From: Candidatus Methanomethylophilaceae archaeon
Lineage (GTDB): Archaea; Thermoplasmatota; Thermoplasmata; Methanomassiliicoccales; Methanomethylophilaceae
Assembly (NCBI GenBank): GCA_944320495.1
Contig: CALUHR010000013.1
Location: 96,001 to 160,000 of the forward strand
Direction: 5' to 3'
Length of the DNA stretch: 64,000 bases
Part shown: positions 1-64,000 of the stretch, in pieces
Position numbering within the stretch: the first letter of the stretch is position 1
How the letters are laid out: every line of letters starts with the position of its first letter
The notes under the pieces: generated by a model
Told to the model about the DNA's origin: nothing
Databases searched by the model: none
What the model saw: the letters and a program-made list of their open reading frames with translations, nothing else
Made by a program: the position numbers and the translations under genes

Positions 1-327
1 CACGACCTCCTCGTCGATGTGCGGAGGCAGCGGCAGCTGGACCAGGAACCCGTGGATGTCCTCGTCAGCGTTCAGCTCGGCGATCTTCCCGAGAAGCTCC
101 TCCTGGGTGGTCTCGGCCGGCATGCGGATTATCCTCGAGCGCATCCCCAGCTCCTCGCACATCTCGCCCTTCTTCCTCACGTAGACCTGCGATGCGGGAT
201 CGTCGCCCACGAGGATCACCGCGAGCCCGGGGACCGTCCCATGCTCCTTCAGGGATGCGATCCTCTGCCTGAGCTCCGCGTAGATCTCCTCCGAGACCTC
301 CTTTCCCAGTATGAGCTTGGCTGTCAT
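1..327 (-). CDS. folD: Bifunctional methylene-THF dehydrogenase/cyclohydrolase FolD, N-terminal part (runs off window)
   Basis: Not in the ORF track; hand translation from ATG 327 gives MTAKLILGKEVSEEI...PGLAVILVGDDPASQVYVRKK...IHGFLVQLPLPPHIDEEVV, typical FolD N-terminus; AGGAGG just upstream. Confidence 0.95.
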   Translation of the reverse strand, partial: MTAKLILGKEVSEEIYAELRQRIASLKEHGTVPGLAVILVGDDPASQVYVRKKGEMCEELGMRSRIIRMPAETTQEELLGKIAELNADEDIHGFLVQLPLPPHIDEEVV

Positions 328-391
328 CTGCCTCCTCCTTCTGGCCGCCCATCGCCAATCCCATATAAAGAGAAACGCGCGCGTGGAAGGG

Positions 392-527
392 TGGGTCTGA
401 CGGCCGACATAGCCTACGGATGGGCCCGTAGGACTCCCTATGATACCTCGACAACGAACTTAACGGTCCCGAGACTGGACAGCCACTGCTGTGATCCCAT
501 GACCGATTCACGCATGGAGGCGCCGCG
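392..527 (+). promoter_or_regulatory. Candidate structured 5' leader of the MFS gene (class unassigned)
   Basis: TATAAA-like element at ~363-368, then ~135 nt with stems CCTACGG/CCGTAGG (enclosed by CATAG/CTATG), GTCC/GGAC and ACAGC/GCTGT. Confidence 0.3.
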
Positions 528-1799
528 ATGAGCGGCTTCGGACTGACCAGGACCGAGAGGTCCTGGGTCATGTACGACGTGGGGAACTCCGCGTTCACCC
601 TGATGCTCTCGACCATCATCCCGATCTACTTCAACTCGGTCGCGGGCGAGGAGCTCTCGTCCGTAGACTATCTGGCATACTGGGGATACGCCGCCTCTAT
701 CGCCACCCTCCTGTGCGCCGTCCTCGGGCCCGTGCTCGGAGCCTACTCAGACCGCAGCGGCCTGAGGATGAGGATGTTCGTGGCCGCCCTCGGGGTCGGC
801 GTGATCGGATGCGCCCTTCTGGGATTCATCAGCGCATGGCTGGCCTTCCTGGTGGTGCTAGTGGTGACGAGGCTCGGATACTCCCTGAGCCTGGTGTTCT
901 ACGACTCGATGCTCGTGGACGTCACCACACCGTCCCATTCCGACAGGGTCTCCGCGGCCGGATACGCGTGGGGGTACATCGGCAGCTGCGTGCCGTTCGT
1001 CGCCTGCCTGGTCCTCATCCTCGGATGTGATTCGTTCGGCATGACCATGGGCCAGGCGATGACCGTGTCCCTCATCGTAATCGCCGCGTGGTGGGTCGCC
1101 GCCAGCATCCCGCTCGTGAAGAACTACAAGCAGATCCACAGCGTCGACGCGAGGTCCGAGGGGGCGCTCCGCACCCTCGCGAGGACGATCCGCAACGCCA
1201 GGGGAGAGAGGAAGGCGTTCGTCTTCCTCGTCGCGTTCTTCTTCTACATCGACGGGGTCTACACGATCATCGAGATGGCCACCGCCTACGGGCAGTCCAT
1301 GGGCCTCGACACAACGATGCTGCTCGTCGCACTTCTGGTGACACAGGTGGTGGCGTTCCCGTTCACCATCGCCTTCGGCAGGATGTCGACCAGGTTCGAC
1401 ACGTCCAGACTCATCATGGTCTGCATCGTGGCGTACATGCTCATCACGGTCGTCGCGTTCTTCATGACGTCCATCACCCAGTTCTTCGCGCTGGCCGTCA
1501 TGGTCGGGATGTTCCAGGGAGGGATCCAGGCGCTCTCCAGGTCCCACTTCTCCAGGATCATCCCGCCGGAGAGGGCGGGCGAGTTCTTCGGGCTCATGGA
1601 CATCTTCGGCAAGGGGGCGTCCTTCACTGGGACACTGGTGGTCTCCGCGGTCAGCCAGCTGACCGGACAGACCTCCTTCGGGATCCTGTCCCTCGTGGCG
1701 CTCTTCGCGATAGGTCTGGCACTGTTGGTCGTGTCATCCCGTACGCCTTCGAACAGGGATCATTCGGACACGGCGTGCACGGAGGCGCAATCGGCTTGA
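528..1799 (+). CDS. MFS transporter, UMF1/Atg22-like family
   Basis: 423 aa, ~12 hydrophobic segments, N-terminal SWVMYDVGNSAF and FYDSML motifs; TGA stop. Confidence 0.85.
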   Translation: MSGFGLTRTERSWVMYDVGNSAFTLMLSTIIPIYFNSVAGEELSSVDYLAYWGYAASIATLLCAVLGPVLGAYSDRSGLRMRMFVAALGVGVIGCALLGFISAWLAFLVVLVVTRLGYSLSLVFYDSMLVDVTTPSHSDRVSAAGYAWGYIGSCVPFVACLVLILGCDSFGMTMGQAMTVSLIVIAAWWVAASIPLVKNYKQIHSVDARSEGALRTLARTIRNARGERKAFVFLVAFFFYIDGVYTIIEMATAYGQSMGLDTTMLLVALLVTQVVAFPFTIAFGRMSTRFDTSRLIMVCIVAYMLITVVAFFMTSITQFFALAVMVGMFQGGIQALSRSHFSRIIPPERAGEFFGLMDIFGKGASFTGTLVVSAVSQLTGQTSFGILSLVALFAIGLALLVVSSRTPSNRDHSDTACTEAQSA

Positions 1800-1824
1800 A
1801 CCAGCCGGCGATGGAAGTGACGAT

Positions 1825-2616
1825 ATGCCGTCGACTTACGCCCACCTGAGACTCGGACGCGAAGTGCTCGAGAGGCTCGATGGAGAGCCCCGCAGGGTCT
1901 GCGAGGAGCATGGGGGCCTGTACCTGATAGGCCTGCACGGCCCGGACATCCTGTTCTACTACGATGCGCTTCACAGGAACCCCGTCAGCTCGGTGGGCTT
2001 CGGGATGCACGACAGACCGGGGAGGGAGCTGTTCGAGCGCGCGAAGGCCTCGCTCCCGGAAACAGGGGACGCGGGCAGGGCGTACGCTTACGGGTTCGCC
2101 TGCCACTTCGCGCTGGACAGTGAGGCACACCCGTACATCGAGGAGTACATCCATGCCCACGGGGTGGCCCACACGGCCATCGAGGGGGAGTTCGACAGGA
2201 TGCTGCTCGAGAGGGACGGCATCGAACCCAAGAGGGCGTACCTCGCCGGCCACATATCCGCCGATGAGAGTGACTGCAAGGTGATCTCCAGGTTCTTCCC
2301 CGGCGTGACCCCGGAGCAGGTCTCCAGGGCCCTGGAGGACATGAGGAGGTACAACAGGCTCCTGGTCGCCCCGGGGAGATTCAAAAGATGGGTCATCGAG
2401 CGCACCCTGAGGAGGAGCGGGAACTACGATGACATGATTGGCCTGGTCCTGAGGAACGAGCCGGACCCCCGGTGCGGGGAGAGCGACAGGGAGCTGGACC
2501 GCATCTACGACGGGGCGGTCGCCCTGTCGGTGGGGCTCATCGGCGACCTCGAGAGGTACTTCGACGGCTCCGCCGAGCTTCCCCCGAGGTTCGACAGGAC
2601 CTTCTCCTACATGTGA
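1825..2616 (+). CDS. Zinc-dependent phospholipase C family protein
   Basis: MPSTYAH...GLHGPDILFY...GFACHFALDSEAHPYI...HTAIE pattern; TGA stop. Confidence 0.8.
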   Translation: MPSTYAHLRLGREVLERLDGEPRRVCEEHGGLYLIGLHGPDILFYYDALHRNPVSSVGFGMHDRPGRELFERAKASLPETGDAGRAYAYGFACHFALDSEAHPYIEEYIHAHGVAHTAIEGEFDRMLLERDGIEPKRAYLAGHISADESDCKVISRFFPGVTPEQVSRALEDMRRYNRLLVAPGRFKRWVIERTLRRSGNYDDMIGLVLRNEPDPRCGESDRELDRIYDGAVALSVGLIGDLERYFDGSAELPPRFDRTFSYM

Positions 2617-2620
2617 CGGA

Positions 2621-4522
2621 TCGGACCCGCCCGACCCTCATGGTGGCCACCGGGCGGTCCCTCATGAAGCCGCTCACAACGATGTCGTACATCAGGTCGC
2701 GGTTGTCCCTGTAGGCGTCCATGACCGCCTCCGCCCTGCGGACGCACTCCGCCTCGTACGGGTCCAGGCCGGACACGTCCATCTCGGCCATCTCCACCTC
2801 GGAGTCCAGGTCCTCAGACATGGCCTCCCTGACCTTCGCCCTGCAGGCCTCCGACATCCCCGGGACGGACCTGTAGAGGGAGGAGCACTGCATGGACAGG
2901 GAGTCCTGCCTCATCATGAACCTCCTCAGCATCGGATCCGAGTCGCGGTCGGCGTTGATGAGCATCTTCTGGGAGACGCTGGCGGAGATTATCGCCAGCC
3001 CGGCCTCCTCCTCGGAGTCGTCCCTCCCGTCCAGCATGTCGCGGATGTTGCGGATCCTCTCGAGGCCTATGGCCAGCGAGCGGGCGGCCAGCTCCCTGTT
3101 CTCGTCGGATATCCTGTACGGGAGGACCACGCGGTTCGCGACCACGGCCACGAACACGCCGGCCAGCGTGAACAGGACGCGGTCGGCCGCCAGCGTCTCC
3201 GACGGCGAGACCATGGAGGATGCCACCAGCACCAGGATCGTGTAGAACAGCAGCCTGGTCTCGTAGCGGTCCGTCCCGACGACGACGTACGCGTAGCCGG
3301 CGAACAGTCCGACGGCCAGCATGAGTAGCGCATCGTAGCCGGCGACCGCCCACAGCACCAGGAATGCGGCGGCTCCTGCGAGCGTATGTGCCAGACGCAG
3401 CATGGATCCCCTCCACGAGTCCTCCAGGTACGGTACCACGGCGGCAACGACGGTGAACAGCATCCACTGGGCATTCTCCCATCCCCAGTACGACCATGCG
3501 AAGGCCACCAGGGCGAACATCAGGCCCATGCGGACACCGAAGGTGAACCTCGCCGAGTCCCTGCGGGCCTCCTCGCGGAGGGTCCGGATGACGGCGCGGA
3601 CGGTCGGGAGCCTGCCCTCACCGTACTCGCCCTCGGCCCCGGACTCCAGGGACTCCAGGCATCTGGCCATCTCCCTCAGCGCGATGACCGTGGATCTGCC
3701 GGCATCCGGATTGGAGGCCAGGAGCGCGTCGACCGCGGAGCGCACCGCGGAGGCCCCCACCTCGCCCGTCTCATGGGACGACACGATGGACATCAGCGGC
3801 CTCATGCCCCTCAGGACCCCTTCCGACCTCTCCGTCCTGCAGACAGAGCGGCCCACGTCCATGAGGGCCACGACCAGGTCGAGAACCCTCCTATCGCGCG
3901 GCGTGGTAAAGAAGTTGCCCTTCAGACGGTCGTACATCATACGATTCATGTCCGTGCACAGACGACCGAGGTCGGCCACGCTTGGCTCCCCTCCGTCCAG
4001 CACCTCGTCCGCGCACCTGGAGACCTCGTCGCATATGGCGATGACCCCGCGGTGACTGGAGCTGACCCTGCTGCCGCGATTCACCATCACGTTGAGCGCG
4101 ACGATGAAGACGGCGCTGACTGCCAGCACGAGCAGGCGGTCGGGCATCTCCTCCAGGGTCACGGGGAGCGTGACCATCGAGGCGTAGAACAGCAGCATGG
4201 GGAAGTGCATCGGGGAGCGGAGGTCCTGCATGGAGACGAAGACCACCACGAACACTACCACGAAGTTGACCGCGAGACCGAGGAACGGGTCCAGGGACGC
4301 CACGAAGGCCCCCAGACCCATGAAGACCATGAAGACCATCAGGCTCGCGAGATTCGAGAACGGGCGCGACGACAGGTCCTTCGAGAGCATCAGCATCGCG
4401 GCCGAGGAGACGGTGATCCCCAGCAGGGCGTAACGGGTCCCGAAGAGGAACAGGAACACCGCCATGAAGGCGCATATGACGGCGAACGTGAGCGTCTTGC
4501 CTCCCAAGGTCCTGCCGTCCAT
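2621..4522 (-). CDS. FUSC/YccS-like membrane protein (ends at CGA 2623-2621)
   Basis: Two hydrophobic blocks with AVVPY...SMLRLAHTLAG and ADRVLFTLAG motifs. In-frame CGA at codon 634 lies 4 nt from the convergent PLC stop; the standard-code ORF runs to 2537. Confidence 0.75.
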
Positions 4523-4601
4523 GGCATCGTCAGCGCGTGTACCTATTTAGAGACCCCGCGGACGGCAACAGATATGAACGGCGCAGGGGCATCATCGGCG
4601 C

Positions 4602-5504
4602 ATGAGGTCCGCGCTCCTGATACTGCCCATCCTTTCGGGTGTGATGTGGGGCGCAGCGGGGATATTCGTCCGCACACTCTCGGAGTACGGCTTCGACGGT
4701 CAGACCATCGCGTTCTCGCGCGTGCTCATCGCCATGGCCATGATGCTCCTGCTGATCCTGGCAACCGACAGGAGGATGCTCTCGTTCAGGAGGCGCGACA
4801 TCTGGCTGTTCGTCCTGTGCGCGGTGTCGATGACGGGGCTGAACGTGTTCTACACCATAGCCGCCGACGAGCTCTCGCTCTCCCTGGCGGCTGTCCTGCT
4901 CAGCCTGTCCCCGGTGTTCATGGTCCTCATCGCCCGCGTCATATTCGGCGAGGCCATCACCAGGCGCAAGGTGTTCTGCATAGCCGTATCCATCGTGGGA
5001 TGCGTCCTGGTGAGCGGATACCTCGAGAACGAATCTACGCTCTCGATGTTCGGCATCGCGTCAGGAATAGTCGCGGCGGTGTTCTACGCCGTCTACGGAA
5101 TAGCGTCGAAGAAGGCCTCCGCCAGCGGCTACAGCGTCTACACCACGCTGTTCTACTGCATGCTGATCTCCATGGTCATCCTGATCCCGTTCTCAGACCT
5201 CGGCATCGTGGCCGACTACGCGGGCGAGGGGGCCTGGGAGATCGGATTCCTGGTACTGCAGGCGGCGGTGGCATCGTTCCTGCCGTACATCCTGTACTCG
5301 GTGGCGATGGCGCGCATCGAGGCGGGCACGGGGTCGCTCCTGGCGGCCTGCGGGGAGCCGGTGGCGGCCGCCGTGTTCGGACTCCTGGTGTTCGCGGAGG
5401 TGCCGAGCCCGATCATGGTTGTCGGCATGGCCCTCGCCATCGGGGCGATGGCCACGATATGCATGAACCCCAAGAGGGAGGGGAACCTCGCGGAGGATCA
5501 TCGA
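4602..5504 (+). CDS. EamA/DMT family transporter (ends at CGA 5502-5504)
   Basis: Duplicated EamA-type hydrophobic halves, 300 aa to the CGA; under the standard code it would run ~210 nt antisense into the GNAT gene. Confidence 0.85.
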
Positions 5505-5971
5505 AGAAGCGGGCGTTCCATCACGATGCGCATGAGGCCGGCCCTTCCGGACTCCCGGAACCCCTTCCTGGAGTACAGCGAGATCGCCCCGGCGTTCCTC
5601 TCGTTGACCTCCAGGACGATCGAACGCGCCCCGGAGGAGCGGGCGATCCCCTCAACGCGGTCGATGGCCCTCGAACCGAGGCCGAGGCCACGGAACCCCT
5701 CGAAGAGGTAGAGCTTGCCCAGGTGCATCGCGTCCCCCTCCATGCCATAGGCGAGATATCCGGCGCGGACCCCGCACACTGTGATCCACTCGTAGACCAT
5801 GCCCTCGGCCATCTGCCTCCTTATGCCCTCGGACGACTGCTCCTGCTCCAGGAACTCGTCGAGGAGATCGTCCGGCACGTATGAGTAGACCTCTCTGAGT
5901 AGGGAGTATGCCAGACCGGAGAGCTCGTCGGCGTCCTCGGGACCCAGGCGCATGAAACCCGCTTCGCTCAA
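5501..5971 (-). CDS. GNAT family N-acetyltransferase (CGA 5503-5501 immediately followed by TGA 5500-5498)
   Basis: KLYLFEGFRGLGLGS acetyl-CoA motif and VNERNAGAISLYSRKGF; start TTG 5971 or ATG 5953. Confidence 0.85.
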
Positions 5972-6515
5972 GCAGCCTGCCCCCATCGTTCCAGTTGCCG
6001 CGGATCAGACCGCGGCGGGTGTCCGAGATGAACGAGTCCAGCCTGCTCCTGTAGGCCTCGGGCCTGTCGCGGTACAGCTGCACGTTCCCGAGCCTCACGC
6101 GGACGTACAGGTCCGGCAGGACCTGGAAGTTCTCCCAGACGACCGGGTCCGCCCTCAGCTCGTCGAGGACCGCCTCGTCCACGGAGAACGACATGTCCGG
6201 TAGGACCGCCCTGCCGGCGTCCGTCATGAGGCCCAGGCGCTCCAGCCTGCGGCAGCGCGCCTTGTTGAGCTCCGTCCATCTCGACCCCTTGCGGGGAGAG
6301 AACCTCTGGACAGTGCCCAGCTCCGGGTCCTTCCTGACCGTGGAATCGATCCAGCCGAAGCACAGGGCCTCCTCGACCGCATCGACGTACGGCAGGATGC
6401 CCGTCTGGGCCTTCGTCCTGTCCACCGCGACCCAACAGCCCCGGGAGGACCGATGGTTGTCCTCCAGCCAGGACCTGAAACCGGCACGGTCCAGGACGAG
6501 GACGTCCTGCTCCAT
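5964..6515 (-). CDS. YdeI/OmpD-associated family protein (ends at CGA 5966-5964)
   Basis: FRSWLEDNH, YVDAVEEALCFGWIDS, RFSPRKGSRWTELNK, GLMTDAG motifs; 183 aa ending NWNDGGRLLE. Confidence 0.85.
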
Positions 6516-7273
6516 CGGATGACCCCCGGTCTGTAGCCGATGTCGAGGATCCCCTCAATGACCCTGCGGACGTCGTCCGACGCCCTGTCGGCATCTTCGC
6601 GGGACATGACCCCTCCGTCCCTAGTCTCGACCATGTGCCAGGAGTGGTCTGCGATGACGATGTCTCCCTCCGCGGAGGCGGCCATGGCGATGTAGTCCCC
6701 GGGCCCCCTCCTGCCCTCGTGCATCGGCCAGAGGTAGGCGGCGATGACCTTGCCCCCTGGATCCCTGGCCTTGTTCACGGGAAACTCGACCATGTCCTCC
6801 AGAAGGAACGGCTCCGACGGGGAGCCCACATCCGTGTAGGACGATGAGTCGTGCCTGATACCCAGGCGGCGCACGGCGCTCAGGACCCTCGCGTCGGCGG
6901 TCATGTACGGCGCACGCGAGCAGACGGGCCTGCCCACCCTGTCGGAGACAGCCGAGAAGGAACGTGCCAGCGTGCCGCGGAGATGGTCATCCCCCAGGGA
7001 AGTCAGGTCCTCGTGGTCGTAGCCGTGGACGCCTATCGAATGCCCGGCGGCGCGTGCGCAGTCTATGACCTCGGAGGTGCGGCCCTCGAAGAACAGCGTG
7101 CCGCGGATGCCGATGCCGTCGAGCAGATCCAGTATCGCGCCCAGACCCCTCTCCGAGGACGAGAAGCGGGGGGCGTCGCCGAAGCCCCTGTCCAGGGACC
7201 CGGCGGCGACCCTCCCCGGGACGCGCACGTTGACGTCCCGGTCTATGTCGGCGGTGTAGTACAGCCGTCTCAT
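6515..7273 (-). CDS. Polysaccharide deacetylase (NodB-like) (ends at CGA 6517-6515)
   Basis: TADID, GTLFFEG, IGVHGYDHE, RAPY motifs; ATGA overlap with AMP phosphorylase and CGATG overlap with the next gene; 252 aa. Confidence 0.8.
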
Positions 7274-8784
7274 TTCCTGACGTTCATGTTGGAGACCCTC
7301 TTGATGAGCATCCCCTCGATGTCTATCGGCGGATACTTGATCGCGGTCTCCCTGGCGCGCCTCAGCTTGGCCTCGTTGTCGGCGTAGATCGTCATGAGGA
7401 CGTCCCCGGCCTCGACCCTCTGACCCTTCTTCTTGTAGATCATCAGGCCGGCACCCTTGTCGTTCGGCGCGCCGGCGGCCTTCGCGATCGCGACGACGTC
7501 CTTGTTGTGGATCGCATGGATGTATCCGGACTTGGACGCCACGATGTCCTCGCTGAACTGCCCGGGCTTCAGGTCCTCGGACTTCAGCTCGGGGCTTCCG
7601 CCCTGGGCGACGACGATCTCCATGAACTTCCTGTGGGCGGCGCCGGACTCCAGGATCTCCCTGGCCTTGGCGGCCCCTCCCGGGATCCCGGCCATGTCCA
7701 GGATGATGCCGGCGCAGTCGCAGGCCTTCTCGATGACGCTTGCCGGGTGCTTCGCTCCCTCCAGGATCGAGATGCACTCCCTCGCCTCGAGGTTGGGTCC
7801 GACGGCGTTGCCGACGGGCTGGTCGGCGTAGGTGATGGCGCACTCGGTGTGGATGCCCAACTTCTCGCCCAGGTCCATCATGTCCCTGGCATAGACACGG
7901 GCGTCCTCGATCGTCGGCACCTTCGTGCCCGTCCCGGTGGGTATGTCCACCAGAAGGTAGTTGGCGCCGATGGCGAGCTTCTTGCTCATGATGGACGCGA
8001 GCATCTGCGCCCTGGGGTTGATGCCGAGCGGGTGCTCTATCTTGATGACGATGTCGTCCACGGGGGCGATGTTCATCCCGCCTCCCCAGGCGAACACGCC
8101 TCCGACCTCCTCGGAGATCCTCTTGAGGCTGGGTCCGTCGAGCTCGACGTCGCAGAACGTCTCCACGAAGTCGGACGTCCCGCAGGCGCTGCTGATGGCC
8201 CTGGACGAGGTCTTCGGGATCATGACGCCGGCGGCCGCCACGATGGAGACCACGATGGGCGTGATCTTGTTCCCGGGGACGCCTCCGAAGCTGTGGAAGT
8301 CGAAGACAGGCTGCCTGTCGAAGGCGATGATGTCACCGGTGTGGGCCATCGATTTGGTGAAGTCGGCGATCTCGTCGATGTCCATGCCGTTGATGTACAG
8401 CGACGTCAGCCAGGCGGACACCTCGATCTTGGAGAGCTTGTTGTCCAGGATGTCGTTGACGATGGACTCGATCTCCTCGCGGGACAGCTTCTCGCCGTCC
8501 ATCTTCCTGCGGATGGAGCGGACGGAGTCCGGCTTGCTGGAGTAGATGACCTCCACCTCGTCCCCCTCGCGGACGGCGCAGCGCTCCATCACCGGGCCGG
8601 GCATCATGACGACGCCCCTCTCGACGAGGGTGTCCGAGCACGTGACCAGGGCGACGGCGCTCCTCGGACCGGAGATGGAGACGCGGTCGTTCTCCTTCAC
8701 ACCGATGGCGGCCGCGTCGTCCTCGTGGATCAGCACAAGGGGCTCTGCGGCATCGAGGTCGTAGTAGCGTGCGATGAGCTTCAT
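7270..8784 (-). CDS. deoA: AMP phosphorylase
   Basis: MKLIARYYD start at 8784; DFHSFGGVPGNKIT, PKTSSRAISSACGTSD, SIMSKK motifs; adjacent to RuBisCO and R15P isomerase. Confidence 0.92.
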   Translation of the reverse strand: MKLIARYYDLDAAEPLVLIHEDDAAAIGVKENDRVSISGPRSAVALVTCSDTLVERGVVMMPGPVMERCAVREGDEVEVIYSSKPDSVRSIRRKMDGEKLSREEIESIVNDILDNKLSKIEVSAWLTSLYINGMDIDEIADFTKSMAHTGDIIAFDRQPVFDFHSFGGVPGNKITPIVVSIVAAAGVMIPKTSSRAISSACGTSDFVETFCDVELDGPSLKRISEEVGGVFAWGGGMNIAPVDDIVIKIEHPLGINPRAQMLASIMSKKLAIGANYLLVDIPTGTGTKVPTIEDARVYARDMMDLGEKLGIHTECAITYADQPVGNAVGPNLEARECISILEGAKHPASVIEKACDCAGIILDMAGIPGGAAKAREILESGAAHRKFMEIVVAQGGSPELKSEDLKPGQFSEDIVASKSGYIHAIHNKDVVAIAKAAGAPNDKGAGLMIYKKKGQRVEAGDVLMTIYADNEAKLRRARETAIKYPPIDIEGMLIKRVSNMNVRK

Positions 8785-10016
8785 GCGGATCCCCACTTGT
8801 CGAGAGCGGCCCTGAGCTCGGGGTGCGTCTCCGCGTACTCCGCCGCGGGGATGCCCTCGAACGCGGCATCCACCGCCTGGCTCATCCCCATCGCACCGGC
8901 GCGGACGCCGCCGGGATGGCCGGCCACGCCGCCTCCCGCCTGGATCTGCACGTTCATGCCGGAGCGCCTGATGATCTCCCCGACCAGTCCGGGATGGACA
9001 CCACCGGAGCACACGGGCATGACCGCCTTGTAGGGCACGTCGTCCCCTAGGCACGCGCGGAGGTTGCTGTCATCGTGGGCCCCCGCGGACATCTTGCCGA
9101 CGCCGAGCGTGCCGATGTGGAGGGCGTCCCCGCCCACCATGCGGACCAGCTTGGTCAGGGCGAGCATGTTCACGCCGTGGAGCGGGTCCTTGGTGAACGC
9201 CCCGTGCATCGTCCTGTGGACGTGTATGGGCACCTTTATGGACGGGTCCTCGGCCAGGGCCTGGAGGCATCCGTATCCGCAGGTGATCACGTCGATCATG
9301 ATCTCCCTGGCGCCCCACCCCTGCACCTTCTCGGCGAGCTCCAGGATGCGGTCGCTCCTGGTGCTGACGTTTACGGCGTGCATCATGTAGTGGCCCTCCT
9401 CCTCCAGGCGGTCGAGGGCCTCGGCCACCTTGACAGTCCTGTCCTCGATGGGGCAGAACGCCTGGTCCACCAGGGTCTCGTCGTCCTTGGAGTTGGTGAG
9501 CCCTCCGGACCCGGCCTCGTAGACGTACTCGGCCGTCTTCTCCGGAGAGAGCCCGATCTTCGGCTTCACGATGGTCCCGACCAGGGGCTTCTCGGGCCTG
9601 TGCAGGGCCTGCCTGATCCCCTCGGCCCCGAACTTGGGACCCTTGAACTGCTCCAGGATGCTCTTCGGGAAGGTCACGTCCTCCAGCCTGACGGCCTTGA
9701 GCGCGCCGAGGCCGAACAGGTTCCCGGCTATGACGCTGAGGATCTGGGGGACGGCGCCGTTCTCGATGCTGAAGTCCTCGGCGGGGAACTCGCAGGTGAC
9801 GATGTCCCCGTCGATCGAGGTTATCCTCGCGCCGAGGGTGTCGAAGATGCCGTGGTCCAGGGTGGAGATCCCGGTCCACGTGCCGGTGGACTGCTCCGCC
9901 GCGATGGCCTCCGCCGCCTTCTCCATCGGAAGGTCGGTGGTGACCCTGTATCTGCAAACGACGTTCCTGTCCGGGTCCTCGGGCTCCCCGAGGTGAAGGT
10001 AAGAATAGCTCTCCAT
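8781..10016 (-). CDS. rbcL: Form III ribulose-1,5-bisphosphate carboxylase
   Basis: Catalytic motifs present: GTIVKPKIG, KDDE, HVHRTMH, LHIGT, VGKM, SGG, GGG; 411 aa. Confidence 0.92.
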   Translation of the reverse strand: MESYSYLHLGEPEDPDRNVVCRYRVTTDLPMEKAAEAIAAEQSTGTWTGISTLDHGIFDTLGARITSIDGDIVTCEFPAEDFSIENGAVPQILSVIAGNLFGLGALKAVRLEDVTFPKSILEQFKGPKFGAEGIRQALHRPEKPLVGTIVKPKIGLSPEKTAEYVYEAGSGGLTNSKDDETLVDQAFCPIEDRTVKVAEALDRLEEEGHYMMHAVNVSTRSDRILELAEKVQGWGAREIMIDVITCGYGCLQALAEDPSIKVPIHVHRTMHGAFTKDPLHGVNMLALTKLVRMVGGDALHIGTLGVGKMSAGAHDDSNLRACLGDDVPYKAVMPVCSGGVHPGLVGEIIRRSGMNVQIQAGGGVAGHPGGVRAGAMGMSQAVDAAFEGIPAAEYAETHPELRAALDKWGSA

Positions 10017-10021
10017 CGAAA

Positions 10022-10948
10022 TCGCTCCCTTGAGAATATCCCGTCGCCCAGCTGCCTCACCATGACGTCATACACCGAGCCGGGACTCATCATGCCCAGC
10101 TCCGTGACGATCGCGTCTATGTACGCGGCGGGGGTGCTGTCGAACACTGGATTGAATATCTTTACCGAGTCGCGGACCTCCCCGGGCCTCACGACCTCGG
10201 AGATTTCGCGCTCCTCTATGGTCACCGAATCGCCGAACATTGTCATCGGCGAGAACTTGTAGGTCTCGGCGCAGGCGTAGAGGTGCACCCTGGCCTCGTG
10301 GGCGGCCAGCGCAAGCTGGGACGTCCCGACCTTGTTGATGAGGGCCCCCTGGGACGTGACGGTGTCGGCACCCACGAACACCTTGTCGACCTTGCGCATC
10401 ACCGAGCGCACCGCGCTGTCGATGATCAGCGTGACGTCCACGCCGGCGTCGGCCAGGTCGTTGACCGTCAGGATGCCCTGCCTCCAGGGACGGGACTCGG
10501 TTGCGTACACCCTGATGTCCTTCCCCTGCCTGTGGGCCTCCTTGATGACGCCTAGGGCGGCGCTGCTGTTGCAGTGCGTCATGATGACATCGCCGTCCTG
10601 GATCCTGCGTGCTCCGATGCGGGCGATCTCCTCCACCGCCCTCTCGGACCTTTCGCAGAATGCCTTCGCGTTGGCCAAGACCAGCGACCTTGCCTCCTCG
10701 AGGGAGGATGCCTCGGACGCGCCCCTGACCGTGGCGTGCAGCCCGTTCCACAGCGAGACCGCGGTGGGCCTCGATGCGAGGATCGTGTCGCTCGCCCCCT
10801 TCAGATCGGCGAGGAACCCCTCCAGGGTCCCCCCGGTGTACGTGTCGGCGAAGTCGCCCAGCGCGGACGCTCCCGCCCTGGCGATCCTCCCGGCCCCGCG
10901 AATCCTCATGCTGCGGATCAGCTCCGCAGTCTCCTCCGCCGTGGTCAC
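10022..10948 (-). CDS. Ribose-1,5-bisphosphate isomerase (eIF2B-alpha-like) (ends at CGA 10024-10022)
   Basis: IRGAGRIA, SRPTAVSL, MTHCNS, TESRP, VGAD, NKVGT, NPVFDSTP motifs; probable GTG start 10948; sequence reads GAG CGA TTT CG ATG(rbcL). Confidence 0.9.
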
Positions 10949-11192
10949 GATGGGGGTATCTCCGACTACCCCTATAAGGACGCGCAATGAGGCCTCGTGA
11001 ATGGACTGGAAATAAAATGCATACGATTGTCTGTGACCAATATGCTTATCCCATCGGCTGTCCATCAGAGATTGCATATATCGGAATCCACGGCCCTTCC
11101 GTTTGCGGATGTCGGGACCCGTGGATGATACACAACTAACACCGTGCATGAAACGTTGCAGTGACGTACGCCGTTGAAATACGATATCGGAG

Positions 11193-11666
11193 GTGGCTCG
11201 GATGACGGAGGATGAGACGATGTCTGAAGACGTGAACAGGCTGATTTCCGCGGTCTCCAAGGCGGCGGGACGCAGATTGGACCCCGACGTGTGGGAGGAC
11301 AGGCAAATCATGAATCATGGATGCCAGATCCTCAACAGGATGGGCCACTTCCCGAGGTTCGATTATGACAAGAATGTCTATGGTCCGTTCTCCTACGAAC
11401 TCAATGACCAGTTTAAAAGGGCGGGGATCGTAGATGACAGCCTCTGTGACATCCCTGTAGAGGACCTCGAGGTTCTCACCATGCTGCTTTCCAAGGGATT
11501 GGACTTCCTGATGGCTTACAACACATTGATTGCAGCATTCGGTTACAATCCGAACAAGAGCCATGAATCCATCAAGGAATGGATCGTGGGAAATGAGCCC
11601 GAATACAAGCGCTATTACGATGAGGCCTTCGAATGGCTGTCAGCTACATCGACACCTGCTATCTGA
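11193..11666 (+). CDS. Putative antitoxin (YwgA/Panacea-like)
   Basis: FDYDKNVYGPFSYEL motif; overlaps the downstream PIN-like gene; lower GC than flanks. Confidence 0.5.
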   Translation: MARMTEDETMSEDVNRLISAVSKAAGRRLDPDVWEDRQIMNHGCQILNRMGHFPRFDYDKNVYGPFSYELNDQFKRAGIVDDSLCDIPVEDLEVLTMLLSKGLDFLMAYNTLIAAFGYNPNKSHESIKEWIVGNEPEYKRYYDEAFEWLSATSTPAI

Positions 11667-12157
11667 TTGCGTTGATAGACCCGACGGACAAGATGCGTTC
11701 GGAGGCCAAGATAGGCCGTGGAAGGGCTGAGAGCATCGTAGGGAACCTCAGATCGTTGAAAGTCCCTCTGCCTGCTTACAGCGAAGCAATCTGCAAAACC
11801 GGGGACTACTATCAGAAAGACAGAGATGCACGCCTGAGACTCTACGAGGAACTGGATCGCCTGAGGAGCAGGGGATTCGTCGAAGTGGAGTACATCAAAG
11901 ACCCAGAGACGCTGAGGCTCGCTTCGGAGATGGCAAGATCACGTACGGATGAACGTGACAAGATGTCGATCATGGATTCCCTGATCATCGCGACGGCGAC
12001 GTCCGATCCGGAATGCAGGACGTTCTACACCACCGATGACAAGTGCCTCCATAACAGCGAAGTCTGGGAGTTGAGCAGAGAGTTCAGGGAGAGACACGAG
12101 TTCGACAACGCGTCGATCTCCGTCCAGATGCTGTGGAAGACCAGAGCCTCTGCGTGA
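11633..12157 (+). CDS. PIN-domain protein (putative toxin RNase)
   Basis: YIDTCYLIAL, MSIMDSLIIATA and FYTTD carry the acidic PIN residues. Confidence 0.75.
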   Translation: MAVSYIDTCYLIALIDPTDKMRSEAKIGRGRAESIVGNLRSLKVPLPAYSEAICKTGDYYQKDRDARLRLYEELDRLRSRGFVEVEYIKDPETLRLASEMARSRTDERDKMSIMDSLIIATATSDPECRTFYTTDDKCLHNSEVWELSREFRERHEFDNASISVQMLWKTRASA

Positions 12158-12658
12158 TTCAAACATAGTACCCAACATCGAGATCTTCCACGGCTCGATG
12201 TGACAGTACCCCCCTGGGTTCCTGTCCAGGTACCTCTGGTGGTACTCCTCGGCCCTCGCCCACTGGGTGAGCGGTCCGCACTCGACATGGAACTCCGGAT
12301 ACCTCGGGGCCTCCCTCGAGAGGACATCTATCACCGTCCCCTCGGACTGGAGATCGGACCAGTAGACCCCGGTCTGGTACTGTATGCCGACGTCGTTCCC
12401 CTGGCGCCTCTCCTGAGTCGGGTCTATCAGGAACAGGAACACCTCCAGGAGGTCCTCCAGGCTCAGGGCCGAGGGATCGTACTCGACGCGCACCGCCTCC
12501 CGGTACCCGAACCTCCCCGAGCACACGAGCATGTAGTCCGGGATGTAGTGGGGGTCGCCATTGGCGTAGCCGCATTCGGTGGAGAGGATCCCGGGGATGT
12601 CCTCCAGCGCCCTCTCCAGGCCCCAGAAGCATCCGCCCGCGAGATGTATGACGCTCAA
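12113..12658 (-). CDS. msrA: Peptide methionine sulfoxide reductase A (first in-frame CGA 12115-12113)
   Basis: AGGCFWG, GYANG, RQGNDVGIQY, AEEYHQRYL, GYCHI; TTG start overlaps the thyX stop. Confidence 0.92.
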
Positions 12659-13311
12659 GGGCGCCTCGGATGTCCGCAGGACTTCTTGCCCTCGGGGCAG
12701 GGACCCCTGACGCACGCCGGACCGGCGTTCGCGAATATCACGGGGGACACCTCCTTGCAGAGCTCCAGCATCCTGTCCGCCATCTCGCGGATCTCCCACT
12801 GGGCCCTGTTGCAGCACCTCAGCGAGAAGAAGTGCAGCAGCTCGCGGGCGTTCATCGTGATCGTGATGTTCGTGGTGCATCCGTTCGGAAGGAGGTACCT
12901 GGCATCCTCCGCCGGGATCCCCATCTCCTCCAGCTTCGAGTAGGCATCCCAGATGGCGTCCATGGTCTGGTCGAAGACCCTCAGCGCCTCGGGGTCCGCC
13001 TCCACCGTGTGGGGCGTCACGAAGGACGGCTCCTTCAGGGACACGTACCTCTGGCTCTGCTGGGAGAACGAGGCTATCCTATGCCTCACCAGCTGGTGGG
13101 TGAGCGCGCGGGAGACGCCGCTGACCGAGAACGTGAACGTGGCGTGCTCCACCACGGACAGGTGGCCCATCCCGACGATGCGGGAGAGCGTCCTCTCCGG
13201 GTCGATGTCCTCCATGATCTCGTACGACGGATGCTCCGAATAGCACGAGTTGCCCGCCGATGCGCATATCCTGTCTGCGTCCCTTGTGTATGCCAGAAGC
13301 TCGACCCTCAT
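12655..13311 (-). CDS. thyX: FAD-dependent thymidylate synthase
   Basis: GHLSVVEH, RALTHQLVRHRIASFSQQSQRY, EDARYLLPN, LRCCNRAQWEIR. Confidence 0.96.
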   Translation of the reverse strand: MRVELLAYTRDADRICASAGNSCYSEHPSYEIMEDIDPERTLSRIVGMGHLSVVEHATFTFSVSGVSRALTHQLVRHRIASFSQQSQRYVSLKEPSFVTPHTVEADPEALRVFDQTMDAIWDAYSKLEEMGIPAEDARYLLPNGCTTNITITMNARELLHFFSLRCCNRAQWEIREMADRMLELCKEVSPVIFANAGPACVRGPCPEGKKSCGHPRRP

Positions 13312-14021
13312 TCCTGTCCCCCCTTCCAGATCATGTCGCGGACCCTGTCCATCCTCTCGCGGTCCATGAGGTCCGCCAGGCGCACCTTGCGCACCTGGGC
13401 GTCGCCCAACAGCCTGCAGATGCCCTCCACGTGCGCGTCCCCGACGATCACGACCATGTTGGAGTGCGTCTTGGCGGCCTCCAGGATCTGCTCGGCCATG
13501 TGCTGGTTGCGCTCGTCGATGAGCTTCCTCACCAGCGTTGGGTACTTCCGGCGCATGCCCTCGATGTAGGCCTCCTCGTTGTCGGCGAAGCTCCTCTGCA
13601 CGCTGGCGACCTTGCGCTTGCCACCGATGTTGTCCGAGATGCCGGAGAGGCGGTAACGTATGCGCTCCTTTGTGGACATCTCCCTCCACATCTCGTCCAT
13701 CACGCGCATGGCGTCCGTGTCAATCGGGATAATCTCGGCGCCCGCGAGCCTGCCGGCGTTCACCGCGGCGAGGAACTCCCCTCCGAGCTGCGCACCGTGC
13801 TCCTCGGACATGCGCTGCTGGTACCTCGCGGTCTGCATGTAGATGGGTGACGGCTCCGGGCCGTCGCCCGACGGTTCCTTCCCCTCGGCCTCGCGGGTCA
13901 TGGCGTTGAGCCTGCCCACATCCAGCTCCAGGAGGACCGCGTCCGGCCAAGTGTTCTTGACGATGAAGGCCACGGGCTCCGCCAGGTTGAACACGTGCCC
14001 GGTGCCCACGATCGTGATCAT
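13308..14021 (-). CDS. TraB/GumN family protein
   Basis: IVGTGHV, VLLELD, GGEFLAA, LIDERNQHMA, VVIVGDAHVEGI; start 14021 or 14042. Confidence 0.85.
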   Translation of the reverse strand: MITIVGTGHVFNLAEPVAFIVKNTWPDAVLLELDVGRLNAMTREAEGKEPSGDGPEPSPIYMQTARYQQRMSEEHGAQLGGEFLAAVNAGRLAGAEIIPIDTDAMRVMDEMWREMSTKERIRYRLSGISDNIGGKRKVASVQRSFADNEEAYIEGMRRKYPTLVRKLIDERNQHMAEQILEAAKTHSNMVVIVGDAHVEGICRLLGDAQVRKVRLADLMDRERMDRVRDMIWKGGQE

Positions 14022-14070
14022 GGTCCGGGGATGCTCAGACATATTAAAGAAAGAATGGATAGGGCGCAGC

Positions 14071-14730
14071 ATGCGCAAGTACGACCTCGTCTGCTTCGAC
14101 ATGGACGGAACCCTCACCACCGTACGCAGCTCCTGGAGATGGATCCACGACTACCTGGGCGTGGACAACGAGCCGTCCTATCAGGCGTTCATCAACGGGG
14201 AGATAGACGAGAACGAGTTCATGCGCAGGGACATCCACCTCTGGATGGAGAACAGGCCCGGGATCACCATCGGCGACATCGCCCACATCTTCCAGACCCT
14301 GCCACTGATCGGCGGAATACAGGAGACCGTCGCCTGCCTCAAGGACAACGGAATCGCCTGCGTCATCGTCAGCGGTGGGATCGACATCGCCGCGAAGATG
14401 CTCGCGGACGAGTTCGGCTTCGACGAGTACATCGCGGACAGCCTCGAGACCGATTCCGAGGGCAGGCTCACCGGCGAGGGTATCAGGAACCTGAACCTCC
14501 GCGACAAGGGGATCAACGTCAGAGGGTACATCGAGAAGTACTTCACGACCCCCGAGCGCACCGTGTCCATCGGCAACTCGTACACGGACATACCGATGTT
14601 CCAGAACTCCGGACTCTCCATCGCGTTCAACCCGACGGACGAGTACACATCGGAAGCGGCCACGCACACCGTGAACTCGGACAACATCGCGGACGTCCTC
14701 GACTTCATCATCGGGGACGGCGAGGAGCGA
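14071..14730 (+). CDS. HAD-IB phosphatase (phosphoserine phosphatase-like) (CGA 14728-14730, TGA two codons later)
   Basis: FDMDGTL, IVSGG, K, IGNSYTD HAD motifs. Confidence 0.85.
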
Positions 14731-14872
14731 TCGTGAACTGATAGCACATCAGGATTGTGTAATGGCATTCGATTAATTTCGTATTGCCATTATGCAAGGA
14801 CGATGCAATCGGATACAGAACAATAATCTCAGAAGGTAATCGGTTTTGAGGAGGGGGAGGTCCCCCTCTCGT

Positions 14873-15553
14873 TCACTCGTCGTAGTCCTCGTCGTCATCG
14901 TCGAGGATGTAGTCCGACTCGTCGAACTCCTCATCCAGGTCGAGGACGTCGTAGGTCTTCTTGCGGATCTTTCCGTAGATCCTGGTGATGTCCCTTGCCT
15001 CGGCGGAACCGTGCCTGACCAGGCTGTGCTTGGTCTTGATGGCGTGGATCATGCAGTCGAAGTCCTCGAACTTCAGCATGGATCCGACGACGAACTCGTC
15101 GTCAGGCTCGGCCTGGACCCTGAGCGGGTAGGTCTTCCGGTTGTCGTTGACGGAGACCTTGACACTCAGGACGTCGAACCTCTTGACCCACAGCTTCTTG
15201 ATGTCCGTGGCCACGCACTTCTTCACCCTGCGGCCGTCCGCGACCTCGATGTAGGTGACGCAGACTCTCCTGCCGTCGTCCATCTCGAACTCGTCGTCGA
15301 TCTGGACCAGGTCGTTGCTCTCGAGGGTCGTGGATGTGGGCTCCGATACGTCCCCGTCGCTGTAGATAACGGGGACGGTGATGATCTCTGGGATCCGGAT
15401 GGTCTCCGAGGTCACCTTGCCGCACTCGTTGCATCTGAACGTGCCCTCCAGGGTGGCCTTACCCATCCTTCCCTTCAGTATCTGGTGCTCCGTCTCCTCC
15501 CCGCAATCGGAGCAGACGTAGACGATGGTGTCCGGCATCTCTCTCTGGATCAT
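14873..15553 (-). CDS. HVO_0476-family zinc-finger protein
   Basis: CSDC...CNEC pairs, archaeal conserved architecture, acidic tail. Confidence 0.75.
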   Translation of the reverse strand: MIQREMPDTIVYVCSDCGEETEHQILKGRMGKATLEGTFRCNECGKVTSETIRIPEIITVPVIYSDGDVSEPTSTTLESNDLVQIDDEFEMDDGRRVCVTYIEVADGRRVKKCVATDIKKLWVKRFDVLSVKVSVNDNRKTYPLRVQAEPDDEFVVGSMLKFEDFDCMIHAIKTKHSLVRHGSAEARDITRIYGKIRKKTYDVLDLDEEFDESDYILDDDDEDYDE

Positions 15554-15614
15554 GTTTGGACCGTCCTCTGGTTCTTCGTGCGTAGTTGCCTACCGCCTTT
15601 AACCTTTCTATCGG

Positions 15615-16190
15615 TCACCCGACAATGAACGGCGCCCCGTGGCCCGGGACCACGACGTCGGCGAACCTCTCGACCCTACGCATGCTCTCCATCGCGAGGT
15701 CGCGGTCGGTGTTGATCGCCGGGGGTTTGCCCTCCTTGAGGTTGTCCTGCAGGGGGACGGTGTCGCCGGCGATGGCGTAATGTCTGTCGGCCTCGACGAA
15801 CACGCTGCACTCCTCCGGGCAGTGGCCCGGCGTGTGCACCATCCTTACGCCGGGGCATATCTCGTACTCATCGGCGTCGATGACCTCGGCACCCTCAATC
15901 TCGACGTCCGAGCCGGAGTGGATCAGCACCCTCGCCTTCTTGTAGCGTTTGAGGTTGCCTGCGTGGTCCCCGTGGGCGTGCGTGAGGACGATGGTGTCGA
16001 CGTCCTCCGGGAAGATGCCTATCTGCCTGAACGAGGTCTTCACGGCGGGCCACATGTAGGGCGTGCTGGTGTCCACGACTATGTTGCGGCCGTCCGCGCG
16101 GATGAGTGTGGAGGTCGAATGGGCCTCCAGGATGGAGCCGTCCTCACCGCGCTCGAGGGACCCGATGCACAGGACGTCGAGTTGGATCAT
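15615..16190 (-). CDS. Metallo-beta-lactamase fold hydrolase
   Basis: THAHGDHAGN, HTPGH, GD, PGHG motifs. Confidence 0.85.
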   Translation of the reverse strand: MIQLDVLCIGSLERGEDGSILEAHSTSTLIRADGRNIVVDTSTPYMWPAVKTSFRQIGIFPEDVDTIVLTHAHGDHAGNLKRYKKARVLIHSGSDVEIEGAEVIDADEYEICPGVRMVHTPGHCPEECSVFVEADRHYAIAGDTVPLQDNLKEGKPPAINTDRDLAMESMRRVERFADVVVPGHGAPFIVG

Positions 16191-16228
16191 GCCCCGCTAT
16201 CATGATTCGTGGTTTAACAATTTTCGAG

Positions 16229-17668
16229 TCACAGCAGGGCGGCCATGTAGAGGGGCAACAGGACGATACCGTCCTTGACCCTGATGTCCTTGGTGCAGAG
16301 GATGTACGGCTGACCGAGACGACCTTTGAATTTGCCGATGAAGCGCTCCAGGGATTCATAGCGGATCCGATCCGACGACTTGACCTCCAGCGGACAGATC
16401 TTGTGGCCTCTGCGTATCAGGAAATCGATCTCCACGGCCGTATCCCATACAACTGGAGCCTGATCAGAGACTCCAGCATCGTTCCCGGAATCGGCCTCCG
16501 CCCCGTTGTGTGGTTCCTCCCTGCCCTCCTTCCCATCCTTCGGCCTGGGATACCTGGAATAGAAGTACAGCTGATTGCCGTTGGCACGGAGACATTGTGC
16601 CACCACGTTCTCTGCGAACATGCCCTCGTTTATGCCGATCTTCCCGAGCAGCAGAGACTTGTAGATGTCCTCATCGGTGCCGTTCCTGTCTGCCAGACTC
16701 TCGGTGACCAGAAGCCCGGTGTCGCCCATGTACAGCTTCTGACTGGTATGGTCCGCGCTCATCATCAGTCCGACCGTCGGGTCAGTCGCATTGACGCACG
16801 GGTTGACGATCATACCATCTGCCAGCCACATGAACGCATCGTCGAAATCACGATACCGGGCATTCTTGTCGAGGCTCGACAGGAGATACTTCTTCTCGCC
16901 TTTGGCGAGCTGTGACGGTATCGTATCGAATATGAAATTGACCCTCTGACTGTATCCGCCAGCGTATTTCGCGATATCTTTGCGATAAACAGACAGGATC
17001 CTCTTTTTGACGGCCTCCGTCTTCTCGAAACTCCCCGCGGTCACGTAATTGATGACGGCCTGGGGCATGCCCCCGACGAGCATGTACTTCCTGAAGAGGT
17101 CCATGATCTTCTTATGGGCGGCATTGCCCAACGGCTTCAAGTCCCTGAAGCACTCCTCCATGTACGGGATTGCAGTCTCGTTCCCCATAGCCCAGAGGAA
17201 CTCCTCGAAATCCAACGGGAACATCTCGAGGTCATCCTCCTCGGAAGGAACCACTATGTCCTGCACATTCGTCCTTATGGATATCAGTGAACCGGTCTCG
17301 ATATAATCATATCTGCCGTCCTCCACCAGATACTTTATCATCTGTCTGGCAGGAGGATACAGCTGGACCTCGTCGAACACCACCACTGATTCACGGGGGT
17401 ACAGTTTGCGTCCCTTGGCAACCATCAGCTTCTGGAAGAAATCATCCAGGTCGCTGCTGTGGTTCTTGAAAACCTCCAGGGTCGTCTCATCTATCTTGGC
17501 GAAATCAATTATGATGTGGCTGCGATACTCATTCTCTGCGAATTTACGCACCAGATGACTTTTCCCCACCCTGCGAGCCCCGTTCACAAGCAACGCTGTA
17601 GAACCAGCACTCTCCTCTTTCCACCTCAACAACTTGGAATAGGCCTTTCTGCGGAGCTCGATATTCAT
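16229..17668 (-). CDS. AAA_14-type ATPase with DUF4143/PD-(D/E)XK-like C-terminus
   Basis: GARRVGKS Walker A, VFDEVQ Walker B, GGMPQAV, KLYMGDTGLL, EIDFL...PLEVKS. Confidence 0.88.
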   Translation of the reverse strand: MNIELRRKAYSKLLRWKEESAGSTALLVNGARRVGKSHLVRKFAENEYRSHIIIDFAKIDETTLEVFKNHSSDLDDFFQKLMVAKGRKLYPRESVVVFDEVQLYPPARQMIKYLVEDGRYDYIETGSLISIRTNVQDIVVPSEEDDLEMFPLDFEEFLWAMGNETAIPYMEECFRDLKPLGNAAHKKIMDLFRKYMLVGGMPQAVINYVTAGSFEKTEAVKKRILSVYRKDIAKYAGGYSQRVNFIFDTIPSQLAKGEKKYLLSSLDKNARYRDFDDAFMWLADGMIVNPCVNATDPTVGLMMSADHTSQKLYMGDTGLLVTESLADRNGTDEDIYKSLLLGKIGINEGMFAENVVAQCLRANGNQLYFYSRYPRPKDGKEGREEPHNGAEADSGNDAGVSDQAPVVWDTAVEIDFLIRRGHKICPLEVKSSDRIRYESLERFIGKFKGRLGQPYILCTKDIRVKDGIVLLPLYMAALL

Positions 17669-17700
17669 ATTGCATTAATGTATTTGATACTATATAATTA

Positions 17701-17821
17701 CACACATATTTAGACTTAAGAAAAGTTGATTTTCACACGGATTTAGACTTAAGAAACAGCCAATTTTCACATATTTAGACTTAAGAAACAGGGGTTTTCT
17801 CACATATTCAGACTTAAGGAA
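17701..17821. repeat. Four tandem 32-33 bp AT-rich repeats, core ATTTAGACTTAAGAAA
   Basis: Core at 17708, 17741, 17773 and 17806 (last copy has two changes), directly upstream of the ATPase start. Confidence 0.9.
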
Positions 17822-17875
17822 CCGCCTCTTCCGCCCAGGCATCCCCCTTTATACGACCGGACCCGTCCGGAGAAC

Positions 17876-17980
17876 ATGGACAACAATATCGTCATGAAGA
17901 TCGCCGTGAGCGTCTCCGCGGTGACCCTCGTGATATCATCATCCTCGCTGGCGGTCCGCAGGCTGCCGATCCCGGAGTGA
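17876..17980 (+). CDS. Possible 34-aa hydrophobic small protein
   Basis: MDNNIVMKIAVSVSAVTLVISSSSLAVRRLPIPE; TTTATA ~25 nt upstream, GGAGA before ATG, stop 4 nt before the methylase ATG. Confidence 0.3.
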   Translation: MDNNIVMKIAVSVSAVTLVISSSSLAVRRLPIPE

Positions 17981-17984
17981 GACC

Positions 17985-18554
17985 ATGGAGTACGACCCCG
18001 ATGTCAGGATCTACGAGGATCCGGAGGTGTATCCGCCCTCGGACGACAGCATCCTGCTTATCGAATCGCTGGACGTTCATCCTGGGGAGAGGGTCCTGGA
18101 GATCGGGTGCGGATCGGGGGTGGTGTCCATCCACTGCGCCCTGAACGGATGCGACGTCACCTCTGGGGACATCAACCCCCGCGCCGTCGAGCTTACCCGC
18201 AGGAACGCGGAGGCGAACGGCGCCTACATAGACGTGGTGGAGACCGACGTCTACTCCGCCGTGGAGGGGAGGTTCGACACGATAGTGTTCAACCTGCCGT
18301 ACCTCCCGGTCGAGGAGGAGGGACTGCTGGAGAAGGCCTGGTCCGGAGGCCCTGATGGCCTCGGACCTCTGCCGAGGCTCCTGGAGGGAGCGGACGACCG
18401 CCTTCTCCCCGGAGGGAGAGTGGTGGTCGTCGTCTCGTCCCTGATGGACCGCGATGCTCTGGACGGGACCCTCGTGGGCTGGAGCCGGAGGGTCCTGGGG
18501 GAGCTCCCCCTGTTCTTCGAGAGGCTCTATGTCCTGGAGCTCAGGCGTCCGCGA
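17985..18554 (+). CDS. prmC: HemK2/PrmC-type release factor glutamine methyltransferase (ends at CGA 18552-18554)
   Basis: VYPPSDDS, EIGCGSG, FNLPYLP, WSGGPDG; ends FFERLYVLELRRP; 189 aa. Confidence 0.85.
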
Positions 18555-19752
18555 TCAGCTCCTCCGACTGGACCTCGGGGTACGGCTTCGCCGAGAGCAC
18601 GAGCATCGCCGCGTACATCACGGCTATCAGGATGACGTACCAGGACAGGATGTCCAGCACCGCGTGGGTCCCGGGCAGGAGTCCCACGACGAAGTTCGGG
18701 ATGGCCGCCCCGCCGTACGAGGTCAGGTAGATCGTCGAGAACGTCCCCGCCCTCAGCCCCTTGCCAGCACGGGACAGCAGGGCGGTGACCCCTGCGGTGA
18801 AGCCGATGCCCTGGCCTATGCCCGCCACCACGCTGAACACGCAGAACAGCAGGAGGCTGTCGAGGTACGCCAGGGACACATACATCATCACCATCATGAC
18901 GAGGAATATCCCCATGCCCCATCTCTGGGCCTGCCTGGTCTCGAACCTGTTGGAGAAGAAGCTCCCCACCACGTTCGGGAGCAGGAGCGATGTGAACACG
19001 GCGGCTGCGATGAACTGGTTGTGGACGCCGAACTGCTCCGTGACGATGGACGCACTGAACGATTGGGAGAATCCGCCGACCGCCCACGTCCCGATGAAGA
19101 GCATGGCGCAGGCGGCGTAGAGGCGTCCGCATCCCTTCGGGAGCGTGATGCGCGGGACCATGGACCTCAGCAGACCTGGCCTCCTCGGCATGGTCTCCCT
19201 GGCGAACACCACGATCACCGCTATGATGACGATCAGCACCGCTACGGCCTCAAAGTACGAGGTGGGCGAGACGGAGGTGTACGTCATGAGCCCTCCGGAG
19301 ACGAACGCCCCCGTCGACAGCCCCAGCGTCGGGGCGCTGCTGGTGATGGTGGGGCCCACCCATCTGGGCAGGTCCGAGGACAGGTCGACGACGTAGGCCG
19401 CAACGGTGCTCGAGCCGAGACCGCTGGCTATGCCCTGGATGAGCCTCCCGGCCATGATCATCTCCGGGTTGGAAATCATCGCGAAGGTCACCGCGCCGCA
19501 CACCGCGACCATGAGGATGATGATCGTGGCCGGCCTCCTCCCCAGATGGTCGGAGATCCTCGGGAGGAACAACAGCGGGATGACCGTGCCCAGCAGGTAC
19601 CACATGGACACCATGGACAGCTGCGCATGAGTCATGCCCAGCTCCTCCTGCCACATCGAGTACAGCGATATCGGCGATCCCGATGCGAAGTATAGGATGA
19701 CCAGCGCGCCGACAGCACCGACGAAGCTCAACCGGGCCCTCGCGTCCATCAT
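18541..19752 (-). CDS. MFS transporter
   Basis: LPRISDHLGRRP MFS signature, GRLIQGIASG, ~12 TM segments. Confidence 0.85.
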   Translation of the reverse strand: MMDARARLSFVGAVGALVILYFASGSPISLYSMWQEELGMTHAQLSMVSMWYLLGTVIPLLFLPRISDHLGRRPATIIILMVAVCGAVTFAMISNPEMIMAGRLIQGIASGLGSSTVAAYVVDLSSDLPRWVGPTITSSAPTLGLSTGAFVSGGLMTYTSVSPTSYFEAVAVLIVIIAVIVVFARETMPRRPGLLRSMVPRITLPKGCGRLYAACAMLFIGTWAVGGFSQSFSASIVTEQFGVHNQFIAAAVFTSLLLPNVVGSFFSNRFETRQAQRWGMGIFLVMMVMMYVSLAYLDSLLLFCVFSVVAGIGQGIGFTAGVTALLSRAGKGLRAGTFSTIYLTSYGGAAIPNFVVGLLPGTHAVLDILSWYVILIAVMYAAMLVLSAKPYPEVQSEELIADA

Positions 19753-20375
19753 GACCGCCTGATGAAGTCCGTGCGCATCGGGGCCTCGTACTCCGGACGG
19801 GGGACGCCCGCCTGGTCGGCGGCCTCGATGCATCTCATGAGCCAGGCTATGTTCGCCGCCAGCGTCCTCATGGTCTGAAGCCCCTCCTCGTCCTGAGCCA
19901 CGTCCTCGGCCCTCGAACCGTGGACCTGGTTCCAGTACTGGGAGGATGCCACGGGCATGTTGCAGATCGTGAAGTACTTGTTCAGACGGTCGAAGGCCGC
20001 TGAAGCCCCTCCCCTCCTACACGAAACGATCGCCGCGCCGACCTTCCCGCGCATCTTGCCCGAATAGGTGTAGAACAGACGGTCGGCGAATGAGCAGATC
20101 TGCCCAGAGGCGCTGGCGTAGTAGACGGGAGAGCCGAGGACTATGGCGCCGAACTCGTCGAGACGGGAGCCGATCTCGTTGACAATGTCGTCTGTCACGC
20201 ACCTGCCGTTCCTCTTGCAGGCGCCGCACGCCCTGCATCCAGGGGTGTCGTACGGGACCTGCACGATCTCCGATTCGATGCCGCCCTTCGCGAGCTCGTC
20301 GGCGATTTCTTTCAGTGCGGTGTATGTGCATCCGGCGGCGTGGGGGCTGCCGTTGACCAGGAGGACCTTCTTCAT
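19749..20375 (-). CDS. Flavodoxin-like NADPH-dependent FMN reductase / iron-sulfur flavoprotein
   Basis: NGSPH, CRACGAC...C, GSPVYYAS, RRGG, YWNQVHG, DEEGLQTMR. Confidence 0.88.
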   Translation of the reverse strand: MKKVLLVNGSPHAAGCTYTALKEIADELAKGGIESEIVQVPYDTPGCRACGACKRNGRCVTDDIVNEIGSRLDEFGAIVLGSPVYYASASGQICSFADRLFYTYSGKMRGKVGAAIVSCRRGGASAAFDRLNKYFTICNMPVASSQYWNQVHGSRAEDVAQDEEGLQTMRTLAANIAWLMRCIEAADQAGVPRPEYEAPMRTDFIRRS

Positions 20376-20514
20376 AGCCGCTCGATTTTTGGTCGCGATT
20401 ATAAAATCTTCTTTGTTACGCGATGTCAGCAAGGATCGGGGACCCGTATGTGCCAGACATGTCGGGATGACGGATTTCGAGGTGCCCCGGCACGACGGCC
20501 GGGGCGATGGTTTC

Positions 20515-22383
20515 TCACTGCTCCAGCAGCTTCTTGATGGACTTGGTGAGCAGGTCGCTCGCCTGCTTCCCATCGACCTTTCCGCGCAGGGCGCCCATGA
20601 CCGGACCCATCAGCGGACCTACGGATGCCATGCCCCTCTCGCGGACGAAGGCCTCGCGCTCCCTCACAATGGAGTCGATGATGCCCTCTGCCTCCGAGGA
20701 GTCCATGGCGCCGAGGCCGAGCTTGGAGATGGCGGCCTCCGGCTTGGTGCCGGAGCACATCTCCCTCAGGAGGACCGGCAGGGCCTCCTTGGCGAAGCGC
20801 CCGTCCTTCAGGAGGGAGAACGCCTCGATCATGTCCCCCTCGGGGATGGACAGCGGGTCGAGCCCGTCGTGCTCCAGCTCGCCGAAGGTATTCAGCACCG
20901 TCGTGGCGGCGATGGCGGACATCCCGTCGGCGGCGAGCATCTCGAAGAGCTCGTCCAGACCCTTCCTGACGATCTGCCTGGACTGCTGCTCGTTGACGCC
21001 GTAGTCCTTCACGAGACGGGCCTCGATCTGCTCCGGGAACTCGGGCATGGACGCGCGGACGGCGGCCATGCGCTCCTCCGTGATGAGGGTGGGCGGCACG
21101 TCCGTCTCGGGATACATCCTGGCGGCCCCGGGCAGAGGCCTGGAGTACTTGGTGGTCCCGTCCGGGAGCGGGTCGCGGGTCTCCTCCGGCACTCCGACCA
21201 AGGCCTCGTTCGCCCTGGCGACGGCGACCTCGAGGGCCTCGGTGGCCTTCTTCTCCTTGGCGGCGCAGATGACGAACGCGTCGAACTCGGCGGTCATGCC
21301 GAGACGCTCCCTCAGGGCGTCGACGTAGGACTGCTCGATCCCGTAGTTGGGCAGCTCGTCCGAATGGAAGATGCCCTTGACGCCGCGGGTGCGGGCGCGC
21401 TGGGCCATCTCGGACCCGAGCCTGAGGGTCTTGTTGTCCCCGTTCATGACGCCGGCGAATCCTGGCAGGCGCACTGCAATCACCTTGCCCTTGTCCGAGA
21501 GCGCGCCCTTGATGACCTTGGACTCGCAGTCGGCGAATATGTCCGTCACATCCTCGGTGACGAAGTCGACGGGCCTGGTGCCCCTCCCGTTGAGTATGTC
21601 CTTGACACGGATCAGCATCCTCTGCCTGGCGACCTCGTTCCTCACGTAGTCTGGGATGAGCTTCAGGTCCCCGACCCCTTTGAGCTCTATGCGGGCCCCT
21701 CCGGGGATGGAGATGTTCAGGTCCTGGCGGATGGTGCCGATGCCGCGCTTCACACGCCTGGTGGCCCTCAGGAGGGTGCCGATGCGGTACGCGACCTCCT
21801 GGACCTCCTCCGGGGTGCGCATGTCCGGGCCGGTGGCGACCTCGATCAGGGGGATCCCCAGACGGTCCAGCCTGTAGAGGATCTCGTCGCCCTTGGTCTC
21901 GACCTTCCTGGCGGCGTCCTCCTCCAGGCAGACCGACAGGATCGAGATGTCCCTGTCCCCCGCCTTCACGTGTCCGTCGGTGGATATGAGGGCAGTCCTC
22001 TGGAACCCAGAGGTGTTGGACCCGTCGACGACGATCTTCCTCATGAAGTGGATCTCGTCGATGACGTTCGCGCCGAGCATCTCCGAGAAGGTGAGCGCAA
22101 TCTGCATCGCGTCGGGGTTCACGCCGTGGGGCGGCTCCTCGTCCAGCTCCACGAGGCACGAGGTGCCCTCGCAGCACTGGTAGCGGTATCCCATGTGCCT
22201 CTGGAACTGTGCCAGCGCGGCGCGGTCGATCTCGCCCATCTCGCTGGTGGTGGGCCTGAGCTTCCTGAAGTAGGCGCCCTGGCCGTCGTCGCAGAGATGG
22301 CTGTCGCAGTCGCAGAACAGCTTCTTGGTATCGAGCTGCTGGTGGATCTCGATGCCGCACATCATCTCGTAGTCTTCACTCAT
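20515..22383 (-). CDS. gatE: Glu-tRNA(Gln) amidotransferase subunit E
   Basis: GIEIHQQL, KIVVDGSNTSGFQRT, LEEDAARK, DRLGIPLIE, PGAARMYPETD. Confidence 0.97.
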   Translation of the reverse strand: MSEDYEMMCGIEIHQQLDTKKLFCDCDSHLCDDGQGAYFRKLRPTTSEMGEIDRAALAQFQRHMGYRYQCCEGTSCLVELDEEPPHGVNPDAMQIALTFSEMLGANVIDEIHFMRKIVVDGSNTSGFQRTALISTDGHVKAGDRDISILSVCLEEDAARKVETKGDEILYRLDRLGIPLIEVATGPDMRTPEEVQEVAYRIGTLLRATRRVKRGIGTIRQDLNISIPGGARIELKGVGDLKLIPDYVRNEVARQRMLIRVKDILNGRGTRPVDFVTEDVTDIFADCESKVIKGALSDKGKVIAVRLPGFAGVMNGDNKTLRLGSEMAQRARTRGVKGIFHSDELPNYGIEQSYVDALRERLGMTAEFDAFVICAAKEKKATEALEVAVARANEALVGVPEETRDPLPDGTTKYSRPLPGAARMYPETDVPPTLITEERMAAVRASMPEFPEQIEARLVKDYGVNEQQSRQIVRKGLDELFEMLAADGMSAIAATTVLNTFGELEHDGLDPLSIPEGDMIEAFSLLKDGRFAKEALPVLLREMCSGTKPEAAISKLGLGAMDSSEAEGIIDSIVREREAFVRERGMASVGPLMGPVMGALRGKVDGKQASDLLTKSIKKLLEQ

Positions 22384-23674
22384 CGATGGTCCTCCTGTCT
22401 GACATCTCGTCGGCGAGCGGGGTCGCCATCATCTCCCTGGCCTCCTCCGGCGAGGAAGTGTTGGCGAGGACCCACATCAGCTTGACGTAGGCGGTCTCGG
22501 GGAGCATGTCCAGGACGGTGACGACGCCCGCCTTGAGCATGTCCCTGCCAGTGTTGTACACGTTGAGGTTCGTCCTGCCGTTGAGGCACTGGCTCGTCAC
22601 CACGACGACAGTGCCGTTCTCGGTGGCCCTCCTGATGAGGGGGATCATGCCCTCGTTCACGTGACCCAGGCCGGAGCCGGCGATGACGACACCCTTGGAT
22701 TTCATGAAGATGGGCTCGAAGAGCTCCGGGTCCATGCCGGGGTAGTACTGCAGGAGGACGCACGACCTCTCCATGGCGGTCCTGGCGACGGCCTTGCCGT
22801 CCCTGACGGCTGGCCCGTCGGTGCGGACCTCCATCCTTCCGGATGCGTCCAGATGGGCGACGGGGAGCGCGTTGATCGAATGGAACGCGTCCCTGCGGGA
22901 GGTGTGCATCTTCCTCACGCGGGTGCCGAGGTGCACCGCGAAGGAGTCGTCACCGGGGGTGTCGTGCATGACGACGTAGACGCCGGCACGGTCCGCCTTC
23001 GTGGCGAAGCGGGCGCAGGCCATCAGGTTGCTGGACGCGTCCGAGGAGGGGCGGTCCGACGAGCGCTGCGCGCCCACCAGGATGACAGGCTTGGGGACGT
23101 CTCCGAGCATGAAGGAGAGCGCGGCGGCGGTGTAGCCCATGGTGTCCGTCCCGTGGGGGATGATCACCGCGTCGGCGCCGCCGTTGATCTCGTCGGCGAC
23201 GGCCTGGGCGAGCTCCTGCCAGTGGGCGGGGTCCATGTTCTCGGAGAATATCGAGAAAAGGACACGGGCGTCGATGTTGGCGATCTCCCTGATCTCCGGG
23301 ACGGCGTTGACCATGTCGGAGGTGGAGAGCGCGGGGTGGACGGCCCCGGTCCTGTAGTCGACGTAGGACGCGATGGTCCCTCCGGTACCGATGAGGACGA
23401 TCTTGGGCAGACCCTCACGGAACTCCACGGGCTGCTCGGACCTGGTCCTCTGGACGGGCTGCTCGATAACCTCGATGACGGTGGAGTCGGTGATCGCGAT
23501 GCCGACGTTGTATCCGCTCTTGACCTTGAGGATCAGCACGTCCGGCGAGCTGAACTCGTGGTGGGGCATCAGCGTCCCCTCGAAGACCCTCCCCTCCTTG
23601 GAGACCCTCAGCCTGGTGCCCTCGGTGGCACCTATGGCGCTCAGGGTGCCGGAGAGCGATTCGGAATAGCTCAT
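22376..23674 (-). CDS. gatD: Glu-tRNA(Gln) amidotransferase subunit D
   Basis: KSGYNVG, TGGTIASYVDYRTGAV, HGTDTMGY, QRSSDRPSSD, RKMHTSRRDAF. Confidence 0.97.
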   Translation of the reverse strand: MSYSESLSGTLSAIGATEGTRLRVSKEGRVFEGTLMPHHEFSSPDVLILKVKSGYNVGIAITDSTVIEVIEQPVQRTRSEQPVEFREGLPKIVLIGTGGTIASYVDYRTGAVHPALSTSDMVNAVPEIREIANIDARVLFSIFSENMDPAHWQELAQAVADEINGGADAVIIPHGTDTMGYTAAALSFMLGDVPKPVILVGAQRSSDRPSSDASSNLMACARFATKADRAGVYVVMHDTPGDDSFAVHLGTRVRKMHTSRRDAFHSINALPVAHLDASGRMEVRTDGPAVRDGKAVARTAMERSCVLLQYYPGMDPELFEPIFMKSKGVVIAGSGLGHVNEGMIPLIRRATENGTVVVVTSQCLNGRTNLNVYNTGRDMLKAGVVTVLDMLPETAYVKLMWVLANTSSPEEAREMMATPLADEMSDRRTIDE

Positions 23675-23792
23675 GGTTGAGAGTATCTGCACATCTGATA
23701 AGAGGTTTGGGCAGTGCGGTCGGGTTGGACGTCGTGGGATCCGCCTGCGGAGGTCGGGTGCATTTATCATCCCGTAATCGATACATATATTC

Positions 23793-25439
23793 ATGAAGAA
23801 GGTGAACACCAGCGGGCTGTCGTTCCGGGACATCCGCGAGGGAGGGAAGTACTACGTCGACAAATCTCTCCTCATCAAGGACATGCTTGATACGGACGAC
23901 CGTGGGGTCTTCCTCTACACCCGCCCCCGCAGGTTCGGCAAGACCACCAACCTCACCATGCTCGACGCCTTCTTCAACATCGAATACAAAGGGAACACAT
24001 GGTTCGACGGGCTCGCCATCTCCGAACACCCGGACTGCATGTGCCAGATGAGCAGATATCCTGTGATACTCCTCGACCTGAAAGACCTCGCGGCCGAGGG
24101 CAACAACGATTACGGAATCTTCGTATCGAGGGTGAAGAAGGTCCTGAGCGACCTGTACAACCGCTTCACCTACCTTCTCGACTCACCGAGGATCGGTGAC
24201 AGGGACAGGAGGCTCTTCGAATCCGTCCTGTACATGGATGCCGACGAGAACGTGCTCGCGGATGCCGTCAGGGACCTATCCAGGATGCTGCACCTCTTCC
24301 ATGGGGAGCGGACGGTCATCCTGGTGGACGAGTACGACCAGTCGATAACCCAGACGTTCGGCGATGCTTTGCAGGAGCGTGTCATCGGATTCCTGAGACT
24401 CCTGCTGTCCAGCGCACTGAAGTCCAACGGCGACCTCCAGATGGCCTACGTCACGGGCGTGATGCAGGTCGCTAAGGCAGGGTTCTTCTCCGGGATGAAC
24501 AACATCAGCATCAACAACACGTTCTCCGTAGAGTCGGACGAGCGCTTCGGTTTCACCGAACCGGAGGTCAGGGACATCCTGTCGTACTACGGCCATCCGG
24601 AGAAGTTCGACGAGGCGAGGGATTGGTACGACGGGTACCGCTTCGGGGACGCCGAGGTGTACAACCCGTTCAGCATAATGACCTACGTCCAGAGGGGATT
24701 CCAACCGGACAGCTACTGGCGCGACTCGAGCAGGAACACCCCAATGTTGTGGATGCTGGAGAGGGCCGGCGCCATAGGGTTGCAGGCCGTTGCGGACCTG
24801 GTCAACGGCGGGACCATGGTGTCCGAGCTCCATCGGACGGTGAGCTACGACGAGATGAGACTCAACGACCCCGTCGACCTGCTCTCTCTGATGGTCATGA
24901 CCGGATACCTGAACGCCATCCCTAAGGGGGACGGACTCTACGAGCTGTCCGTCCCCAACAGGGAGGCCATGGGCATCGTGGATTCGCTCCTGAGCAGGAA
25001 CAGGCGCATCGGGAACGATGCGTTCGAGAGGTTCAACGCCGCGGTGCTGGACGGGGATGCGGCGGCCATGACGGAAGTCCTCCAGAGCGTCCTCGCCGAT
25101 GGCAGCTACTTCTCGCTGAGGGACGAGTCGTCGTATGAGAACATAGTCCTCACGATGATGCACGGGATGCTTCGCGGGTACAGGATAACCTCCCAAAAGG
25201 AGTCCGGGAACGGGAGAGCGGACCTCGTGCTGGAACTGAGGGACGAGGGGTCCGTTCCCATAATCCTCGAGCTGAAGGTGTCGGACTCGGAGGGCTCCCT
25301 CGATTCCGACGCTGAGAGCGCGATAGCACAGATCCACGACAAGAACTACTATCTCGGCATGAGGGGCGACGTCATACTGATCGGCCTCGCGTTCCGCGGC
25401 AAGCTCGTCCGCGGGAAGGTCGAGAGGCTCCGCCTGCGA
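23793..25439 (+). CDS. AAA-ATPase-like protein with PD-(D/E)XK (PDDEXK_9-like) C-terminus (ends at CGA 25437-25439)
   Basis: YYVDKS, RPRRFGKT, LVDEYD, WYDGY...YNPFS, ESGNGRADL, ILELK, AIAQIHDKNY; ends GKVERLRL. Confidence 0.88.
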
Positions 25440-25492
25440 GGACGGACGCGCAGACCGCCGGCCATTCGGGAAGGGGATGACATGGAGGACCC

Positions 25493-26038
25493 ATGACCGC
25501 GCGCGACGATCCCGACGTCAGGGACAGCAGGCTGATGAGCAGGATACTGCGCCACTGCCCCGAGAGATACGGGGTCGCCCTGGACCGCGACGGGTGGGCA
25601 TCGGTGGAGGGGCTCAGCAGGGGCTCCGGACTCCAGGCGGAGCGCATAATCCGCATAGCGGAGACCAACACCAGGTACGAGCTGTCCCCCGACGGAGGGA
25701 GGATAAGGGCGCTCCACGGCCACAGCGTCGACGTCGGATACGGGGCGCCCGTGTCCCCTCCGGACGTGCTCTACCACGGCACCAGCAGGGAGAACCTGAA
25801 GGGGATCATGGCCTCGGGTGCGATACTCCCGATGAGGCGCACCATGGTCCACCTGTCGGTCTCCGTGGAGAGGGCGGAGGAGGTCGGCAGGAGGCACGGT
25901 GAGCCCGTCGTCATATCCGTGGATGCCAGGAGGATGGCCGGGAGCGGGTTCGAGTTCTTTCTCTCGGGGGACGGGGTGTACCTCACGGAGAGGGTGCCGA
26001 CGGGATACTTCCTGGTCGTGACCGATATGGGGGATCGA
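25493..26038 (+). CDS. kptA: RNA 2'-phosphotransferase Tpt1/KptA (ends at CGA 26036-26038)
   Basis: SRILRH, IRALHGHS, LYHGT, RRTMVHLS, VYLTERVP; 181 aa. Confidence 0.9.
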
Positions 26039-26380
26039 TCGCAGGGTCCTGTCGATCCTGTGTATCTCCTCGTACTGCTCTAGGACCTCGCCGTCCTCGC
26101 GCATCTCGCCGCAGATGATGAAATCGGCGGCCTGCAGATGGTTGGCCACCCTCGTCCCGCCGGGGGTGATCGTGTAGAACCTCGTGACGTGCTTCCCCGT
26201 CTCGAGGTATGTGTCGGCCATTCCCAGCTCGACGAGCCTGCGGCCGATCCTGGAGGCCGTGGTGTAGTTCGAACCGAACCTGTAGAGGTCGCCCTCCTTG
26301 ATGCGGCCCTTGTAGCTCAGAAACATGATGGCATCCGCTATGTACCTTTCCGACAACGGGGATACATCGTTGCGTGCCAC
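26039..26380 (-). CDS. Small winged-helix DNA-binding protein (ends at CGA 26041-26039)
   Basis: HTH-like core TTASRIGRRLVELGM followed by wing FYTITPGGTRVANHL; 113 aa; its stop abuts the kptA stop. Confidence 0.6.
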
Positions 26381-26481
26381 ACGATGTTAGTGCAAGACGG
26401 GTTTTATCCAGATTTTCATTTATAAACTAAGTCTATATTCAATTCTAAAGAAGATATTCAATTCTTATAGTATGTAATCAG

Positions 26482-27927
26482 ATGTGGATTTTGATTCGAA
26501 TGAATGCGCGCCTCAAAGCCATCATGACCATAACGGCGATTCTGATAATGTGCGGAGCATTCGTAATGATGAGCGAGAAGGCGTGCGCCGAAGAGGGCGC
26601 ATCCCCGACCTTGGATTCCGATGCGACCGCTTATGCCTCTGGACCACAGGTCAACGGAAAGGTCACCAACGGAACATATACGGAAACATACGATGAAAGC
26701 AGTGGCACACTCACCTTCGTCATAAAACCCAACAGCGGCTACTATCTGCCAGACACGGTTTCCGAGACCCATGGTGGGACCACCAATTGGTCGGTAAACA
26801 ACAGCAGAAACGAAGGCACACTAACCTTCACAAACGTAGGCTCCAGCGTCAGTTTCACAGTAATATGTGACAGACCCGAATTCACGGTGAACGTCGACCG
26901 CGGTTCTTACTCCACATCGTACTCGCCTAGCACCGACACGTACACGATCACGATCCGCGCCAACTCCGGATACGTGGTCCCCGAGGACGTCTCCGTGTCC
27001 TCCTACAATTACAGCTGGAACCCCAACAGCTCCAGGAGCTCAGGAACCCTGTACATCTACGACGTCGGATACAACGACAGCGGCAGGGTCAGCGTCGACT
27101 GCATCAAGGTCGTGCCGGTGACCGTGAGCATCACCACGGGAAAGACGATGTCCTCCGTCAGCCTCGGTAACGCCATCCCCGGCGAGACCTTCTACGGGAA
27201 CCTCCCCTCCAGGACCGGGTACGACTACCCGTCGAGCATCTCGATCAAAGCAGGGAACTCCACGGTCAGCTCCAGCAGGTACAGCTACAACAGCAACAGC
27301 GGATCTTTCAGCATCCAGTCGTCGGCGTTCTCCAGCAGCACGTCGTCGATAACGGTCACGGCCAACTACCAGGCCGAGCGGTACAGCGTCTCTGCCGATA
27401 TCGAGCGCGGCGACGTAACGTACTCCGGTTCGCCCGCGTACGAGCAGACGTTCTCCATCCAGATCGTCCCCGACGACGGGTATGCCTACCCGGACAGCGT
27501 CAGGGTCACCAACGGGACCGCATCCACCGGTTGGACATACGATCCCGACACCGGGGTCGTGACCATCTCCAGCGTCAGGGGGGCCATCAAGGTCACCGGG
27601 ACCTGCGACGCAGGCACCTACTCGATCATCTACCACGACGGGAACGAGACGCTCAACCTGAGCCCGAGCCAGTACACGTACAACATCAGGTGCATCCTCC
27701 CCGAGGATGTGGAGAAGCCCAGCTTCATCTTCGTGAAATGGGTGGATTCCGAGGGGAACGAGGTGACGGAGGTGCCCCTCGGCACATTCGGAGAATTCCA
27801 CGTCTACGCCGAGTTCGTCGACGACCTCAGCGACGTGAACGTCGGACTGTACAAGACGCTGTGCTACATCGGAGCGGCCCTCTCGGCCGTGTTCATCGTG
27901 GTACTCGCCTACGTCTCCAGGAAGTGA
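26482..27927 (+). CDS. Secreted, membrane-anchored surface protein with beta-rich repeats
   Basis: Signal-like N-terminus, repeats of T.TI.(P/A)..GY..P..V...W...G.L.I..V, Ser/Thr-rich, C-terminal TM plus RK. Confidence 0.75.
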   Translation: MWILIRMNARLKAIMTITAILIMCGAFVMMSEKACAEEGASPTLDSDATAYASGPQVNGKVTNGTYTETYDESSGTLTFVIKPNSGYYLPDTVSETHGGTTNWSVNNSRNEGTLTFTNVGSSVSFTVICDRPEFTVNVDRGSYSTSYSPSTDTYTITIRANSGYVVPEDVSVSSYNYSWNPNSSRSSGTLYIYDVGYNDSGRVSVDCIKVVPVTVSITTGKTMSSVSLGNAIPGETFYGNLPSRTGYDYPSSISIKAGNSTVSSSRYSYNSNSGSFSIQSSAFSSSTSSITVTANYQAERYSVSADIERGDVTYSGSPAYEQTFSIQIVPDDGYAYPDSVRVTNGTASTGWTYDPDTGVVTISSVRGAIKVTGTCDAGTYSIIYHDGNETLNLSPSQYTYNIRCILPEDVEKPSFIFVKWVDSEGNEVTEVPLGTFGEFHVYAEFVDDLSDVNVGLYKTLCYIGAALSAVFIVVLAYVSRK

Positions 27928-27932
27928 TTTGT

Positions 27933-28613
27933 ATGGATCCAAAGAGATGTGATACGTTCGGATCAATCGCCTGGGTACTCGTGATCGGAGGGCTCCTGAT
28001 ACTGGCCATGGTATTCCTTGATATCATGCATACCGCCAGATTGGATACGAATGTTGCGATCTGTGCTCTGCTTGCACTAGGAGGCCCCCTTTTCGCATCC
28101 ATAATCAGCAGAATAGTCCTCCGCAATGACCAATCCAGCGAGAACGACAGATACTACAAGATCTGGCGCATCGACACCCTGGTCTACCTCTACATGATGC
28201 TGATGGCCTGCATCAGCTTCGCGATGTTCATCGAGGCGGGATATGAGACTTCGTCGAGAGAGACACTCGGGCGGACAATGGCGGTCATCTACATACTGCT
28301 GATGATCTGGCTGCCATTCCTCGTAATCAACTGCATCTGCTTCCTCTTCGCGGTCCGCGACCATAACAGAACATCCGCGGCCAGATCGAATGATTTCTAC
28401 AAGGGCCTCCAGGTCATCCTTCTGCAGATCGACGAGATGAACGGCGTCGTCGCTCCGAAGGAGAAGGGCACTAAGACAAAGTTCGGCAAGAAGGGCGGCA
28501 AGAAGGGAGCCGACGGGGTTCTGCCGATCAAAGAGACGAACGCCGTTGACACACAGCAGGACGAGAAGCCCAAGATGAAGCTCAGAAAGAGGGAAAAGAA
28601 GGGAGGTGAGTGA
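27933..28613 (+). CDS. Hypothetical 4-TM membrane protein with Lys-rich cytoplasmic tail
   Basis: ATG 27933, four hydrophobic segments, basic tail; overlaps the kinase start. Confidence 0.65.
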   Translation: MDPKRCDTFGSIAWVLVIGGLLILAMVFLDIMHTARLDTNVAICALLALGGPLFASIISRIVLRNDQSSENDRYYKIWRIDTLVYLYMMLMACISFAMFIEAGYETSSRETLGRTMAVIYILLMIWLPFLVINCICFLFAVRDHNRTSAARSNDFYKGLQVILLQIDEMNGVVAPKEKGTKTKFGKKGGKKGADGVLPIKETNAVDTQQDEKPKMKLRKREKKGGE

Positions 28614-31600
28614 GATGGTCAGAATCAAGAAGGACGCTTCGGGAGAATCGGCCGAAGAGAAGCCCAAGAAGGGATTCAGTATAAAGAGGGTCGAGAAGAA
28701 CGACCATGCAGCCTCCAACAGGACGAAGAACCACGGGGAAGCGACCCGGGTAACGGACCCTGATGATGCGGCAGATAGGGAAGGATTCGTCGGATCTGCA
28801 GGATACGGCCATGACGACCGGACTGAGAGTCCGACCGATGAGACGGCTGCGAAAACCCCCAACGGCGGATTGCTCAGCGGGAAGAAGAACAGCGATGGCA
28901 CGCCCCGCGACACCAAGAACCCGCGGATGCCTGTGAAAAATCCTGGGAAGAAGGAGACGAGCCAGGAGGACCTGACCAAGCGCAAGGTGGATGACATCTG
29001 CAGCAACATCAATAAGGTCTTCAACAACGTCGAAGCGGGAATCATCTCCAACGAGGACTACATCAAGGTAGTCGACTTCCTGCTGAAGTACAACCGTTTC
29101 GACACCGTGGTCATGGCTACGGAGCATGTCGGCTCCGGCAAATACTCTCTAAGAGCCAGGCTGATCGCCCAGAAGACTGGGGAACTGCTCGCCGCCAACG
29201 ACCTGAGGACGCTGTACAACCTCTACGGTCACGAGGTCCTCTCCGATTCCATCATAGATAACAGATGCGACCTCGGAGAATACCTGGACAGTTACATACA
29301 ACGCAACGCCAAGGCCATCGAGGCCGTCCCGAAGGCCGTCGAGGACCTGAAGCGCGCGTTCCCGTCCGCATCATACTACCCGAGGATGATCGATGAGAGT
29401 TCCGTAAGGGTGTCCTCGAACTACGCGAACGAGGACATCATCAGATGCGACGACTTCAACGGCCTGGATGCCCAGTACAACAGATACAAACAGAGACTGG
29501 AGATCATTCTGGGTTCGGATGTGTTCAAGCAGGCCTACACCAACAGGTTCAAGGCGATCGTGTCGGACATCGACAGGATCGAGGAACTGAAGCCGATACT
29601 CCTGACCCTCGACACGAACATGAACCCGTTCCTGGAACCGTCTGGTCAGATCCTGGCGGACAGGATGGATGAGCTGGTCTGCCATTACATGCACTCCCCC
29701 GGACGCATGGATGAGCTCAACAACCAGTTCAACCGCGCCAACACCGATGTCAAGGACCGCGTCTCGGAATCATACTTCCAGAACGTCGTCCGCATCCTCT
29801 CCAACAGTTCTCACAGCGTGGAGGAACTGTCAGAGGACTACAGGGCGGTCAACTGGGGATATATGCACACCGACGGCAGAGATAGCATCGTCGTCGACGT
29901 CTACTGCAAGAACATCGTCGCCCATATACTGCCGCTGGTCACAAGCAGCATACCCGCCCTCAAATCCTCGGTGCCCAGGGACGATGGCCGCGTGTCCAAG
30001 CGTCTGGCCGAGCTCGTCATCGGACCTGTCTCCAACGGCGACGTGCCCTTCGACAGCCTCTACGCCTGGCTGGAGTACTTCCAGAACGTCACCGATAAGA
30101 GCAACGAGGTGAGCCTCGTCGATTCCAAGATCTGCCTCCAGATTGGGAAGGGATTGATCCAGAACAATCCCGAGGAGGCGTTGGCATACTTCCAGATGGC
30201 GGTCCACGAGGATCTGGGCGGGCTGGAGGTCTACGCCATACTCATCAAAGCACAGAAGAGCCTCGACGACGGCAACACCGGCATGGCGCTGAAGTACGCC
30301 CATGATGCGATCCTGAACAACCCGCGGATGACCTGTGCCGGAAAGGCGTTCTCAGCCTATGTGTCCAACATAAGCACCCCGGGAGAGCTATCGTTCTGCG
30401 AATCCGTGGATTCGTTCATCGACGAGATGAACAACCTGGACCAGATCATCAGCTCCACTACGCTGGACTACATCGCGATGGCCTACTGCGCGGGCAACCT
30501 GTCCCGCGTCGACCTCGTGGGAAAACTCGCTGGTCTGAAGACCGAGAAGAGCAAGTTCTTCGAGGCGTTCTGCGAGACTATCCGCGGAATAGAGCTCCTG
30601 CGTGGGGAATCCTTCGGCGAGGCCCTGGACGCCTTCTCGGAATCCATGGACCTGGCCAGCGACGACGAGCGCCTGACCTATCTCAACAGGATGGGCTACT
30701 CGGCATGCCTATGGGCGACCAACTCCGAGATGACGGCTGGCAATCTGAAGTCCATATGCGAGGAGGCCCAGCGCATGTCCAGCGTCAGGATCGACATCTG
30801 GATGTCCCTGTACATCTCCGGACTGGTGGATGACCACCAGCTCTCGTGGAACTATGCGGCGGACAAGTACATCAGGGCAATGGACTACGTCTTCGACAAG
30901 ACGGAACTCAGGATCCTGGCATCCCGCATGTACATCAAGATGAACGAGCCGGCCGAGGCGAAGAGGATCCTCGAGGGCAACAACGACAACGTGTCGGAGA
31001 TCATGCGCCTCGAGATCGACTTCCTCGTGGGAGCCACCGGAACGGCCACCCGCCCCAGGGGCAGCATCGAGAAGCTCTCCCTGGAGACCCCGTATCAGCG
31101 CGCCCTGGCGGACCGCCTGCTCGGTATGGCCGAGGACTACCACAACGTGTGGGGCAAAGCCGCCGACAAGTACGGCGAGGGGCTGAAGGAGCTGGCCAAC
31201 TCCAAGAGGCGTCGCGACGTCCTGATGAGGGCCGACCTGTACCGCAAGCGCGCCAAGGCCCAGTACAAGGTCTCCAGACAGAACCTCGCCAAGGTCAACG
31301 AGGACTACGAGGCCGCCATCGAACTCCTTCTCAACATGGACGACGGGACCAGCGAGTTCAAGCAGATGATGGAGGACATCGAGAAGGAGAAGGCATCCGT
31401 CAACTCCTCGACAGAGGTCGTAGAGGAGTCCCCGAGGGACATGTCCGTCAAGGCGCTGGATTTCGGAGGCATCGACCTCGTCATGAGGGGAGGCCCCATC
31501 GGGAAGGGAGGGACGTACAACGTGTACGCCGCCAGCTCGACCGACGGCAGGAGATACGCCGTGAGGCTCCTGAAGAGGATCGACCCCTACGTCACCGCGA

Positions 31601-32271
31601 CCAACGCCCTCACCAAATCCGAGGAGTCGAAGCTCCAGAACGAGGAGGACATCTGGAAGGAACTGTCGGACTACTGCCCGGACAAGGTCGTCCAGCTGAT
31701 AGGCTCCATCAAGATCCGCGATGTACCGGCCCAGATCATGGAGTTCGCAGACAAGCAGTACAGCAGGATCGAGAGCTCCCTGTCCATCAGGGAGCGCCAG
31801 GAGGTCGTCATCCGCGTGCTTGACTGTCTGGCGTCCATCCACGAGGCGGGCTTCGTCCACAACGACATCAAACCCGACAACATCATACAGGTCGGAGGGG
31901 TCTGGAAGATCGCCGACTTCGACACCGCCTTCGAGGAGGGCGAGTCCACTCCCAACCCCGGCGGCACGTTCCAGTACGAGTCCCCCGAGCAGTTCAGCGG
32001 AGGGGAGATCACATCCAAGAGCGACATCTGGGCCGTGGGGGTCCTGCTCTGCCACTCGCTGTACATGAGGTATCCGTTCAGCGGAGCCGAGAGCGAGTAC
32101 AAGAGCAACGTCATGAGGGGCGAGTTCGACAGGGGGGTCATCAGCCAGACGTACATCCCGCTGCTCGAGCGCGTGTTCTCCCTCGATCCCGAGGTCCGCC
32201 CCACAGCCGCCGAGTTCGCAGAAGAGCTCAGAAACATCACAGGTTCCGGAAGAACGGAGGCAGACGAATGA
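28606..32271 (+). CDS. Large TPR-like helical protein with C-terminal Hanks-type Ser/Thr kinase domain
   Basis: GPIGKGG, HNDIKPDN, ADFD, YESPEQ, DIWAVG; TPR-like helices upstream; 1221 aa. Confidence 0.85.
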   Translation: MSEMVRIKKDASGESAEEKPKKGFSIKRVEKNDHAASNRTKNHGEATRVTDPDDAADREGFVGSAGYGHDDRTESPTDETAAKTPNGGLLSGKKNSDGTPRDTKNPRMPVKNPGKKETSQEDLTKRKVDDICSNINKVFNNVEAGIISNEDYIKVVDFLLKYNRFDTVVMATEHVGSGKYSLRARLIAQKTGELLAANDLRTLYNLYGHEVLSDSIIDNRCDLGEYLDSYIQRNAKAIEAVPKAVEDLKRAFPSASYYPRMIDESSVRVSSNYANEDIIRCDDFNGLDAQYNRYKQRLEIILGSDVFKQAYTNRFKAIVSDIDRIEELKPILLTLDTNMNPFLEPSGQILADRMDELVCHYMHSPGRMDELNNQFNRANTDVKDRVSESYFQNVVRILSNSSHSVEELSEDYRAVNWGYMHTDGRDSIVVDVYCKNIVAHILPLVTSSIPALKSSVPRDDGRVSKRLAELVIGPVSNGDVPFDSLYAWLEYFQNVTDKSNEVSLVDSKICLQIGKGLIQNNPEEALAYFQMAVHEDLGGLEVYAILIKAQKSLDDGNTGMALKYAHDAILNNPRMTCAGKAFSAYVSNISTPGELSFCESVDSFIDEMNNLDQIISSTTLDYIAMAYCAGNLSRVDLVGKLAGLKTEKSKFFEAFCETIRGIELLRGESFGEALDAFSESMDLASDDERLTYLNRMGYSACLWATNSEMTAGNLKSICEEAQRMSSVRIDIWMSLYISGLVDDHQLSWNYAADKYIRAMDYVFDKTELRILASRMYIKMNEPAEAKRILEGNNDNVSEIMRLEIDFLVGATGTATRPRGSIEKLSLETPYQRALADRLLGMAEDYHNVWGKAADKYGEGLKELANSKRRRDVLMRADLYRKRAKAQYKVSRQNLAKVNEDYEAAIELLLNMDDGTSEFKQMMEDIEKEKASVNSSTEVVEESPRDMSVKALDFGGIDLVMRGGPIGKGGTYNVYAASSTDGRRYAVRLLKRIDPYVTATNALTKSEESKLQNEEDIWKELSDYCPDKVVQLIGSIKIRDVPAQIMEFADKQYSRIESSLSIRERQEVVIRVLDCLASIHEAGFVHNDIKPDNIIQVGGVWKIADFDTAFEEGESTPNPGGTFQYESPEQFSGGEITSKSDIWAVGVLLCHSLYMRYPFSGAESEYKSNVMRGEFDRGVISQTYIPLLERVFSLDPEVRPTAAEFAEELRNITGSGRTEADE

Positions 32272-33665
32272 TACCGATTAGCGGAAGGACTGATGTCCTG
32301 ATACAGTGGTTCTCCGACGAGTTCATCAAGAAGAACGAGAAGGTGTTCGAGAAGATCACCGTCGGACCCGGAGAGGTCCTGATCATCATCAAGGACGGCA
32401 AACCCTCTGACACGTACCTCGAATCCTCGGTCAAACTGGCCGGGGACGGGTTCCTCGCCAAGTTCCGCGAGAAGCTGAAGGGCGTGAACAACCAGGTCCT
32501 CATGGCCGACCTCAGGCCCTTCGCCGCCAGGATCGGCATCCACGGGTACACCAAGGACAGGACGGAGATCGAGGGCGCCATGAACCTCACCGTCCGCGTC
32601 TCCAAGGAGAACATGGTCCGCCTGTCCAGCCTCTACACCAGGGACCTCCTCTCCGACGAGAAGTGGAAGGACATGCGCGGCAAGGTCAAGGAGGTGACCC
32701 GCGAGGACATCGAGAACATCCTCCGCTACGACACCGAGCTGACCGTCGACTCGTCCGTACTGACCCAGACCCTCTCCTCCGACATCAGGGACCATCAGGA
32801 CGTCTTCAACGCCCGCGTGAGGAACGCCATCGACTCGATGACCCCCGTCTGGGCGAACTGCGGCCTCGCGGTGGACGTCGTCAAGGTGGACATCGAGAAG
32901 AACGCCTACGAGGACGCGATGCGCTACCACGACGAGCAGTCCAAGGCCCAGATGATCATGGACGCGGACTTCGAGACCGCCGCCCACGAACTGGGGCTCG
33001 AGATGGACTACGGCATCCTCTTCGTCAGGAAGGAGGCCGAGAAGAGGCTCGAGGAGGAGAAGGGGAAGTACGACGTCCAGAACTTCTAGTTCACCAAGGA
33101 GATGGAGGACGAGCTCGCCAAGACCGATCACGAGATCGAGCTGCGGCGCCGCGACATCATCTCCAAGCTGGAGTTCGCCAAGGTCCAGGCCGACATCGAC
33201 CACATCAACAGCGTCAGCGACGACGAGATCCGGCGCAGGAAGGCGGACACCGACGCGTACGTCGAGATGGCCCAGATCAAGAACGACGAGTACGTGAAGG
33301 ACCAGGACGTCCGCAGACAGATCGAGATCATGCAGGCCCAGAGGGACATAGAGATCCAGAACGCCTACGAGGACGGTAGGAAGAACGGCAAGCAGCTCGC
33401 CGAGGACGGCGCCTTCGACATGGGGTACAGCAGGGGATACGCCGACGGACTGAAGGAGGCCATGAGGAACGGCTCCGGACAGACCGTCGTAATGCCCGGA
33501 TACGGGATGCCCCCCGCCTACGGCTACCCTCCGGCCCCTCCGTACCAGGGAGGGTATGACGACCGCCGCCGGTACGACGACTACGACGACCGCAGGTACA
33601 GGGACGATGACAGGCGCTACGACGACGACCGCCGCCAGCCGAGGCGCGGGGACGACAGGGAGTGA
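32268..33665 (+). CDS. SPFH/band-7-like coiled-coil protein read through an in-frame TAG (33087-33089; candidate Pyl)
   Basis: ORFs 32268-33089 and 33102-33665 share a frame, linked by TAG TTC ACC AAG GAG ATG; the coiled-coil pattern continues across; would be 465 aa. Confidence 0.7.
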
Positions 33666-33853
33666 GCAGCATGGACACGATAGTCATAGCCGCCGGAATC
33701 TGCGTGGTCGCGGCGATAGCCGTGATCGCCGCCGCCCTCTACCTCAGACGCCCCAAACAGGAGCCGGAGGACGAGGGCAGGAAGGTCACCGAGGACCATG
33801 TGATCGCAAAGATGGACACCATACTGAGGTATCAGAATGCCGACAGACCGTGA
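33662..33853 (+). CDS. Small single-TM protein
   Basis: 63 aa, N-terminal hydrophobic helix then RRPK; overlaps both neighbours. Confidence 0.6.
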   Translation: MSSMDTIVIAAGICVVAAIAVIAAALYLRRPKQEPEDEGRKVTEDHVIAKMDTILRYQNADRP

Positions 33854-34526
33854 GATCCGCGACACGCTCAGGGAGACAGACTCCTGCCTAGACAAGATCA
33901 TCTCCACGATGTACGAGCACCCCTCTTACTATGAGGGGGTCATCTCCACCATCCGCGAGGCGCGCAAGTTCGTCCGCGACAAACCCGCCAAGGCCCTCGA
34001 GCTCACCAAGACCGCCCTGGCGGACTGCGAGGCCGAGGCGGCCGTCGCCATGGAGTACCACAGGATCGTGGACGGCATAGCCCCCGACGACCCCGTCTTC
34101 AACGAGGACAAGGTCAAGTCCAGGATGGACGAGTACCGCACCGACCTGCGCAAAGGGGACGTCAAGGGCGCCGTCAAGGCCATCGAGCATCTGAGGAAGG
34201 CCATCGGCGGACGCGGCAGGCCGCCGGCGATCCAGGTGCGTCTCGAATCGGACAGGATCAGCCGCGAGGACAAGACGGCGAGGCTCATCATCTCCAACGT
34301 CGACACCGCCGACGTCATACTGAACTCGGTGTACGTGTCGGCCAACGTGTGGTCCGAGGATGTGCTGCTGACGGTTCCGGTCATCCGCGCGGGGAACTCC
34401 GCCGACGTACCGATCACCATAGGGTCGGAGGCCCTGGAGTCCCCGGTGATCCATGTCCACATAACGTACACGCGCGACCTGGTGCCGGTCAACCAGACCT
34501 ACTCCTTCAAGATCTTCGTGGAATGA
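33837..34526 (+). CDS. Hypothetical protein, helical N-terminus and Ig-like beta C-terminus
   Basis: 229 aa, host-like codon bias, operon position. Confidence 0.6.
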   Translation: MPTDREIRDTLRETDSCLDKIISTMYEHPSYYEGVISTIREARKFVRDKPAKALELTKTALADCEAEAAVAMEYHRIVDGIAPDDPVFNEDKVKSRMDEYRTDLRKGDVKGAVKAIEHLRKAIGGRGRPPAIQVRLESDRISREDKTARLIISNVDTADVILNSVYVSANVWSEDVLLTVPVIRAGNSADVPITIGSEALESPVIHVHITYTRDLVPVNQTYSFKIFVE

Positions 34527-34530
34527 GAAC

Positions 34531-35268
34531 ATGGGCTGCTGGAAATGCTCCTGCGGACACTACGTCGACACGGAATATCGGAAGTGCATATTCTGCAACC
34601 GTCCGAAGCCGGGAACGGTGAAGCAGGGGGACATCGAATACACGGTCACGTTCCTCTACATGCAGAGGAACAAACCGTGCCTCAACTCGCTGGTGGCCAA
34701 GGGCCCGGTCAACATATCGACCGGCGCCGACCACCAGCGCCTGAACGTGACGAACATCGTGTCGTCGGGGGCCGCCACGGAGTTCCTCTCCTTCGACTGG
34801 GAGAACTCCATCCCCCACGGCAACCCCCTCCAGATATGGCCGGTCGCCGAGGGGGGATTCGAGATCACCTGTCTCAGCCCATCGTTCACGGCCAACGGCA
34901 TGGAGATAGGATCGGGGAAGGTGCGCGTCGAATCCGGGTCGATCCTGATGCTCTCGTCGGCCATGGCGATCAAGGTGGAGGACTTCCGCGGGACCGCGTT
35001 CATCAAGGGGAGCCTCTCCCCCGTGGGAGCCAGGAACGGGAACCTGAAGGACTCGGACATGTACTTCCCGCCTGGATCGGACATCGGGTTCCTGAACGGG
35101 CTCAACTACCTCGCCCGCACCAGGTACGTCAACGGCGGGGCGGTGGAGTCCAAACCGAAGGACGAGACCGACTGGGGATACGTGAACAAGGCCATCCTGT
35201 CGATGTTCGGCATCAAGTTCAGGAACTACAGGGAGACGATAGCCGCCCTGGAGGAGGGTAGGACATGA
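34531..35268 (+). CDS. Zinc-ribbon protein with FHA-like central region
   Basis: WKCSCG...CIFC zinc ribbon; FEITCLSPSFTANGMEIGSGKVRVESGSILML resembles the FHA C-terminal strands. Confidence 0.55.
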   Translation: MGCWKCSCGHYVDTEYRKCIFCNRPKPGTVKQGDIEYTVTFLYMQRNKPCLNSLVAKGPVNISTGADHQRLNVTNIVSSGAATEFLSFDWENSIPHGNPLQIWPVAEGGFEITCLSPSFTANGMEIGSGKVRVESGSILMLSSAMAIKVEDFRGTAFIKGSLSPVGARNGNLKDSDMYFPPGSDIGFLNGLNYLARTRYVNGGAVESKPKDETDWGYVNKAILSMFGIKFRNYRETIAALEEGRT

Positions 35269-35960
35269 TCGAGTTCTGTTCGCTGAAGGGAGTTCGTGAG
35301 TCGAACCAGGACGCACTGGCGGTCATAACCGCGGCCGGAGGCACCATGGACGTCAGGATGATCCATCATAACGGTCGCGACGACTACACCGACGGCACCG
35401 ACATGCCGGACGGCATGGAGATACTGCTCGTGGCTGACGGCATGGGCGGGCTCGAGAACGGGGATCAGGCCAGCTTCCTCACGCTGAACTTCTTCCTGGA
35501 GAGCCTCCAGTCCGAGTTCAGGGAGCGCATCGACATGACCGACGAGATTCGGAGGATCGTACAGAGGACCTCCGACGACGTCCGGGACAACTGCCCCGGT
35601 TCCGGATCCACCCTCGTGGGGATGCTCACCCACGGACGGATGTCCTGGATCTTCAGCGTCGGCGACAGCAAGTGCATAGCCAGGACGGGTGAGGGCGTCG
35701 TCCGCTCCGAGGACCACTCCCTGGGGGACGGCGGGATCATCACGGCCTACATCGGCATGGAGGGGGAGGTTCCCGTGAACATCGCCCCCGTGATCGACTG
35801 CGGCAACGCCATCCTGTTCTCAGACGGCCTCAACCCCGTGTTCGAGGAGAGGGGGACGGACATCGCCGATTCTAACGAGTCCGCCGAGTTCCTATGCAGG
35901 CTGGCCGTCCAGAAGGGGTCCACCGACAACGTCACCTGCATCATGCGCAGGGACATCTGA
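35265..35960 (+). CDS. PP2C-family Ser/Thr phosphatase
   Basis: RESNQD, VADGMGG, GSTL, VGDS, FSDGL, GSTDNVT motifs. Confidence 0.9.
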   Translation: MIEFCSLKGVRESNQDALAVITAAGGTMDVRMIHHNGRDDYTDGTDMPDGMEILLVADGMGGLENGDQASFLTLNFFLESLQSEFRERIDMTDEIRRIVQRTSDDVRDNCPGSGSTLVGMLTHGRMSWIFSVGDSKCIARTGEGVVRSEDHSLGDGGIITAYIGMEGEVPVNIAPVIDCGNAILFSDGLNPVFEERGTDIADSNESAEFLCRLAVQKGSTDNVTCIMRRDI

Positions 35961-36031
35961 ACCGAACGGGGCCTCCGCATCGGACGGCCCCGCCACACCC
36001 TTCCCGGATGACCGGACGCGTATCCCTCGGA

Positions 36032-37468
36032 TCATGCGTGTATGTCGTCCATCGGGACGAGCTCGATCCTCATCCCCGGATTGTCCTCCGCGAACTCCCT
36101 GAGCTCGTCGGTGAACCCGACCCTCGAGAACAGGATGTAGCGCTTGTTCTGGTATCCTCTCCTCGCCGACAGCCCGCGTTTGACCAGGTTCTCGTACTCC
36201 CTCATGCCGACCATACGATGGGTGAACCTGCACTCACACAGCACCAGGTCGACGTTGCGGTCGTTCTCGACCTCCGCCACGATATCTATGTCCGCGTCCT
36301 CCATGACGGGGCGCCCGTCCTCCCCGCGGACGACCTCCCCGTTCGAGACGACCGGGGACGACCCCCGCCATCTGCCGATCCACTTGCATCTCTCGGTATC
36401 CAGGACGTACTGCCTGCATACCTCCTCGAAGCGCCTTCCGAAGAACGCTGCCATCCTGTTGCCGAGCGTCCTGTAGACATCCCTACCATGCGAGAACCTG
36501 CCGTAAGGCTCACTGCGGATTGCCACATCGTAGTAGAAGTCGAGGAACCCGTCGGTCACCACGAACATGCGCTTCCTCGTCTTCCCGTAGCATATCTCCT
36601 CACGGATGACCCCGAGGAGCTCCAGGTTCTCTATCGCCGCCAGACAGGTCGTGCGGGAGAGTCCCGTCCTGTCCTCGATGCCGCTCGCATCGAAGGTCCC
36701 CTCGCGGATCGATGCCAGGATGCGGTCGTACGTCTCCTTCGGCTTCAGCTCCAGCGATACGAGACTGTCCGCCTCCGACCTCAGCAGGGCCGGTTCCTTC
36801 AGGAAGCCGTCCGTGATCGCCTGCTCCACGGACCTCCCCTTCATGTACTCGTGATACGCCGGGATGCCGGAACCGACGGCGAACATCCTCACCCTGTCCT
36901 CCTCGTCCAGCCCCTTGTGGAACGCACATGCCTGGGGATACGGCAGGGGATCGATCCTCATCTGCAGTATGAACCTCTTATAGAGCGGTGATTCCCCGTC
37001 GTTCAGATGCCTCCCCATAGCCATCATCGACGACCCGCACACCACGAGCATCAGACGGATATGCTTCATGTCATGGTCTATGAACCTCTGAAGCAGCGGC
37101 ACGGTGGACCCGTCCATGTCGGCCAGCAGTGGGAACTCGTCAAGCACCACCACGGTCTTCTCCCCCCTGTCGACGGACCCCACCTCCTTCAGGAATCCCA
37201 GGAGGTCCGGGACGCCCCACAGTCTCACCTCCCTCCCGACATGCTCGGTCGCCTGTGAGGAAAGGACGTCCCATGTCAGGTCTGGATCCTTGCCTGGAAC
37301 GGTCATGAACAGAGACGGCTTCCCATCACAGAACCTCTGGAGGAACGACGTCTTCCCCACGCGCCTCCTCCCGTAGACGGCACACGTCGTGGAACCTCCC
37401 TTCCTGTAGAGCCGATCCAGTTTCGAGAGCTCGTCATCTCTGCCTTTGAATACGTTATTGATTGTCAA
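36032..37468 (-). CDS. Archaeal ATPase (ATPase_2) with DUF234-like C-terminus
   Basis: FKGRDDEL, YGRRRVGKT, VLDEFP, CGSS, GRRFEEVCRQ, WIGRW, DIDIV...LCECR. Confidence 0.88.
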   Translation of the reverse strand: MTINNVFKGRDDELSKLDRLYRKGGSTTCAVYGRRRVGKTSFLQRFCDGKPSLFMTVPGKDPDLTWDVLSSQATEHVGREVRLWGVPDLLGFLKEVGSVDRGEKTVVVLDEFPLLADMDGSTVPLLQRFIDHDMKHIRLMLVVCGSSMMAMGRHLNDGESPLYKRFILQMRIDPLPYPQACAFHKGLDEEDRVRMFAVGSGIPAYHEYMKGRSVEQAITDGFLKEPALLRSEADSLVSLELKPKETYDRILASIREGTFDASGIEDRTGLSRTTCLAAIENLELLGVIREEICYGKTRKRMFVVTDGFLDFYYDVAIRSEPYGRFSHGRDVYRTLGNRMAAFFGRRFEEVCRQYVLDTERCKWIGRWRGSSPVVSNGEVVRGEDGRPVMEDADIDIVAEVENDRNVDLVLCECRFTHRMVGMREYENLVKRGLSARRGYQNKRYILFSRVGFTDELREFAEDNPGMRIELVPMDDIHA

Positions 37469-37561
37469 TCATATTTTGTGTATAAAATCTTAAATTTTTA
37501 TTTTAAGAAAATTTTTTCATAAACTTTTACTTTAAGATTTATGCAGACGCGAAGCGCCAGG

Positions 37562-38002
37562 TCGCTCTCCCTCGAGCACCTTCCTGGCCCTGGCGTACTT
37601 CTCCCTCCAGTGCAGGATCCTCTCCTCCGACACGTCCGGGCATCCCGAGAAGCGCGTCTCATCGGAATTGTGGTCCATGTCCGCCCTCTTCACGGCCCTG
37701 GCCACGGGGTTCTCCCTCACAGCCCTGACATAGTCGAGATAATCCACATCCCTCCCGTGCGTCAGCAGACGGACGGCGTCCACCACCTCCTTGGGAAACT
37801 CCCTCTCCAGGTCCTCGAACGTCACGTCCGTGTCCTCCACCACGTCGTGCAGCAGCGCCACGCATGTCGTGACCTCGTCGGTCATCTGCTCCGCCACGTG
37901 GAACGGATGGAACACGTACGGCACGCCCGTCTCGTCGAACTGTCCGTGGTGGGCCTCGTAGGCGATGCGCATGGCCTTCCTGGTGAGCGGCGTGTAGATC
38001 AT
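37562..38002 (-). CDS. HD-domain protein, Mesh1/SpoT hydrolase-like (ends at CGA 37564-37562)
   Basis: AHHGQFD..GVPYVFHP, ALLHDVVEDT, VKRADMDHN; 146 aa ending RKVLEGE. Confidence 0.82.
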
Positions 38003-38041
38003 ATGACGGACATGGTGCGGATGGTATTTCCAGACAGCGCC

Positions 38042-38728
38042 TCATGCCTCCGCCAGCCTCTCCCTCGCCTCGGCGAAGGGATCGAACCTCACCAGCTCGA
38101 ACCCGACCCTGCGGTTCACCGCACCGATCTCGCCCCTGCACTCCCTCAGGTCCGCGCTGGACGCTCTGGACAGCATGCCGAAGAACCTAGCGTAGAAGAC
38201 GTCCAGCATGCCGCGGTACGTCACCAGCAGCCCCTCCAGGTCCGCCGAGCGGAGGTACCTCCGCTGGTCGGCGCTCCACATCTGGTCGGAACCGCACCTG
38301 CGGGTGAAGACCACCGCCCCTGTCCCCGGATCCACCTCCAAGGGCATCATGTCGACGTGCACCACGTAGTTCCTCAGATTGACCATCAGGGACGCCTCGA
38401 ATCCGAGGGACGACCTCTTGAGGTCCCGGAACTCCGCATCGACGCCGCAGCGCTTGGCGCTGACCGCCGCCAGGTTCTTGCAGGCGTACATCCTCGACAG
38501 GAAATCCGAGAGCGTCTGGCACAGTTCCATGGTGGACGATTCGAGGTCCCGGTAGCTGCTCCTCCCGGACCGTCCCGGTGACCTCATGGATGAGACGAGA
38601 CCGATGAGCTCCGACAGCTTGGAGTCCATCATGCCGTAGCACATGGACATCCTGCGGATGACCTCGTACGTTCTGAAGCTGCTCGATTCCCTGAGCCTCC
38701 TGAGTTCGACGGCGGGTTCCGAGGGCAT
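38042..38728 (-). CDS. Hypothetical helical protein with HEPN-like RxxxxH motif
   Basis: LRNYVVH motif in an all-alpha protein; 228 aa. Confidence 0.5.
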   Translation of the reverse strand: MPSEPAVELRRLRESSSFRTYEVIRRMSMCYGMMDSKLSELIGLVSSMRSPGRSGRSSYRDLESSTMELCQTLSDFLSRMYACKNLAAVSAKRCGVDAEFRDLKRSSLGFEASLMVNLRNYVVHVDMMPLEVDPGTGAVVFTRRCGSDQMWSADQRRYLRSADLEGLLVTYRGMLDVFYARFFGMLSRASSADLRECRGEIGAVNRRVGFELVRFDPFAEARERLAEA

Positions 38729-38772
38729 GCGGATGAATCGCGGGCGGCCGTTATGAGCGTTGGCGACGTAGA
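38717..38772. repeat. Direct repeat, left copy (56 bp)
   Basis: TTCCGAGGGCATGCGGATGAATCGCGGGCGGCCGTTATGAGCGTTGGCGACGTAGA; 54/56 identical to 53063-53118. Confidence 0.95.
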
Positions 38773-39003
38773 TTCCGTAGGTCTAGTGGGATGACGTATG
38801 GTCGCCTGAAATCCCCGATCCTGCCCTCCAGCAGACTAGTTATCGTCAATGCACGGCCGAATTTGAGGTACATGAGGACACCGTCACAGCCCTATGGCGC
38901 CAGCTCAAGCTTGCCTGTATATTTTGATTATACCGACATGATGCCGCCATAACCTGGATACGGACCATGCCAGAATCATGAATCGTTAATGAAGTCCCTG
39001 CCA

Positions 39004-40104
39004 TCATGATAAACAGAGAGATAGGGTGAAAAACAGAACCAATGTGATCATGAACGACGCCGAGTTGCAGAGAACTATCTCAAAAACACTGCGATATTGG
39101 TATTCGGAGTACAGGAACTGCTTGAAAATCAAGGAGATCCTGCGCCGTTTAATGCATTGGACTGTACAACCTATATCCTCCACATAAGAAAGAAGAGCAA
39201 TAGTCAGTTCGCTTAAACCAGAGATTTTGCGGAAACGAACTAATGTCTCAAGGAGAACAGACAGAGTGAAATCCGATATCACAGCCAAGAATGCAATCAT
39301 GACGCAGAGTGGATCCGATGTCGCAAAAGACAGGATTGCACCTAACACCATCAATAGGATGTGTACGGGGACCTTGTTTATCCTGGGAATTGTTTTGTTC
39401 GGGTACTTTGATATGAGCTTGGCATCGGCCTTCCCGTAATTGTATAGTCTCCCAATCACGTCCCTCGGGTTGTCCCATGTTTTGTTTGAGTGGTATACTA
39501 TGGCATGACGGGCAGATGCTATGGTATATCCCGCCTCGTTCAACCTGACGCCTATATCGACGTCCTCCCCTCCCGGCTTATTCGGAAACGATTCATCGAA
39601 ACCTCCTATCTCCTCCAGGACCGCCTTTCTTATGGAAAAATTCGCAGTAGGGCCCCAAGGCACGGCGTCAACCTCGTTGGGGAGGGAAAATGCAATCATC
39701 CAGGGAGATCCACGAATTGTCCTGAAGAATCTGGTGTTCTCACCCTCCAATGTAATTGGCCCGCATGCGGCACCGATGTGACTCCCCTCGTATGAGGTCC
39801 AATGCGCCATTATCGCCCTTTTATCTAGAACACAGTCGGAGTCACAGTAGTATAGGAGCTCATACTTGGCATATTTCGCCGCAAGATTGCGCTTGATGGC
39901 CACCGACTCTCTTGCATAGTAATACCTGTACCCGAATTCCGAACACATCGATTCAATGATTCTAGCATCGTTCGTTTTGGAATTGTCTACGACAACGACC
40001 TCCCACGGCATGTCCTTGTCTGCGTCTAGTATGCTTTCGAACAATCTCCTGAGAAGAGCTATGCGACCGCAACAAACCACTAGGATGCTCACTCCATCCA
40101 TCAT
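39004..40104 (-). CDS. GT2 glycosyltransferase with C-terminal TM helices
   Basis: EVVVVDN, YCDSD, GGFDESF, GGEDVD. Confidence 0.85.
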   Translation of the reverse strand: MMDGVSILVVCCGRIALLRRLFESILDADKDMPWEVVVVDNSKTNDARIIESMCSEFGYRYYYARESVAIKRNLAAKYAKYELLYYCDSDCVLDKRAIMAHWTSYEGSHIGAACGPITLEGENTRFFRTIRGSPWMIAFSLPNEVDAVPWGPTANFSIRKAVLEEIGGFDESFPNKPGGEDVDIGVRLNEAGYTIASARHAIVYHSNKTWDNPRDVIGRLYNYGKADAKLISKYPNKTIPRINKVPVHILLMVLGAILSFATSDPLCVMIAFLAVISDFTLSVLLETLVRFRKISGLSELTIALLSYVEDIGCTVQCIKRRRISLIFKQFLYSEYQYRSVFEIVLCNSASFMITLVLFFTLSLCLS

Positions 40105-40105
40105 A

Positions 40106-41911
40106 TCACATCATGAAGACAAGTGCACAGATTACGAATGAAAACGAACCAAGAGCCATACTCAGGCATGTGCATACAGTTCTCCTGACAATCTCCTTCT
40201 CATCGAAAGAGTAGAGCCTCAGTCTGAGGATAGAATCCAATCCAAATCCACGCAGAAATCTAATCCTTGCAATTTTACAAGATAGATTGCGATACATGAT
40301 CAACACGCATACGATCCTTGTAACAACCAACAACAGGAGGGATGCTGATGCCCAAAGTCTGATAGCCCCGTCTGCAAGGATAAAAAGAGCCAGCAGAACA
40401 ACAGCAACGGACAGGAACGCTGGAAATCTGTGCAGAGAAACCTCTGGCACAGCCCTGCAGATGGATGCGGCCTGCATGCCCCATAGCCGCTCCACAGCCT
40501 TCTCATACTCCTGGGGAACTCCGATCAGTGATGCGCTTTTATCGGAGCAAATATGCCTCCATCCGCTTACTTTGGCAATAACGTCTAGAGGTGTGCCGAA
40601 TCCCGCTCTAAGAACGTCCTCGGTCCGAACTATGTAGAGCATCCCCGGCTTGTAGAATTCTTCCATCGACAAGGAAAGTGACTCAGATATATCCTGAAAA
40701 AAATGGGATGTATCCATCCGGAGAGTGAGTCTGGCACATTCCCCCTGTTCGATTGTAGAAAGTACGTCACTCGACCTGACAGAACATCTTAGGGGACTTA
40801 TCACCATCATGTCGCATTTCAGAGATTCCAACGAGCGAATTGTCCCCTCGTCTGTCAGTTCAGGCTCCACTCCAACAAAGATACAACGTCCGATTCTGAG
40901 ACCGTTCTCATTGATGTAGCGATTCAGACGCCCGGAACGCCACATCATCATCGAAACCTTTGCATAACCTGCGACTGCAGAGAGTGCTTTGAAAAACGTG
41001 ACTGACCCGAATAGAAACACGGGAACCAAATATGCCGCCCAAATGGGATCGACATGAATCATGGAAACTAAAATCGCCAATGGAAGAAAAATTACGAAAG
41101 TTGGCGTCAGCGGAAGATAAGTATAATCGAAAAACGGCCACAAACCAGAACGCACGATGGCGCGAAGGGTGAACAGCTCAACCGCCAGCGAGGTCATGAG
41201 AATGACGAGATTGATTGGCCACCCTGACGTTGGCAGAATCATCACAATGCATGATGTCGCCAACCATTCCACGACTATGCATATGTAGATTCCCCGTTTG
41301 GAAGCGATCTGATGAGTGCCGAAGAAAGTTTTCGTTTTTGAAGCAACATCGTTGTCATGGTCCATCGACTGGTGTATGAGGATGTAACGGACTCCCAGAG
41401 CAAAACCCAGGATCATCGTCGCCGAAAATATCACCGGATTCACCGGGATCATGAGAGGCAATACAGTCAATGGACTGCAGCGTTGGGCATATGACGAGAC
41501 AATGACCCCCATCAACCCACGCTCCTTGAAACGGATCGGCCTCAGAGAATATGACGTACTCAGGAATAGATTCGTAACAACGACGATGGTCATTGGTATG
41601 CTCGGAAAAACAAATATCGGAATCAAAACCGGAACTGTCGCTAACAAGAGACTGCAGTATCTAAAACACATCGATCTGGTCGAGAACATATTCGATTTAC
41701 CGACTGCACGATCCTGCTCCACGTCGCTGAAATCATTGGCGACATAACCCGAAATCATAATTGCGACAGAAAGAACTGAGAAACACACAAATGGCAGCAC
41801 GGACTCTTCCGGAGTCACTCCGGACACCAGAAAGACCGCGATTGCCCCCAGCATTAGGAATGGAATCTTGGATCCAGCCCAATCATCCATTCTTAAACTT
41901 CTGATTCTCAT
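40106..41911 (-). CDS. UbiA-family prenyltransferase fused to an unassigned C-terminal domain
   Basis: Asp-rich motifs NDFSDVEQDRAVGKSN and HQSMDHDND, YSLRPIRFKER; ~600 aa. Confidence 0.7.
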   Translation of the reverse strand: MRIRSLRMDDWAGSKIPFLMLGAIAVFLVSGVTPEESVLPFVCFSVLSVAIMISGYVANDFSDVEQDRAVGKSNMFSTRSMCFRYCSLLLATVPVLIPIFVFPSIPMTIVVVTNLFLSTSYSLRPIRFKERGLMGVIVSSYAQRCSPLTVLPLMIPVNPVIFSATMILGFALGVRYILIHQSMDHDNDVASKTKTFFGTHQIASKRGIYICIVVEWLATSCIVMILPTSGWPINLVILMTSLAVELFTLRAIVRSGLWPFFDYTYLPLTPTFVIFLPLAILVSMIHVDPIWAAYLVPVFLFGSVTFFKALSAVAGYAKVSMMMWRSGRLNRYINENGLRIGRCIFVGVEPELTDEGTIRSLESLKCDMMVISPLRCSVRSSDVLSTIEQGECARLTLRMDTSHFFQDISESLSLSMEEFYKPGMLYIVRTEDVLRAGFGTPLDVIAKVSGWRHICSDKSASLIGVPQEYEKAVERLWGMQAASICRAVPEVSLHRFPAFLSVAVVLLALFILADGAIRLWASASLLLLVVTRIVCVLIMYRNLSCKIARIRFLRGFGLDSILRLRLYSFDEKEIVRRTVCTCLSMALGSFSFVICALVFMM

Positions 41912-43250
41912 AGAAGTCATCTGCTCTGTCAACCTTCAGAAGTTCCAGACCGTTGTTGGTGATGAACATGCAGTTGTCACAGATCCTAGGCAGCTTTCCA
42001 CTGAAGAACAGTTCCCTCAACCTTACGAGAGGATTCCCGTTCCACACCTCGGTGAAATCACGATCGAGATTGCCAACGTTATGAAGAACGTCTATGCAGC
42101 ATGCGATGACCTCTCCCTTTGCCGTGACCATGGAGGTGTCCCAGATCCGGTCGCAGATGCCGTTGCAAGTGCTTCTGGATTTCTGGGGATTCAGGTCAAA
42201 TCCGTACAAGCTCCATCTCTCGCTCATTGGCGAGCATCTATCTATCTGGCGCGGTGGATCCCACGGCTCCGAACCTATGCGTATAATGTCTAAATCGTAG
42301 TCTGAATCCGAAAGAGACAAGAAATAATCAGGATAGATCAGCTCTATGCCTACAGCTTCTGCTACCTGAATTGCACGTTTTAGATGCGTTTTTAGAGCTG
42401 ATGGATACAGCACAGGGTCATCATATTTGTTCAAAGCATTGTCATTGATTCCCACTCTTGTGAAAATAACCCGTTGGAATCCGTTCTCGACAGCGTATTC
42501 GACTATACGCTCTAACTCAGCGATGTTGTGTCTCATCACCACTGTCGCCAACGTCATGAACGTTTGTGGTGAAGCCGACCTAAACCGACGGATGTTTTCT
42601 GTCACACGCTCCAGGTTCAGACCCTTACGTATGATGGAGTACATCCTCGGATCTACAGAATCCAACGAAACCGTCAATGTTTCAAATAAATCATGATGAG
42701 CCAGCACTGCATCCGGAAGTATTGACATGTTCGTGTTTGTGGACACATGGATGTGATACTTGGAATACAGATCTAAACGGGAACCCAGAGCAGGATCCAT
42801 GAACGGCTCCCCATTGCCATGTAGGACAATAGTGCGAAGATATGGCATCACAGATTCGAGACACGATACGAAATCATCCGTGAGATGGGATGCCCCGATA
42901 TTACGACGATAGTAGTGTACACACATTATACACTCTGCATTGCAAAATGACGTGTGCTCCAACTGAAGGGTCATTGGATAATGGCGGAATACAGACCTGC
43001 CTTCGACCAGATCGTGGCAGGCAAGTGCCTCATTGAGATCTTTGACGGTGTCGTAATCACCTAGCTCAAGACACGACAAGATCGTAGATTCTATGGCATC
43101 GGCATCGGAGAGATCCACATTCACACGGCCGTTTTCATAAGCAATGGGCGATTGACCCCGACGTATCATATCTGGCAACCAGTCTTTCATTGATTCGTGA
43201 ACAGGCGATTGACAGGTCACTTCCTGGATGTCATTGCCCGAAGACACCAC
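41883..43250 (-). CDS. Radical SAM protein with SPASM/twitch-like C-terminus
   Basis: CNAECIMC, GNGEPFM, STN, GEVIACC...VGNL...CDNC. Confidence 0.88.
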   Translation of the reverse strand: MVSSGNDIQEVTCQSPVHESMKDWLPDMIRRGQSPIAYENGRVNVDLSDADAIESTILSCLELGDYDTVKDLNEALACHDLVEGRSVFRHYPMTLQLEHTSFCNAECIMCVHYYRRNIGASHLTDDFVSCLESVMPYLRTIVLHGNGEPFMDPALGSRLDLYSKYHIHVSTNTNMSILPDAVLAHHDLFETLTVSLDSVDPRMYSIIRKGLNLERVTENIRRFRSASPQTFMTLATVVMRHNIAELERIVEYAVENGFQRVIFTRVGINDNALNKYDDPVLYPSALKTHLKRAIQVAEAVGIELIYPDYFLSLSDSDYDLDIIRIGSEPWDPPRQIDRCSPMSERWSLYGFDLNPQKSRSTCNGICDRIWDTSMVTAKGEVIACCIDVLHNVGNLDRDFTEVWNGNPLVRLRELFFSGKLPRICDNCMFITNNGLELLKVDRADDFYENQKFKNG

Positions 43251-43251
43251 A

Positions 43252-44121
43252 TCACACCCACAGATGCTGAGGGTAGGTTCCTTTCACCTTCTCTTCGTTA
43301 ATATGCTTCAAAAGAGCATCGTAATCATCGCGATACGTAACTCCCATCCATGATGCGTTCGTATCCACACAGTTCATCTTGATCTCCCCCAGAGATAGCA
43401 ACGAATCCAGAACAGTGGATAGCACGAACTCCTGTCCATCCTGCTCGTGATCCTTGATGAACATCTGAAGCCTCTGCCTTAACATAGTGAAAATCGAGGG
43501 ATTGAGCACGAACAGGTTCATGGAGACTGGATTACTCTCGCATATGCGCATTACTTTATCTGAATTCAAAGGACGACAAGCAATTCCATCCGAATCGACC
43601 CACACTTCCGACTCGATGATCCTGCGAATATGGCCGGAGTCTACCTTGCAAATGCCACGTTTCACCGTCCCGTGTGGAGAGAGTGTATTTCCGACTCTGT
43701 AGCATATGCAGCCACATTCTCCACTGCCTGAAAGCGGAGAGTTGAGCATTCCGGTAATAAGGGCACCCCTACCATAGAAATCATCAGCATTGACGACCAG
43801 AAACGGCTCCTCCAGGTGTCCTTCGCAGCAGAGAAGGGCAAATCCGGTACCAGATGGCAATACATGAACAGACATCTCATTTTCAGGATATTCCTGAATG
43901 ACGAATTCCAATGGAATCCTGGCACCAATTCTCGCCTTCAGAGCCTCGAAGAACTTCAGATGGCTCTTTTGAATAACTATGATGACTTTGCTGTAACCGC
44001 AAAGAATTGCATCATATATGGAATAGTCGATTAAGAAATTCCCGTCATCATCAACTGGTTCATACTGCTTCAACCCCCCGTATCTCTTACCGAGGCCGGC
44101 TGCCAGTATCACCATTTGCAT
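43252..44121 (-). CDS. Sugar-phosphate nucleotidyltransferase family protein
   Basis: ILAAGLGKRYGGLKQ, LIDYSIYDA, VVNADDFYG, WMGVTYRDD. Confidence 0.85.
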   Translation of the reverse strand: MQMVILAAGLGKRYGGLKQYEPVDDDGNFLIDYSIYDAILCGYSKVIIVIQKSHLKFFEALKARIGARIPLEFVIQEYPENEMSVHVLPSGTGFALLCCEGHLEEPFLVVNADDFYGRGALITGMLNSPLSGSGECGCICYRVGNTLSPHGTVKRGICKVDSGHIRRIIESEVWVDSDGIACRPLNSDKVMRICESNPVSMNLFVLNPSIFTMLRQRLQMFIKDHEQDGQEFVLSTVLDSLLSLGEIKMNCVDTNASWMGVTYRDDYDALLKHINEEKVKGTYPQHLWV

Positions 44122-44231
44122 AATTGGGACATTGACGTACCATTATTAATTTTAACTATTTTAGTATAAATTCAATTTTGAATTTGATAATAATATTTAA
44201 GACCATTATCCAGATTGAACTATGAACGGTT

Positions 44232-45545
44232 ATGAAGACTGTGAGCGAGACCAAGATCGGATTCGTCGGACTGGGATACGTCGGCACGGTGAGTGCTGCA
44301 GGTTTCGCGATTCTGGGATTTGATGTTTACGGATACGATCTGGATGAAAGGAAAGTGACCAGTCTTATAAACAGACAGCCGCTCATCTACGAATCTGGAC
44401 TCCAGGAAGTTCTGTTAGACGCCGATATTTCATCAAGAATGCATTTCGTGTATGATATCGACAACCTGGTTGATAATGCGGACGTCATCTTCGTAACAGT
44501 TGGGACACCGGAATCTATTGACGGCTCCTGCAACACATCTTTTGTCACACAAGCTCTTGAATCCATACTGTCACGTCTCACAGAGAGAGGTCTGGACAGC
44601 ATTGTTGTGGTAAAAAGCACCGTGCCCGTAGGATTCACACAAGAATTCATCGATTCTCTTGGAAACGACGAAGGAATCTGTCGGAACATATGCTTCAGTC
44701 CAGAATTTCTCAGAGAAGGATCCGCTCTAGATGACTTTCTCAATCCGAGCAGGGTGGTGATTGGCACAACTGATGCAAGCATTTTCGAGACTGTTGCCCA
44801 CCTATACGGAAAATATGAATCGAAAGGAGTTCCGATTCTAATGATGGATCCGACCTCTGCCGAGCTAGTGAAGTATGCCTCTAACTCGTTTCTGGCAGCG
44901 AAGGTCGCTCTGATTAATGAATTCGCTGACCTTTCTCACGCTGTTGGTGCGAACATTGATACCGTGTCGAGAGCGATAGGAATGGACCCACGGATCGGTA
45001 ACGAGTTCATGCGCGCATCGGTCGGATTCGGTGGGAGTTGCTTTCCGAAAGATGTGTCTGAGATTGACCATAGATCCAATAGTCTTGGAATACGCCACCC
45101 CCTCATCGGCTCAATTCTTGAATCAAACAGAGCCCACATAGAGAGGATGACGGATCGCATTGACAGATGTGCGAAACATCAAGGAATCAGAACGATTTCA
45201 ATCCTGGGCCTGGCTTTCAAACCTGACTCGGATGATATCCGCGAATCCCCTGCCATTGAAATCGCATCGAAACTTCTTGAAAGAGGATATGTTGTGAAAG
45301 CATACGACCCACTGGCAGGACCCAATGCACTTCTAGCCCTGCCAAAGGGGATTGAGATACTCGACAATGCATACGACTGCATGAATGAGGCGGAGATGGT
45401 AACCATCCTAACGGGATGGCGTTCCTTCAGAGAGCTAAAATTCTGCAGGTCTGGAAGTGTGCGGATCGTTATGGATCTCGCCAATGTCCTGGACGGTGAA
45501 ACGATCGGTGCCATGGGGCTCGAATACCACAATATAACGGAGTGA
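44232..45545 (+). CDS. ugd: UDP-glucose/GDP-mannose dehydrogenase
   Basis: GLGYVG, VGTP, KSTVP, PEFLREG, KYASN, GFGGSCFPKD, FKPDSDDIRES. Confidence 0.92.
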   Translation: MKTVSETKIGFVGLGYVGTVSAAGFAILGFDVYGYDLDERKVTSLINRQPLIYESGLQEVLLDADISSRMHFVYDIDNLVDNADVIFVTVGTPESIDGSCNTSFVTQALESILSRLTERGLDSIVVVKSTVPVGFTQEFIDSLGNDEGICRNICFSPEFLREGSALDDFLNPSRVVIGTTDASIFETVAHLYGKYESKGVPILMMDPTSAELVKYASNSFLAAKVALINEFADLSHAVGANIDTVSRAIGMDPRIGNEFMRASVGFGGSCFPKDVSEIDHRSNSLGIRHPLIGSILESNRAHIERMTDRIDRCAKHQGIRTISILGLAFKPDSDDIRESPAIEIASKLLERGYVVKAYDPLAGPNALLALPKGIEILDNAYDCMNEAEMVTILTGWRSFRELKFCRSGSVRIVMDLANVLDGETIGAMGLEYHNITE

Positions 45546-46678
45546 CGAATACGACCGTTGACTTCTCCATCGTCATACCCACATGGAACAGAAAGGAGTA
45601 CGTTGAACGTCTCCTGAAATCCATCGCAGAGGACAGACAATCCTACACGGGCGGCTCTACAGAGATAATAATCGTAGACAGTAGCGTGGATGAGGAACGC
45701 GACTCCATAATGGAATCCTGCAAAAGGTATGGTGCACGCTATATTGAAGGGCCCGACTCTGTGAGGAAAAAACGCAACATGGGAATCGTGGATTCGCGGT
45801 TCGACCATATCCTCTTCCTAGACTCAGACGTCATAGTGGAGAAGGGACTTCTGGAAGCGCACGCCAGAGTGTACGAAGAGTCCCCATCAGAGAATCTTGG
45901 AGGCACATTCGGCGTAACCGAATTCTATGGAGAAAGGTCATTCATCTGGAAAGTTGTCGAATACACGAACTACACTGTTGCGTTCGATCAGGCTAAGAAA
46001 TACCCCTATGTGAACTGGACGATTGGAAACAACGTTTCTTTCGTAAAGAAATGTCTCGTAGACATAGGTATGTTCGAAGAAAACCTGCCGTTTAAGCTTG
46101 GAGGAGATGATCTCGATCTAAGCTATCGGGTAGTCGCCAGCGGGCATCCGATCAAATGTACGTCAGAGGCAGTGACATATCATTCTCGTGAAACATGGAA
46201 TTCCAGAGATGCCATCAATAACAGGACGAAGAGATGGGGTGCGATGGAGTACTACAACTCGAAACGTCACTGGAATTTGATGAAGAAGACCCTCCCCGGG
46301 CTTCCGATCATGTTCTCTATGGCAACACTGTCCCTTTTGATATCATTCCTAATAACAGAATCAACAGCGTTTCTATGGTCTATCCCTGTGATCGGTATTC
46401 TGACGTTCATAATCGGTTTTGCCTGTGATGCTACTAACAGCCACAGATACAATATCATATACTATGGATTAGCGAAACTCCTCGGTGTAAAATACAGCTA
46501 TTACAAAATCAAAGAGTGCTGGCACAATCATGACTTCGGGCTGATTGGAAGAGTCATGATCTTTGACAAAGGACATGCCATGGCCGAATATTCTGCGAGA
46601 AGCCGTAAAATGGACTGGTTCCTGATATCGTCCGTAGCAGTATTCCTCATAGATTTCCTACTTACAAGGATGGGTTGA
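45542..46678 (+). CDS. GT2 glycosyltransferase with C-terminal TM helices
   Basis: SIVIPTWNR, FLDSD, GGDDLD; GTG start overlapping the ugd stop. Confidence 0.85.
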   Translation: MTNTTVDFSIVIPTWNRKEYVERLLKSIAEDRQSYTGGSTEIIIVDSSVDEERDSIMESCKRYGARYIEGPDSVRKKRNMGIVDSRFDHILFLDSDVIVEKGLLEAHARVYEESPSENLGGTFGVTEFYGERSFIWKVVEYTNYTVAFDQAKKYPYVNWTIGNNVSFVKKCLVDIGMFEENLPFKLGGDDLDLSYRVVASGHPIKCTSEAVTYHSRETWNSRDAINNRTKRWGAMEYYNSKRHWNLMKKTLPGLPIMFSMATLSLLISFLITESTAFLWSIPVIGILTFIIGFACDATNSHRYNIIYYGLAKLLGVKYSYYKIKECWHNHDFGLIGRVMIFDKGHAMAEYSARSRKMDWFLISSVAVFLIDFLLTRMG

Positions 46679-46682
46679 CTCC

Positions 46683-47789
46683 ATGGACTTCAGTGTCGTT
46701 ATACCGGCCCGCGGTCGCACGGATCTCCTCAGAACACTGCTGGAGAGCCTGAATACCGCCAGGGGTTTCAATGACGGTGATGTGGAAATCCTGATTCTAG
46801 ACGATAGCGACGAACCGTATTCGACAGCGATCAAATCCATGTCTACAGGACTCGGTGCAAGCTATATTCGTGCTGAAATGACAGTGGGTGCTAAGAGAAA
46901 TCTCGGTGCCAGAATGTCAAATCACGACATCGTTGTTTTTCTTGATTCAGATGTTCGTGTGTCCGATAATTTCTTCTGCGGATATGAAAGGGTTTTCGCC
47001 GCCAAGGAGATCAACATGGCGATAGGACTTTTGGAGTTCTATGGCGACGAGAGCTGGTACTGGAAGGTTGTCAAGTCCACCCCGTTCGTAAAATGTTTTG
47101 ACATGCCACGGTACATGGACATGCTCCCATGGGGATGTTCCTGCAACATGGCAGTCCGGAGAGACTTCTTCCTTGAACTATCCGGATTCAGCGATGAATT
47201 CCGCGAACCGGCAGGAGAGGATGTTGATCTAGGCCTTAGGGTTAGCAAGCGCCACATTCCAATAGTCCCAGTCAAAGAATCGGTGGCGTTCCATTCCAAC
47301 ACCACCTGGTCAAAGAGACGGGACATGATCCGTCGTGTTTGCATGTACGGGAGAGGGGATGCAGTCCTTGTTGAACGCCATCCTGACTCGACGGTGAGAT
47401 CGGGCCTCCGCCGTTGGATCTTTTTCCTCGCTATCACCATAATCTGCTGTCTTTCGGCAATCGTTTCTGAAAATGCCTGGATGCTTCTGATGATACCGAC
47501 ACTCATTGTTGCCGAACTCCTCGCTGTATCTGCCAAGATATCGGTAAAAACTGAAGATGTTAGCCTGTGTCAGGCACTGGCATCCCAAGAGCTGGTGCTA
47601 CGCAATGAGCTGTCATACATCTTGACCTGCATATCAAGAGGACATCCGGGCAACGTCTTCAGACAGATCGTCACCGTTGAGGGACAGGCATATGACATCT
47701 TGGATTTCATGAGATTCGCCTACCTATTGGACCTTGGTCTGCTGATGCTCCTCTTCATATTCTCGGGATTGGTGATAACATATGCATGA
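46683..47789 (+). CDS. GT2 glycosyltransferase with C-terminal TM helices
   Basis: SVVIPARGR, FLDSD, GFSDEF, GEDVD. Confidence 0.85.
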   Translation: MDFSVVIPARGRTDLLRTLLESLNTARGFNDGDVEILILDDSDEPYSTAIKSMSTGLGASYIRAEMTVGAKRNLGARMSNHDIVVFLDSDVRVSDNFFCGYERVFAAKEINMAIGLLEFYGDESWYWKVVKSTPFVKCFDMPRYMDMLPWGCSCNMAVRRDFFLELSGFSDEFREPAGEDVDLGLRVSKRHIPIVPVKESVAFHSNTTWSKRRDMIRRVCMYGRGDAVLVERHPDSTVRSGLRRWIFFLAITIICCLSAIVSENAWMLLMIPTLIVAELLAVSAKISVKTEDVSLCQALASQELVLRNELSYILTCISRGHPGNVFRQIVTVEGQAYDILDFMRFAYLLDLGLLMLLFIFSGLVITYA

Positions 47790-48972
47790 AGAACAGATGA
47801 AAAAATTCCTCCAGTGCGTAAAGTCGGGTTATTTCAACAATCCTGTCACCATAGAACGTGTAGAACCGTTGAAAGGTCTGTCAGAGCTGTCATATGACGA
47901 CTTTTGTCACATCCCGGTAATGACGAAGAGCGACATAAGATCGACATCCATCGAAACACGCGAACTCGAAAGCGGAAGATGCGTCGGCATATTCTCCAGC
48001 AGCGGATCCACCGGCAAGAGGACATATTATAAGTTCAGCCAAGAGGACCAGGATGTCTTCAATGAGACTGCCAGAGAGCTGTTCGGCAGACTCGGCGTGA
48101 ATTCCGACGATGTCTTCGCTGTTTGTGCCCCCGTAGGGGAGGGGATAATGGCCCACTGCATGATATGGGAGGCCATTGCCAACTGCTCGGGGTATACTGT
48201 ATGCCCAACCCCATCGCCTTCGAATGTGATGGAAATGTTGGACAACATCCCTGTAACGATAATAGCGGGATTGCCGTCTGTCTTGGACTTCTCGCTTGAA
48301 TCAGAGAAGGGGACACAGAGCCATAAGACGCATCTTCGCATGATGATCTCTGGCGGGCACTATATGTCCGAAGCGAAGCGCGATCGCATCGAGTCAGTCT
48401 GGGGGATAGAATGGTACAATGCGTATGGAATCAGCGAATTCTTCGGTCCGTTGATGTGCGAGTGCCGCTGTAAAAACGGATTCCATTACAACCAGAAATG
48501 TCTCTTCGTCGAAATTGTAGATGTCCATTCCAAAGAACCTATCGAGGGACCGGGGAAAATCGGCATAATGTTGCTCACACCTCTATGGAAGAAAGGATCC
48601 CCTCTGATCAGATACTGGACTGACGACTACGCCGAATGGATAGACGAACCCTGTACTTGCGGTGCATTCGGACGCAGAATCAGGATACTTGGCAGACAAT
48701 GTGATGTGATTTGCATCAATGGGAGATACATCTTCCCCAACGACATCGAAGAGATTCTCGTCAGGAACAGCAGAAACACCTTGGCATACTTCGACATCGA
48801 AGATGATGATATCGTCTGCTTCCTCCCGGAAATTAACGGATCATGCGGAGAGCTTGAGAGACTCTTTGACACAGAGATTCACTTCAAAACAAAGAGCGAA
48901 TGGCCCAATATCAACCGCCCGAAGCCATATTACTTCAGCAAAACATTGAAACAGAGGCTGAGTGACAGATGA
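47782..48972 (+). CDS. Phenylacetate-CoA ligase (PaaK)-like adenylating enzyme
   Basis: IPVMTKSDIR, SSSGSTGK, YGISE, PLIRYWTDD, CTCG, LGRQCD. Confidence 0.8.
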   Translation: MHEEQMKKFLQCVKSGYFNNPVTIERVEPLKGLSELSYDDFCHIPVMTKSDIRSTSIETRELESGRCVGIFSSSGSTGKRTYYKFSQEDQDVFNETARELFGRLGVNSDDVFAVCAPVGEGIMAHCMIWEAIANCSGYTVCPTPSPSNVMEMLDNIPVTIIAGLPSVLDFSLESEKGTQSHKTHLRMMISGGHYMSEAKRDRIESVWGIEWYNAYGISEFFGPLMCECRCKNGFHYNQKCLFVEIVDVHSKEPIEGPGKIGIMLLTPLWKKGSPLIRYWTDDYAEWIDEPCTCGAFGRRIRILGRQCDVICINGRYIFPNDIEEILVRNSRNTLAYFDIEDDDIVCFLPEINGSCGELERLFDTEIHFKTKSEWPNINRPKPYYFSKTLKQRLSDR

Positions 48973-49892
48973 GTCGCATACTTGTCACCGGAGGACTTGG
49001 ATTCATCGGAACCAACCTGACCCTCAGGCTATTGAAATCAGGTGACGAAGTGGTGGTCATAGATAATGCGTATACCTCCAGCCTGGAGCGTATTTCTGCA
49101 TTCGAAGAATACGATGGATTCGAATTCATAAACCAAGATGTAACAACGCCTTTTGATGAACTGAACGTTGATGGCATCTATCATCTGGCCGCACCTGCAT
49201 CTCCGATAAAATACTCCAGAAATCCGGCGTATACCGTCAGAACCATCGTGGAAGGCGCGTTCAATGCATTGGAATGCGCGAGGAACAATGATTGCCGCAT
49301 ACTGGTTGCGTCCACCAGCGAGATTTATGGTGAGTGTGAAAAACACCCTCAGAGCGAAACGTACAACGGCAATGTTTGCACCATGTCCACAAGAGCCTGT
49401 TACGATGAGGCCAAAAGATGCGCAGAGACGGTCTCATTCTGCTATCATGAGACATATGGCGTAAACGTCGTCTGCCCCCGTATTTTCAACACGTATGGGC
49501 CATACATGCAGCTTGATGACGGCCGTGTGATGACCTCATTCATCAGTTCGCTTCTGAAATCAGAACCCCTGAGGATTTTTGGAGATGGGGAACAGACGAG
49601 ATCGTTCTGCTACATCGACGACCTGCTCGACGGTTTAGAACTTGTATTCTCATCCTCACTGAAAGGCAAAGCCATCAACATCGGCAATGATTTCGAGATA
49701 TCAATAAACAAATTGGCGGACATATTCGAAGAGATCTGCGGAAGGAGCTTTGAAAGAATCTATGAGAAACGCATGGACCACGAACCGATGAACAGGTGTC
49801 CCGACCTTAGCCTTATCCGCAACACACTAGGTTACAGACCGAGGATGAACATCCGCGACGGCCTGACTCGTATGGTTGAGTTCTACAGGCGA
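48969..49892 (+). CDS. UDP-glucuronate decarboxylase-like NAD-dependent epimerase/dehydratase (ends at CGA 49890-49892)
   Basis: TGGLGFIG, HLAAPASP, STSEIYG, CYDEAKR, RIFNTYGP, QTRSFCY; ends LTRMVEFYR, 4 nt before the next ATG. Confidence 0.88.
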
Positions 49893-49896
49893 TTCG

Positions 49897-50757
49897 ATGG
49901 AAGTCACAGTAGTCATCCCAACACTGAACGAAGAAAAGCATATTCGTGAGTGCCTAGAGAGTGTGTGGTCCAATACTGTGAAACCGATTGAGATCCTTGT
50001 CTGCGATGGAGGATCCGATGATGAAACTGTTCGCATCGCTGAATCTCTAGGGGCTAAAGTCCTTATCAACAAGGACCGGACAGCTGCAACCGGCCGCAAC
50101 CTTGGCATAGCCAATGCCTCCGGTGACATAATCGCGTTCACCGACGGGGACTGCAAAGTCGATGTACATTGGATCGAATCTTTGCTGAAGGAGTTCGAAG
50201 ATTGCAATGTAGATGGCGTTGGTGGCAAAACCATTCCTGCTGATACAGATAATGAAATTGAGAGATTCTGGGGGCATATATCTCTCGAAGTCATCATGTC
50301 GTTTCCGGATCATGATTATACTGTAACCAATCGGACTCTTAATGATGCGTTTATTACTGCCAATTGTTCCTATAGGACTGATTTTCTTAGAACAATTGGC
50401 GGTTTTGACCCTTGGTTCGGCAACAACGCAGAGGATGTTGACCTATCGTGGCGTGCACTTAGTCACGGTGCGAAGCTCAGATATTGCCCTCATGCCGTGG
50501 TCATCGCTCATTCTCCTCAGACAATACGCGAAATGTGCCAGAAGAGCTTCCGCAATGGGGTCTCCTCCACCAAACTCCAGAAAGTACACAGCGGAGAGGA
50601 ATCCAGCCTCGATATCGAACTGTATCACACCCTGGTCAGATCGCTCATTGGGACGTTTAAGATGAACAAACAAGACCTTCTGCTGTCTGTCGAATTGATG
50701 TGTCACATTTGGGGAAAGATATCGAGCAGCAGAAAACTGCACTACCGTAACTGGTGA
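49897..50757 (+). CDS. GT2 glycosyltransferase
   Basis: MEVTVVIPTLNEE, DGGSDD, FTDGD, AEDVD. Confidence 0.88.
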   Translation: MEVTVVIPTLNEEKHIRECLESVWSNTVKPIEILVCDGGSDDETVRIAESLGAKVLINKDRTAATGRNLGIANASGDIIAFTDGDCKVDVHWIESLLKEFEDCNVDGVGGKTIPADTDNEIERFWGHISLEVIMSFPDHDYTVTNRTLNDAFITANCSYRTDFLRTIGGFDPWFGNNAEDVDLSWRALSHGAKLRYCPHAVVIAHSPQTIREMCQKSFRNGVSSTKLQKVHSGEESSLDIELYHTLVRSLIGTFKMNKQDLLLSVELMCHIWGKISSSRKLHYRNW

Positions 50758-51701
50758 TCGGGATGGATGAGATTATACTGGAAATCAGCGGGAATTGCAA
50801 TCTCGATTGCAATATGTGTGGATACGGAAGATCCAAAACGAAAGAAAAAAAGCTCATGACCCGCAAGATGTTCGAACATGTGATTGAACACTACTGCGAG
50901 GGCATACGGACCCTTCGGTTGAACGCGTGTGGAGAGAGTACTATACACCCTGAATTTAAAGAACTCCTATCCTACGCAAGACAGACACTGCCTGACGTTG
51001 ATATCAAACTATTCTCCAACATCAATTATCGGGATCCGTCCATCTCGAAAGCCATAGTAGATGCGGATGTGCAACTGATCATGTCCATAGACTCTGTGGA
51101 TCGTGATCGTATAGGGATCATAAGACGCGGATCGGACTATGACACCATTATGCGCAACTTCGATTATCTGTCCAGAAATCTGAAATTGAAGGCTGTTATG
51201 TTTACTCTGCAGACCAGAAACTTCGATGAGCTGATGGAGGTCGGAAGGTTCTCGCTAGATCACGATTGCCACTTCTTCTGCAACATGGTTAATGGTGAAC
51301 CGCACCTCTCGGAGTTGGAATCGCTGCTGATGAACGAAGACAATCTGATGAAGCTTAGATCTGAATTCGAAGAACTTCATCGTCTCGCGGTTTCAAAAGG
51401 GCTTAGAGCATTTCTGCCAGACCACGTCGGAACTGTGCACATACCGGCAAATGAAACAGACGACCTTATGCTAAAAACCACTGGGCAGGGCCGTTGTAAT
51501 CGTTTCCAATCCGAACTATGCATACATTATGATGGCACGGTGACACCTTGCGGAATGTTCAACCCCTATATCTACGGGAATGTCATGGATTACACTCGCG
51601 AATCTCTGCTGGAATCGGAAAGATATCGTCTTTTCCAGAAAAACCAGGCCAATGATGATTACTGCAAAAACTGCGGATGCATGCTGGTTCAGGAATTATG
51701 A
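50754..51701 (+). CDS. Radical SAM protein with SPASM/twitch-like C-terminus
   Basis: CNLDCNMC, GES, DGTVTPC...GNV...CKNC. Confidence 0.85.
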   Translation: MIGMDEIILEISGNCNLDCNMCGYGRSKTKEKKLMTRKMFEHVIEHYCEGIRTLRLNACGESTIHPEFKELLSYARQTLPDVDIKLFSNINYRDPSISKAIVDADVQLIMSIDSVDRDRIGIIRRGSDYDTIMRNFDYLSRNLKLKAVMFTLQTRNFDELMEVGRFSLDHDCHFFCNMVNGEPHLSELESLLMNEDNLMKLRSEFEELHRLAVSKGLRAFLPDHVGTVHIPANETDDLMLKTTGQGRCNRFQSELCIHYDGTVTPCGMFNPYIYGNVMDYTRESLLESERYRLFQKNQANDDYCKNCGCMLVQEL

Positions 51702-52993
51702 CCGTGACGCCTAGATCAAATGATGGCCTTTCGATAATCATCATTACACATAACAATGAATATATTGTAAGAGTTGTGGAGGCCGTATTGGAACAGATCT
51801 CACCGGTAGACGAGGTCATACTTGTGAATGATCATTCGGATGAAAGATTCCTAAGCGGCATCCCCACACATCCATCATTGAAGATTGTAACACCGGTGAT
51901 GGAGGGCAACAGGAGCCATAATAGGAATATCGGTGCTGAACTCTCATCCCGCGGAATCCTAGTCTTTATCGATGGGGATGTCCTAATCCAAGAAGGATCG
52001 CTATCTTGTATACGCGATACGGGTAAACATACACCCCTCACCTTCAATGTCATGGCACAGTCAATCACTCTGGAACAGTTGTGTATGCTGAATCAGAGAA
52101 CGGACATTATGAACGCCGTACTGAACAAGAGATTCGAGTATCTGGATCACCTCGACGGTATGCGTGATTGGCGCTTGGATGATTCACCCTACGGTCCTGA
52201 CATGGAGGATTGGTGCGTGTTCTACACATTGTTCTGTTCCATCCCAAAACATCTCTTCGTTCAGGCAGGAGGATTCGACGAATCCATTCACGGATGGGGC
52301 TGTGAAGACGTGGATCTTGGATTCAGACTGAAACGGATGGGAGCGAACATACATTTCATCGAAACAATTCGTGCTATACACATTCCACACCCCCGTAACA
52401 ACTACATTCAGAACTTGAATGGACGCAGGAATCTCTACCATATGCTCCAAAGATACAGGGATATCGACATTGAACGCGTGATAGCATTCGGCACATCATG
52501 TATGGTCAGATCTGCTTTATCGAACATACTCGAGAAATGCTCATCCATGGATGATACGAGTATAATACCGTCAGATTGTGATTTGATTCTCACATTTCGT
52601 TCTGGAAATCCAGTCTTGATAGTACGCGATAAAGACAGAAAAACCGAATGGCCATCAATGGGTCTAGCTATACCGTTTGAGAACACCCACTTTCATCAAG
52701 CGTACATTTCTGAGAATTACTTCCTGCTCCCTGAAGGATTATATTGCAGGGTTCTTCAGGAACTGTGTCGCGTTTCGAAGTATGTGATTACAAGATGTCC
52801 CGATAGAAAAAACAGACCGACATTCGATAGATGGGTTCATGACTCTTTGAAACACGCATACTGCTACACAGATATCATCCATCTATCCAATCAAATCAGG
52901 GATTTTTCATTCCAAAACAACGGAGAGTACATCGAAGTTTCATATCAGCCTGGATTTGATAATAGTCGCGAACCTAACATGTTGAATGATCGA
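51698..52993 (+). CDS. GT2 glycosyltransferase with C-terminal extension (ends at CGA 52991-52993)
   Basis: SIIIITHN, VNDHS, FIDGD, GGFDE..HGWGCEDVD; the standard-code ORF would run through the direct repeat into hipA antisense. Confidence 0.8.
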
Positions 52994-53062
52994 TTCGATG
53001 TCCCATCCATAACAAGAGTGGAACAGGTTGAGATTCAATGGCATATGAACCTCAATTCGAAA

Positions 53063-53118
53063 TTCCGAGGGCATGCGGATGAATCGCGGACGGCCGTTAT
53101 GAGCGTTGGCGATGTAGA
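53063..53118. repeat. Direct repeat, right copy (56 bp)
   Basis: TTCCGAGGGCATGCGGATGAATCGCGGACGGCCGTTATGAGCGTTGGCGATGTAGA. Confidence 0.95.
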
Positions 53119-53148
53119 ATCGGTATCACGACGCAGAAGACGGAGCCG

Positions 53149-54297
53149 TCACCTTCTAGCCACCCGTGCCTCCAGACCGTCGATCCTGGACCCCAGAAGA
53201 TCCACTATCGCCGCATCCCTCCCGGTCCTGCGGAACATCTCCACCTTGGAGAACACCTCGCAGGCCCTGTCGACCCCCTCCCTCAGGGCGTCGAAGTCGA
53301 TCCATCCGACATCGCGGACCAGCCTCATCTGCTCCGACCAGTGCTCGGAGAAGGGCTTGCACCCCTTACCCGCATCTGCGACGATCGAACCCTCCCAGCA
53401 GTCGAACCCCATGCTGGAGCCGCTGTCATAGACCGGTGCGGGGGACACCCATTCCAGGGAATGCGCGTCGCGGATTATGCCGAAGTTGTTGAGATGGCGG
53501 TCGCCGTTGGCGATGACATAGTCCAGGACCATCATCCGGTCCAGTGCCGGGACGGCGTCGATGCCGTGACGGGCGCAGCACGAGACGTAGTGGTCGTAGT
53601 CCGGCACTCCCGCATCATGGACCTCCGAACGCATGACCTGGTACGCCGGGACGAGCTCCGTGTCCGCGGTCACGAAGTCCTCGCATACGCTGCACGGGGT
53701 GCCTCCATAGTCTATCACGGAGTAATCGACATGATCCATACCGAGCGAATCCGCTATGATGCCCGCAGCCACCTCGTTGAACGGCTCCTGCATGTATGGC
53801 TTCGTTCCAGATTTGATGAGACAGCGCCTTCCGTCCATGATCTTCCAACGCTTGGTCAGCATACCGTCAGAAGCAGAGTCCGGCGATGAGAAATCCATGG
53901 AACCCGTCCAGACCTCCCTCCCGAAAAGAAGATCTCCAACATCGTCCGAGAAGGGATTATCGAAGAAATTCACCTCGGACCATTCGAGATCCGAACCAAC
54001 CGGACGTATCCAGTAGTGGTCCGATAGGCTCAATCCCAATGATTTCCTCAGGAGTAATTCAGTGTTGGAGATGTCGAGCTTCTCGAGTACATGCTTGATT
54101 CCGCTACGCGACATAGGAATCGCTCTGGAGGACCACCATCTCTGAAGCCTCTCCGGACGTACGATATCATCTATCACAGTGCCCACAGGCATGTGTGCCA
54201 CATCGTACACACTCCCCATGTGCACCATGACCCCTGTGACATACTCGAGATCGATGGAGGCGACCGTGACATCCCCGTGCATCAGCTCGAACAGCAT
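53149..54297 (-). CDS. HipA-like kinase domain protein
   Basis: LSDHYW, DGMLTKRW, LIKSG, EPFNEV, LDYVIANGDRHLNNFG, PAPVYDSG; start taken at ATG 54297. Confidence 0.85.
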   Translation of the reverse strand: MLFELMHGDVTVASIDLEYVTGVMVHMGSVYDVAHMPVGTVIDDIVRPERLQRWWSSRAIPMSRSGIKHVLEKLDISNTELLLRKSLGLSLSDHYWIRPVGSDLEWSEVNFFDNPFSDDVGDLLFGREVWTGSMDFSSPDSASDGMLTKRWKIMDGRRCLIKSGTKPYMQEPFNEVAAGIIADSLGMDHVDYSVIDYGGTPCSVCEDFVTADTELVPAYQVMRSEVHDAGVPDYDHYVSCCARHGIDAVPALDRMMVLDYVIANGDRHLNNFGIIRDAHSLEWVSPAPVYDSGSSMGFDCWEGSIVADAGKGCKPFSEHWSEQMRLVRDVGWIDFDALREGVDRACEVFSKVEMFRRTGRDAAIVDLLGSRIDGLEARVARR

Positions 54298-54442
54298 GCA
54301 ATCATGTCGCATATGCTATCGTTCTCTTTAGAACCTGCTCTCATAATTCAATGTCCCAGCAAATGTTCGAAACGACGGATCGTCTGGTAACTGGAACGAT
54401 AACACAATTCCGTACTTTCGTAACACGAAGACTATTTAACGT

Positions 54443-55114
54443 ATGCAACGGGTTACCCGCCCCATGCACATAGTCCAGCCCGGCACCGAGATCGATGTTC
54501 TGAAACAGAACAACAAGATCGCCCATGAGAACTACCGTCTGCTGAAGCAGCACAACATCAAGTCCATCGACTTCATGGGCTCCATAGGCGCCGGCAAGAC
54601 CGCGCTCATCATCAAGCTCGCAGAGAAGCTCAGGGCCAAGGGCGTCCGCGTCTGCGCCATCGCCGGCGACGTCACCGGTGACGACGACTACACCAGATTC
54701 GAGAAGTCCGGACTCGAGTCGGTGAACTGCAACACCGGCCACGAGTGCCATCTCGACGCCAACCTCATCAAGAAGACGCTTGCCGACATCAACCTGGACG
54801 ACTACGACGTGCTCTTCATCGAGAACGTGGGCAACCTCGTCTGCCCTGCGGACTTCCCCCTCGGCACCGACCTGAGGGTCGTCGTCGTGTCCGTCACCGA
54901 GGGCGATGACATGGTCAGGAAGCACCACGACATCTTCATCCACTCCGATGTGGCCATCCTCAACAAGGTGGACATCGCCGACGCCGTGGACGTGGACCCG
55001 GAGGTCATCGCCAGGGACTACAACAAGCTCACCGGCGGCGTCAAGAACATCCTCAAGTGCAGCGTGAAGAAGGACCAGGGCCTGGACGAGATCCTCGCCG
55101 CCCTCAAGCTATGA
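54443..55114 (+). CDS. hypB: Hydrogenase nickel incorporation GTPase
   Basis: GSIGAGKT, GDV, CHLDA, IENVGNLVCP, TEGDD, NKVD. Confidence 0.95.
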   Translation: MQRVTRPMHIVQPGTEIDVLKQNNKIAHENYRLLKQHNIKSIDFMGSIGAGKTALIIKLAEKLRAKGVRVCAIAGDVTGDDDYTRFEKSGLESVNCNTGHECHLDANLIKKTLADINLDDYDVLFIENVGNLVCPADFPLGTDLRVVVVSVTEGDDMVRKHHDIFIHSDVAILNKVDIADAVDVDPEVIARDYNKLTGGVKNILKCSVKKDQGLDEILAALKL

Positions 55115-55123
55115 GGTGGCGAC

Positions 55124-56446
55124 ATGAGGGTTCTCACCGTCGGAGGCGGAGGAAGGGAGCATGCCGCCGTGGAGGCGTTCCACAGGGCCGGCTCCGAGCT
55201 GTACTGCGTCATGAAGAACGCCAACCCCGGCATCCTCGCCAGAGCCAAGGGCCACCTCCTGTGCGACGAGAAGGACGTCGCCAAGGTCGTGGAGTTCGCC
55301 AAGGCGAACGACATCGAGCTCGCGTTCATCGGCCCCGAGGCCCCGCTCGGCGAGGGCATCGTCGATGCTCTCGAGGCCGCCGGCATCAGGTGCGCCTCCC
55401 CCACGAAGGCCGCCGCGAGGATCGAGACGTCCAAATCGTTCATGAGGGAGCTCGTGGAGAGACACGGCATCGACGGGAACCTCTCCTACGCCAGCTTCGA
55501 CAACGCCGAGGACGCCGAGGCCTATCTGAAGGGGATCGACCACGAGATCGTCGTAAAGCCCGTCGGCCTCACCGGCGGCAAGGGAGTCAAGGTCCAGGGC
55601 GAGCACCTCCACGGTTTCGACGAGACCATGGAGTACGTCAGGGAGATCTTCGACGGCAACATCGGCGGCGCAGGGGTCATCCTCGAGGAGAGGGCGGTGG
55701 GCGAGGAGTTCACCCAGATGGTCTTCTCCGACGGGGAGCGCGTCGTCCCCATGCCCCTGGTCCAGGACCACAAGAGGGCCTACGAGGGCGATGTCGGCCC
55801 CAACACCGGCGGAATGGGCTCCTACACCGACGCGGACCATCTCCTCCCGTTCATCGGAGAGGACGACCGCATGAAGGCCATCGCCATCGTCCAGTCAATC
55901 GTGGATGCCCTGGCCGAAGAGGGATGCCCCTACCGCGGCGTGATGTACGGCCAGTTCATGCTCACCATCAACGGCCCGAAGATCATCGAGATCAACGCCA
56001 GATTCGGCGACCCGGAGGCCATGAACGTCCTGACCGTACTGGATTCGAACTTCGAGGACATCTGCTGGAGGATGGCCACCGGCACCCTGGACGCTGGCGC
56101 GGAGTTCTCCCCCAAGGCGACCGTCTGCAAGTACGTCGTCCCGAAGGGATACGGCGTCAAGTCCGAGGCTGGCCACGAGATCTCCGTCGACGAGGAGGCC
56201 ATCCGCGGATGCGGGGCCGTGGCGTACTACGCGAACGTCGACATGAGGGACGGCAAGCTCGTCACCGGCACCTCCAGGTCCATCGGGGTGGTCGGCATCG
56301 GCGACTCCATCGAGGAGGCCGAGGCCAACTGCGAGAGGGCCCTCGCGCACGTGAGGTGCGACGCAGTGTTCGTCCGCCACGACATCGGAACCCGCGAGCT
56401 GGTCCAGCGCAGGGTCGACCACATGAAGGCCCTCAGGTCCGCATGA
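55124..56446 (+). CDS. purD: Phosphoribosylamine-glycine ligase
   Basis: GGGGREHA, GPEAPL, IETSK, GKGV, QDHKR, GPNTGGMG, EINARFGDPE. Confidence 0.96.
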   Translation: MRVLTVGGGGREHAAVEAFHRAGSELYCVMKNANPGILARAKGHLLCDEKDVAKVVEFAKANDIELAFIGPEAPLGEGIVDALEAAGIRCASPTKAAARIETSKSFMRELVERHGIDGNLSYASFDNAEDAEAYLKGIDHEIVVKPVGLTGGKGVKVQGEHLHGFDETMEYVREIFDGNIGGAGVILEERAVGEEFTQMVFSDGERVVPMPLVQDHKRAYEGDVGPNTGGMGSYTDADHLLPFIGEDDRMKAIAIVQSIVDALAEEGCPYRGVMYGQFMLTINGPKIIEINARFGDPEAMNVLTVLDSNFEDICWRMATGTLDAGAEFSPKATVCKYVVPKGYGVKSEAGHEISVDEEAIRGCGAVAYYANVDMRDGKLVTGTSRSIGVVGIGDSIEEAEANCERALAHVRCDAVFVRHDIGTRELVQRRVDHMKALRSA

Positions 56447-57219
56447 CGGACATAGCCGTCAGGGTCGCCTACCGCGGCGAGGGGTTCTACGGGTCGCAGA
56501 TGCAGCCCAGGCTCCCCACCGTGGAGGGGACCCTGCTGGCGAACATCGTCCGCGTGACCGAGATGGATCCGGAGGACGTGTGCCTCAGGCTCGCCAGCCG
56601 CACGGACAAGGGGGTCAGCGCCACAGGCAACGTCGCATCCTTCGAGAGCGGCGGCGCCGACCCCGTCAACCTTCTAAAGGCCCTCAACTCGGTGCACGGC
56701 GGCGTGCTGTGCACCGCCTACGCCGAGGTGGACGACGACTTCACGCCGCGCCACGCGGACCGCAGGACATACGAGTACGTAGCCAAGGCCCGCGGGCTCG
56801 ATGCGGACGTGGCGAACGAGTGCCTCTCCATGTTCCGCGGGAGGAGGGACTTCTCCGGCTTCTGCAAGGCCGAGGGGAAGGACCCTGTCATCGACCTCAC
56901 GAGGGCGGACGCCGTCGTGGACGGCGACGTCCTGATAATGACCTTCGAGGCGGACCACTTCCTCTGGAACATGGTCCGCAGGATATCCGCCGCGGTCCTC
57001 CGCGCGGCATCCGGCAGGATGCCCGTGTCCAGGATCGAGGAGGCCCTCGCCGGCGGATGGTCCAACTTCGGGATAGCCCCGGCCGAGGGGCTGACCCTCA
57101 CCGACGTGTTCTACGATGGGATGGGGTTCATCCCATCCCCCGACCCGGCCCTCGCGTACAGGAAGGCGGACGGACTATACTCGGCGAGGCTCGCCGAGAG
57201 GTTCTACGGGAAGCTCCGA
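56443..57219 (+). CDS. truA: tRNA pseudouridine synthase A (ends at CGA 57217-57219)
   Basis: AYRGEGFYGSQ, ASRTDKGVS, RTYEY, DFSGF, FLWNMVRRI, APAEGL; 258 aa ending FYGKL. Confidence 0.92.
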
Positions 57220-57297
57220 AGGCGGCCCCGGTCTCAAGAATATCCAGAAGTAAGGGGTTTCGAGGTGGTTTTGGCGGGTCACCCCGCCTGAGACGCA

Positions 57298-58125
57298 TCA
57301 GCGCCTGGACTTGGGCTTGCCGTAGTTCTTCACGGGCTTCCTGTAGACCCAGATGATGACCAGGGCCAGCAGGATGATCACGATCACGAGGAGCGCGACC
57401 CACATGGTGTAGCTGCTGTCTCCGATGTAGAAGGTGTACTCCTCACCGAGACCGCTGATGGTCACCATGTTGCCGTCGTCGGCCGGCTGCAGGGAGAAGG
57501 TGTAGGCACCCTCTCCGGCGTCGGTGACCCAGTCGTAGGTGACGGTGGTGGATCCCTCCTTCGCGAGGTCGAAGGTGGTGAAGCTGTCCTCGATCCTCTC
57601 GCCGTTGACGTAGAAGTACACGCCGTACCCGGTGAGGTCCTGCCCGGACTCGTTGGTCAGGGTGACGCTCAGGGTGATGGGCTCGACGACCTTGATGTCG
57701 AAGGTGTCCTCCTTGGCGAGGTCCTCGGCGGGGATGTCGACGGTCTCGCCCTCATCATCGGTGTAGGATGCCTCCACGTCGTAGGTGACTATCAGCCTGT
57801 AGCTTCCGGCGGTGTCCGGGGCATCGACGGAGAGGGTGGCGGAGCCACCGTTGTCGAGGTCCCCGGAGCTGGGGCTGACGCCGTTGCTGACGGTCTCGCC
57901 GGACGAGTCCACGAGCTTCGCATCGTAGGAGATGGCCATGGAGAGGTCCTGGTACGAGTCGTAATCGTGGTTGGTGTAGGTGATCGTGTACTCCGCGTCG
58001 TCCCCGGTGCCGACGACCGGGTCGCCGTCCACGTTGGAGTAGACGGCGTCGGTCTCGGCGATGGGCACGAGGCAGGCGACGAGGATCGCCGCGAGGGCGA
58101 CCACAGCGATTGTCTTGATGTTCAT
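57298..58125 (-). CDS. Secreted, C-terminally anchored Ig/CARDB-like surface protein
   Basis: Signal peptide MNIKTIAVVALAAIL, beta-rich acidic body, C-terminal TM and basic tail; ATGA-coupled to the upstream gene. Confidence 0.7.
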   Translation of the reverse strand: MNIKTIAVVALAAILVACLVPIAETDAVYSNVDGDPVVGTGDDAEYTITYTNHDYDSYQDLSMAISYDAKLVDSSGETVSNGVSPSSGDLDNGGSATLSVDAPDTAGSYRLIVTYDVEASYTDDEGETVDIPAEDLAKEDTFDIKVVEPITLSVTLTNESGQDLTGYGVYFYVNGERIEDSFTTFDLAKEGSTTVTYDWVTDAGEGAYTFSLQPADDGNMVTISGLGEEYTFYIGDSSYTMWVALLVIVIILLALVIIWVYRKPVKNYGKPKSRR

Positions 58126-61100
58126 CTGCGTGCAAACACCCCCCTCTTGCTGGCGAGCCAGAAGGCAGCGATTATCATGAGGATGATCACAGCGACGAGG
58201 AACCAGACTCCCGAGGGGATTCCGGACCTCTCGTCGATCGCATCTCCTCCGCTGACACCGGAGTCGTCCACGGTGACGGAGATCTCCTGGGGCTCCAGGG
58301 CCTTGGTGCTGCTCGCGTCTCCGGAGATGGTGACGGTGATTCCCTGCACTGGCGAGGAGGCGACGTTGCCGTCCTCGTCGGGGTCGGCACCCATCTGCAT
58401 GAGAGCGATGTAGTAGGTGACGGTCTGGAGTCCGTAGATGGTGACCTCGGCGCCGGACTCGGCGACGAGGGTTCCGTCGGCGTCCACGAGGGTGACGTAC
58501 CATCCATCGATGTGGCCGAAGCCGATCTGGACGTTCTTGGCGTAGACGTCCTTGTTGACGAAGGTCACGGCGTACATGTACTGGGATGCGGAGATCCTGT
58601 CGTTGGCCGCCCCCTCGTCTCCTGCGTAGAGGATGTCCATGCCCTCGCTGCCGGTGGCAGGGGCGGAGTTCTCGGTGATGGCCTCGGTGACGGTGTCGGT
58701 TCCGTTGATGTCGGAGACGATCAGGTCCACGCCGTCCAGACCGGGCGCGACGGTGGCCGCGTCGTAGTATCCGGTGACGGTGGCCTGCACGGACTCTCCG
58801 GCGGGGACGGTCACGGTGACGCCCCTGTCGAGGGACCAGGCGGACCCTGCGGAGACGGCATAGGACATGGCCTTCTCACCGTTGTTGGTGACGGTGAACT
58901 GGACGGTGGCCCTTCCGTCGGCGAACTCGGCGCGGTCGATGGCGACCTCGAAGGCGGGCTCGTCCTCCTCGGAGTCATCGGCGGGAGCGTCGGAGCTCAG
59001 GACGGAGATGTTCCTGATGCATCCGTCGGTCATGTTGACGAGGTCCTCGGTGGCGGAGAACCAGTGCTCGACGGAGGCGACGGTGGCGCTGACCTCGACG
59101 GTCGCGGTGACGTCGCTCATGTCGGCCGGCAGCCTGAGGGTGAAGGCACCGTCGGTGACGTCGAACTGCCTCTTGACGTCCCCGGACTCGACCGTGATGG
59201 TTCCGTCGGCGTTGATTCCGACGTATCCGGTGACCTCCATGACGCTCTGGGTGGCCTTCATGTCGAGGGTCACGGCCTCACGGGAGTCGCCGGTGAGGTC
59301 GACGTACCCGTAGGCGATCTTGACGTCGCTGGCGTCGGAGCGGTTGGTGGAGGAGATGTAGTACTCGTGTCCGACCTCGAGGTAGTATCCTCCGTCGAAG
59401 GAGTGGTAGGACCCCTCGGTCTGGATGGAGATCGCGTCGGACTCGTTCTTCTGGATGTTGGCGGTGACGACCTCGACGACGTCCAGTCCGACGAACTCGG
59501 TCTGGCCGGGGTAGAGGTAGACGGTTCCGCTGAAGTAGTATCCGGAGGCTCCGTCGATGGTGATCTCGTACTCGCCGGGGCAGAGCTCCTGGGCGACTCC
59601 GGCCTCCATCGAGATGGTCTCGTCTCCCTCGTAGAAGTCGAGCTCGGCGTCGTAGTCCAGGGTGACGGACTGCTGCTTGACGACGTTCTTCTGGTCGTCG
59701 GTGTATCCGACGTACTGGATGGTGACGGTCCTGGTCGTGTTGGAGGACCCGGAGGACACGTCCTGCGTCATGCTCTCGCAGGCGAAGCTGTCGTTCTCGA
59801 GGGTTCCGTCGGCGTTGTTGAAGCTGACGACGGCCTCGATGCCGTCGGGGATGTAGTAGTACGCGACACCGCTGGTGTTGGTCATGGAGACGACCTGGTA
59901 CTCCCTCTCCTGGTAGGTGTAGGTGATCATTCCCTTGACGAAGGGCAGGTTGACGTTGCCGTCCCCGGTGGCGGAATCGTACCTGAGGGTGGCGCTGATC
60001 CTCCTTCCGTCGACGGTGTCGAGATCGCCGAGCTCGGTGCTGGTGCCGCTGACGCTGGCGGATCCGATGTAGACCCTGTCGCCGCTGTTGTAGGCGTTGA
60101 TGGTGTATGTGCCGGCGGGCACGAAGGCGGTGAACGCGCCGTCCTCGTCGGTGGTCGCCTTCACGGTGAATCCGTTCTCGTCGTAGAACACGACGGTACC
60201 GGACACGCCGTCCTCCCCGTCCTTGAGCGTTCCGGTGACCTTGGAGTACTGCCCGCTCTGGAGCGTGACGGAGTCCCCTCCGGTGTAGACCGCGTGGTAG
60301 ACGGTGGTGCCGCTGACGCCGTAGACGCTGTAGGACATCGCGTCGGTGGCGATGCTGACGGGCACGTCGAAGGTGCCGTTCTCGACATCGGAGACCGTGC
60401 TGAACTCACCGGCGTAGACGGCGAGGGCGACGCCCTCGGGGGCGTTGTCGATGCTGACGGTCCTCGACTCGTAGGCGGTCATGGTGACGCTCCTGTTGGA
60501 GCTGCTGGCGTTCTGGACGCTGGAGGTCATGGAGACCAGTCCGTTGCCCAGGGAGACGGTGTACTTGCCGGGGATCACATCGATCTCGGCCTTTCCGTCC
60601 TCGCCGATGGCGGTCTTGAACTGGGCGCCGGTGACGGTGTTGGTGGCGATGACCACGGGAGCCTCATCGTAGGCGCTTCCGTCGATCACGTTGTCATAGA
60701 CGTCCTCGACCGTCGCGGTGATCTTCTTGGTGGTGGGGGTGATGACGATTCCGGTGGTGTCGCCGGGGTGGATCGTGACGGATCCGGACCCGAGGGAGGT
60801 CCCGTCGGCCCCATAGAGGATGTAGCTGTAGGTTCCGGGCAGGACGTTCTCGATGACGATCTGTCCGCCGGTGATCTGGATCTCGACGTCCTCGGGCTCC
60901 GCACCTCCGCTGAGGGTGAGCATCATGTCCTCGGCATCGTAGATCTCGCCGTTGACCTGGACCTCGCCGGTGGCGACGGCGTCCGGGATCACGGTGACCT
61001 GCTGGACGGCGGAGGACGTGAAGGAGTCGACGAGCACGTCGCCGATGCTGATGTCCACGCGGTAGTCGCCGTCGGGGACGAGCGCGCTGTAGGCGCCGTC

Positions 61101-63725
61101 GCGGACGGTGGTCTCGGAGTAGAGCACGTAGTCGCCGTAGACGTCGCTGTACTGGTAGACGGAGACGGTGGCTCCGGAGACGGCCTCGCCGGAGGACTGC
61201 TGGACCTGTCCCGTCAGGACGGTCGCGTCCTCGGAGACGCCGGTGTACTCGAGCATGACGTAGCAGGCGAGGTAGTTGATGGTGCCTCCCTCGTTCTCCT
61301 GCTTCTCCATGGCCTCCCAGCCGTCCATGTACTCCCAGCCGTCGGTGGTGCTGTCGGCATCGTCCTCGGCGTTGTACATGACGAGCCAGTCGGTGACGGT
61401 GAATCCGGCGAGCCCGTATCCGGGGATCGCCTTGACGGTGCCGTCGCTATAGGCGAGCGCGGAGAGGTAGCTGTTGGAGCTGCTGAATCCGGCGTCGGCG
61501 GCGGAGGGCCCGATCATGGCCTTCCAGAGGAAGGTGTCGTACATGGCGGAGGTGTACACGGTGTTTCCGTAGTACGTGTTGTAGGAGTAGAACTGGGTCG
61601 CGGCTCCGTAGCCGTCGACGTTGTATCCGGCGAAGTAGCCGATGGTGGAGAAGCTGTCTCCGTCGCCGTAGGAGAGCGGGAGCATGGAGCCGTCCAGGAG
61701 GACATATCCGATGCGGTCGCCGCTGGCGTCGCAGACGGCCTCGTACGCGTCGCAGATCTCCTTCTCGTCCATTCCGGAGAGGATGACGTTCATGCTGGCG
61801 AGGTACACGGCGTTCTCGTCGGTGATGTCGGACCTGACGCTTCCGTAGGTCTCGGGGTCGGCCTCGATGTCGGCCCTGGCGGTGGAGGGGTCGGCCACGT
61901 ACGCCCTGATGGCGTCGTAGACGGCGGTGTCCATGCATGCGGAGAAGTCCATGCCGTCGTTGGACATGATGATGCGGAGCATCATCGCGGCGACCGCTCC
62001 TGCGGACCCGTCGGCGAGGTAGACGTGCGAGGAGGCGGTCGTGCCATTGCCGAGGGTGTCGTTGACGTTCTCGAAGCCTCCCTGGGAGACAGAGTCGTAG
62101 ACGTTGTCGATCCAGGAAACGAGGGCGCCGTCCTTGGGGGCGTCCTCCCAGTTGTCCCAGATGTCCCCGACGGGGTAGGAGTCTCCGGTGGCGATGGTGA
62201 AGTTGGTGTTGCCGGTGTAGAAGTGGTCGCCCTCGGTGTTGGAGGGGGATCCCGCATCGACCGCGAAGCTGACGTTCGGAACGATGACCAGGCAGACCAC
62301 GACGATGACGGATGCGAAGGGGAGGGGCTTGATGAGCTTCCTGAAGCAGCCAGGGAACCCGGCGGCCCTGATGTTGGAGGCCCAGTCCCTGAGCTTGGCG
62401 GCCCTGAGGACCTTGACGATGACGGCTCCGGCGCCGACGCCGAAGACGCAGGCGACCACGGCGGCGTTGTCGTAGCTGGTCCAGGTCGCGAAGAACATCA
62501 CGAACAGCCAGACGACCATGAGGAGCTGGGTCGCGGAGTGGTCCCTCCTGAAGTAGACGTAGCTCTCGTAGAGGGCCAGGCAGATCGGGAGCCACATGGT
62601 CAGCCAGCCGTAGTAGGCGGCGACGTTGGACATGGACACGCGGTCGCTGACCAGCTGGTCCATGGTGCCCGCGTAGGGCGAGTTCCCGAAGATGAAGTCG
62701 TCGAACATCTCGGGCGCGGCGACCGCGAGGGCGACGCAGAGCACGAGGAACACGACGACGAGTGCGGGGATGGTGGCGACCCAGGGCTTGGACCTGAGCG
62801 CCATGAACACGAGCGTGAACACGACGGAGACGACGGCGACGAACAGCGATCCGGAGTAGACCGTGTCCATCAGGCCGGCGGGGACGTAGTACGCGGCGGG
62901 GATGAGGGCGCCGACGAGGATCGCGACGCAGTACCCGAGCGTGATGCCCGTGAAGTCCTTGCCCCTTATGCGGGAGGCCACGGCCTGGAGGACCATGGCG
63001 ACCGCGAGCATGACGATCACGATGCGGAACCCGTTCCAGGTCAGCGCGGAGAGCATCACGAAGACGCCGGCGATGAGACCGTAGAGCAGGACGCCCTTCT
63101 TGGCGGAAGCATCGGCGTCGGCGGCCTTGACCATCCTGATGAGGAAGTACACGGCGAAGGCCACCAGGAAGGCGGCCAGGGCGTACTCGTTACCGCTGGA
63201 GAACACGGAAGTGCTAATCGGGAGGGCCATGAAGGCCAGGACGAGCGCCGCTACGACACCTATCGTCTTGTCGAACAGCTCCTTGCCGATCATGTACACG
63301 GGGATGCAGAGGAGTGCCCCGAAGATGGGGTTCAGCACCGCCAGTGCGAACGATGCGGCCTCGGTGGTTCCCATGGAGCCCTGGAAGACCGAGGCGACGC
63401 CGGCCGCCAGGAAGTCCATGAGCGGGGGGACGTACAGGGAACCGCCGACGGGGTAGTTGACGGACATGTCCGTCATCGACCATGAGCCGGCGAGGATGCT
63501 TTCAATCACATGCAGGTGATACTGTGCACTCGAACCCCCGGACAGGGCAAAGTTCCCATCCGCGGAGACGCCGTAGGCCATCACGAAACGCAGCAGGAAC
63601 GCCACGACGACGATGACCGCCAGTGCGAGTACACACCAGTGGCCTCTAAGCCACCCGTTGCCGCTTCTATCGCGGTCGGCCCCCTTCTCAGCGGGGGCGG
63701 CTGACTCTTTTCCGAATTTGCGCAT
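58122..63725 (-). CDS. Giant AglB/STT3-like membrane protein with carboxypeptidase-regulatory-like beta repeats
   Basis: ~13 N-terminal TMs with QYHL..IES and VNYPVG...PPLMD, SW-ID-NV in the WWDYG position, long beta-sandwich region, C-terminal TM; 1867 aa. Confidence 0.7.
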   Translation of the reverse strand: MRKFGKESAAPAEKGADRDRSGNGWLRGHWCVLALAVIVVVAFLLRFVMAYGVSADGNFALSGGSSAQYHLHVIESILAGSWSMTDMSVNYPVGGSLYVPPLMDFLAAGVASVFQGSMGTTEAASFALAVLNPIFGALLCIPVYMIGKELFDKTIGVVAALVLAFMALPISTSVFSSGNEYALAAFLVAFAVYFLIRMVKAADADASAKKGVLLYGLIAGVFVMLSALTWNGFRIVIVMLAVAMVLQAVASRIRGKDFTGITLGYCVAILVGALIPAAYYVPAGLMDTVYSGSLFVAVVSVVFTLVFMALRSKPWVATIPALVVVFLVLCVALAVAAPEMFDDFIFGNSPYAGTMDQLVSDRVSMSNVAAYYGWLTMWLPICLALYESYVYFRRDHSATQLLMVVWLFVMFFATWTSYDNAAVVACVFGVGAGAVIVKVLRAAKLRDWASNIRAAGFPGCFRKLIKPLPFASVIVVVCLVIVPNVSFAVDAGSPSNTEGDHFYTGNTNFTIATGDSYPVGDIWDNWEDAPKDGALVSWIDNVYDSVSQGGFENVNDTLGNGTTASSHVYLADGSAGAVAAMMLRIIMSNDGMDFSACMDTAVYDAIRAYVADPSTARADIEADPETYGSVRSDITDENAVYLASMNVILSGMDEKEICDAYEAVCDASGDRIGYVLLDGSMLPLSYGDGDSFSTIGYFAGYNVDGYGAATQFYSYNTYYGNTVYTSAMYDTFLWKAMIGPSAADAGFSSSNSYLSALAYSDGTVKAIPGYGLAGFTVTDWLVMYNAEDDADSTTDGWEYMDGWEAMEKQENEGGTINYLACYVMLEYTGVSEDATVLTGQVQQSSGEAVSGATVSVYQYSDVYGDYVLYSETTVRDGAYSALVPDGDYRVDISIGDVLVDSFTSSAVQQVTVIPDAVATGEVQVNGEIYDAEDMMLTLSGGAEPEDVEIQITGGQIVIENVLPGTYSYILYGADGTSLGSGSVTIHPGDTTGIVITPTTKKITATVEDVYDNVIDGSAYDEAPVVIATNTVTGAQFKTAIGEDGKAEIDVIPGKYTVSLGNGLVSMTSSVQNASSSNRSVTMTAYESRTVSIDNAPEGVALAVYAGEFSTVSDVENGTFDVPVSIATDAMSYSVYGVSGTTVYHAVYTGGDSVTLQSGQYSKVTGTLKDGEDGVSGTVVFYDENGFTVKATTDEDGAFTAFVPAGTYTINAYNSGDRVYIGSASVSGTSTELGDLDTVDGRRISATLRYDSATGDGNVNLPFVKGMITYTYQEREYQVVSMTNTSGVAYYYIPDGIEAVVSFNNADGTLENDSFACESMTQDVSSGSSNTTRTVTIQYVGYTDDQKNVVKQQSVTLDYDAELDFYEGDETISMEAGVAQELCPGEYEITIDGASGYYFSGTVYLYPGQTEFVGLDVVEVVTANIQKNESDAISIQTEGSYHSFDGGYYLEVGHEYYISSTNRSDASDVKIAYGYVDLTGDSREAVTLDMKATQSVMEVTGYVGINADGTITVESGDVKRQFDVTDGAFTLRLPADMSDVTATVEVSATVASVEHWFSATEDLVNMTDGCIRNISVLSSDAPADDSEEDEPAFEVAIDRAEFADGRATVQFTVTNNGEKAMSYAVSAGSAWSLDRGVTVTVPAGESVQATVTGYYDAATVAPGLDGVDLIVSDINGTDTVTEAITENSAPATGSEGMDILYAGDEGAANDRISASQYMYAVTFVNKDVYAKNVQIGFGHIDGWYVTLVDADGTLVAESGAEVTIYGLQTVTYYIALMQMGADPDEDGNVASSPVQGITVTISGDASSTKALEPQEISVTVDDSGVSGGDAIDERSGIPSGVWFLVAVIILMIIAAFWLASKRGVFARR

Positions 63726-63860
63726 TCTAATAAGTCTCCGTCTCTTTAGAATGGCCGTTCATACAGGAACCTCTATAAAAAGGGCACCCTGGGTCATTTT
63801 ATTATAATAAGAACGCGCGCGCACCCACACACGATACGCGCGATTGGGTTTGACCGCCCG

Positions 63861-64000
63861 TCAGAGCACGGTGCGTATGTCCTCGGCGAAGGCCTGCGCT
63901 GCCCCGCGGGGGTCCTCCGCGCCGTAGATCGAACGGCCCACGATGGCGTAGTCGGCTCCGGCCGCGATGGCGTCCGAGGCCTTCCCGCCCTGGGCGCCGA
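63861..64000 (-). CDS. pyrF: Orotidine-5'-phosphate decarboxylase, C-terminal part
   Basis: Hand translation [34 protein letters not shown]...; TGA at 63863-63861. Confidence 0.93.

What the first reader, a model, noticed from the sequence alone, without database searches (positions are those of the whole stretch)
528..63863. No gene ends in TAA or TAG; the stop set looks like YGA
By my count ~41 complete genes end in TGA and 16 in CGA, with none in TAA or TAG, even among the A/T-richer island genes. Inference: the release factor may have lost UAR recognition (freeing UAG for pyrrolysine, comparable to UGA-only ciliate eRF1) and relaxed first-base specificity. CAG and CAA remain ordinary Gln codons here, so the relaxation is specific to NGA. 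An alternative is that the TAA stops were systematically replaced by CGA, which this window alone cannot exclude.
Basis: partly seen in the sequence, partly recalled or inferred. Interest (0 to 1): 0.8.

Follow-up and report, generated by a model that had tools for sequence, protein, structure and literature searches.

The report
Arginine codon CGA ends genes
In this gut methanogen (Methanomethylophilaceae, Methanoprimaticola-like genus) the arginine codon CGA has vanished from inside genes and instead ends about a quarter of them where relatives have TGA, which would be the first sense-to-stop change of the genetic code in a free-living organism; the release-factor gene keeps one conserved in-frame CGA.

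Summary
In the window I count about 39-41 genes ending in TGA, 16 in CGA and none in TAA or TAG. Genome-wide, of 1572 confident genes, 1128 end in TGA, 379 in CGA, 49 in TAA and 16 at TAG. The CGA codons are in the public assemblies and in independent assemblies of relatives.

Four results show that CGA terminates:
- Coding signal stops at CGA as it does at TGA.
- Reading through would make 165 gene overlaps of more than 60 nt, against 1 if CGA is a stop.
- Pfam domains end before the CGA.
- Orthologues in sister species have TGA at the same codon.

- TAA is still a rare stop.
- TAG is a sense codon (PylS is present; Code-34-like).
- CGA stops derive from TGA, not TAA.

New points on mechanism:
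- Every aRF1 gene of the family (78 of 78) keeps at least one in-frame CGA. In this genus it is codon 78.
- tRNA-Arg(UCG) is retained, but only in this genus has a broken 31-39 pair.

I read this as aRF1 competing with a detuned tRNA at CGA, with prfB-like feedback. That part is inferred.

Other windows of this genome, and a methanogen virus, were already reported by this scan with the same reading. I found no paper that establishes it.

The parts
2621..2623 (-). CGA terminator of the FUSC_2-like membrane protein gene (4522 down to 2624)
   Evidence: Coding signal ends here. The Pfam domain lies upstream. Read-through would run 28 codons into the convergent gene that ends at 2616. The G018 orthologue also has CGA.
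5502..5504 (+). CGA terminator of the EamA transporter gene (4602-5501)
   Evidence: Same codon is CGA in L003 and L005; L004 and L007 end 'CGA TGA'. The read-through form of 369 aa is the one in public databases.
5501..5503 (-). CGA directly followed by TGA (5498-5500) at the end of the GNAT acetyltransferase gene. It shares the palindrome TCGA with the convergent EamA stop.
   Evidence: Sequence read; Pfam.
5964..5966 (-). CGA terminator of the DUF8412/OmdA-like gene (6515 down to 5967)
   Evidence: Read-through would add 103 codons across the next gene. The G018 orthologue has CGA.
6515..6517 (-). CGA terminator of the polysaccharide deacetylase gene (7273 down to 6518). It overlaps the next gene's ATG as CGATG.
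   Evidence: Seven related assemblies have TGA at this codon. G018, G009, G013 and G010 have CGA; G015, G004 and G006 have TGA. Cluster mates are 252 aa, the CGA-truncated length.
10022..10024 (-). CGA terminator of the IF-2B family (ribose-1,5-bisphosphate isomerase-like) gene
   Evidence: The Pfam profile (2-280 of 280) ends 20 residues before the CGA. Orthologues in G010, G006 and G015 end in TGA.
12113..12115 (-). CGA terminator of the methionine sulfoxide reductase (PMSR) gene
14728..14730 (+). CGA terminator of the HAD hydrolase gene, with TGA two codons later
18552..18554 (+). CGA terminator of a small methyltransferase (MTS) gene
25437..25439 (+). CGA terminator of the AAA-ATPase_like/PDDEXK_9 gene (23793-25436)
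26036..26041 (.). Hexamer CGATCG: the CGA stop of the Tpt1/KptA gene (+, 26036-26038) abuts the CGA stop of a convergent unknown gene (-, 26039-26041)
   Evidence: It is one of 28 exactly abutting convergent pairs in the genome, 27 of which involve CGA.
37562..37564 (-). CGA terminator of the HD_4-domain gene (38002 down to 37565). TAA follows 10 codons later.
49890..49892 (+). CGA terminator of the NAD-dependent epimerase/dehydratase gene in the low-GC island. The next gene's ATG is at 49897.
   Evidence: The Pfam GDP_Man_Dehyd profile (1-332 of 332) ends at residue 302 and the CGA is codon 308 of the 48969 start (309 of the open frame from 48966).
52991..52993 (+). CGA terminator of a GT2 glycosyltransferase gene in the low-GC island
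   Evidence: Read-through to TAG at 53431 would overlap the convergent HipA_C-like gene.
57217..57219 (+). CGA terminator of the pseudouridine synthase gene
33087..33089 (+). In-frame TAG inside a strongly coding frame (32268-33665): candidate pyrrolysine codon
   Evidence: Coding score is 0.81 per codon before the TAG and 0.70 after it. The signal continues after it. No Pfam hit.

Best explanation
In this archaeon CGA is no longer an ordinary arginine codon. At gene ends it terminates translation, alongside UGA and a few UAA, while UAG is a sense codon (pyrrolysine).

Shown: CGA stops arose by T-to-C transition from TGA stops, in a genus in which sense CGA had already been purged.

Inferred: the single aRF1 recognises CGA, a pyrimidine-GA signal, in competition with a retained tRNA-Arg(UCG). 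That tRNA is the only one in the genome with a broken 31-39 pair, giving a 4-bp anticodon stem.

Inferred: the aRF1 gene keeps one in-frame CGA (codon 78, always followed by C) that must be read as Arg to make full-length factor. That would give negative feedback like the in-frame UGA of bacterial prfB: much aRF1 truncates its own synthesis, little aRF1 lets the tRNA win.

My odds: CGA terminates at gene ends, about 0.9. Termination is by aRF1 itself, about 0.6. The aRF1 CGA is an autoregulatory sensor, about 0.5.
For: 1. Coding signal collapses after 477 of 521 in-frame CGA codons, as after TGA.
2. Gene census: 1128 TGA, 379 CGA, 49 TAA, 16 TAG.
3. Of 379 CGA-ended genes, 1 overlaps a neighbour by more than 60 nt if CGA stops; 165 do if it is read through.
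4. The few CGAs with coding signal on both sides are junctions of same-frame genes: SIS|HAD and FAA_hydrolase|PurS.
5. Orthologous stops are TGA in G015, G006, G004 and G013, and CGA in G018 and G010. TGA maps to TGA almost always.
6. Other families of the order use CGA as a normal sense codon: G031 54 of 72 continue, G025 39 of 67. Within the family, sense CGA is kept in some genera and nearly absent in others. In this genus CGA ends range from about 1% to 38% of CGA+TGA ends.
7. aRF1 codon 78 is CGA in 20 of 21 genus members while neighbouring synonymous sites vary. The other 18 conserved Arg columns use AGG, CGC, AGA or CGT. All 78 family aRF1 genes have at least one CGA and 62 have exactly one.
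8. Among 45 tRNAs only tRNA-Arg(UCG) has a 31-39 mismatch. Of the 16 genus members read, 15 have it and the sixteenth (G015) has C33 instead of the universal U33. The stem is canonical in five other genera of the family and in three other families. Compensatory changes in the stem show the gene is kept.
9. Precedent: yeast eRF1/eRF3 can decode CGA as a stop in competition with tRNA-Arg (PMC7379694).
Against: - A cognate tRNA-Arg(UCG) gene is retained and looks functional. In classical sense-to-stop or unassigned codons the tRNA is lost, so CGA stops may be leaky.
- aRF1 keeps NIKS and YxCxxxF. I found no substitution that tracks CGA-stop use: G28S occurs only in G000 and G018, and Q53, A56 and N112 are wider than the CGA-stop clade.
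- There is no protein-level or ribosome-level evidence. All termination evidence is comparative and statistical, and part of it rests on a home-made codon model.
- One flavodoxin-like gene has a CGA inside its domain.
- The +4 base after CGA stops is U in 54%, which I cannot explain beyond the CGATG overlaps.
Confidence: 0.8

Rival explanations
1. CGA is a 'hungry' or effectively unassigned codon. The detuned or scarce tRNA-Arg(UCG) makes ribosomes stall, and the peptide is released by a rescue route (Pelota/ABCE1 plus a hydrolase, or drop-off), not by aRF1 reading CGA.
For: The tRNA anomaly is specific to the genus. aRF1 codon-reading motifs are unchanged. Pelota is present.
Against: Rescue-type release at a quarter of all genes would be slow and costly. 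A CGA conserved in the release-factor gene in 78 of 78 family members points to the factor itself. CGA and TGA interchange freely at orthologous ends. Yeast eRF1 can read CGA.
Confidence: 0.15
2. C-to-U editing of the mRNA turns CGA into UGA at gene ends, as happens in plant organelles.
For: At genome level it gives the same signature: CGA where relatives have TGA.
Against: About 97,600 CGA trinucleotides lie in all frames. Editing is not frame-aware, so it would need about 380 site-specific events in a 1.8 Mb genome while sparing the in-frame CGA of aRF1. I know of no mRNA editing in archaea (own knowledge).
Confidence: 0.03
3. CGA is still translated as Arg everywhere, and the long extensions and fusions predicted by table 11 are real proteins.
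For: This is how the public annotation reads it. tRNA-Arg(UCG) exists.
Against: 165 overlaps of more than 60 nt. Loss of coding signal after CGA. Orthologues stop there with TGA. Pfam domains end before CGA. Sense CGA is virtually absent inside genes.
Confidence: 0.02

Closest known systems
Sense-to-stop reassignments in organelles (NCBI tables 2, 22, 23: AGA/AGG in vertebrate mitochondria, UCA in Scenedesmus mitochondria, UUA in Thraustochytrium mitochondria; own knowledge)
   Same: A sense codon disappears from reading frames and appears at gene ends in place of standard stops.
   Different: This is the chromosome of a free-living (gut) archaeon with about 1,600 genes. The cognate tRNA gene is retained. 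The codon differs from UGA only at the first base. The release-factor gene itself carries the codon in frame.
Genetic Code 34 (all TAG = pyrrolysine) in Methanomethylophilus alvi and other archaea (bioRxiv 10.1101/2024.09.30.615893)
   Same: Same family. TAG is in frame in coding regions, PylS is present, and TAG is virtually unused as a stop.
   Different: That paper describes TGA and TAA as the only stops and does not mention CGA. Here CGA is a major terminator. In my 80-kb sample of the M. alvus-sized genome (G097), CGA is nearly absent and its few occurrences are ambiguous.
Suspected CGA stop in two hydrothermal-vent archaeal assemblies with CGG=Trp (Melnykov 2026, bioRxiv 10.64898/2026.04.02.715157)
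   Same: CGA is absent from conserved domains in an archaeon, and the author raises the idea that it may be a stop.
   Different: A different lineage, CGG is reassigned there, and no tRNA(UCG) was found. The paper states that its method cannot infer stops and leaves the question open.
Autoregulation of bacterial RF2 (prfB) by an in-frame UGA (own knowledge: Craigen and Caskey 1986)
   Same: A release-factor gene contains, in frame, a codon that the factor itself would terminate at. Full-length synthesis needs recoding, which gives feedback.
   Different: Here recoding would be plain decoding by a cognate tRNA, not a +1 frameshift. It concerns archaeal aRF1, not bacterial RF2. Nothing has been tested.
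eRF1/eRF3 misdecoding of CGA in yeast (PMC7379694) and 4-bp anticodon-stem tRNAs in stop-codon reassignment (PMC13092985; Blastocrithidia, own knowledge)
   Same: An eRF1-type factor can compete with tRNA-Arg at CGA. A shortened anticodon stem changes the decoding behaviour of a tRNA in lineages with altered stop codons.
   Different: In yeast this is a minor side reaction. In the known cases the 4-bp stem belongs to tRNA-Trp(CCA) and promotes reading of UGA. Here it is tRNA-Arg(UCG) and its effect is unknown.

Membership tests
Sense-to-stop codon reassignment | The codon is absent from conserved sense positions inside genes | tested here: met
   6 of 521 continue. The ones I inspected are gene junctions, except aRF1 and one flavodoxin-like gene.
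Sense-to-stop codon reassignment | The codon sits at gene ends where orthologues have standard stops | tested here: met
   TGA in sister species at the same codon.
Sense-to-stop codon reassignment | Read-through gives implausible gene overlaps or fusions | tested here: met
   165 overlaps against 1. Fused SIS|HAD and FAA_hydrolase|PurS.
Sense-to-stop codon reassignment | The cognate tRNA is lost | tested here: not met
   tRNA-Arg(UCG) is present in all genus members examined, with a 31-39 mismatch or, in G015, C33.
Sense-to-stop codon reassignment | Protein ends at the codon (peptide or ribosome evidence) | not testable with these tools
   No proteomic or ribosome-profiling data are available here.
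Genetic Code 34 (TAG = Pyl) | PylRS is present | tested here: met
   TIGR02367 hit of 260.8 bits, above the cut-off, at C9:67854-68522.
Genetic Code 34 (TAG = Pyl) | TAG lies inside coding frames and TAG stops are rare or absent | tested here: met
   12 of 16 TAGs at confident frames continue coding. The other 4 reach another stop within 0-20 codons. In the window: 33087.
Genetic Code 34 (TAG = Pyl) | tRNA-Pyl and pylBCD are present | not tested
   Not searched.
UGA-only release factor (loss of UAR reading, as in some ciliates) | UAA is no longer used as a stop | tested here: not met
   49 genes end in TAA, coding signal collapses after it, and orthologous TAA is conserved.
prfB-type release-factor autoregulation | A conserved in-frame terminator codon lies in the factor's own gene | tested here: met
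   CGA at codon 78 in 20 of 21 genus members. At least one CGA in 78 of 78 family aRF1 genes.
prfB-type release-factor autoregulation | Recoding efficiency depends on the factor's concentration | not testable with these tools
   Needs reporter or in vitro assays.
4-bp anticodon-stem tRNA | Non-Watson-Crick 31-39 pair while the rest of the stem is kept | tested here: met
   A-A, C-A or U-C in 15 of the 16 genus members read, with compensatory changes in pairs 27-30/40-43; G015 pairs 31-39 (A-T) but has C33 instead. It is the only such tRNA among 45 in the genome. The pair is canonical outside the genus.

The most novel reading that the evidence does not exclude
A free-living archaeal genus uses a four-way-altered code: stops are UGA, CGA and rare UAA, and UAG is Pyl. 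CGA is a bona fide aRF1-read stop that spread by TGA-to-CGA transitions. The system is held in balance by a detuned 4-bp-stem tRNA-Arg(UCG) and by an in-frame CGA in the aRF1 gene that acts as a prfB-like autoregulatory sensor present throughout Methanomethylophilaceae.
Probability: 0.5. Interest if true: 0.95.

Novelty: new variant of a known kind. Interest (0 to 1): 0.9.

Why it matters
- It would be the first sense-to-stop reassignment outside organelles, and an archaeal code change caught at graded stages. Within one genus CGA ends range from about 1% to 38% of CGA+TGA ends, so the path of a codon from rare sense codon to stop can be studied directly.
- It offers a natural case of an eRF1-type factor accepting C at the first stop position, and a possible archaeal counterpart of prfB feedback.
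- Practically, about a quarter of this genome's proteins in public databases are wrongly extended or fused, because table 11 reads through CGA. Gene callers and code-inference tools do not test for new stops.
- A relative appears to be in culture ('Ca. Methanoprimaticola sp. MG2'), so the claim is testable.

Tried and rejected
- Planted or artefactual CGA: rejected. The extended proteins are in public collections, and independent assemblies share the CGA ends.
- TAA-to-CGA replacement: rejected, because orthologues have TGA.
- Loss of tRNA-Arg(UCG): rejected. My first syntenic search suggested it was absent in G015 and G008, but a whole-genome search found it in G015. I did not search G008 again.
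- My first tRNA query was hand-transcribed and only 87% identical to the real gene. I used it only to locate loci, which I then re-read with ARAGORN.
- An aRF1 substitution that tracks CGA-stop use: none found. G28S occurs only in G000 and G018; Q53, A56 and N112 are broader.
- CGA stops in the M. alvus-sized genome (G097): ambiguous. The few CGAs lie 5-9 codons before a standard stop.
- Flavodoxin-like gene with CGA inside its domain: not conserved (AGG in G004 and G156), so not a second recoding site.
- Rfam and tRNA scans of the window: nothing found.
- Whether the CGATC/CGATCG context reflects a longer motif: no extended motif was seen.
Full report
WHAT THE WINDOW IS

The window is C13:96001-160000 of a 1.77 Mb, 14-contig, roughly 62% GC archaeal genome. 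aRF1 relatives carry titles such as 'Candidatus Methanoprimaticola sp. MG2' (91% identity), UBA480 and many gut or rumen 'Methanomethylophilaceae' MAGs. The order is Methanomassiliicoccales.

THE OBSERVATION

I trained a codon log-likelihood model on long ORFs of the genome with high GC3. I then called ORFs with TGA, TAA, TAG and CGA all treated as possible ends.

- Outside the low-GC island the window holds 44 confident genes: 29 end in TGA, 14 in CGA and none in TAA.
- One ends 'at TAG' (33087), but the coding signal simply continues after it.
- The 47% GC island (39-53 kb; polysaccharide-synthesis genes) adds 10 TGA ends and 2 CGA ends.

The junctions look like ordinary stop contexts:

- CGATG, a stop-start overlap, at 6513-6517.
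- CGA TGA, tandem, at 5498-5503.
- TCGA, shared by two convergent genes, at 5501-5504.

IS IT REAL DNA?

Yes. An exact-sequence look-up finds the read-through versions of four window proteins in the public collection, on the 551,930-base contig. It does not find the CGA-truncated versions. Cluster mates from other assemblies come in two lengths, for example 252 aa (the CGA-truncated length) against 308 or 349 aa. Seven independent assemblies of a related species have 'ATA TGA' where the window has 'ATC CGA'. The EamA gene ends at the same CGA in two of them and with 'CGA TGA' in two others.

DOES CGA TERMINATE? FOUR LINES OF EVIDENCE

1. Coding signal. Genome-wide, 521 in-frame CGAs follow 40 codons of strong coding signal. 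The signal collapses after 477 and continues after 6. TGA gives 1141 of 1261 collapsing. CGG, CGT, AGA, TCA and ACA mostly continue.

2. Overlaps. Of 379 CGA-ended genes, one overlaps a confident neighbour by more than 60 nt if CGA is the end. If each is read to the next standard stop, 165 do.

3. Domains. In every window case the Pfam domains end before the CGA. The rare CGAs with coding signal on both sides are junctions between separate genes in one frame: SIS then HAD phosphatase, and FAA_hydrolase then PurS.

4. Orthology. I ran tblastn of all confident genes against 30-100 kb pieces of eight species of the same genus, then read the first terminator within 3 codons of the expected end.

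| Relative | Orthologue's stop where G000 has CGA |
|---|---|
| G015 | 12 TGA, 1 TAA, 1 TAG, 0 CGA |
| G006 | 13 TGA, 1 CGA |
| G004 | 10 TGA, 2 CGA |
| G013 | 10 TGA, 4 CGA |
| G010 | 10 CGA, 3 TGA, 1 TAA |
| G018 | 9 CGA, 3 TGA |

G000 TGA ends map to TGA almost always. CGA and TGA are therefore interchangeable at gene ends, one transition apart.

THE WHOLE STOP SET

Gene-level census of 1572 confident genes:

| Stop | Genes | Share |
|---|---|---|
| TGA | 1128 | 72% |
| CGA | 379 | 24% |
| TAA | 49 | 3% |
| TAG | 16 | 1% |

- The TAA ends are followed by non-coding sequence and are conserved as TAA in orthologues. UAA reading is therefore not lost.
- Of the 16 TAGs, 12 are followed by at least 40 further strongly coding codons without any stop. 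The other four reach another stop within 0-20 codons.
- PylS is present.
- This fits the Code 34 pattern described for this family. The stop set is UGA + CGA + rare UAA.

WHERE IN THE TREE?

I applied the same test, with models trained on each sample.

- Other families of the order use CGA as a normal sense codon: G031 54 of 72 continue, G025 39 of 67.
- Within Methanomethylophilaceae, some genera keep sense CGA at about 1-3 per 1000 codons (g12, g10, g18, g20). In others it is nearly absent (g23, g16, g15, and g17, which holds the M. alvus-sized genome).
- In the window's genus, sense CGA is essentially absent everywhere. CGA ends relative to TGA ends are G015 1/72, G006 2/77, G004 8/75, G013 12/45, G018 12/21, G009 5/9 and G010 24/39.
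- The picture is a graded take-over inside one genus.

MECHANISM: WHAT THE SEQUENCES SAY

tRNA-Arg(UCG):

- The cognate tRNA-Arg(UCG) is not lost.
- It is the only one of 45 tRNAs with a non-Watson-Crick 31-39 pair, here A-A.
- Of the 16 genus members read, 15 have A-A, C-A or U-C there. Compensatory changes elsewhere in the stem show the gene is under selection. The sixteenth, G015, pairs 31-39 (A-T) but has C33 instead of the universal U33.
- Five other genera of the family and three other families have a canonical 31-39 pair.
- The 4-bp stem therefore coincides with the genus in which CGA became a terminator.

aRF1:

- There is a single aRF1. It keeps NIKS and YxCxxxF.
- Lineage-specific changes are Q53 and A56 next to NIKS, N/H/Y112, and G28S in the GTS-like loop of G000 and G018 only. 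None of them tracks CGA-stop use cleanly.

The in-frame CGA in the aRF1 gene:

- The aRF1 gene contains an in-frame CGA at codon 78, in the segment IAA-R-LKTY, between the NIKS and YxCxxxF motifs. Both halves are needed in one chain.
- That codon is CGA in 20 of 21 genus members, while the flanking Ile, Ala, Leu and Lys codons vary synonymously.
- The other 18 conserved Arg columns use AGG, CGC, AGA or CGT.
- The one exception, G005, has Lys at codon 78 and a CGA at codon 25.
- Across the family, 78 of 78 aRF1 genes have at least one CGA and 62 have exactly one. It sits at genus-typical positions: 78, 25 or 11.
- With sense CGA at 0.2-1 per 1000 codons, about 0.1-0.4 CGAs would be expected per gene.
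- Other families of the order use CGC, CGT, CGG or AGA at codon 78.
- In UBA480 the aRF1 gene itself ends in CGA where the window's genome has TGA.

HOW I THINK IT WORKS (INFERENCE)

aRF1 accepts CGA as well as UGA. tRNA-Arg(UCG) is kept because aRF1 synthesis needs it, but it is detuned. The in-frame CGA makes aRF1 synthesis fall when aRF1 is abundant, as the in-frame UGA does for bacterial RF2.

- In this genus the sensor CGA is always followed by C.
- At gene ends the next base is U in 54% of cases and C in 17%. This hints at a context effect.
- Yeast eRF1/eRF3 has been shown to decode CGA as a stop to some extent, in competition with tRNA-Arg (PMC7379694).
- 4-bp anticodon stems are known to change decoding in lineages with altered stops (PMC13092985).

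RIVALS

- Stalling and rescue without aRF1 reading CGA (about 0.15). Not excluded.
- C-to-U editing (about 0.03). About 97,600 CGA trinucleotides lie in all frames, and the aRF1 CGA would have to be spared.
- Ordinary Arg decoding (about 0.02). Contradicted by all four lines of evidence above.

WHAT IS KNOWN

- I found no paper describing CGA stops in this lineage.
- The Code 34 preprint does not mention CGA.
- A 2026 preprint only raises the possibility for two unrelated vent archaea, and says its method cannot infer stops.
- Sense-to-stop changes are otherwise known only from organelles (own knowledge; NCBI tables 2, 22, 23).

EARLIER NOTES OF THIS SCAN

After reaching these conclusions I looked up the scan's notes. 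Several other windows of this same genome were already reported with the same reading, including the CGA inside the release-factor gene. A methanogen virus was also reported to end about 30% of its genes in CGA. These are AI notes. They agree with my results but are not independent evidence. I did not test the virus claim.

CAVEATS

- The codon model and gene caller are home-made.
- Relatives were sampled at 12-100 kb each, and kin are not independent.
- Gene starts are approximate.
- CGAs within 40 codons of a gene start would escape my internal-CGA scan.
- No expression or protein data exist here.

Noticed in passing
window 39000-53000: A 47% GC island in a 62% GC genome carries polysaccharide-synthesis genes (epimerase/dehydratase, GT2 glycosyltransferases). 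All its genes end in TGA or CGA and none in TAA, and none has an internal CGA. The donor presumably uses the same code, or the island has been fully adapted to it.
   Followed up: partly
window 26036-26041; genome-wide: Convergent genes abut exactly, with zero spacer, as YGA|TCR hexamers (CGATCG, CGATCA, TGATCG) in 28 of 234 convergent pairs; 27 of the 28 involve CGA. No longer motif was seen and the pattern is unexplained.
   Followed up: partly
window 32268-33665 (+), TAG at 33087-33089: A strongly coding frame holds one in-frame TAG, making it a candidate pyrrolysine protein. It has no Pfam match.
   Followed up: partly
window 7270-11000 (-): A cluster of AMP phosphorylase, form III RuBisCO and ribose-1,5-bisphosphate isomerase (IF-2B family), i.e. 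the archaeal AMP salvage pathway. The isomerase ends in CGA.
   Followed up: no
window 58122-63725 (-): A very long, strongly coding ORF of 1867 aa. I did not examine it.
   Followed up: no
window 49890-49899 and 52991-53000: Both island CGA stops sit in the identical decamer CGATTCGATG. There are 3 copies in the window against 0.29 expected.
   Followed up: partly
L217:1537-1545 (UBA480 aRF1 locus): In this relative the aRF1 gene itself ends ...CCG AAC CGA, where the window's genome has ...CCC AAC TGA.
   Followed up: yes
G000 C8:55685 (L147:1332-1838): A Flavodoxin_4 gene has a CGA at codon 119, inside the domain. Orthologues have AGG, CAT or TTC there. It may be a recent truncation, a pseudogene or a read-through site.
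   Followed up: partly
window 53149-54312 (-): A gene with a HipA_C-like kinase domain lies at the edge of the island.
   Followed up: no
L002 (G000 C1:20449-23724): Pelota and a downstream HMGL-like (homocitrate/isopropylmalate synthase-type) gene form one 856-aa open frame under table 11. This is probably another same-frame pair separated by CGA.
   Followed up: no

What the first reader, a model, noticed from the sequence alone, without database searches (positions are those of the whole stretch)
2621..57219. CGA behaves as a stop codon: candidate new genetic code
Seen: 16 genes have their first in-frame CGA at or near the expected protein end. They are FUSC 2623-2621, EamA 5502, GNAT 5503, YdeI 5966, deacetylase 6517, R15P isomerase 10024, msrA 12115, HAD 14728, prmC 18552, AAA-PDDEXK 25437, kptA 26036, wHTH 26041, HD 37564, UXS 49890, GT2 52991 and truA 57217. 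In most, the standard-code ORF continues as a junk tail into a neighbouring gene (e.g. ~210 nt for EamA, ~690 nt for wHTH). msrA is the weakest case, since it still overlaps the PIN gene by 45 nt. Established: no standard translation table I know uses CGA as stop, and the sense-to-stop changes I know (AGA/AGG, TCA, TTA) are mitochondrial. Inference: either the release factor aRF1 reads CGA and tRNA-Arg(UCG) is lost, or CGA is C-to-U edited to UGA as in plant organelles.
Basis: partly seen in the sequence, partly recalled or inferred. Interest (0 to 1): 0.98.

Follow-up and report, generated by a model that had tools for sequence, protein, structure and literature searches.

The report
CGA used as stop codon
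In this gut methanogen the arginine codon CGA has vanished from inside genes and instead ends about a quarter of them exactly where relatives carry TGA or TAA, so it very probably acts as a fourth (leaky) stop codon, which is not established for any organism outside organelles.

Summary
Observation confirmed. Fourteen are followed by non-coding tails of 9 to 229 codons; two (GNAT, HAD) are uninformative.

- **Genome-wide:** about 366 of 1523 called genes end at CGA. In a 64-codon screen that does not assume a code, CGA groups with TGA and TAA and far from every sense codon.
- **Not codon bias:** a low-GC island in the window has 296 Arg codons and no CGA.
- **Orthologues:** 28 of 30 CGA-ended genes have TGA, TAA or CGA at the aligned end in another genus.
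- **Not an artefact:** independent public assemblies and sister species carry the same CGAs.

Interpretation partly supported. tRNA-Arg(UCG) is not lost but conserved. Frame-blind C-to-U editing does not fit a signal confined to one frame.

Only two internal CGAs exist in the genome:
- a conserved Arg in the aRF1 gene itself, CGA in 31 of 31 genus genomes;
- the in-frame GmhA|GmhB junction, CGA in 24 of 30 and TAG in 3.

Best model: aRF1 reads CGA as a weak stop in competition with tRNA-Arg(UCG), with possible aRF1 autoregulation. Yeast eRF1 is a precedent.

No protein or RNA evidence was available. The scan had already noted this code on other windows of the same genome. I found no publication describing it.

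The parts
2621..2623 (-). CGA terminator of a 633-aa membrane protein gene (2621..4522). The table-11 frame runs 27 more codons to TGA.
5502..5504 (+). CGA terminator of the EamA transporter gene (4602..5504), with a 68-codon junk tail. It shares the palindrome TCGA (5501-5504) with the convergent GNAT gene.
   Evidence: TIGR00950 ends at residue 282 of 300.
5501..5503 (-). CGA at the end of the GNAT gene (5501..5953), followed at once by TGA. Uninformative on its own.
5964..5966 (-). CGA terminator of the YdeI-like gene (5964..6515), with a 103-codon tail.
6515..6517 (-). CGA terminator of the polysaccharide deacetylase gene (6515..7273), with a 96-codon tail. CGATG overlaps the start of the next gene.
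   Evidence: orthologues end with CGA in 4 same-genus genomes and with TGA in 5, all within 0-9 codons.
10022..10024 (-). CGA terminator of the ribose-1,5-bisphosphate isomerase gene (10022..10948), with a 66-codon tail overlapping the RuBisCO-like gene.
   Evidence: homologues end exactly here; the same CGA is in independent ENA assemblies.
12113..12115 (-). CGA terminator of msrA (12113..12658). Weakest case: it lies 28 residues after the PMSR domain, with a 45-nt convergent overlap.
14728..14730 (+). CGA at the end of the HAD hydrolase gene (14071..14730). TGA follows two codons later, so the case is uninformative on its own.
18552..18554 (+). CGA terminator of the HemK2/MTQ2-type methyltransferase gene (17985..18554), with a 26-codon tail.
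   Evidence: NF011529 matches residues 6-187 of 189, profile positions 7-195 of 198.
25437..25439 (+). CGA terminator of the AAA/PD-(D/E)XK gene (23793..25439), with an 18-codon tail.
26036..26041 (.). Palindrome CGATCG. It holds the CGA terminator of kptA (25493..26038, +) and the CGA terminator of a wHTH gene (26039..26326, -, 229-codon tail).
   Evidence: NF002014 ends at residue 174 of 181.
37562..37564 (-). CGA terminator of the HD-domain gene (37562..38002), with a 9-codon tail.
49890..49892 (+). CGA terminator of the UDP-sugar dehydratase/decarboxylase (UXS-like) gene (48969..49892) in the low-GC island.
   Evidence: PF16363 spans residues 5-302 and the full profile (1-332 of 332). The protein has 307 aa.
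52991..52993 (+). CGA terminator of the GT2 glycosyltransferase gene (51677..52993), with a 145-codon tail.
57217..57219 (+). CGA terminator of truA (56443..57219), with a 23-codon tail.
39004..52993 (.). Low-GC (0.47) glycosylation island of 12 genes. All Arg codons are used except CGA (0 of 296). Two genes end at CGA.

Best explanation
In this Methanomethylophilaceae archaeon and its genus, CGA works as a translation terminator alongside TGA and TAA.

Shown: in-frame CGA is purged from gene bodies and sits at the protein end of about 24% of genes, at the position where orthologues have TGA or TAA.

Inferred mechanism: the single aRF1 recognises CGA in the A site as a near-cognate of UGA and releases the peptide. 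It competes with a retained tRNA-Arg(UCG), so termination is somewhat leaky and depends on context.

The competition appears to be exploited at the only two internal CGAs.
- One encodes a conserved Arg in the N domain of the aRF1 gene itself. This is a candidate negative feedback: plentiful aRF1 would truncate its own synthesis, and scarce aRF1 would let tRNA-Arg read through.
- The other joins GmhA to GmhB in frame. This is a candidate programmed read-through that would give GmhA alone and a GmhA-GmhB fusion.

This would also explain why tRNA-Arg(UCG) is kept.

Likely origin (inference): a UGA-centred aRF1 in a lineage that reads TAG as pyrrolysine, followed by loss of CGA from genes, after which GC pressure turned TGA stops into CGA.
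For: **Statistics**
- 64-codon screen: fraction going from coding to non-coding is TGA 0.89, CGA 0.87, TAA 0.84, next TTA 0.39.
- Terminators of 1523 called genes: 1094 TGA, 366 CGA, 47 TAA, 16 TAG.
- Tails after CGA score -0.82 per codon, against -0.91 after TGA and +0.52 in gene bodies.

**Not codon bias**
- The low-GC island has 0 CGA among 296 Arg codons, with all other rare codons in use.

**Orthologue ends**
- 28 of 30 CGA-ended genes have TGA (22), TAA (4) or CGA (2) within 8 codons of the aligned end in genus g9. TGA-ended genes give 116 of 123.
- Homologues of the R15P isomerase end exactly at the CGA.
- Deacetylase orthologues alternate between CGA and TGA.

**Real DNA**
- The same CGA is present in ENA assemblies from 5 samples, with 57-72x coverage in the three SPAdes contigs whose names give it.
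- The exact aRF1 protein is found on 43 contigs.

**Translation-level mechanism**
- Only in-frame CGAs are avoided, out of about 97,600 CGA triplets in all frames.

**Internal CGAs**
- aRF1 codon 78 is CGA in 31 of 31 genus genomes, while flanking synonymous sites vary.
- Outside the genus the same Arg is CGT, AGG, AGA, CGC or CGG. Sister genera instead carry a single CGA at codon 25 in 11 of 13 genomes.
- The GmhA|GmhB junction is CGA in 24 of 30 genomes, TAG in 3, and another Arg codon in 2.

**tRNA and backup stops**
- tRNA-Arg(UCG) is kept, with compensatory stem changes.
- A further stop or CGA lies within 5 codons in 45% of CGA-ended genes, against 27% after TGA.

**Precedent**
- Yeast eRF1/eRF3 releases peptides at CGA in competition with tRNA-Arg. 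The UGA-biased mutant L123R, at the x of YxCxxxF, enhances this (PMC7379694).
- The aRF1 here has Y-R-C-D-S-T-F, with Arg at that x.
- eRF1-mediated premature termination at rare codons is also reported in Neurospora (PMC6755126, abstract only).
Against: - There is no protein, ribosome-profiling or RNA evidence.
- A functional-looking tRNA-Arg(UCG) is present, so CGA should be read as Arg at least some of the time.
- No aRF1 substitution specific to the CGA-rich clade lies in NIKS, YxCxxxF or the GTEL loop. The Y-R-C motif is shared with families that use CGA as a sense codon, so it cannot be sufficient.
- All established class-I release-factor stop codons begin with U (general knowledge).
- Another rare Arg codon, CGT at aRF1 residue 186, is also fixed in 31 of 31 genomes. 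Fixation of a rare codon therefore does not by itself prove a regulatory role.
- The autoregulation and read-through ideas rest on conservation alone.
Confidence: 0.72

Rival explanations
1. CGA is an effectively unassigned 'hungry' codon. tRNA-Arg(UCG) decodes it poorly, ribosomes stall, and they are resolved by a rescue route (Pelota-type splitting or drop-off) rather than by aRF1 decoding CGA.
For: - The tRNA-Arg(UCG) genes of the genus have unusual anticodon arms. Type A has a mismatch at 31-39 in all members. Type B (G008, G023, G007) has C33 in place of the universal U33.
- CGA ends are enriched in tight junctions and have more backup stops.
Against: - Pelota/Dom34-type factors lack the GGQ motif and do not hydrolyse peptidyl-tRNA (general knowledge). 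They would not deliver a quarter of the proteome productively.
- Core genes such as truA, the R15P isomerase and HemK2 end at CGA.
- A CGA conserved specifically in the release-factor gene points to aRF1 acting on CGA.
- G070 has a normal tRNA-Arg(UCG) yet also shows stop-like CGA.
Confidence: 0.13
2. C-to-U editing of the mRNA turns terminal CGA into UGA, as in plant organelles.
For: CGA and UGA differ by a single C-to-U change, and orthologues mostly have TGA at these sites.
Against: - The avoidance is specific to one frame. Off-frame CGA is abundant inside genes: 244 of 9300 in the island and about 97,600 triplets genome-wide.
- No shared flanking motif exists at the 366 sites beyond overlaps with neighbouring genes.
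- A frame-blind deaminase would recode NCG-A codons on a massive scale, yet the proteins align normally with their homologues.
- The aRF1 CGA sits at a conserved Arg.
Confidence: 0.05
3. CGA is simply a very rare Arg codon under the standard code. The 'ends' are stop-loss mutations or true C-terminal extensions, or an assembly or in-silico artefact.
For: - Codon bias is extreme: GC3 is 0.87, and TTA, CAA and AGT are nearly as rare in gene cores.
- tRNA-Arg(UCG) exists.
Against: - Other codons of similar rarity behave as sense codons. The fraction with coding sequence on both sides is 0.29-0.50 for TTA, CAA and CGG, against 0.01 for CGA.
- The island with relaxed bias has 0 CGA of 296 Arg codons.
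- The tails score as non-coding and run antisense through neighbouring genes.
- Orthologue ends coincide with the CGA.
- The same CGAs are found in independent assemblies and in several species.
Confidence: 0.03

Closest known systems
Sense-to-stop codes of organelles: AGA/AGG in vertebrate mitochondria (table 2), TCA in Scenedesmus mitochondria (table 22), TTA in Thraustochytrium mitochondria (table 23). From general knowledge; see also PMC12574857 on pedinophyte organelles.
   Same: A sense codon disappears from gene bodies and marks gene ends.
   Different: - This is a free-living (gut) archaeon with about 1500 genes, not an organelle.
- The codon is CGA.
- The cognate tRNA is retained.
- Two conserved internal sites remain, so the codon looks dual-use or leaky.
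Misdecoding of CGA by yeast eRF1/eRF3 (Wada & Ito 2018, PMC7379694)
   Same: - An eRF1-family factor releases peptides at CGA in competition with tRNA-Arg.
- UGA-biased variants with Arg at the x of YxCxxxF do this better, and the aRF1 here has Y-R-C.
   Different: In yeast this is a weak side reaction on reporters. Here it would be the regular terminator of about a quarter of the genes. No assay has been done for this aRF1.
Autoregulation of bacterial RF2 (prfB) through an in-frame UGA (general knowledge)
   Same: The gene for the release factor carries, early in its frame, a codon that the factor itself is proposed to read. The codon is strictly conserved (31 of 31).
   Different: - There is no frameshift. 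Bypass would be ordinary decoding by tRNA-Arg at a conserved Arg position.
- The feedback is inferred from conservation alone.
Genetic Code 34: all TAG read as pyrrolysine in Methanomethylophilus and others (Kivenson et al., bioRxiv 10.1101/2024.09.30.615893)
   Same: - Same family.
- PylS is present here.
- TAG does not behave as a stop here.
   Different: That paper does not mention CGA. It describes a stop-to-sense change, whereas this is sense-to-stop.
Speculation that CGA may be a stop in two hydrothermal-vent archaeal MAGs (Melnykov 2026, bioRxiv 10.64898/2026.04.02.715157)
   Same: CGA is absent from recognisable domains in archaeal genomes.
   Different: - A different lineage: GC near 50%, CGG read as Trp, and tRNA-UCG not found.
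- No evidence from gene ends was presented.
Unassigned codons under strong compositional bias: AGA/AUA in Micrococcus luteus, CGG in Mycoplasma capricolum (general knowledge)
   Same: A rare codon is driven out of genes by GC or AT pressure.
   Different: There the codon is simply unused and its tRNA is lost. Here it is used 366 times, at gene ends, and the tRNA is kept.

Membership tests
Sense-to-stop genetic code variant | The codon is absent from conserved sense positions in genes. | tested here: met
   - Only 2 true internal CGAs in 1.77 Mb.
- 0 CGA of 296 Arg codons in the low-GC island.
- Gene cores hold 0.3 CGA per 1000 codons.
Sense-to-stop genetic code variant | The codon lies at gene ends where orthologues carry standard stops. 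| tested here: met
   - 28 of 30 CGA-ended genes against genus g9.
- An exact match for the R15P isomerase.
- Deacetylase orthologues alternate between CGA and TGA.
Sense-to-stop genetic code variant | The cognate tRNA is lost or disabled. | tested here: not met
   - tRNA-Arg(UCG) is present and conserved with compensatory changes.
- It does have an unusual anticodon arm: a 31-39 mismatch in one type and C33 in the other.
Sense-to-stop genetic code variant | A release factor recognises the codon, or the proteins end there. | not testable with these tools
   This needs a release assay, proteomics or ribosome profiling.
prfB-like autoregulation of a release factor | A conserved in-frame codon in the factor's own gene, read by that factor. 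| tested here: met
   - CGA at aRF1 codon 78 in 31 of 31 genus genomes.
- Other Arg codons at this site outside the genus.
- Sister genera have a single CGA at codon 25 in 11 of 13 genomes.
- That aRF1 actually reads CGA is inferred.
prfB-like autoregulation of a release factor | Bypass by programmed +1 frameshift. | tested here: not met
   The frame is continuous and the CGA aligns with a conserved Arg.
Genetic Code 34 (TAG = Pyl) | Pyl machinery is present and TAG occurs inside genes. | tested here: inconclusive
   - PylS scores 260.8 bits, over its cut-off.
- For TAG, 18 of 182 in-frame cases are coding on both sides and the drop fraction is only 0.28.
- tRNA-Pyl and pylBCD were not searched.
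- The one TAG-ended gene in the window gave no Pfam support for read-through.

The most novel reading that the evidence does not exclude
CGA is a regulated, dual-meaning codon in an archaeal clade.
- It is the regular terminator of up to a quarter of the genes, read by aRF1 even though its first base is C.
- The same competition between aRF1 and tRNA-Arg(UCG) is used as a sensor codon in the aRF1 mRNA. That would be the first autogenous control of an archaeal or eukaryotic-type release factor, analogous to prfB.
- It is also used as a programmed read-through site that fuses GmhA to GmhB.
- The change arose as a by-product of a UGA-centred aRF1 in a lineage that gave TAG to pyrrolysine.
Probability: 0.4. 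Interest if true: 0.97.

Novelty: new variant of a known kind. Interest (0 to 1): 0.92.

Why it matters
If confirmed, this would be:
- the first sense-to-stop change of the genetic code in a cellular (non-organellar) genome;
- the first archaeal sense-codon change with genome-wide consequences;
- the first stop codon not beginning with U that an eRF1-family factor reads as a regular terminator.

It gives a natural system for three questions: how release factors discriminate the first base, how a codon can change meaning while its tRNA persists, and whether release factors outside bacteria regulate their own synthesis.

There is a practical consequence. Public annotations of these gut methanogens carry junk C-terminal extensions and spurious gene overlaps on roughly a tenth to a quarter of proteins. 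An example is proteins P0001, P0002 and P0004. Gene callers need a table in which CGA is a stop.

A cultured relative appears to show the same signal at a lower frequency. G070 has a single contig of 1,666,795 bp. I identify it as Methanomethylophilus alvus Mx1201 from my memory of that genome's size only. If correct, the claim can be tested directly.

Tried and rejected
- **Artefact hypothesis:** rejected after finding the same CGAs in sister species and in independent ENA assemblies.
- **A global in-silico TAA-to-CGA swap:** I considered this because TTAA would become TCGA. Rejected, because real TAA- and TAG-ended genes remain and other species share the pattern.
- **Systematic sequencing error at a methylation motif:** considered. 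The context has no single motif. The T at +4 comes from CGATG and CGATC junctions, and the assemblies are short-read SPAdes or MEGAHIT contigs.
- **Loss of tRNA-Arg(UCG):** rejected. A plain DNA search and two pattern searches wrongly suggested absence in G008, G023 and G007. A covariance model then found a diverged copy with C33.
- **aRF1 substitutions specific to the clade:** none found in the codon-recognition motifs. The family-level changes next to NIKS (Y to Q, S to A, R to M) are shared with genera that read CGA as a sense codon.
- **A conserved RNA element around the aRF1 CGA:** third-position entropy there is average, 0.8-1.0 against a mean of 0.82.
- **TAG read-through of the gene at 32268-33089:** no Pfam support.
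- **Naming the genus:** the cluster look-up gave no organism names.

Full report
**1. What the window is**

The window is G000:C13:96001-160000 of a 1.77-Mb assembly in 14 contigs with 62% GC. Protein names of close homologues place it in the Methanomethylophilaceae, order Methanomassiliicoccales. PylS is present. I could not verify the name.

**2.

Every one of the 16 CGA codons is at the stated coordinates.

Read with table 11, 14 of the genes run on for 9 to 229 codons into or through neighbouring genes. Read with CGA=*, the ORF map becomes a clean tiling and no gene is broken. A 1221-aa kinase-domain protein and an 1867-aa STT3-like protein contain no CGA at all.

GNAT (TGA directly after the CGA) and HAD (one codon, then TGA) are uninformative alone.

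Two sites are palindromes shared by convergent genes: TCGA at 5501-5504 and CGATCG at 26036-26041.

**3. It is not chance and not codon bias**

Codon bias in this genome is extreme, with GC3 at 0.87. TTA, CAA and AGT are nearly as rare as CGA in gene cores, so rarity alone proves nothing. Three tests separate CGA from merely rare codons.

(a) A screen of all 64 codons that scores CGA and the stops as zero. It asks whether 40 coding-like codons upstream are followed by coding or by non-coding sequence.

| Codon | Fraction coding to non-coding | Fraction coding on both sides |
|---|---|---|
| TGA | 0.89 | 0.03 |
| CGA | 0.87 | 0.01 |
| TAA | 0.84 | 0.04 |
| TTA (next highest) | 0.39 | 0.29 |
| TAG | 0.28 | 0.10 |
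| Median sense codon | 0.11 | not given |

(b) The low-GC island in the window (39004-52993, GC 0.47) uses every rare codon freely. Yet it has 0 CGA among 296 Arg codons: CGG 23, CGC 59, CGT 54, AGA 102, AGG 58. Off-frame CGA there is 244 of 9300.

(c) Tails after CGA score as non-coding, -0.82 per codon. That is like sequence after TGA (-0.91) and unlike gene bodies (+0.52).

With a four-stop gene caller, 1523 genes end in TGA 1094, CGA 366, TAA 47 and TAG 16.

**4. The CGAs sit where proteins end**

- The table-11 translation of the R15P isomerase has homologues that cover only its first 308 residues. They end at ...GDGIFxxE, exactly before the CGA.
- Deacetylase orthologues in ten same-genus genomes end with CGA (4) or TGA (5) within 0-9 codons of the aligned end.
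- Profiles for HemK2, KptA, UXS, TruA and EamA end at or just before the CGA. None extends into a tail.
- In an unbiased comparison with 440 kb of a genome of another genus (G070), 28 of 30 CGA-ended genes have TGA (22), TAA (4) or CGA (2) within 8 codons of the aligned C-terminus. The rate for TGA-ended genes is the same, 116 of 123.

**5. It is real DNA**

- Public proteins P0001, P0002 and P0004 (98, 82 and 79% identical) carry the same junk tail.
- Their contigs come from five independent ENA samples. They include SPAdes contigs at 57-72x and a MEGAHIT contig, and all have CGA at the site.
- The exact aRF1 protein occurs on 43 contigs from NCBI, ENA and Logan.
- Raw reads could not be examined.

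**6. Distribution**

- In samples of 17-40 kb per genome, CGA is absent from gene cores across the genus.
- CGA ends are frequent in a subclade that includes G021 and G010. On tRNA-Arg(UCG) and aRF1 similarity, G026, G041, G042, G046 and G009 group with G000 as well, but no coding samples were taken from them. CGA ends are rarer in G004, G008, G023 and G039.
- G070 shows the same signature at lower frequency. Of 62 in-frame CGAs, 3 are coding on both sides and 23 drop, against 315, 144 and 40 for CGG. About 3% of its orthologue ends are CGA.
- G070 belongs to genus g9. Its single contig of 1,666,795 bp matches my memory of the size of M. alvus Mx1201. That is the only basis for the identification.
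- Genus g14, genome G062, and the other families of the order use CGA as an ordinary sense codon.

**7. The mechanism must act at the ribosome**

Only in-frame CGAs are avoided, out of about 97,600 CGA triplets. This excludes DNA-level artefacts and frame-blind RNA editing. The 366 sites share no flanking motif other than overlaps with neighbouring genes.

**8. The tRNA is not lost**

- All five Arg tRNAs are present, including UCG.
- tRNA-Arg(UCG) is conserved across the genus, with compensatory changes in the acceptor and anticodon stems.
- Its anticodon arm is unusual. One type has a non-Watson-Crick 31-39 pair in every member. The other type (G008, G023, G007) has C33.
- G070 has a normal copy.

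**9. The only two internal CGAs**

Of the four CGAs with coding sequence on both sides, two are followed at once by the ATG of an in-frame next gene. The other two are true internal sites.

(i) Codon 78 of aRF1, the conserved Arg of AARLKTY, which corresponds to eRF1 QQRLKLY.
- It is CGA in 31 of 31 genus genomes, while neighbouring synonymous sites vary freely. The local context T-CGA-C is invariant.
- Outside the genus the same Arg is CGT, AGG, AGA, CGC or CGG.
- 11 of 13 genomes of sister genera instead carry a single CGA at aRF1 codon 25.
- With two internal CGAs in about 430,000 codons, the chance that one falls in aRF1 is about 0.2% (my arithmetic).

(ii) The in-frame junction of GmhA and GmhB (L187:819-1901, minus strand, 360 aa), with no start codon after it.
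- It is CGA in 24 of 30 genus genomes, TAG in 3, and another Arg codon in 2.

Both are places where partial termination makes biological sense. They would also explain why the tRNA is kept. A caveat: CGT at aRF1 residue 186 is also fixed in 31 of 31 genomes.

**10. Precedent**

- Wada and Ito showed that yeast eRF1/eRF3 releases peptides at CGA, even at a single terminal CGA, in competition with tRNA-Arg. UGA-biased mutants L123F, L123R and L123Y, at the x of Y122-x-C124, enhance this (PMC7379694).
- The aRF1 here reads Y-R-C-D-S-T-F. That motif is shared with lineages where CGA is a sense codon, so it can be at most a predisposition.
- Pelota-type rescue lacks a GGQ motif, so it is a poor candidate for productive release (general knowledge).

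**11. Signs of leakiness**

- A further stop or CGA lies within five codons in 45% of CGA-ended genes, against 27% of TGA-ended genes.
- CGA-ended genes have lower codon-adaptation scores, 0.55 against 0.70.

**12. Literature**

- Kivenson et al. do not mention CGA.
- Melnykov 2026 only raises the possibility for two unrelated vent MAGs.
- Codetta cannot infer sense-to-stop changes: a codon with no inferred amino-acid meaning is left as '?'.
- Four full-text searches found no description of this code.
- Earlier notes of this scan report the same code on other windows of this genome and on another genome of the family. I re-derived the core tests independently. Conservation of the aRF1 and GmhA|GmhB sites does not appear in the summaries returned to me, which are truncated.

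**13. Verdict**

'CGA is a terminator' is strongly supported by sequence evidence but untested at the protein level. 'tRNA lost' and 'RNA editing' are not supported.

The best model is aRF1 reading CGA as a leaky stop in competition with tRNA-Arg(UCG), with two programmed exceptions.

Noticed in passing
window 39004-52993: A low-GC (0.47 against 0.62) island of 12 glycosylation genes (GT2, epimerase/dehydratase and others), probably acquired horizontally. It nevertheless obeys the no-internal-CGA rule, and two of its genes end at CGA.
   Followed up: partly
window 26036-26041 and 5501-5504; genome-wide: CGA terminators are concentrated in very tight gene junctions.
- CGATG (stop/start overlap): 23%, against 7.5% for TGATG.
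- CGATCG (two convergent CGA ends): 15%, against 1.8% for TGATCA.
- TCGA: 4-nt convergent overlaps.
Outside these pentamers the +4 base is not enriched in T. Unexplained.
   Followed up: partly
G000:C2:85936-87165 (aRF1; L035:1084-2346, minus strand): The aRF1 gene carries one of only two internal CGAs in the genome, at a conserved Arg. It is CGA in 31 of 31 genus genomes, in the invariant context T-CGA-C. In G041 the terminator of aRF1 itself is CGA. Residue R186, next to GGQ, is the rare codon CGT in 31 of 31.
   Followed up: yes
G000:C13:193621-194700 (L187:819-1901, minus strand): GmhA and GmhB lie in one frame, joined by CGA in 24 of 30 genus genomes, TAG in 3, and another Arg codon in 2. 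This is a candidate programmed read-through or fusion site.
   Followed up: yes
L153-L159 (G008, G023, G007): In one subclade of the genus, tRNA-Arg(UCG) has the anticodon loop CCUCGAC, with C33 in place of the universal U33. The other subclade has a non-Watson-Crick 31-39 pair in every member.
   Followed up: partly
whole genome; G000:C9:67854-68522: TAG does not behave as a stop. Its drop fraction is 0.28, and 18 in-frame TAGs have coding sequence on both sides. PylS is present. This is consistent with the TAG = pyrrolysine code reported for this family.
   Followed up: partly
window 17985-18554: The HemK2/MTQ2-type methyltransferase, whose family methylates the GGQ glutamine of eRF1/aRF1, is itself one of the CGA-terminated genes.
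   Followed up: no
L105-L116 (genera g9, g10, g11, g13, g14): Sister genera carry a single conserved CGA at aRF1 codon 25 (the Arg of YRG) in 11 of 13 genomes, instead of at codon 78.
   Followed up: partly
public proteins P0001, P0002, P0004: Public protein databases hold table-11 translations of these genomes with junk C-terminal tails. In one search the tails are 27-66 residues on the R15P isomerase.
   Followed up: yes
G096:C47:15586-16497 and G083:C1:2283-3191: Another genus of the order (g21) has a second, divergent aRF1 paralogue at 37% identity. One copy has an in-frame TAG.
   Followed up: no
window 58122-63725 (-) and 28606-32271 (+): Two very large genes: an 1867-aa STT3/AglB-like oligosaccharyltransferase with extra domains, and a 1221-aa protein with a C-terminal Ser/Thr kinase domain. 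Neither contains a CGA.
   Followed up: partly

Follow-up and report, generated by a model that had tools for sequence, protein, structure and literature searches.

The codon CGA appears to mark the ends of genes in a gut-type methanogenic archaeon of ~1,600 genes (genome G000), a conclusion that holds on sequence statistics and the output of a simple gene caller of our own, on which all of the results below are based. As an explanation of the whole, CGA is very probably read as a stop, with the palindromes observed at convergent gene ends arising as a by-product of close packing. Approximately one fifth of all genes in the genome end with CGA. The analysis follows up an earlier note on a stretch of 64,000 nucleotides (the window), in which convergent genes were claimed to terminate on shared CGA palindromes.

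In-frame CGA codons in 867 coding-type ORFs number 630, 296, 72, 33, 4, 5, 6, 32, 61 and 238 in successive ORF deciles; AGA in the same ORFs is distributed evenly in the ORF interior (~100–130 per decile). The interior rate of CGA is at most 0.4 per 1000 codons, and only two truly internal conserved CGA codons were encountered in ~1,000 orthologue alignments, one in the gene for aRF1 and one in a two-domain gene. GC bias as the cause of this avoidance was ruled out, since a 47%-GC island containing 344 Arg codons has no CGA within gene bodies. The end of the coding signal, computed with CGA scored as 0 (neutral), coincides with the first tail CGA (median distance 0 codons, IQR -2 to +3; 333 ORFs). 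The next standard stop in ORFs with a tail CGA lies a median of 22 codons beyond the end of the coding signal, whereas in ORFs without one (n=1099) the signal ends 1 codon before the stop.

Conservation ends at the same point. The outgroup G004, a relative that uses the standard code, shares 996 reciprocal best hits with G000, and among 204 CGA-ending genes the C-terminus of the G004 orthologue falls a median of 0 residues from the CGA (≤3 residues in 73% of cases) but a median of 26.5 residues ahead of the G000 standard stop. For comparison, 84% of G004 ends lie ≤3 residues from the G000 end in control genes (n=751). The G004 stop at the position of the G000 CGA is TGA in 129 cases, TAG in 11 and TAA in 8. 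CGA is itself near-absent from G004, both within genes and at their ends (deciles of 410, 131, 27, 2, 5, 3, 2, 2, 1 and 14), and indeed gene interiors throughout the family scarcely use it, also in genomes where genes seldom end in CGA. Only 2–9% of genes have a tail CGA in four genomes placed in the same genus as G000, so that the trait appears to be uneven among congeners.

The earlier note also argued that, without CGA as a stop, convergent pairs would need long antisense overlaps, and this is borne out genome-wide by the comparison of overlap lengths that it proposed. With code 11, 35% of the 241 convergent pairs in G000 overlap by >30 nt; when CGA is read as a stop this falls to 5% of the same pairs, in line with G004 (4.3%) and with G000 pairs that lack any tail CGA (5%). 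Under code 11, such overlaps affect 50% of pairs with a tail CGA in one gene and 93% of those with one in both, where the median is 610 nt and the maximum 3084. An overlap of 14 nt is a common class in both genomes, and genes with a convergent neighbour are twice as likely to end in CGA.

Features of the window discussed in the text; all coordinates given in the earlier note were verified.
Feature	Position	Strand	3' end	Domain or remark
PLC gene	1825-2616	+	TGA 2614-2616	Pfam Zn-PLC; 4-nt gap to FUSC CGA
FUSC-family membrane protein	2621..4522	-	CGA 2623-2621	Pfam FUSC_2
EamA-family transporter	4602..5504	+	CGA 5502-5504, in frame	Pfam EamA/TPT, residues 7-285
GNAT acetyltransferase	5498..5986	-	CGA 5503-5501, then TGA 5500-5498	Pfam Acetyltransf_1
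MsrA	12113..12652	-	first tail CGA 12115-12113	20 codons past coding-signal end
HAD hydrolase	13843..14736	+	CGA-TCG-TGA 14728-14736	Pfam HAD; end (CGA or TGA) ambiguous by two residues
MTS-type (prmC-like) methyltransferase	17985..18554	+	CGA 18552-18554	Pfam MTS-type
MFS gene	18541-19833	-	TGA 18543-18541	Pfam MFS
Second KptA/Tpt1 (RNA 2'-phosphotransferase) copy	25493..26038	+	CGA 26036-26038	Pfam PTS_2-RNA, residues 7-166
CGATCG, kptA/wHTH-like junction	26036..26041	.		two abutting stops, one per strand, zero gap
wHTH-like gene, ~113 aa	26039..26380	-	CGA 26041-26039	abuts kptA CGA
GT2 glycosyltransferase	51677..52993	+	first tail CGA = codon 439	low-GC island

Under code 11 the EamA gene runs to TAG at 5709-5711, adding 69 codons antisense to GNAT. 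Homologues of the family match residues 1-294 only and have open frames of ~300-320 aa, the sole match to the C-terminal extension is antisense GNAT, and orthologues carry TGA exactly at the CGA position (G016) or within a few codons (G042 and G031). A coding signal that persists for 46 codons past the CGA was rejected as evidence of read-through, since third positions are aligned with those of antisense GNAT, causing the frame to mimic coding; here the ends of homologues decide. The CGA codons of the two genes, each in frame with its own gene, overlap by 2 nt, forming TCGA at 5501-5504. The GNAT orthologue in the congener G042 likewise ends at a CGA in the corresponding position, with the 20 codons downstream free of standard stops, and the junction there has a 5-nt gap, such that the TCGA sharing is not kept.

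At the kptA junction both CGA codons are in frame with their genes, and the code-11 end of kptA is TAG at 26081-26083; homologue matches stop at residues 170-186 and the coding signal ends 4 codons ahead of the CGA. The facing gene, for which the wHTH label derives only from a sub-threshold EarA-like match, would under code 11 acquire 230 codons, extending across the whole of kptA in antisense. Its homologues in 10 genomes match residues 6-105 only, with open frames of 97-169 aa, and for the extension the sole match is the G052 kptA orthologue in antisense. Similarly, the code-11 end of FUSC at 2537 produces an 80-nt overlap with the PLC gene, and FUSC orthologues end 1-5 codons from the CGA point, with TGA in G042, G004 and G016 and CGA in G052. 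The overlap between the prmC-like and MFS genes is 14 nt with the CGA stop as opposed to 95 nt under code 11, and TGA occupies this codon in the prmC-like orthologues of G004, G031 and G016. A pair absent from the earlier note comprises the GT2 gene, which under code 11 extends to TAG 53431, and a convergent gene (53149-54312, minus strand) that it would then overlap by 283 nt. MsrA is a less clean case, since even with the CGA end a 45-nt overlap with its convergent neighbour (ending at 12157) is retained.

The idea of shared CGA palindromes stands only for the abutting form of the junction. Stops that abut with zero gap (YGA|TCR) join 28 of the 241 convergent pairs in G000, compared with 0–5 pairs at each neighbouring spacing, and 27 of the 28 include at least one CGA (12 are CGATCG, 15 CGATCA or TGATCG, and one TGATCA). 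The TCGA form, conversely, is rare, accounting for three pairs, two of which are poorly supported as the CGA does not coincide with the end of the coding signal, leaving one credible. This rarity, together with the absence of the EamA/GNAT sharing in G042, does not sustain the parallel that had been drawn with TTAA-type shared stops; YTAR 4-nt shared stops are found in 19 of 230 convergent pairs in G004 and in none of the 241 in G000. Abutment is present in all sampled congeners (2–6 per sample) and in 35 of the 230 G004 pairs, 33 of them as TGATCA, a sequence that joins 12–24% of convergent pairs across the family. The arrangement appears, then, to have been inherited from this family-wide TGATCA form as opposed to having been created by a change of code. 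Site-by-site inheritance was rejected, as just one of eight conserved pairs abuts in both G000 and G004, and individual junctions seem to be fluid.

The immediate context of CGA ends was examined also. In true intergenic cases, CGA ends are followed by U (46%) more often and by A (6%) less often than is TGA (29% and 28%, respectively). A standard stop occupies the +1 position after 8.1% of CGA ends versus 3.0% of standard ends (odds ratio 2.9, p = 2e-4), with no clear excess of in-frame standard stops at +2 or +3. The enrichment is confined to +1, where tandem stops of the kind suggested in the earlier note may be present; the 24 CGA-TGA ends are equally explicable by a C-terminal arginine. 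Stop-start overlaps of the CGATG type number 86 with CGA versus 85 with TGA.

Loss or disabling of the cognate tRNA-Arg(UCG) was not encountered in G000. The gene is retained (C13:413317-413390) with an intact cloverleaf, albeit with an A-A mismatch at the anticodon-stem base, and CGA is therefore not without a decoder. Indeed, all five genomes of the genus have CGA as codon 78 of aRF1, in frame and at the position of a conserved Arg, and CGA must be read through at least in this gene and in the other gene with a conserved internal CGA. For other genera, the background frequency of CGA was estimated crudely by taking the longest ORFs of small loci; this estimate was discarded, having given 3.6 per 1000 in a genus for which a careful one gave 0.08; the improbability of the aRF1 CGA is claimed, therefore, for genera g1 and g5 only. 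The NIKS and YxCxxxF regions of aRF1 are identical in G000, its congeners and G004, and no G000-specific substitution stood out in these motifs.

Alternative explanations have to account for the same data. That the code is standard, with CGA a very rare Arg codon and the genes bearing long, unconserved C-terminal extensions antisense to the facing gene, accords with the retained tRNA, with CGA as Arg in aRF1, and with the equal scarcity in gene interiors of other rare codons (CAA, TTT and TTA). It is, however, exceedingly improbable, since coding signal and orthologue ends both stop at CGA, the extensions have no match other than the neighbouring gene in antisense, overlaps of >30 nt would affect 35% of convergent pairs as opposed to 4–5% of controls, and CGA in G004 is equally rare without piling up at gene ends. 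Editing of mRNA from C to U, converting CGA to UGA under an otherwise standard code, has in its favour solely the single-base difference between the two codons, and is regarded as no less improbable; mRNA editing is not known to occur in archaea. Frame-blind editing is excluded, since, whether or not the next base is A, NCG codons align equally often with their standard amino acid (for GCG, Ala in 56.7% vs 57.7% and Val-like residues in 5.1% vs 5.6%), a comparison that does not bear on site-specific editing.

CGA could feasibly be unassigned in effect, with stalled ribosomes freed through Pelota/aRF1-like rescue in place of regular stop recognition. The family-wide disuse of CGA inside genes, which extends to genomes where it rarely ends them, is consistent with this, and two studies of CGA stalling and rescue in yeast provide a precedent (PMC7379694, PMC3753928). 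Against it, some one fifth of genes, conserved housekeeping ones included, would need rescue for normal release, the +4 bias and the parity of CGA and TGA in stop-start overlaps resemble ordinary termination and coupling, and tRNA-Arg(UCG) is retained; this route is considered unlikely. It is slightly less likely still that CGATCG, TGATCA and TCGA are functional DNA or RNA elements, perhaps bidirectional transcript-end signals or methylation sites, selected as units. Both G000 and G004 have a genome-wide excess of TGATCA (observed/expected 2.7 and 3.9, respectively) and abutting stops form a sharp spike in spacing, but the halves vary independently, with the 12:15:1 composition of the junctions fitting 70% CGA per end, junction positions are not conserved between genera, TCGA sharing does not recur, and CGATCG shows no such genome-wide excess (observed/expected 1.18).

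With CGA as a stop, the agent would most likely be the single archaeal release factor, aRF1, in competition with the retained tRNA-Arg(UCG), and termination at CGA would therefore be context-dependent and somewhat leaky. Convergent genes in register would be packed, throughout the family, until their stops touch as TGA|TCA; in the G000 lineage either or both TGA could be CGA, giving CGATCG, CGATCA or TGATCG. The palindromes would be a by-product of this packing and not a device, and the EamA/GNAT TCGA an isolated case, a chance 2-nt overlap of two CGA codons. The over-representation of CGA at tight convergent junctions may arise because ends turn over fast, with new stops drawn from sequence in which CGA is ~2-fold as frequent as TGA, and because the favoured U is invariably present at +4 in such junctions. 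On balance, CGA is probably a context-dependent fourth stop that was captured after vanishing from genes family-wide, with aRF1 tuned via its own in-frame CGA and with convergent ends, where new stops would be mainly CGA, displaying the capture most clearly.

Sense-to-stop changes are established in organelles (NCBI tables 2, 22 and 23), namely AGA/AGG in vertebrate mitochondria, UCA in Scenedesmus and UUA in Thraustochytrium. Bacterial RF2 is autoregulated via an in-frame UGA in prfB, by +1 frameshifting. The aRF1 gene likewise carries in frame the codon on which its factor would terminate, although simple read-through by tRNA-Arg would suffice in place of a frameshift, and regulation is putative. 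As with the organelle codes, which include those described in green-algal mitochondria (PMC6551751), an amino-acid codon has disappeared from gene interiors and is present at gene ends; unlike them, G000 is a free-living archaeon with ~1,600 genes and the cognate tRNA retained, in which CGA still specifies Arg in at least the aRF1 gene. The geometry of its junctions is that of convergent stops in compact prokaryotic genomes (4-nt overlaps of TTAA, CTAA or CTAG, and TGATCA abutment), the kptA junction being the CGA form of TGATCA, except that abutments are mostly with CGA, the YTAR class is absent and its TCGA analogue rare. A misreading of CGA as UGA-like by eRF1/eRF3 has been proposed in yeast (PMC7379694), where a eukaryotic/archaeal-type release factor would similarly act on CGA; release in that case is an error or rescue on rare-codon repeats, as opposed to a normal gene end.

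No description of a CGA stop in Methanomethylophilaceae or Methanoprimaticola was found in the literature, and one speculative remark concerns another archaeal lineage. The recognisable protein domains of two hydrothermal-vent archaeal assemblies lack CGA; the author suggests a stop as a possibility, the paper noting that its method cannot infer one (bioRxiv 10.64898/2026.04.02.715157). Those archaea belong to a different lineage in which tRNA-Arg(UCG) is reported missing and CGG is read as Trp, and gene ends were not analysed there.

If CGA does end genes, this would be, as far as the literature found indicates, the first sense-to-stop code change outside organelles. Profile-based code predictors cannot detect stops, according to their authors, and the distribution of convergent overlaps would allow other genomes to be screened for such codes simply and without annotation. 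Public annotations of G000 would be systematically wrong, with a false C-terminal tail on ~1 gene in 5 and many small genes that face another (the 113-aa gene is one) missing or merged into antisense ORFs. The codon-capture model predicts a series of intermediates, and related species, which differ by degrees in their use of CGA ends and in all of which CGA is already absent inside genes, would constitute such a series, which is rarely seen.

Under the standard reading (code 11), 35% of the 241 convergent neighbour pairs in this genome (14 contigs, 1.77 Mb, 62% GC) overlap by more than 30 nt, compared with 4.3% of 230 pairs in G004, a standard-code outgroup from another genus of the family (1.41 Mb of sequence, 59% GC; p ~4e-18). 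Genes were called with a simple purpose-made caller and starts are approximate; the gene cores used for this comparison were defined by coding signal, independently of the code. The earlier note, in claiming that convergent genes end on CGA, had staked that claim on a change in the overlap distribution between the two readings, and the distribution is far from unchanged: the proportion falls from 35% to 5% when CGA is taken as a stop. Pairs are separated below according to the presence of a tail CGA, i.e. an in-frame CGA late in the ORF.

Convergent pairs overlapping by more than 30 nt under the two readings
Pairs	n	Code 11	CGA as stop
Neither gene with tail CGA	108	5%	5%
One gene with tail CGA	103	50%	6%
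Both genes with tail CGA	30	93% (median 610 nt, maximum 3084)	7% (median 0)
All pairs, this genome	241	35%	5%
Outgroup G004	230	4.3%	

The distribution of CGA within genes was examined in 867 coding-type stop-to-stop ORFs, in which in-frame CGA numbers 630, 296, 72, 33, 4, 5, 6, 32, 61 and 238 by successive decile, while AGA is steady at 100-130 per decile across the ORF interior. Since CAA, TTT and TTA match CGA in scarcity inside genes, rarity alone is no proof; it is the last-decile pile-up that sets CGA apart. The end of the coding signal, located by codon log-odds with CGA scored as zero, falls a median of 1 codon before the stop in 1099 strong ORFs lacking CGA in the second half, and a median of 22 codons (75th percentile 94) before the standard stop in the 333 ORFs that have one. 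Measured against the first CGA of the same 333 ORFs, the displacement is a median of 0 codons (IQR -2 to +3). CGA occurs at 35 per 1000 in non-coding frames, twice the 17 per 1000 for TGA, and YGATG stop-start overlaps comprise 86 with CGA and 85 with TGA (CGA ∼50%); such equal use in coupled genes is what one would expect if CGA is a true stop codon. TAG stops are scarce (18 of ∼1,600 genes versus 100 of 1333 in G004), and CTAG is far below expectation here as well as in G004 (observed/expected 0.07-0.09).

Comparison with the outgroup was made in depth against this one genome. Among 996 reciprocal best hits, the G004 protein end lies a median of 0 residues from the CGA, the distance being at most 3 residues for 73% of 204 genes; in genes with a tail CGA it falls a median of 26.5 residues before the standard stop. 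Where there is no tail CGA, the two ends are no more than 3 residues apart for 84% of 751 genes. In G004 itself CGA is almost absent inside genes (0.08 per 1000), and its deciles (410, 131, 27, 2, 5, 3, 2, 2, 1, 14) have almost no pile-up at the end; a second-half CGA is present in 29 of 1333 genes, mostly internal or just before the standard stop.

Within the window (C13:96001-160000), every coordinate in the earlier note proved correct, and its family names were borne out by Pfam with the exception of 'wHTH', which drew only a sub-threshold EarA-like match. The sole match to the 230-codon code-11 tail of this wHTH-like gene is the antisense of a kptA orthologue. Since the GNAT orthologue in the congener G042 ends at CGA and the 20 codons after it contain no standard stop, CGA rather than the TGA that follows it is likely to be the working stop of GNAT here. 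Of the window's convergent pairs, the one with MsrA is the least clean.

Features considered, with coordinates in the window (w) or by contig
Feature	Coordinates	Strand	End or site	Comparison or content
EamA	w 5501-5504 (TCGA)	+	CGA, within TCGA shared with GNAT	homologues match residues 1-294 only; TGA exactly at the CGA position in congener G016; code-11 tail 69 codons
GNAT	w 5501-5504 (TCGA)	-	CGA, TGA directly after	
kptA copy	w 26036-26041 (CGATCG)	+	CGA, gap zero	
wHTH-like small gene	w 26036-26041 (CGATCG)	-	CGA, gap zero	homologues match residues 6-105 only; open frames 97-169 aa
FUSC			CGA, 4 nt from PLC TGA	ends of orthologues within 1-5 codons, on TGA (three genomes) or CGA (congener G052)
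prmC-like methyltransferase			CGA, 14-nt overlap with MFS gene	TGA at same codon in orthologues of G004 and congeners G031 and G016
HAD gene			CGA-TCG-TGA	
MsrA	w 12113-12157 (overlap)	-	45-nt overlap with convergent gene under CGA reading	first tail CGA 20 codons past coding-signal end
Low-GC island	w 39000-53450			47% GC; surface-glycan type/glycosylation cluster: several GT2 glycosyltransferases, UDP-glucose dehydrogenase, NAD epimerase, radical SAM/SPASM enzyme, UbiA-like protein, AMP-binding enzyme
Two-domain gene	C13:193618-194694	-	CGA codon 184 at domain linker	
tRNA-Arg(UCG)	C13:413317-413390			74 nt; cloverleaf intact but for an A-A mismatch
aRF1 gene (single)	C2:85936-87165		CGA codon 78	CGA in all five genomes of genus; CGC in G004

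The proposal that convergent genes share CGA palindromes held for the abutting hexamer and not for the overlapping tetramer. Under the CGA reading 28 pairs have a spacing of zero (12 CGATCG, 15 CGATCA/TGATCG and one TGATCA), while neighbouring spacings hold 0-5 pairs each. Abutment here (11.6%) is not significantly rarer than in G004 (15.2%; 35 of 230 pairs, 33 of them TGATCA; p = 0.28), and congener samples have 2-6 abutting pairs each, nearly all TGATCA. The new code did not create the spike, and CGATCG is the form with CGA of an arrangement habitual in the family. Exact TGATCA abutment was seen in 12-24% of convergent pairs across the family (this genome, G004 and samples of G031, G042, G052 and G016), and TGATCA is over-represented 2.7-3.9 times genome-wide in this genome and G004. 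Each half of the hexamer varies without regard to the other, the counts of 12, 15 and 1 agreeing with 70% CGA per end, and only one of eight conserved pairs abuts in both this genome and G004; the failure to keep abutment pair by pair between genera argues against the hexamer as a selected unit. A 'hard wall' might account for the abutment: in this register the antisense of a high-GC gene would be nearly devoid of standard stops, so that loss of a stop there would be costly. TCGA overlaps number only three, and in two of these CGA is not where the coding signal stops. Given this rarity, unlike the YTAR 4-nt overlaps of G004 (19 of 230 pairs, versus 0 of 241 here), and given that the EamA and GNAT stops lie 5 nt apart in G042, the shared TCGA is incidental.

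CGA ends are favoured at convergent junctions: they close 27.5% of genes with a convergent gene next to them, compared with 15.9% where the following gene lies on the same strand (odds ratio 2.0, p = 4.5e-7). They are likewise more frequent where the gene end has moved relative to G004 than where it is at the same residue (26% versus 15%, p = 5e-5). Fast-evolving tight junctions may recruit new stops from available sequence, here mostly CGA, while ancestral TGA elsewhere would be replaced only slowly, or retained because CGA is the weaker signal. In true intergenic settings CGA ends are followed by U in 46% and A in 6% of cases, in contrast to TGA ends (U 29%, A 28%; p = 5e-4); at abutting junctions, where CGA makes up 70% of ends, and in YGATG, a U is always supplied next to the stop. 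A standard stop comes straight after 8.1% of CGA ends, whereas standard ends have one there in 3.0% of cases (odds ratio 2.9, p = 2e-4). Further on, at +2 and at +3, no clear excess was found, and a C-terminal arginine explains CGA-TGA equally well, so the backup stops suggested in the earlier note are only faintly indicated.

Base composition might be invoked to explain the avoidance of CGA in a 62%-GC genome. However, the 47%-GC island, which was probably acquired horizontally, has 344 arginine codons, including 112 AGA, and no CGA inside gene bodies, its six in-frame CGAs lying in the tails of two genes (five) or ahead of a likely start (one), which rules out GC pressure as the cause. Frame-blind C-to-U editing was also tested and ruled out.

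The genome has an archaeal-type tRNA set with arginine anticodons GCG, UCG, CCG, UCU and CCU. The mismatch in the retained tRNA-Arg(UCG) involves the last pair of the anticodon stem, next to the loop; in the 75-nt outgroup counterpart the stem mismatch is elsewhere. No difference from the outgroup was found in the recognition motifs of aRF1. In comparison with G004, only two internal CGAs fall in conserved alignment, those of aRF1 and the two-domain gene. The outgroup two-domain protein is continuous (155 aligned columns past the site, 92 identical), and the gene here would be either split at codon 184 or read through. The aRF1 orthologues of all 30 family genomes examined (L184-L213) each have one or more in-frame CGAs, most of them in the N-terminal domain, at positions that depend on the genus: codon 11 in g15 and g8, 25 in g3, g7 and G004 (g5), 78 in g1, the present genus, and other codons besides. 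The release factor and CGA may therefore be linked throughout the family, although such a CGA is claimed to be improbable only for g1 and g5, where background CGA was measured. The retained tRNA and aRF1 codon 78 would both be compatible with aRF1 and tRNA-Arg competing at CGA, and aRF1 synthesis could feasibly be subject to feedback through its own in-frame CGA.

No description of a CGA stop in Methanomethylophilaceae was found in print. A preprint raises, but does not test, a CGA stop for two unrelated archaeal assemblies (bioRxiv 10.64898/2026.04.02.715157), and in yeast eRF1 is proposed to misread CGA (PMC7379694). With genes classed (S or C) by the first CGA past the mid-point of the coding core, a tail CGA is present in 24% of genes in this genome (389/1634; 18% if it must coincide with the signal end), and, in small congener samples that are not independent, in 9% (11/124) in G052, 5% (7/140) in G042, 3% (11/330) in G031 and 2% (2/97) in G016, with 2% (29/1333) in G004. 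Code-11 convergent overlaps look normal in the four congeners, again in small samples. Near-absence of CGA inside genes is common to all of the genomes compared, whereas its use at gene ends is graded, which, as read from these sequences, would be the order of events predicted by codon capture.

Follow-up and report, generated by a model that had tools for sequence, protein, structure and literature searches.

What does an arginine codon do where a stop codon would be expected? The question is raised by gene junctions in a 64,000-nucleotide stretch of DNA, here called the window, in which CGA overlaps or closely precedes the ATG of a downstream gene. The genome (G000) is a 1.77 Mb draft from the family Methanomethylophilaceae and belongs to the genus that holds Candidatus Methanoprimaticola; judging by the source of related assemblies, the organism is probably a gut methanogen. 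Our reading, to which we assign a probability of roughly 0.8, is that CGA acts as a translation stop beside TGA, TAA and TAG, and that the CGATG junctions would be ordinary one-base overlaps. These junctions are probably one face of a sense-to-stop change of the genetic code. In the literature on archaea, Methanomassiliicoccales and Methanoprimaticola we found no description of CGA stops.

CGA at the gene junctions of the window

On the minus strand, the gene for ribose-1,5-bisphosphate isomerase (R15P isomerase, IF-2B family) occupies 10022..10948 when it is ended at its first in-frame CGA; residues 16-289 of its 308 match Pfam IF-2B, and the GTG start at 10948 is a crude call only. The strand reads AGG GAG CGA TTT CGA TGG AGA, with both CGAs in the isomerase frame. 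The initial annotation had taken GAG CGA TTT CGA as the end of the isomerase, the second CGA (10018-10016) sharing its A with the ATG (10016-10014) of the large-subunit RuBisCO gene, rbcL. The sequence and the overlap (CGATG, 10014..10018) are as it described, but the overlapping CGA is probably not the end of the isomerase. Translation would in all likelihood terminate at the earlier CGA (10024-10022), which the ribosome would meet two codons before the overlapping one. This probable stop is aligned with the TGA of AGG GAG TGA in Candidatus Methanoprimaticola sp. MG2 (G013). GC3 is 0.84 upstream and 0.53 downstream of it, and in 64 of 67 species the orthologous isomerase has TGA or TAA within three codons of it. 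In three relatives (G006, G002 and G014) the isomerase/rbcL place reads TTC TGA TGG, that is, TGATG.

The type III rbcL (8781..10016, minus strand) ends in TGA, and the Pfam domains RuBisCO_large_N and RuBisCO_large extend up to residue 408 of its 411. Its TGA overlaps the ATG of an AMP phosphorylase gene as ATGA (8784-8781), as read from the sequence. The phosphorylase (7270..8784, minus strand; Pfam Glycos_trans_3N, Glycos_transf_3 and PYNP_C) also ends in TGA, which in turn forms an ATGA overlap (7273-7270) with the start of a polysaccharide-deacetylase-family gene, so that the ATGA overlaps between neighbouring genes, claimed earlier, are indeed present at both places. The deacetylase (6515..7273, minus strand; Pfam Polysacc_deac_1) ends in CGA (6517-6515). 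The minus strand reads GTC ATC CGA TGG AGC at this junction, and the last base of the in-frame CGA doubles as the first base of the ATG (6515-6513) that opens a YdeI/OmdA-like gene, forming a CGATG at 6513..6517 just as had been noticed. The YdeI/OmdA-like gene (5964..6515, minus strand; Pfam OmdA) ends in CGA as well (5966-5964), and 10 nt after it follows a GNAT acetyltransferase gene (5501-5953, minus strand; Pfam Acetyltransf_1) that also ends in CGA. Shine-Dalgarno-like purine runs, picked by eye as candidate ribosome-binding sites, precede rbcL (AGGGAG) and the YdeI-like gene (GGGGGT).

The third junction lies on the plus strand, where homology and Pfam place a UDP-glucuronate decarboxylase gene (UXS) at 48969..49892. 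The reading TAC AGG CGA TTCG ATG G confirms its described end at AGG CGA (49890-49892), four nucleotides (TTCG) ahead of the ATG at 49897. That ATG opens a family-2 glycosyltransferase gene (GT2, 49897..50757, plus strand), in which Pfam Glycos_transf_2 begins at residue 4. Homology of UXS to human UXS1 stops at the CGA (query residue 308), and the end of the Pfam GDP_Man_Dehyd profile (332 of 332) falls at residue 302 of 307. With CGA as a stop, the gene map that covers the window has no long overlaps; read by table 11, the frames of the isomerase, the deacetylase and UXS would continue beyond CGA into the next gene for 65, 96 and 19 codons, respectively.

In relatives, these junctions have TGATG between identical flanks, also in a sister genome of 98% identity (G018), or else TGA or TAA at the same C-terminus. 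An orthologous junction reads ...ttggacTGAtggcaagg in G013 and ...ttggacCGAtggcaagg in G000, and another comparison sets gtgatgTGAtggc in the 98%-identical G018 against gtgatgCGAtggc in G000. In 18 genomes of the genus the deacetylase has the same C-terminus after a conserved V-I motif, and ends in CGA in nine (G000 included) and in TGA in nine; its CGATG junction with the YdeI-like gene also occurs in G018. Across the CGA-ended genes of the genome, orthologues from within the genus have a stop within five codons in 107 of 112 cases (TGA 81, CGA 24, TAA 2), as do orthologues from outside the genus in 16 of 19. By these alignments, the terminal CGA proves homologous to the TGA of relatives. In outgroup genera CGA is used as a sense codon (e.g., GAC CGA TGA in G028).

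CGA at the end of coding across the genome

About 25% of genes (415/1652) end in CGA; the gene calls are crude (GC3-based, at least 60 codons), and the counts are therefore approximate. Around the first in-frame CGA (n = 159), GC3 amounts to 0.88 as far as codon -6 and to 0.84 over codons -5 to -1, then falls to 0.595 for codon +1 and beyond. Tails with a GC3 below 0.7 follow CGA in 75% of cases, versus 4-16% for 11 control codons, and the arginine codons CGG, CGT and AGA show no fall in GC3 like the one that follows the first CGA. Inside genes CGA is practically missing. In the fifth length decile of 846 long, high-GC3 stop-to-stop ORFs it occurs in frame 5 times, compared with 64 for CGG and 130 for CGT, and a low-GC island of 13 genes holds no internal CGA. 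Sorted genome-wide, in-frame CGAs are terminal in 195 cases, ambiguous in 36 and possibly internal in no more than 3, of which one resembles a pair of genes that share a frame. The next standard stop lies at least 10 codons past the terminal CGA in 294 of 415 genes, and at least 100 codons past it in 115. It lies within three codons in 47 of 415 (about 12%), genes for which the reading of CGA matters little. CGA thus marks the end of coding throughout the genome. For the screening of relatives we combined the GC3 filter with the condition GC1 > GC2, because antisense shadow frames, which also have a high GC3, contaminate a filter based on GC3 only.

The spacing of neighbouring genes gives a view of the junctions themselves. 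A count of the triplets whose last base is the A of an ATG start is confounded by ATGA overlaps, in which the sense codon preceding TGA ends at that base; we dropped this control and used a histogram of gaps instead. Of the 194 genes that end in CGA and have a downstream neighbour on the same strand, 42 show a gap of -1 (CGATG), five a gap of +1 and four a gap of +2, and gaps of -4, -2 or 0 do not occur in this set. The -1 overlap is therefore the main tight junction after CGA-ended genes, in line with the enrichment that had been predicted. For 712 TGA-ended genes at co-directed junctions, -4 (ATGA) is found 194 times and -1 (TGATG) 27 times; the -1 form dominates after CGA because the four-base ATGA form is impossible with this codon. 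Overall, 21% of terminal CGAs (87 of 415) form a CGATG, and 7.5% of terminal TGAs (84 of 1113) form a TGATG (Fisher p = 2e-12). Real downstream starts are overlapped by CGA at a rate far above chance. The proposal that CGA takes the place of a stop codon where genes of an operon meet, with CGATG resembling TGATG, is thus supported by the overlap counts, the GC3 drop and the TGATG of relatives. CGATG would then be an ordinary one-base stop/start overlap of co-directed genes, a TGATG with its T replaced by C, in which the overlapping CGA is predicted to terminate the upstream protein.

Decoding of CGA and alternative explanations

A tRNA with the anticodon UCG lies at G000:C13:413317-413390 and is kept in at least 12 genomes of the genus (G000 and at least 11 others); none was found in G008 and G015, two complete genomes. 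Its fold is maintained by compensatory changes at six pairs, and its anticodon loop is nearly invariant (positions 33-37 in all, with 32 and 38 differing in G000 and G018). The arginine identity elements A20, C35 and G36 are retained. Positions 31 and 39 are unpaired in 11 of 11 distinct sequences from the genus, leaving an anticodon stem of 4 bp, whereas tRNA-Arg(UCG) of the outgroup has a normal C31-G39 pair. Compared pairwise with the other tRNAs of the genome it has no clear nearest paralogue (73% identity each to Pro(CGG) and to Arg(GCG)). A tRNA with the anticodon CCG was found by aragorn, and CGG is still used inside genes. To our knowledge, every known sense-to-stop code lacks the cognate tRNA; in G000 this tRNA has not been lost.

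Each genome encodes one aRF1, with the NIKS and YxCxxxF recognition motifs intact. Genus-wide changes adjoin NIKS and precede YxCxxxF, and a Gly-to-Ser change in the region of the GTS motif is present in G000 and G018; among the changes compared, none convincingly accounts for the reading of CGA. An Arg-to-Met change four residues past NIKS (position 68 when the numbering of human eRF1 is applied by offset) is genus-wide yet rare, with Met in 3 of 134 cluster representatives and Gln in the Methanomassiliicoccus outgroups. It is not a sufficient cause, since the lineages P0015 and P0114 have the Met and use CGA inside genes. In these two lineages CGA occurs even within aRF1 itself. Position 56 (Gln in the genus) is variable across archaea and uninformative as a determinant.

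Could CGA end proteins without being a stop codon? It might be unassigned, or "hungry", such that ribosomes stall at the codon because tRNA(UCG) is crippled or absent, and are rescued by aPelota/ABCE1 followed by peptidyl-tRNA hydrolase, which would effectively end the protein. We consider this unlikely. The lack of a convincing specificity change in aRF1 fits such a scheme, as do the constant mismatch at 31-39 and the two genomes in which tRNA(UCG) was not found. CGA is also rarer as a stop in the most codon-biased genes (17% of stops in the top GC3 quintile versus 34% in the lowest), and a back-up in-frame stop (TAA, TAG, TGA or CGA) within three codons is more frequent after terminal CGA (22.7%) than after terminal TGA (14.6%). 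Nonetheless, rescue would be costly at a quarter of genes, yeast eRF1 can read CGA directly, and the frequency of CGATG and its exact register, the same as that of TGATG, suggest a normal post-termination ribosome capable of reinitiation. Editing of the mRNA from C to U in the style of plant organelles, by which the ribosome would meet a standard UGA, is very improbable. A single C-to-U change does separate CGA from UGA, and the same sites in relatives are TGA. However, an editor is blind to the reading frame and out-of-frame CGA is abundant, with 2961 aligned NCG|A codon cells. Here NCG|A matches the unedited residue no less often than NCG|not-A does (e.g., CCG|A 84% versus 77%), and the residue expected after editing is found in only 0.6-2.9% of the NCG|A cells, so that these alignments reject frame-blind editing from CGA to UGA. 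Site-specific editing is implausible for about 415 sites, at which T at +4 is the only shared context.

It is also conceivable that CGA still means arginine, and that the C-terminal extensions and gene overlaps of table 11 are real. The conserved tRNA(UCG) with its arginine identity elements would agree with this, and so would the sense use in outgroup genera such as that of G028. Against it stand the collapse of GC3 exactly at CGA, the near absence of CGA inside genes, orthologues that stop at the CGA, and tails that are unconserved and in 115 genes would reach into the next gene by as much as 100 codons or more; we hold this explanation to be extremely improbable. A context-dependent stop with a dual meaning, of the Condylostoma type (PMC4967479), does not fit the practical absence of internal CGA. 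To an artefact of sequencing, assembly or binning we give hardly any credence, even though this draft genome consists of 14 contigs. The pattern is frame-specific, and no error process would turn TGA into CGA only at in-frame gene ends. Moreover, it recurs in many assemblies of the genus (a RefSeq record, MG2; UBA480; UBA537; S8M_St_41 and S8M_St_50; SI.A92) from what their record names indicate to be separate projects, which makes an assembly artefact an extremely unlikely cause.

If CGA is a stop codon, as we favour, the single aRF1 would release the peptide at CGA, which differs from UGA in the first base only. The ribosome would then reinitiate at the overlapping or nearby ATG, a termination-reinitiation coupling like that of ATGA and TGATG pairs. 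As for history, CGA may have fallen out of use in the genus while its tRNA decayed or was lost; transitions from TGA to CGA could later have been tolerated and have built up under GC pressure to about 25% of stops in G000. Termination at CGA may be somewhat leaky. A more specific proposal, which we put forward tentatively and would not bet on, is that, in this free-living cellular lineage, CGA is a true fourth stop read by aRF1 in competition with a persisting tRNA-Arg(UCG) that is conserved but restructured, with its 4-bp anticodon stem. Stopping at CGA would in that case be leaky and tunable, and tandems such as CGA TTT CGATG and the one-base CGATG overlaps would act as fail-safes and as reinitiation sites alike. 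If CGA is such a fourth stop and the tRNA is kept, the genus would represent a living intermediate of codon capture, in which a sense codon became a stop without prior loss of its tRNA.

Known systems and implications

Both archaea and bacteria show termination-reinitiation coupling at ATGA and TGATG overlaps (Huber et al., 2019, PMC6728339; PMC10666635). The junctions described here share with these pairs the co-directed genes, the exact one-base overlap, the purine runs and the orthology to TGATG; they differ in that the overlapping codon, CGA, is a sense codon in the standard code, and the coupling is here a prediction. Yeast eRF1/eRF3 detectably reads a single CGA at a gene end as a stop, and this reading is enhanced by the eRF1 substitutions L123F, L123R and L123Y (Wada and Ito, 2018, PMC7379694). 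The aRF1s of the genus have Y-R-C at the motif that holds yeast L123, and thus an Arg at the corresponding position. In yeast, however, this is a weak side reaction at a rare codon, whereas here CGA would regularly end about 25% of genes. Anticodon stems of 4 bp can alter decoding, as in the tRNA-Trp(CCA) that reads UGA in trypanosomatids and ciliates; a bacterial survey also concerns such stems (PMC13092985). The unpaired 31-39 of the tRNA(UCG) of the genus resembles them, but the short stems known so far help to read a stop as sense, while here the cognate codon apparently became a stop.

According to their description, two archaeal assemblies from hydrothermal vents (about 50% GC) read CGG as Trp and lack tRNA(UCG), and CGA is absent from their recognisable domains; it has been suggested that CGA is perhaps a stop there (Melnykov, 2026, bioRxiv 10.64898/2026.04.02.715157). 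The two cases have in common the archaeal host, the depletion of CGA and the possibility of a sense-to-stop change, raised by that author. In our genome, unlike in the vent archaea, tRNA(UCG) persists, and the terminal use of CGA is backed by homology and junctions, gene-end evidence that is lacking for the vent assemblies.

In mitochondria, sense codons have become stops in NCBI tables 2, 22 and 23 (AGA/AGG in vertebrates, UCA in Scenedesmus and UUA in Thraustochytrium). As in those cases, the codon is absent inside genes and occupies the ends of genes whose homologues carry a standard stop there. The differences are a cellular genome, the codon CGA, a tRNA that is kept in much of the genus, and a putative release by aRF1 rather than by a mitochondrial release factor. 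We know of sense-to-stop changes only from a few mitochondria. A genetic code in which CGA closes a quarter of the genes of a cellular organism would be a variant of a new kind. Several stages can be told apart within the genus: CGA unused and tRNA(UCG) not found, CGA rare, and CGA at 25% of stops with an altered tRNA kept. Gene calls made with table 11 in this genus would contain hundreds of false C-terminal extensions and spurious overlaps, errors that reach protein databases and metaproteomics. The CGATG junctions could serve as natural constructs, in which expression of the downstream gene reports termination at CGA. The longer motif CGATT(T)CGATG is found at three places in the window, where no gene start follows the copy at 52991, and in 15 + 7 copies in the genome.

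Stop/start overlaps at operon junctions

The archaeal AMP-salvage genes, encoding R15P isomerase, type III RuBisCO (rbcL) and AMP phosphorylase, are tightly packed in a single minus-strand operon (window 5501-10948) with, in this order, a polysaccharide-deacetylase-family gene, a YdeI/OmdA-like gene and a GNAT acetyltransferase gene. In several relatives the deacetylase gene also lies near the AMP-salvage genes on the same contig. At the isomerase/rbcL junction the minus strand reads GAG CGA TTT CGA TGG, with two in-frame CGAs, the A of the second being the A of the ATG at 10016. The deacetylase/YdeI-like junction, on the same strand, reads ATC CGA TGG, and the 3' end of the UXS gene (49890-49899) reads AGG CGA TTCG ATG. 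All three match exactly what the initial annotation had described, and the ATGA overlaps that it placed between neighbouring genes are present on the minus strand at 8784-8781 and 7273-7270. Under the standard code (table 11) the three CGA-containing frames extend 65, 96 and 19 codons past the CGA, into the following gene.

The initial annotation read these CGAs as occupying the slot of a stop codon, with CGATG as the counterpart of TGATG, and this reading is supported by the junction statistics, by a fall in GC3 (used here as coding signal) and by the ends of orthologous genes. Genome-wide, 194 CGA-ended genes have a co-directed downstream gene in this 1.77-Mb draft genome (G000; 61.5% GC), of which the window covers G000:C13:96001-160000. 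A one-base overlap (gap -1, CGATG) is found in 42 of them, none has a gap of -4, -2 or 0, and gaps of +1 and +2 occur five and four times. The 712 TGA junctions comprise 194 ATGA and 27 TGATG overlaps. CGATG follows 21% of terminal CGAs, compared with TGATG after 7.5% of terminal TGAs (Fisher p = 2e-12). As a stop, CGA would be unable to form the four-base ATGA overlap, and an excess of this kind is then expected. The arrangement is the same as in the known stop/start overlaps of co-directed genes (PMC6728339, PMC10666635), the difference being the non-standard codon in the stop slot.

CGA as the end of coding sequence

Among 846 long ORFs, taken from stop to stop and selected for high GC3 and low GC2, the fifth length decile holds only 5 in-frame CGAs versus 64 CGG and 130 CGT, and CGA climbs steeply towards the 3' end. 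When ORFs were aligned on the first CGA within their 3' 60% (n=159), GC3 was 0.88 up to codon -6, 0.84 from -5 to -1 and 0.595 from +1 onward; no such drop was found at CGG or AGA. The frame continuing past the codon looked non-coding in 75% of cases after CGA, as opposed to 4-16% after 11 control codons. Under a stricter filter, which removed antisense shadow frames, 195 CGAs were classified as terminal, 36 as ambiguous and 3 as possibly internal, and one of these three resembles two genes sharing the same frame. When CGA is counted as a fourth stop, a crude gene call tiles the window neatly and gives 1652 genes, ending in TGA (1113), CGA (415, 25%), TAG (74) and TAA (50). The next standard stop lies at least 10 codons beyond the terminal CGA in 294 of the 415 and at least 100 codons beyond it in 115. 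The TAG-ended calls have a median length of 74 codons, and many may be spurious.

The CGA-ended proteins were also aligned to the DNA of 25 relatives, in which the reading frames mostly end at the same place. Within the genus that holds Candidatus Methanoprimaticola (family Methanomethylophilaceae), a stop lies no more than 5 codons from the CGA in 107 of 112 orthologues (TGA 81, CGA 24, TAA 2), and outside it in 16 of 19. The isomerase stop is TGA or TAA, no more than 3 codons from the first CGA, in 64 of the 67 species and CGA in the other three; Candidatus Methanoprimaticola sp. MG2, the closest named relative, has AGG GAG TGA where our genome has AGG GAG CGA. Past a conserved V-I motif, the deacetylase ends at CGA in our genome and eight others of the genus and at TGA in the nine other genus genomes read. 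In outgroups its end is TGA or TAA, Methanomassiliicoccus having a sense CGA just upstream of its TGA. In UXS, the CGA is also where similarity to human UXS1 and the match to the Pfam profile end.

The same junctions, when compared in relatives, show TGATG counterparts of CGATG. At the isomerase/rbcL junction, TTC TGA TGG in three relatives (G002, G006 and G014) stands against TTT CGA TGG here. At an orthologous junction sp. MG2 has atgaggttggacTGAtggcaaggatcaag, to which our genome is identical except for CGA, and the 98%-identical sister genome G018 has ctgggggtgatgTGAtggc where ours has ctgggggtgatgCGAtggc. Such pairs indicate that CGATG is TGATG after a T-to-C transition, tolerated at the stop/start overlap.

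Spread within the genus and relation to known code changes

In-frame CGAs of the relatives were sampled from 11-40 kb per genome, after 80 coding codons: 21 were terminal and 7 internal inside the genus, versus 3 terminal and 36 internal outside it. The CGA share of orthologue ends is 17-26% in five genus genomes (G018, G010, G009, G001 and G016) and a few percent in sp. MG2 (G013), G004, G006 and G015; none was seen among the ends compared in G017, G011, G007, G005 and G008. Given this unevenness, the genus seems to span several stages of the change. Coding sequence appears to be free of CGA throughout the genus, with build-up at stops chiefly in a subset of lineages, most of them GC-rich.

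The junction finding is therefore probably one face of an unpublished sense-to-stop change of the genetic code. Other cases of a sense codon turned stop are known from mitochondria. A search of the literature on Methanomassiliicoccales and Methanoprimaticola found no description of CGA as a stop. For archaea, the only related statement found is a suggestion on two hydrothermal-vent assemblies, made without gene-end evidence (bioRxiv 10.64898/2026.04.02.715157). What we contribute are statistics on the junctions, pairs of orthologous TGATG and CGATG junctions, evidence that excludes frame-blind editing, the finding that terminal CGA is unevenly spread across the genus, and the results on tRNA(UCG) and the release factor aRF1.

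Editing, release factor and a tRNA with anticodon UCG

Frame-blind editing of CGA to UGA would also restore a stop at these gene ends, and it is excluded by 2961 aligned codon cells in which NCG is followed by A. These fit the unedited residue just as frequently as do NCG codons before other bases, and only 0.6-2.9% match the residue expected after editing. With CGA itself read as the stop, aRF1 would release the peptide at CGA and the ribosome would then reinitiate. Each genome has one aRF1, with NIKS and YxCxxxF intact and genus-wide substitutions adjoining NIKS (KSTRKNV to KTTMKNV) and before YxCxxxF. The Arg-to-Met change next to NIKS is rare (3 of 134 archaeal aRF1 clusters). As a sufficient cause it was rejected, since two lineages with CGA inside their genes carry it too. 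A further change, Gly to Ser (GRGTEL to GRSTEL), lies in the part that aligns with the eRF1 GTS motif and is confined to the aRF1 of our genome (gene at G000:C2:85942-87135) and that of its sister G018. Decoding of CGA as a stop by yeast eRF1, in competition with tRNA-Arg, is detectable and becomes stronger with L123F, L123R or L123Y (PMC7379694). The aRF1s compared here have Arg at the motif position of yeast L123, in ingroup and outgroup alike, which is at most a predisposition to CGA reading.

Two features hint at weaker termination at CGA than at TGA. The share of CGA among stops falls from 34% in the lowest GC3 quintile to 17% in the highest, which holds the most codon-biased genes, and a back-up in-frame stop (TAA, TAG, TGA or CGA) lies within 3 codons downstream of 22.7% of terminal CGAs versus 14.6% of terminal TGAs. 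The base after the stop is T in 53% of terminal CGAs versus 29% of TGAs; together with the commoner back-up stops, this may point to context dependence or leakiness.

A tRNA with anticodon UCG was predicted by aragorn at G000:C13:413317-413390, outside the window, and is found in at least 12 genus genomes; G008 and G015, two complete genomes of the genus, yielded none. Compensatory changes at 6 pairs preserve its fold, the anticodon loop hardly varies (33-37 invariant in all, 32 and 38 deviating in our genome and G018), and A20, C35 and G36 are retained. All 11 distinct genus sequences have a mismatched 31-39 pair, which reduces the anticodon stem to 4 bp, and a shortened D loop; outgroup genera have a canonical, nearly invariant tRNA-Arg(UCG) with a C31-G39 pair. 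The genome thus combines a constrained tRNA, expected to read CGA, with CGAs at gene ends. This tRNA may compete weakly and so render CGA leaky, or may serve another function.

At two places in the window the CGA stops of convergent genes are shared or abut in palindromes, TCGA at 5501-5504 and CGATCG at 26036-26041. TCG is the most frequent triplet directly after terminal CGA genome-wide (54 of 415). The decamer CGATTCGATG lies 3' of two CGA-ended genes (49890-49899 and 52991-53000), the copy at 52991 without a called gene after it, and its relative CGATTTCGATG lies at the isomerase/rbcL junction (10014-10024, minus strand). On both strands of the genome, CGATTCGATG occurs 15 times, CGATTTCGATG 7 times and TGATTCGATG not at all. 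Window 39000-53000 is a low-GC island (~47% versus ~62%) of glycosyltransferase and sugar-nucleotide genes. Its 13 genes, rich in AGA, include two that end in CGA and contain no internal CGA, and either its donor used the same code or the island has been purged of CGA.
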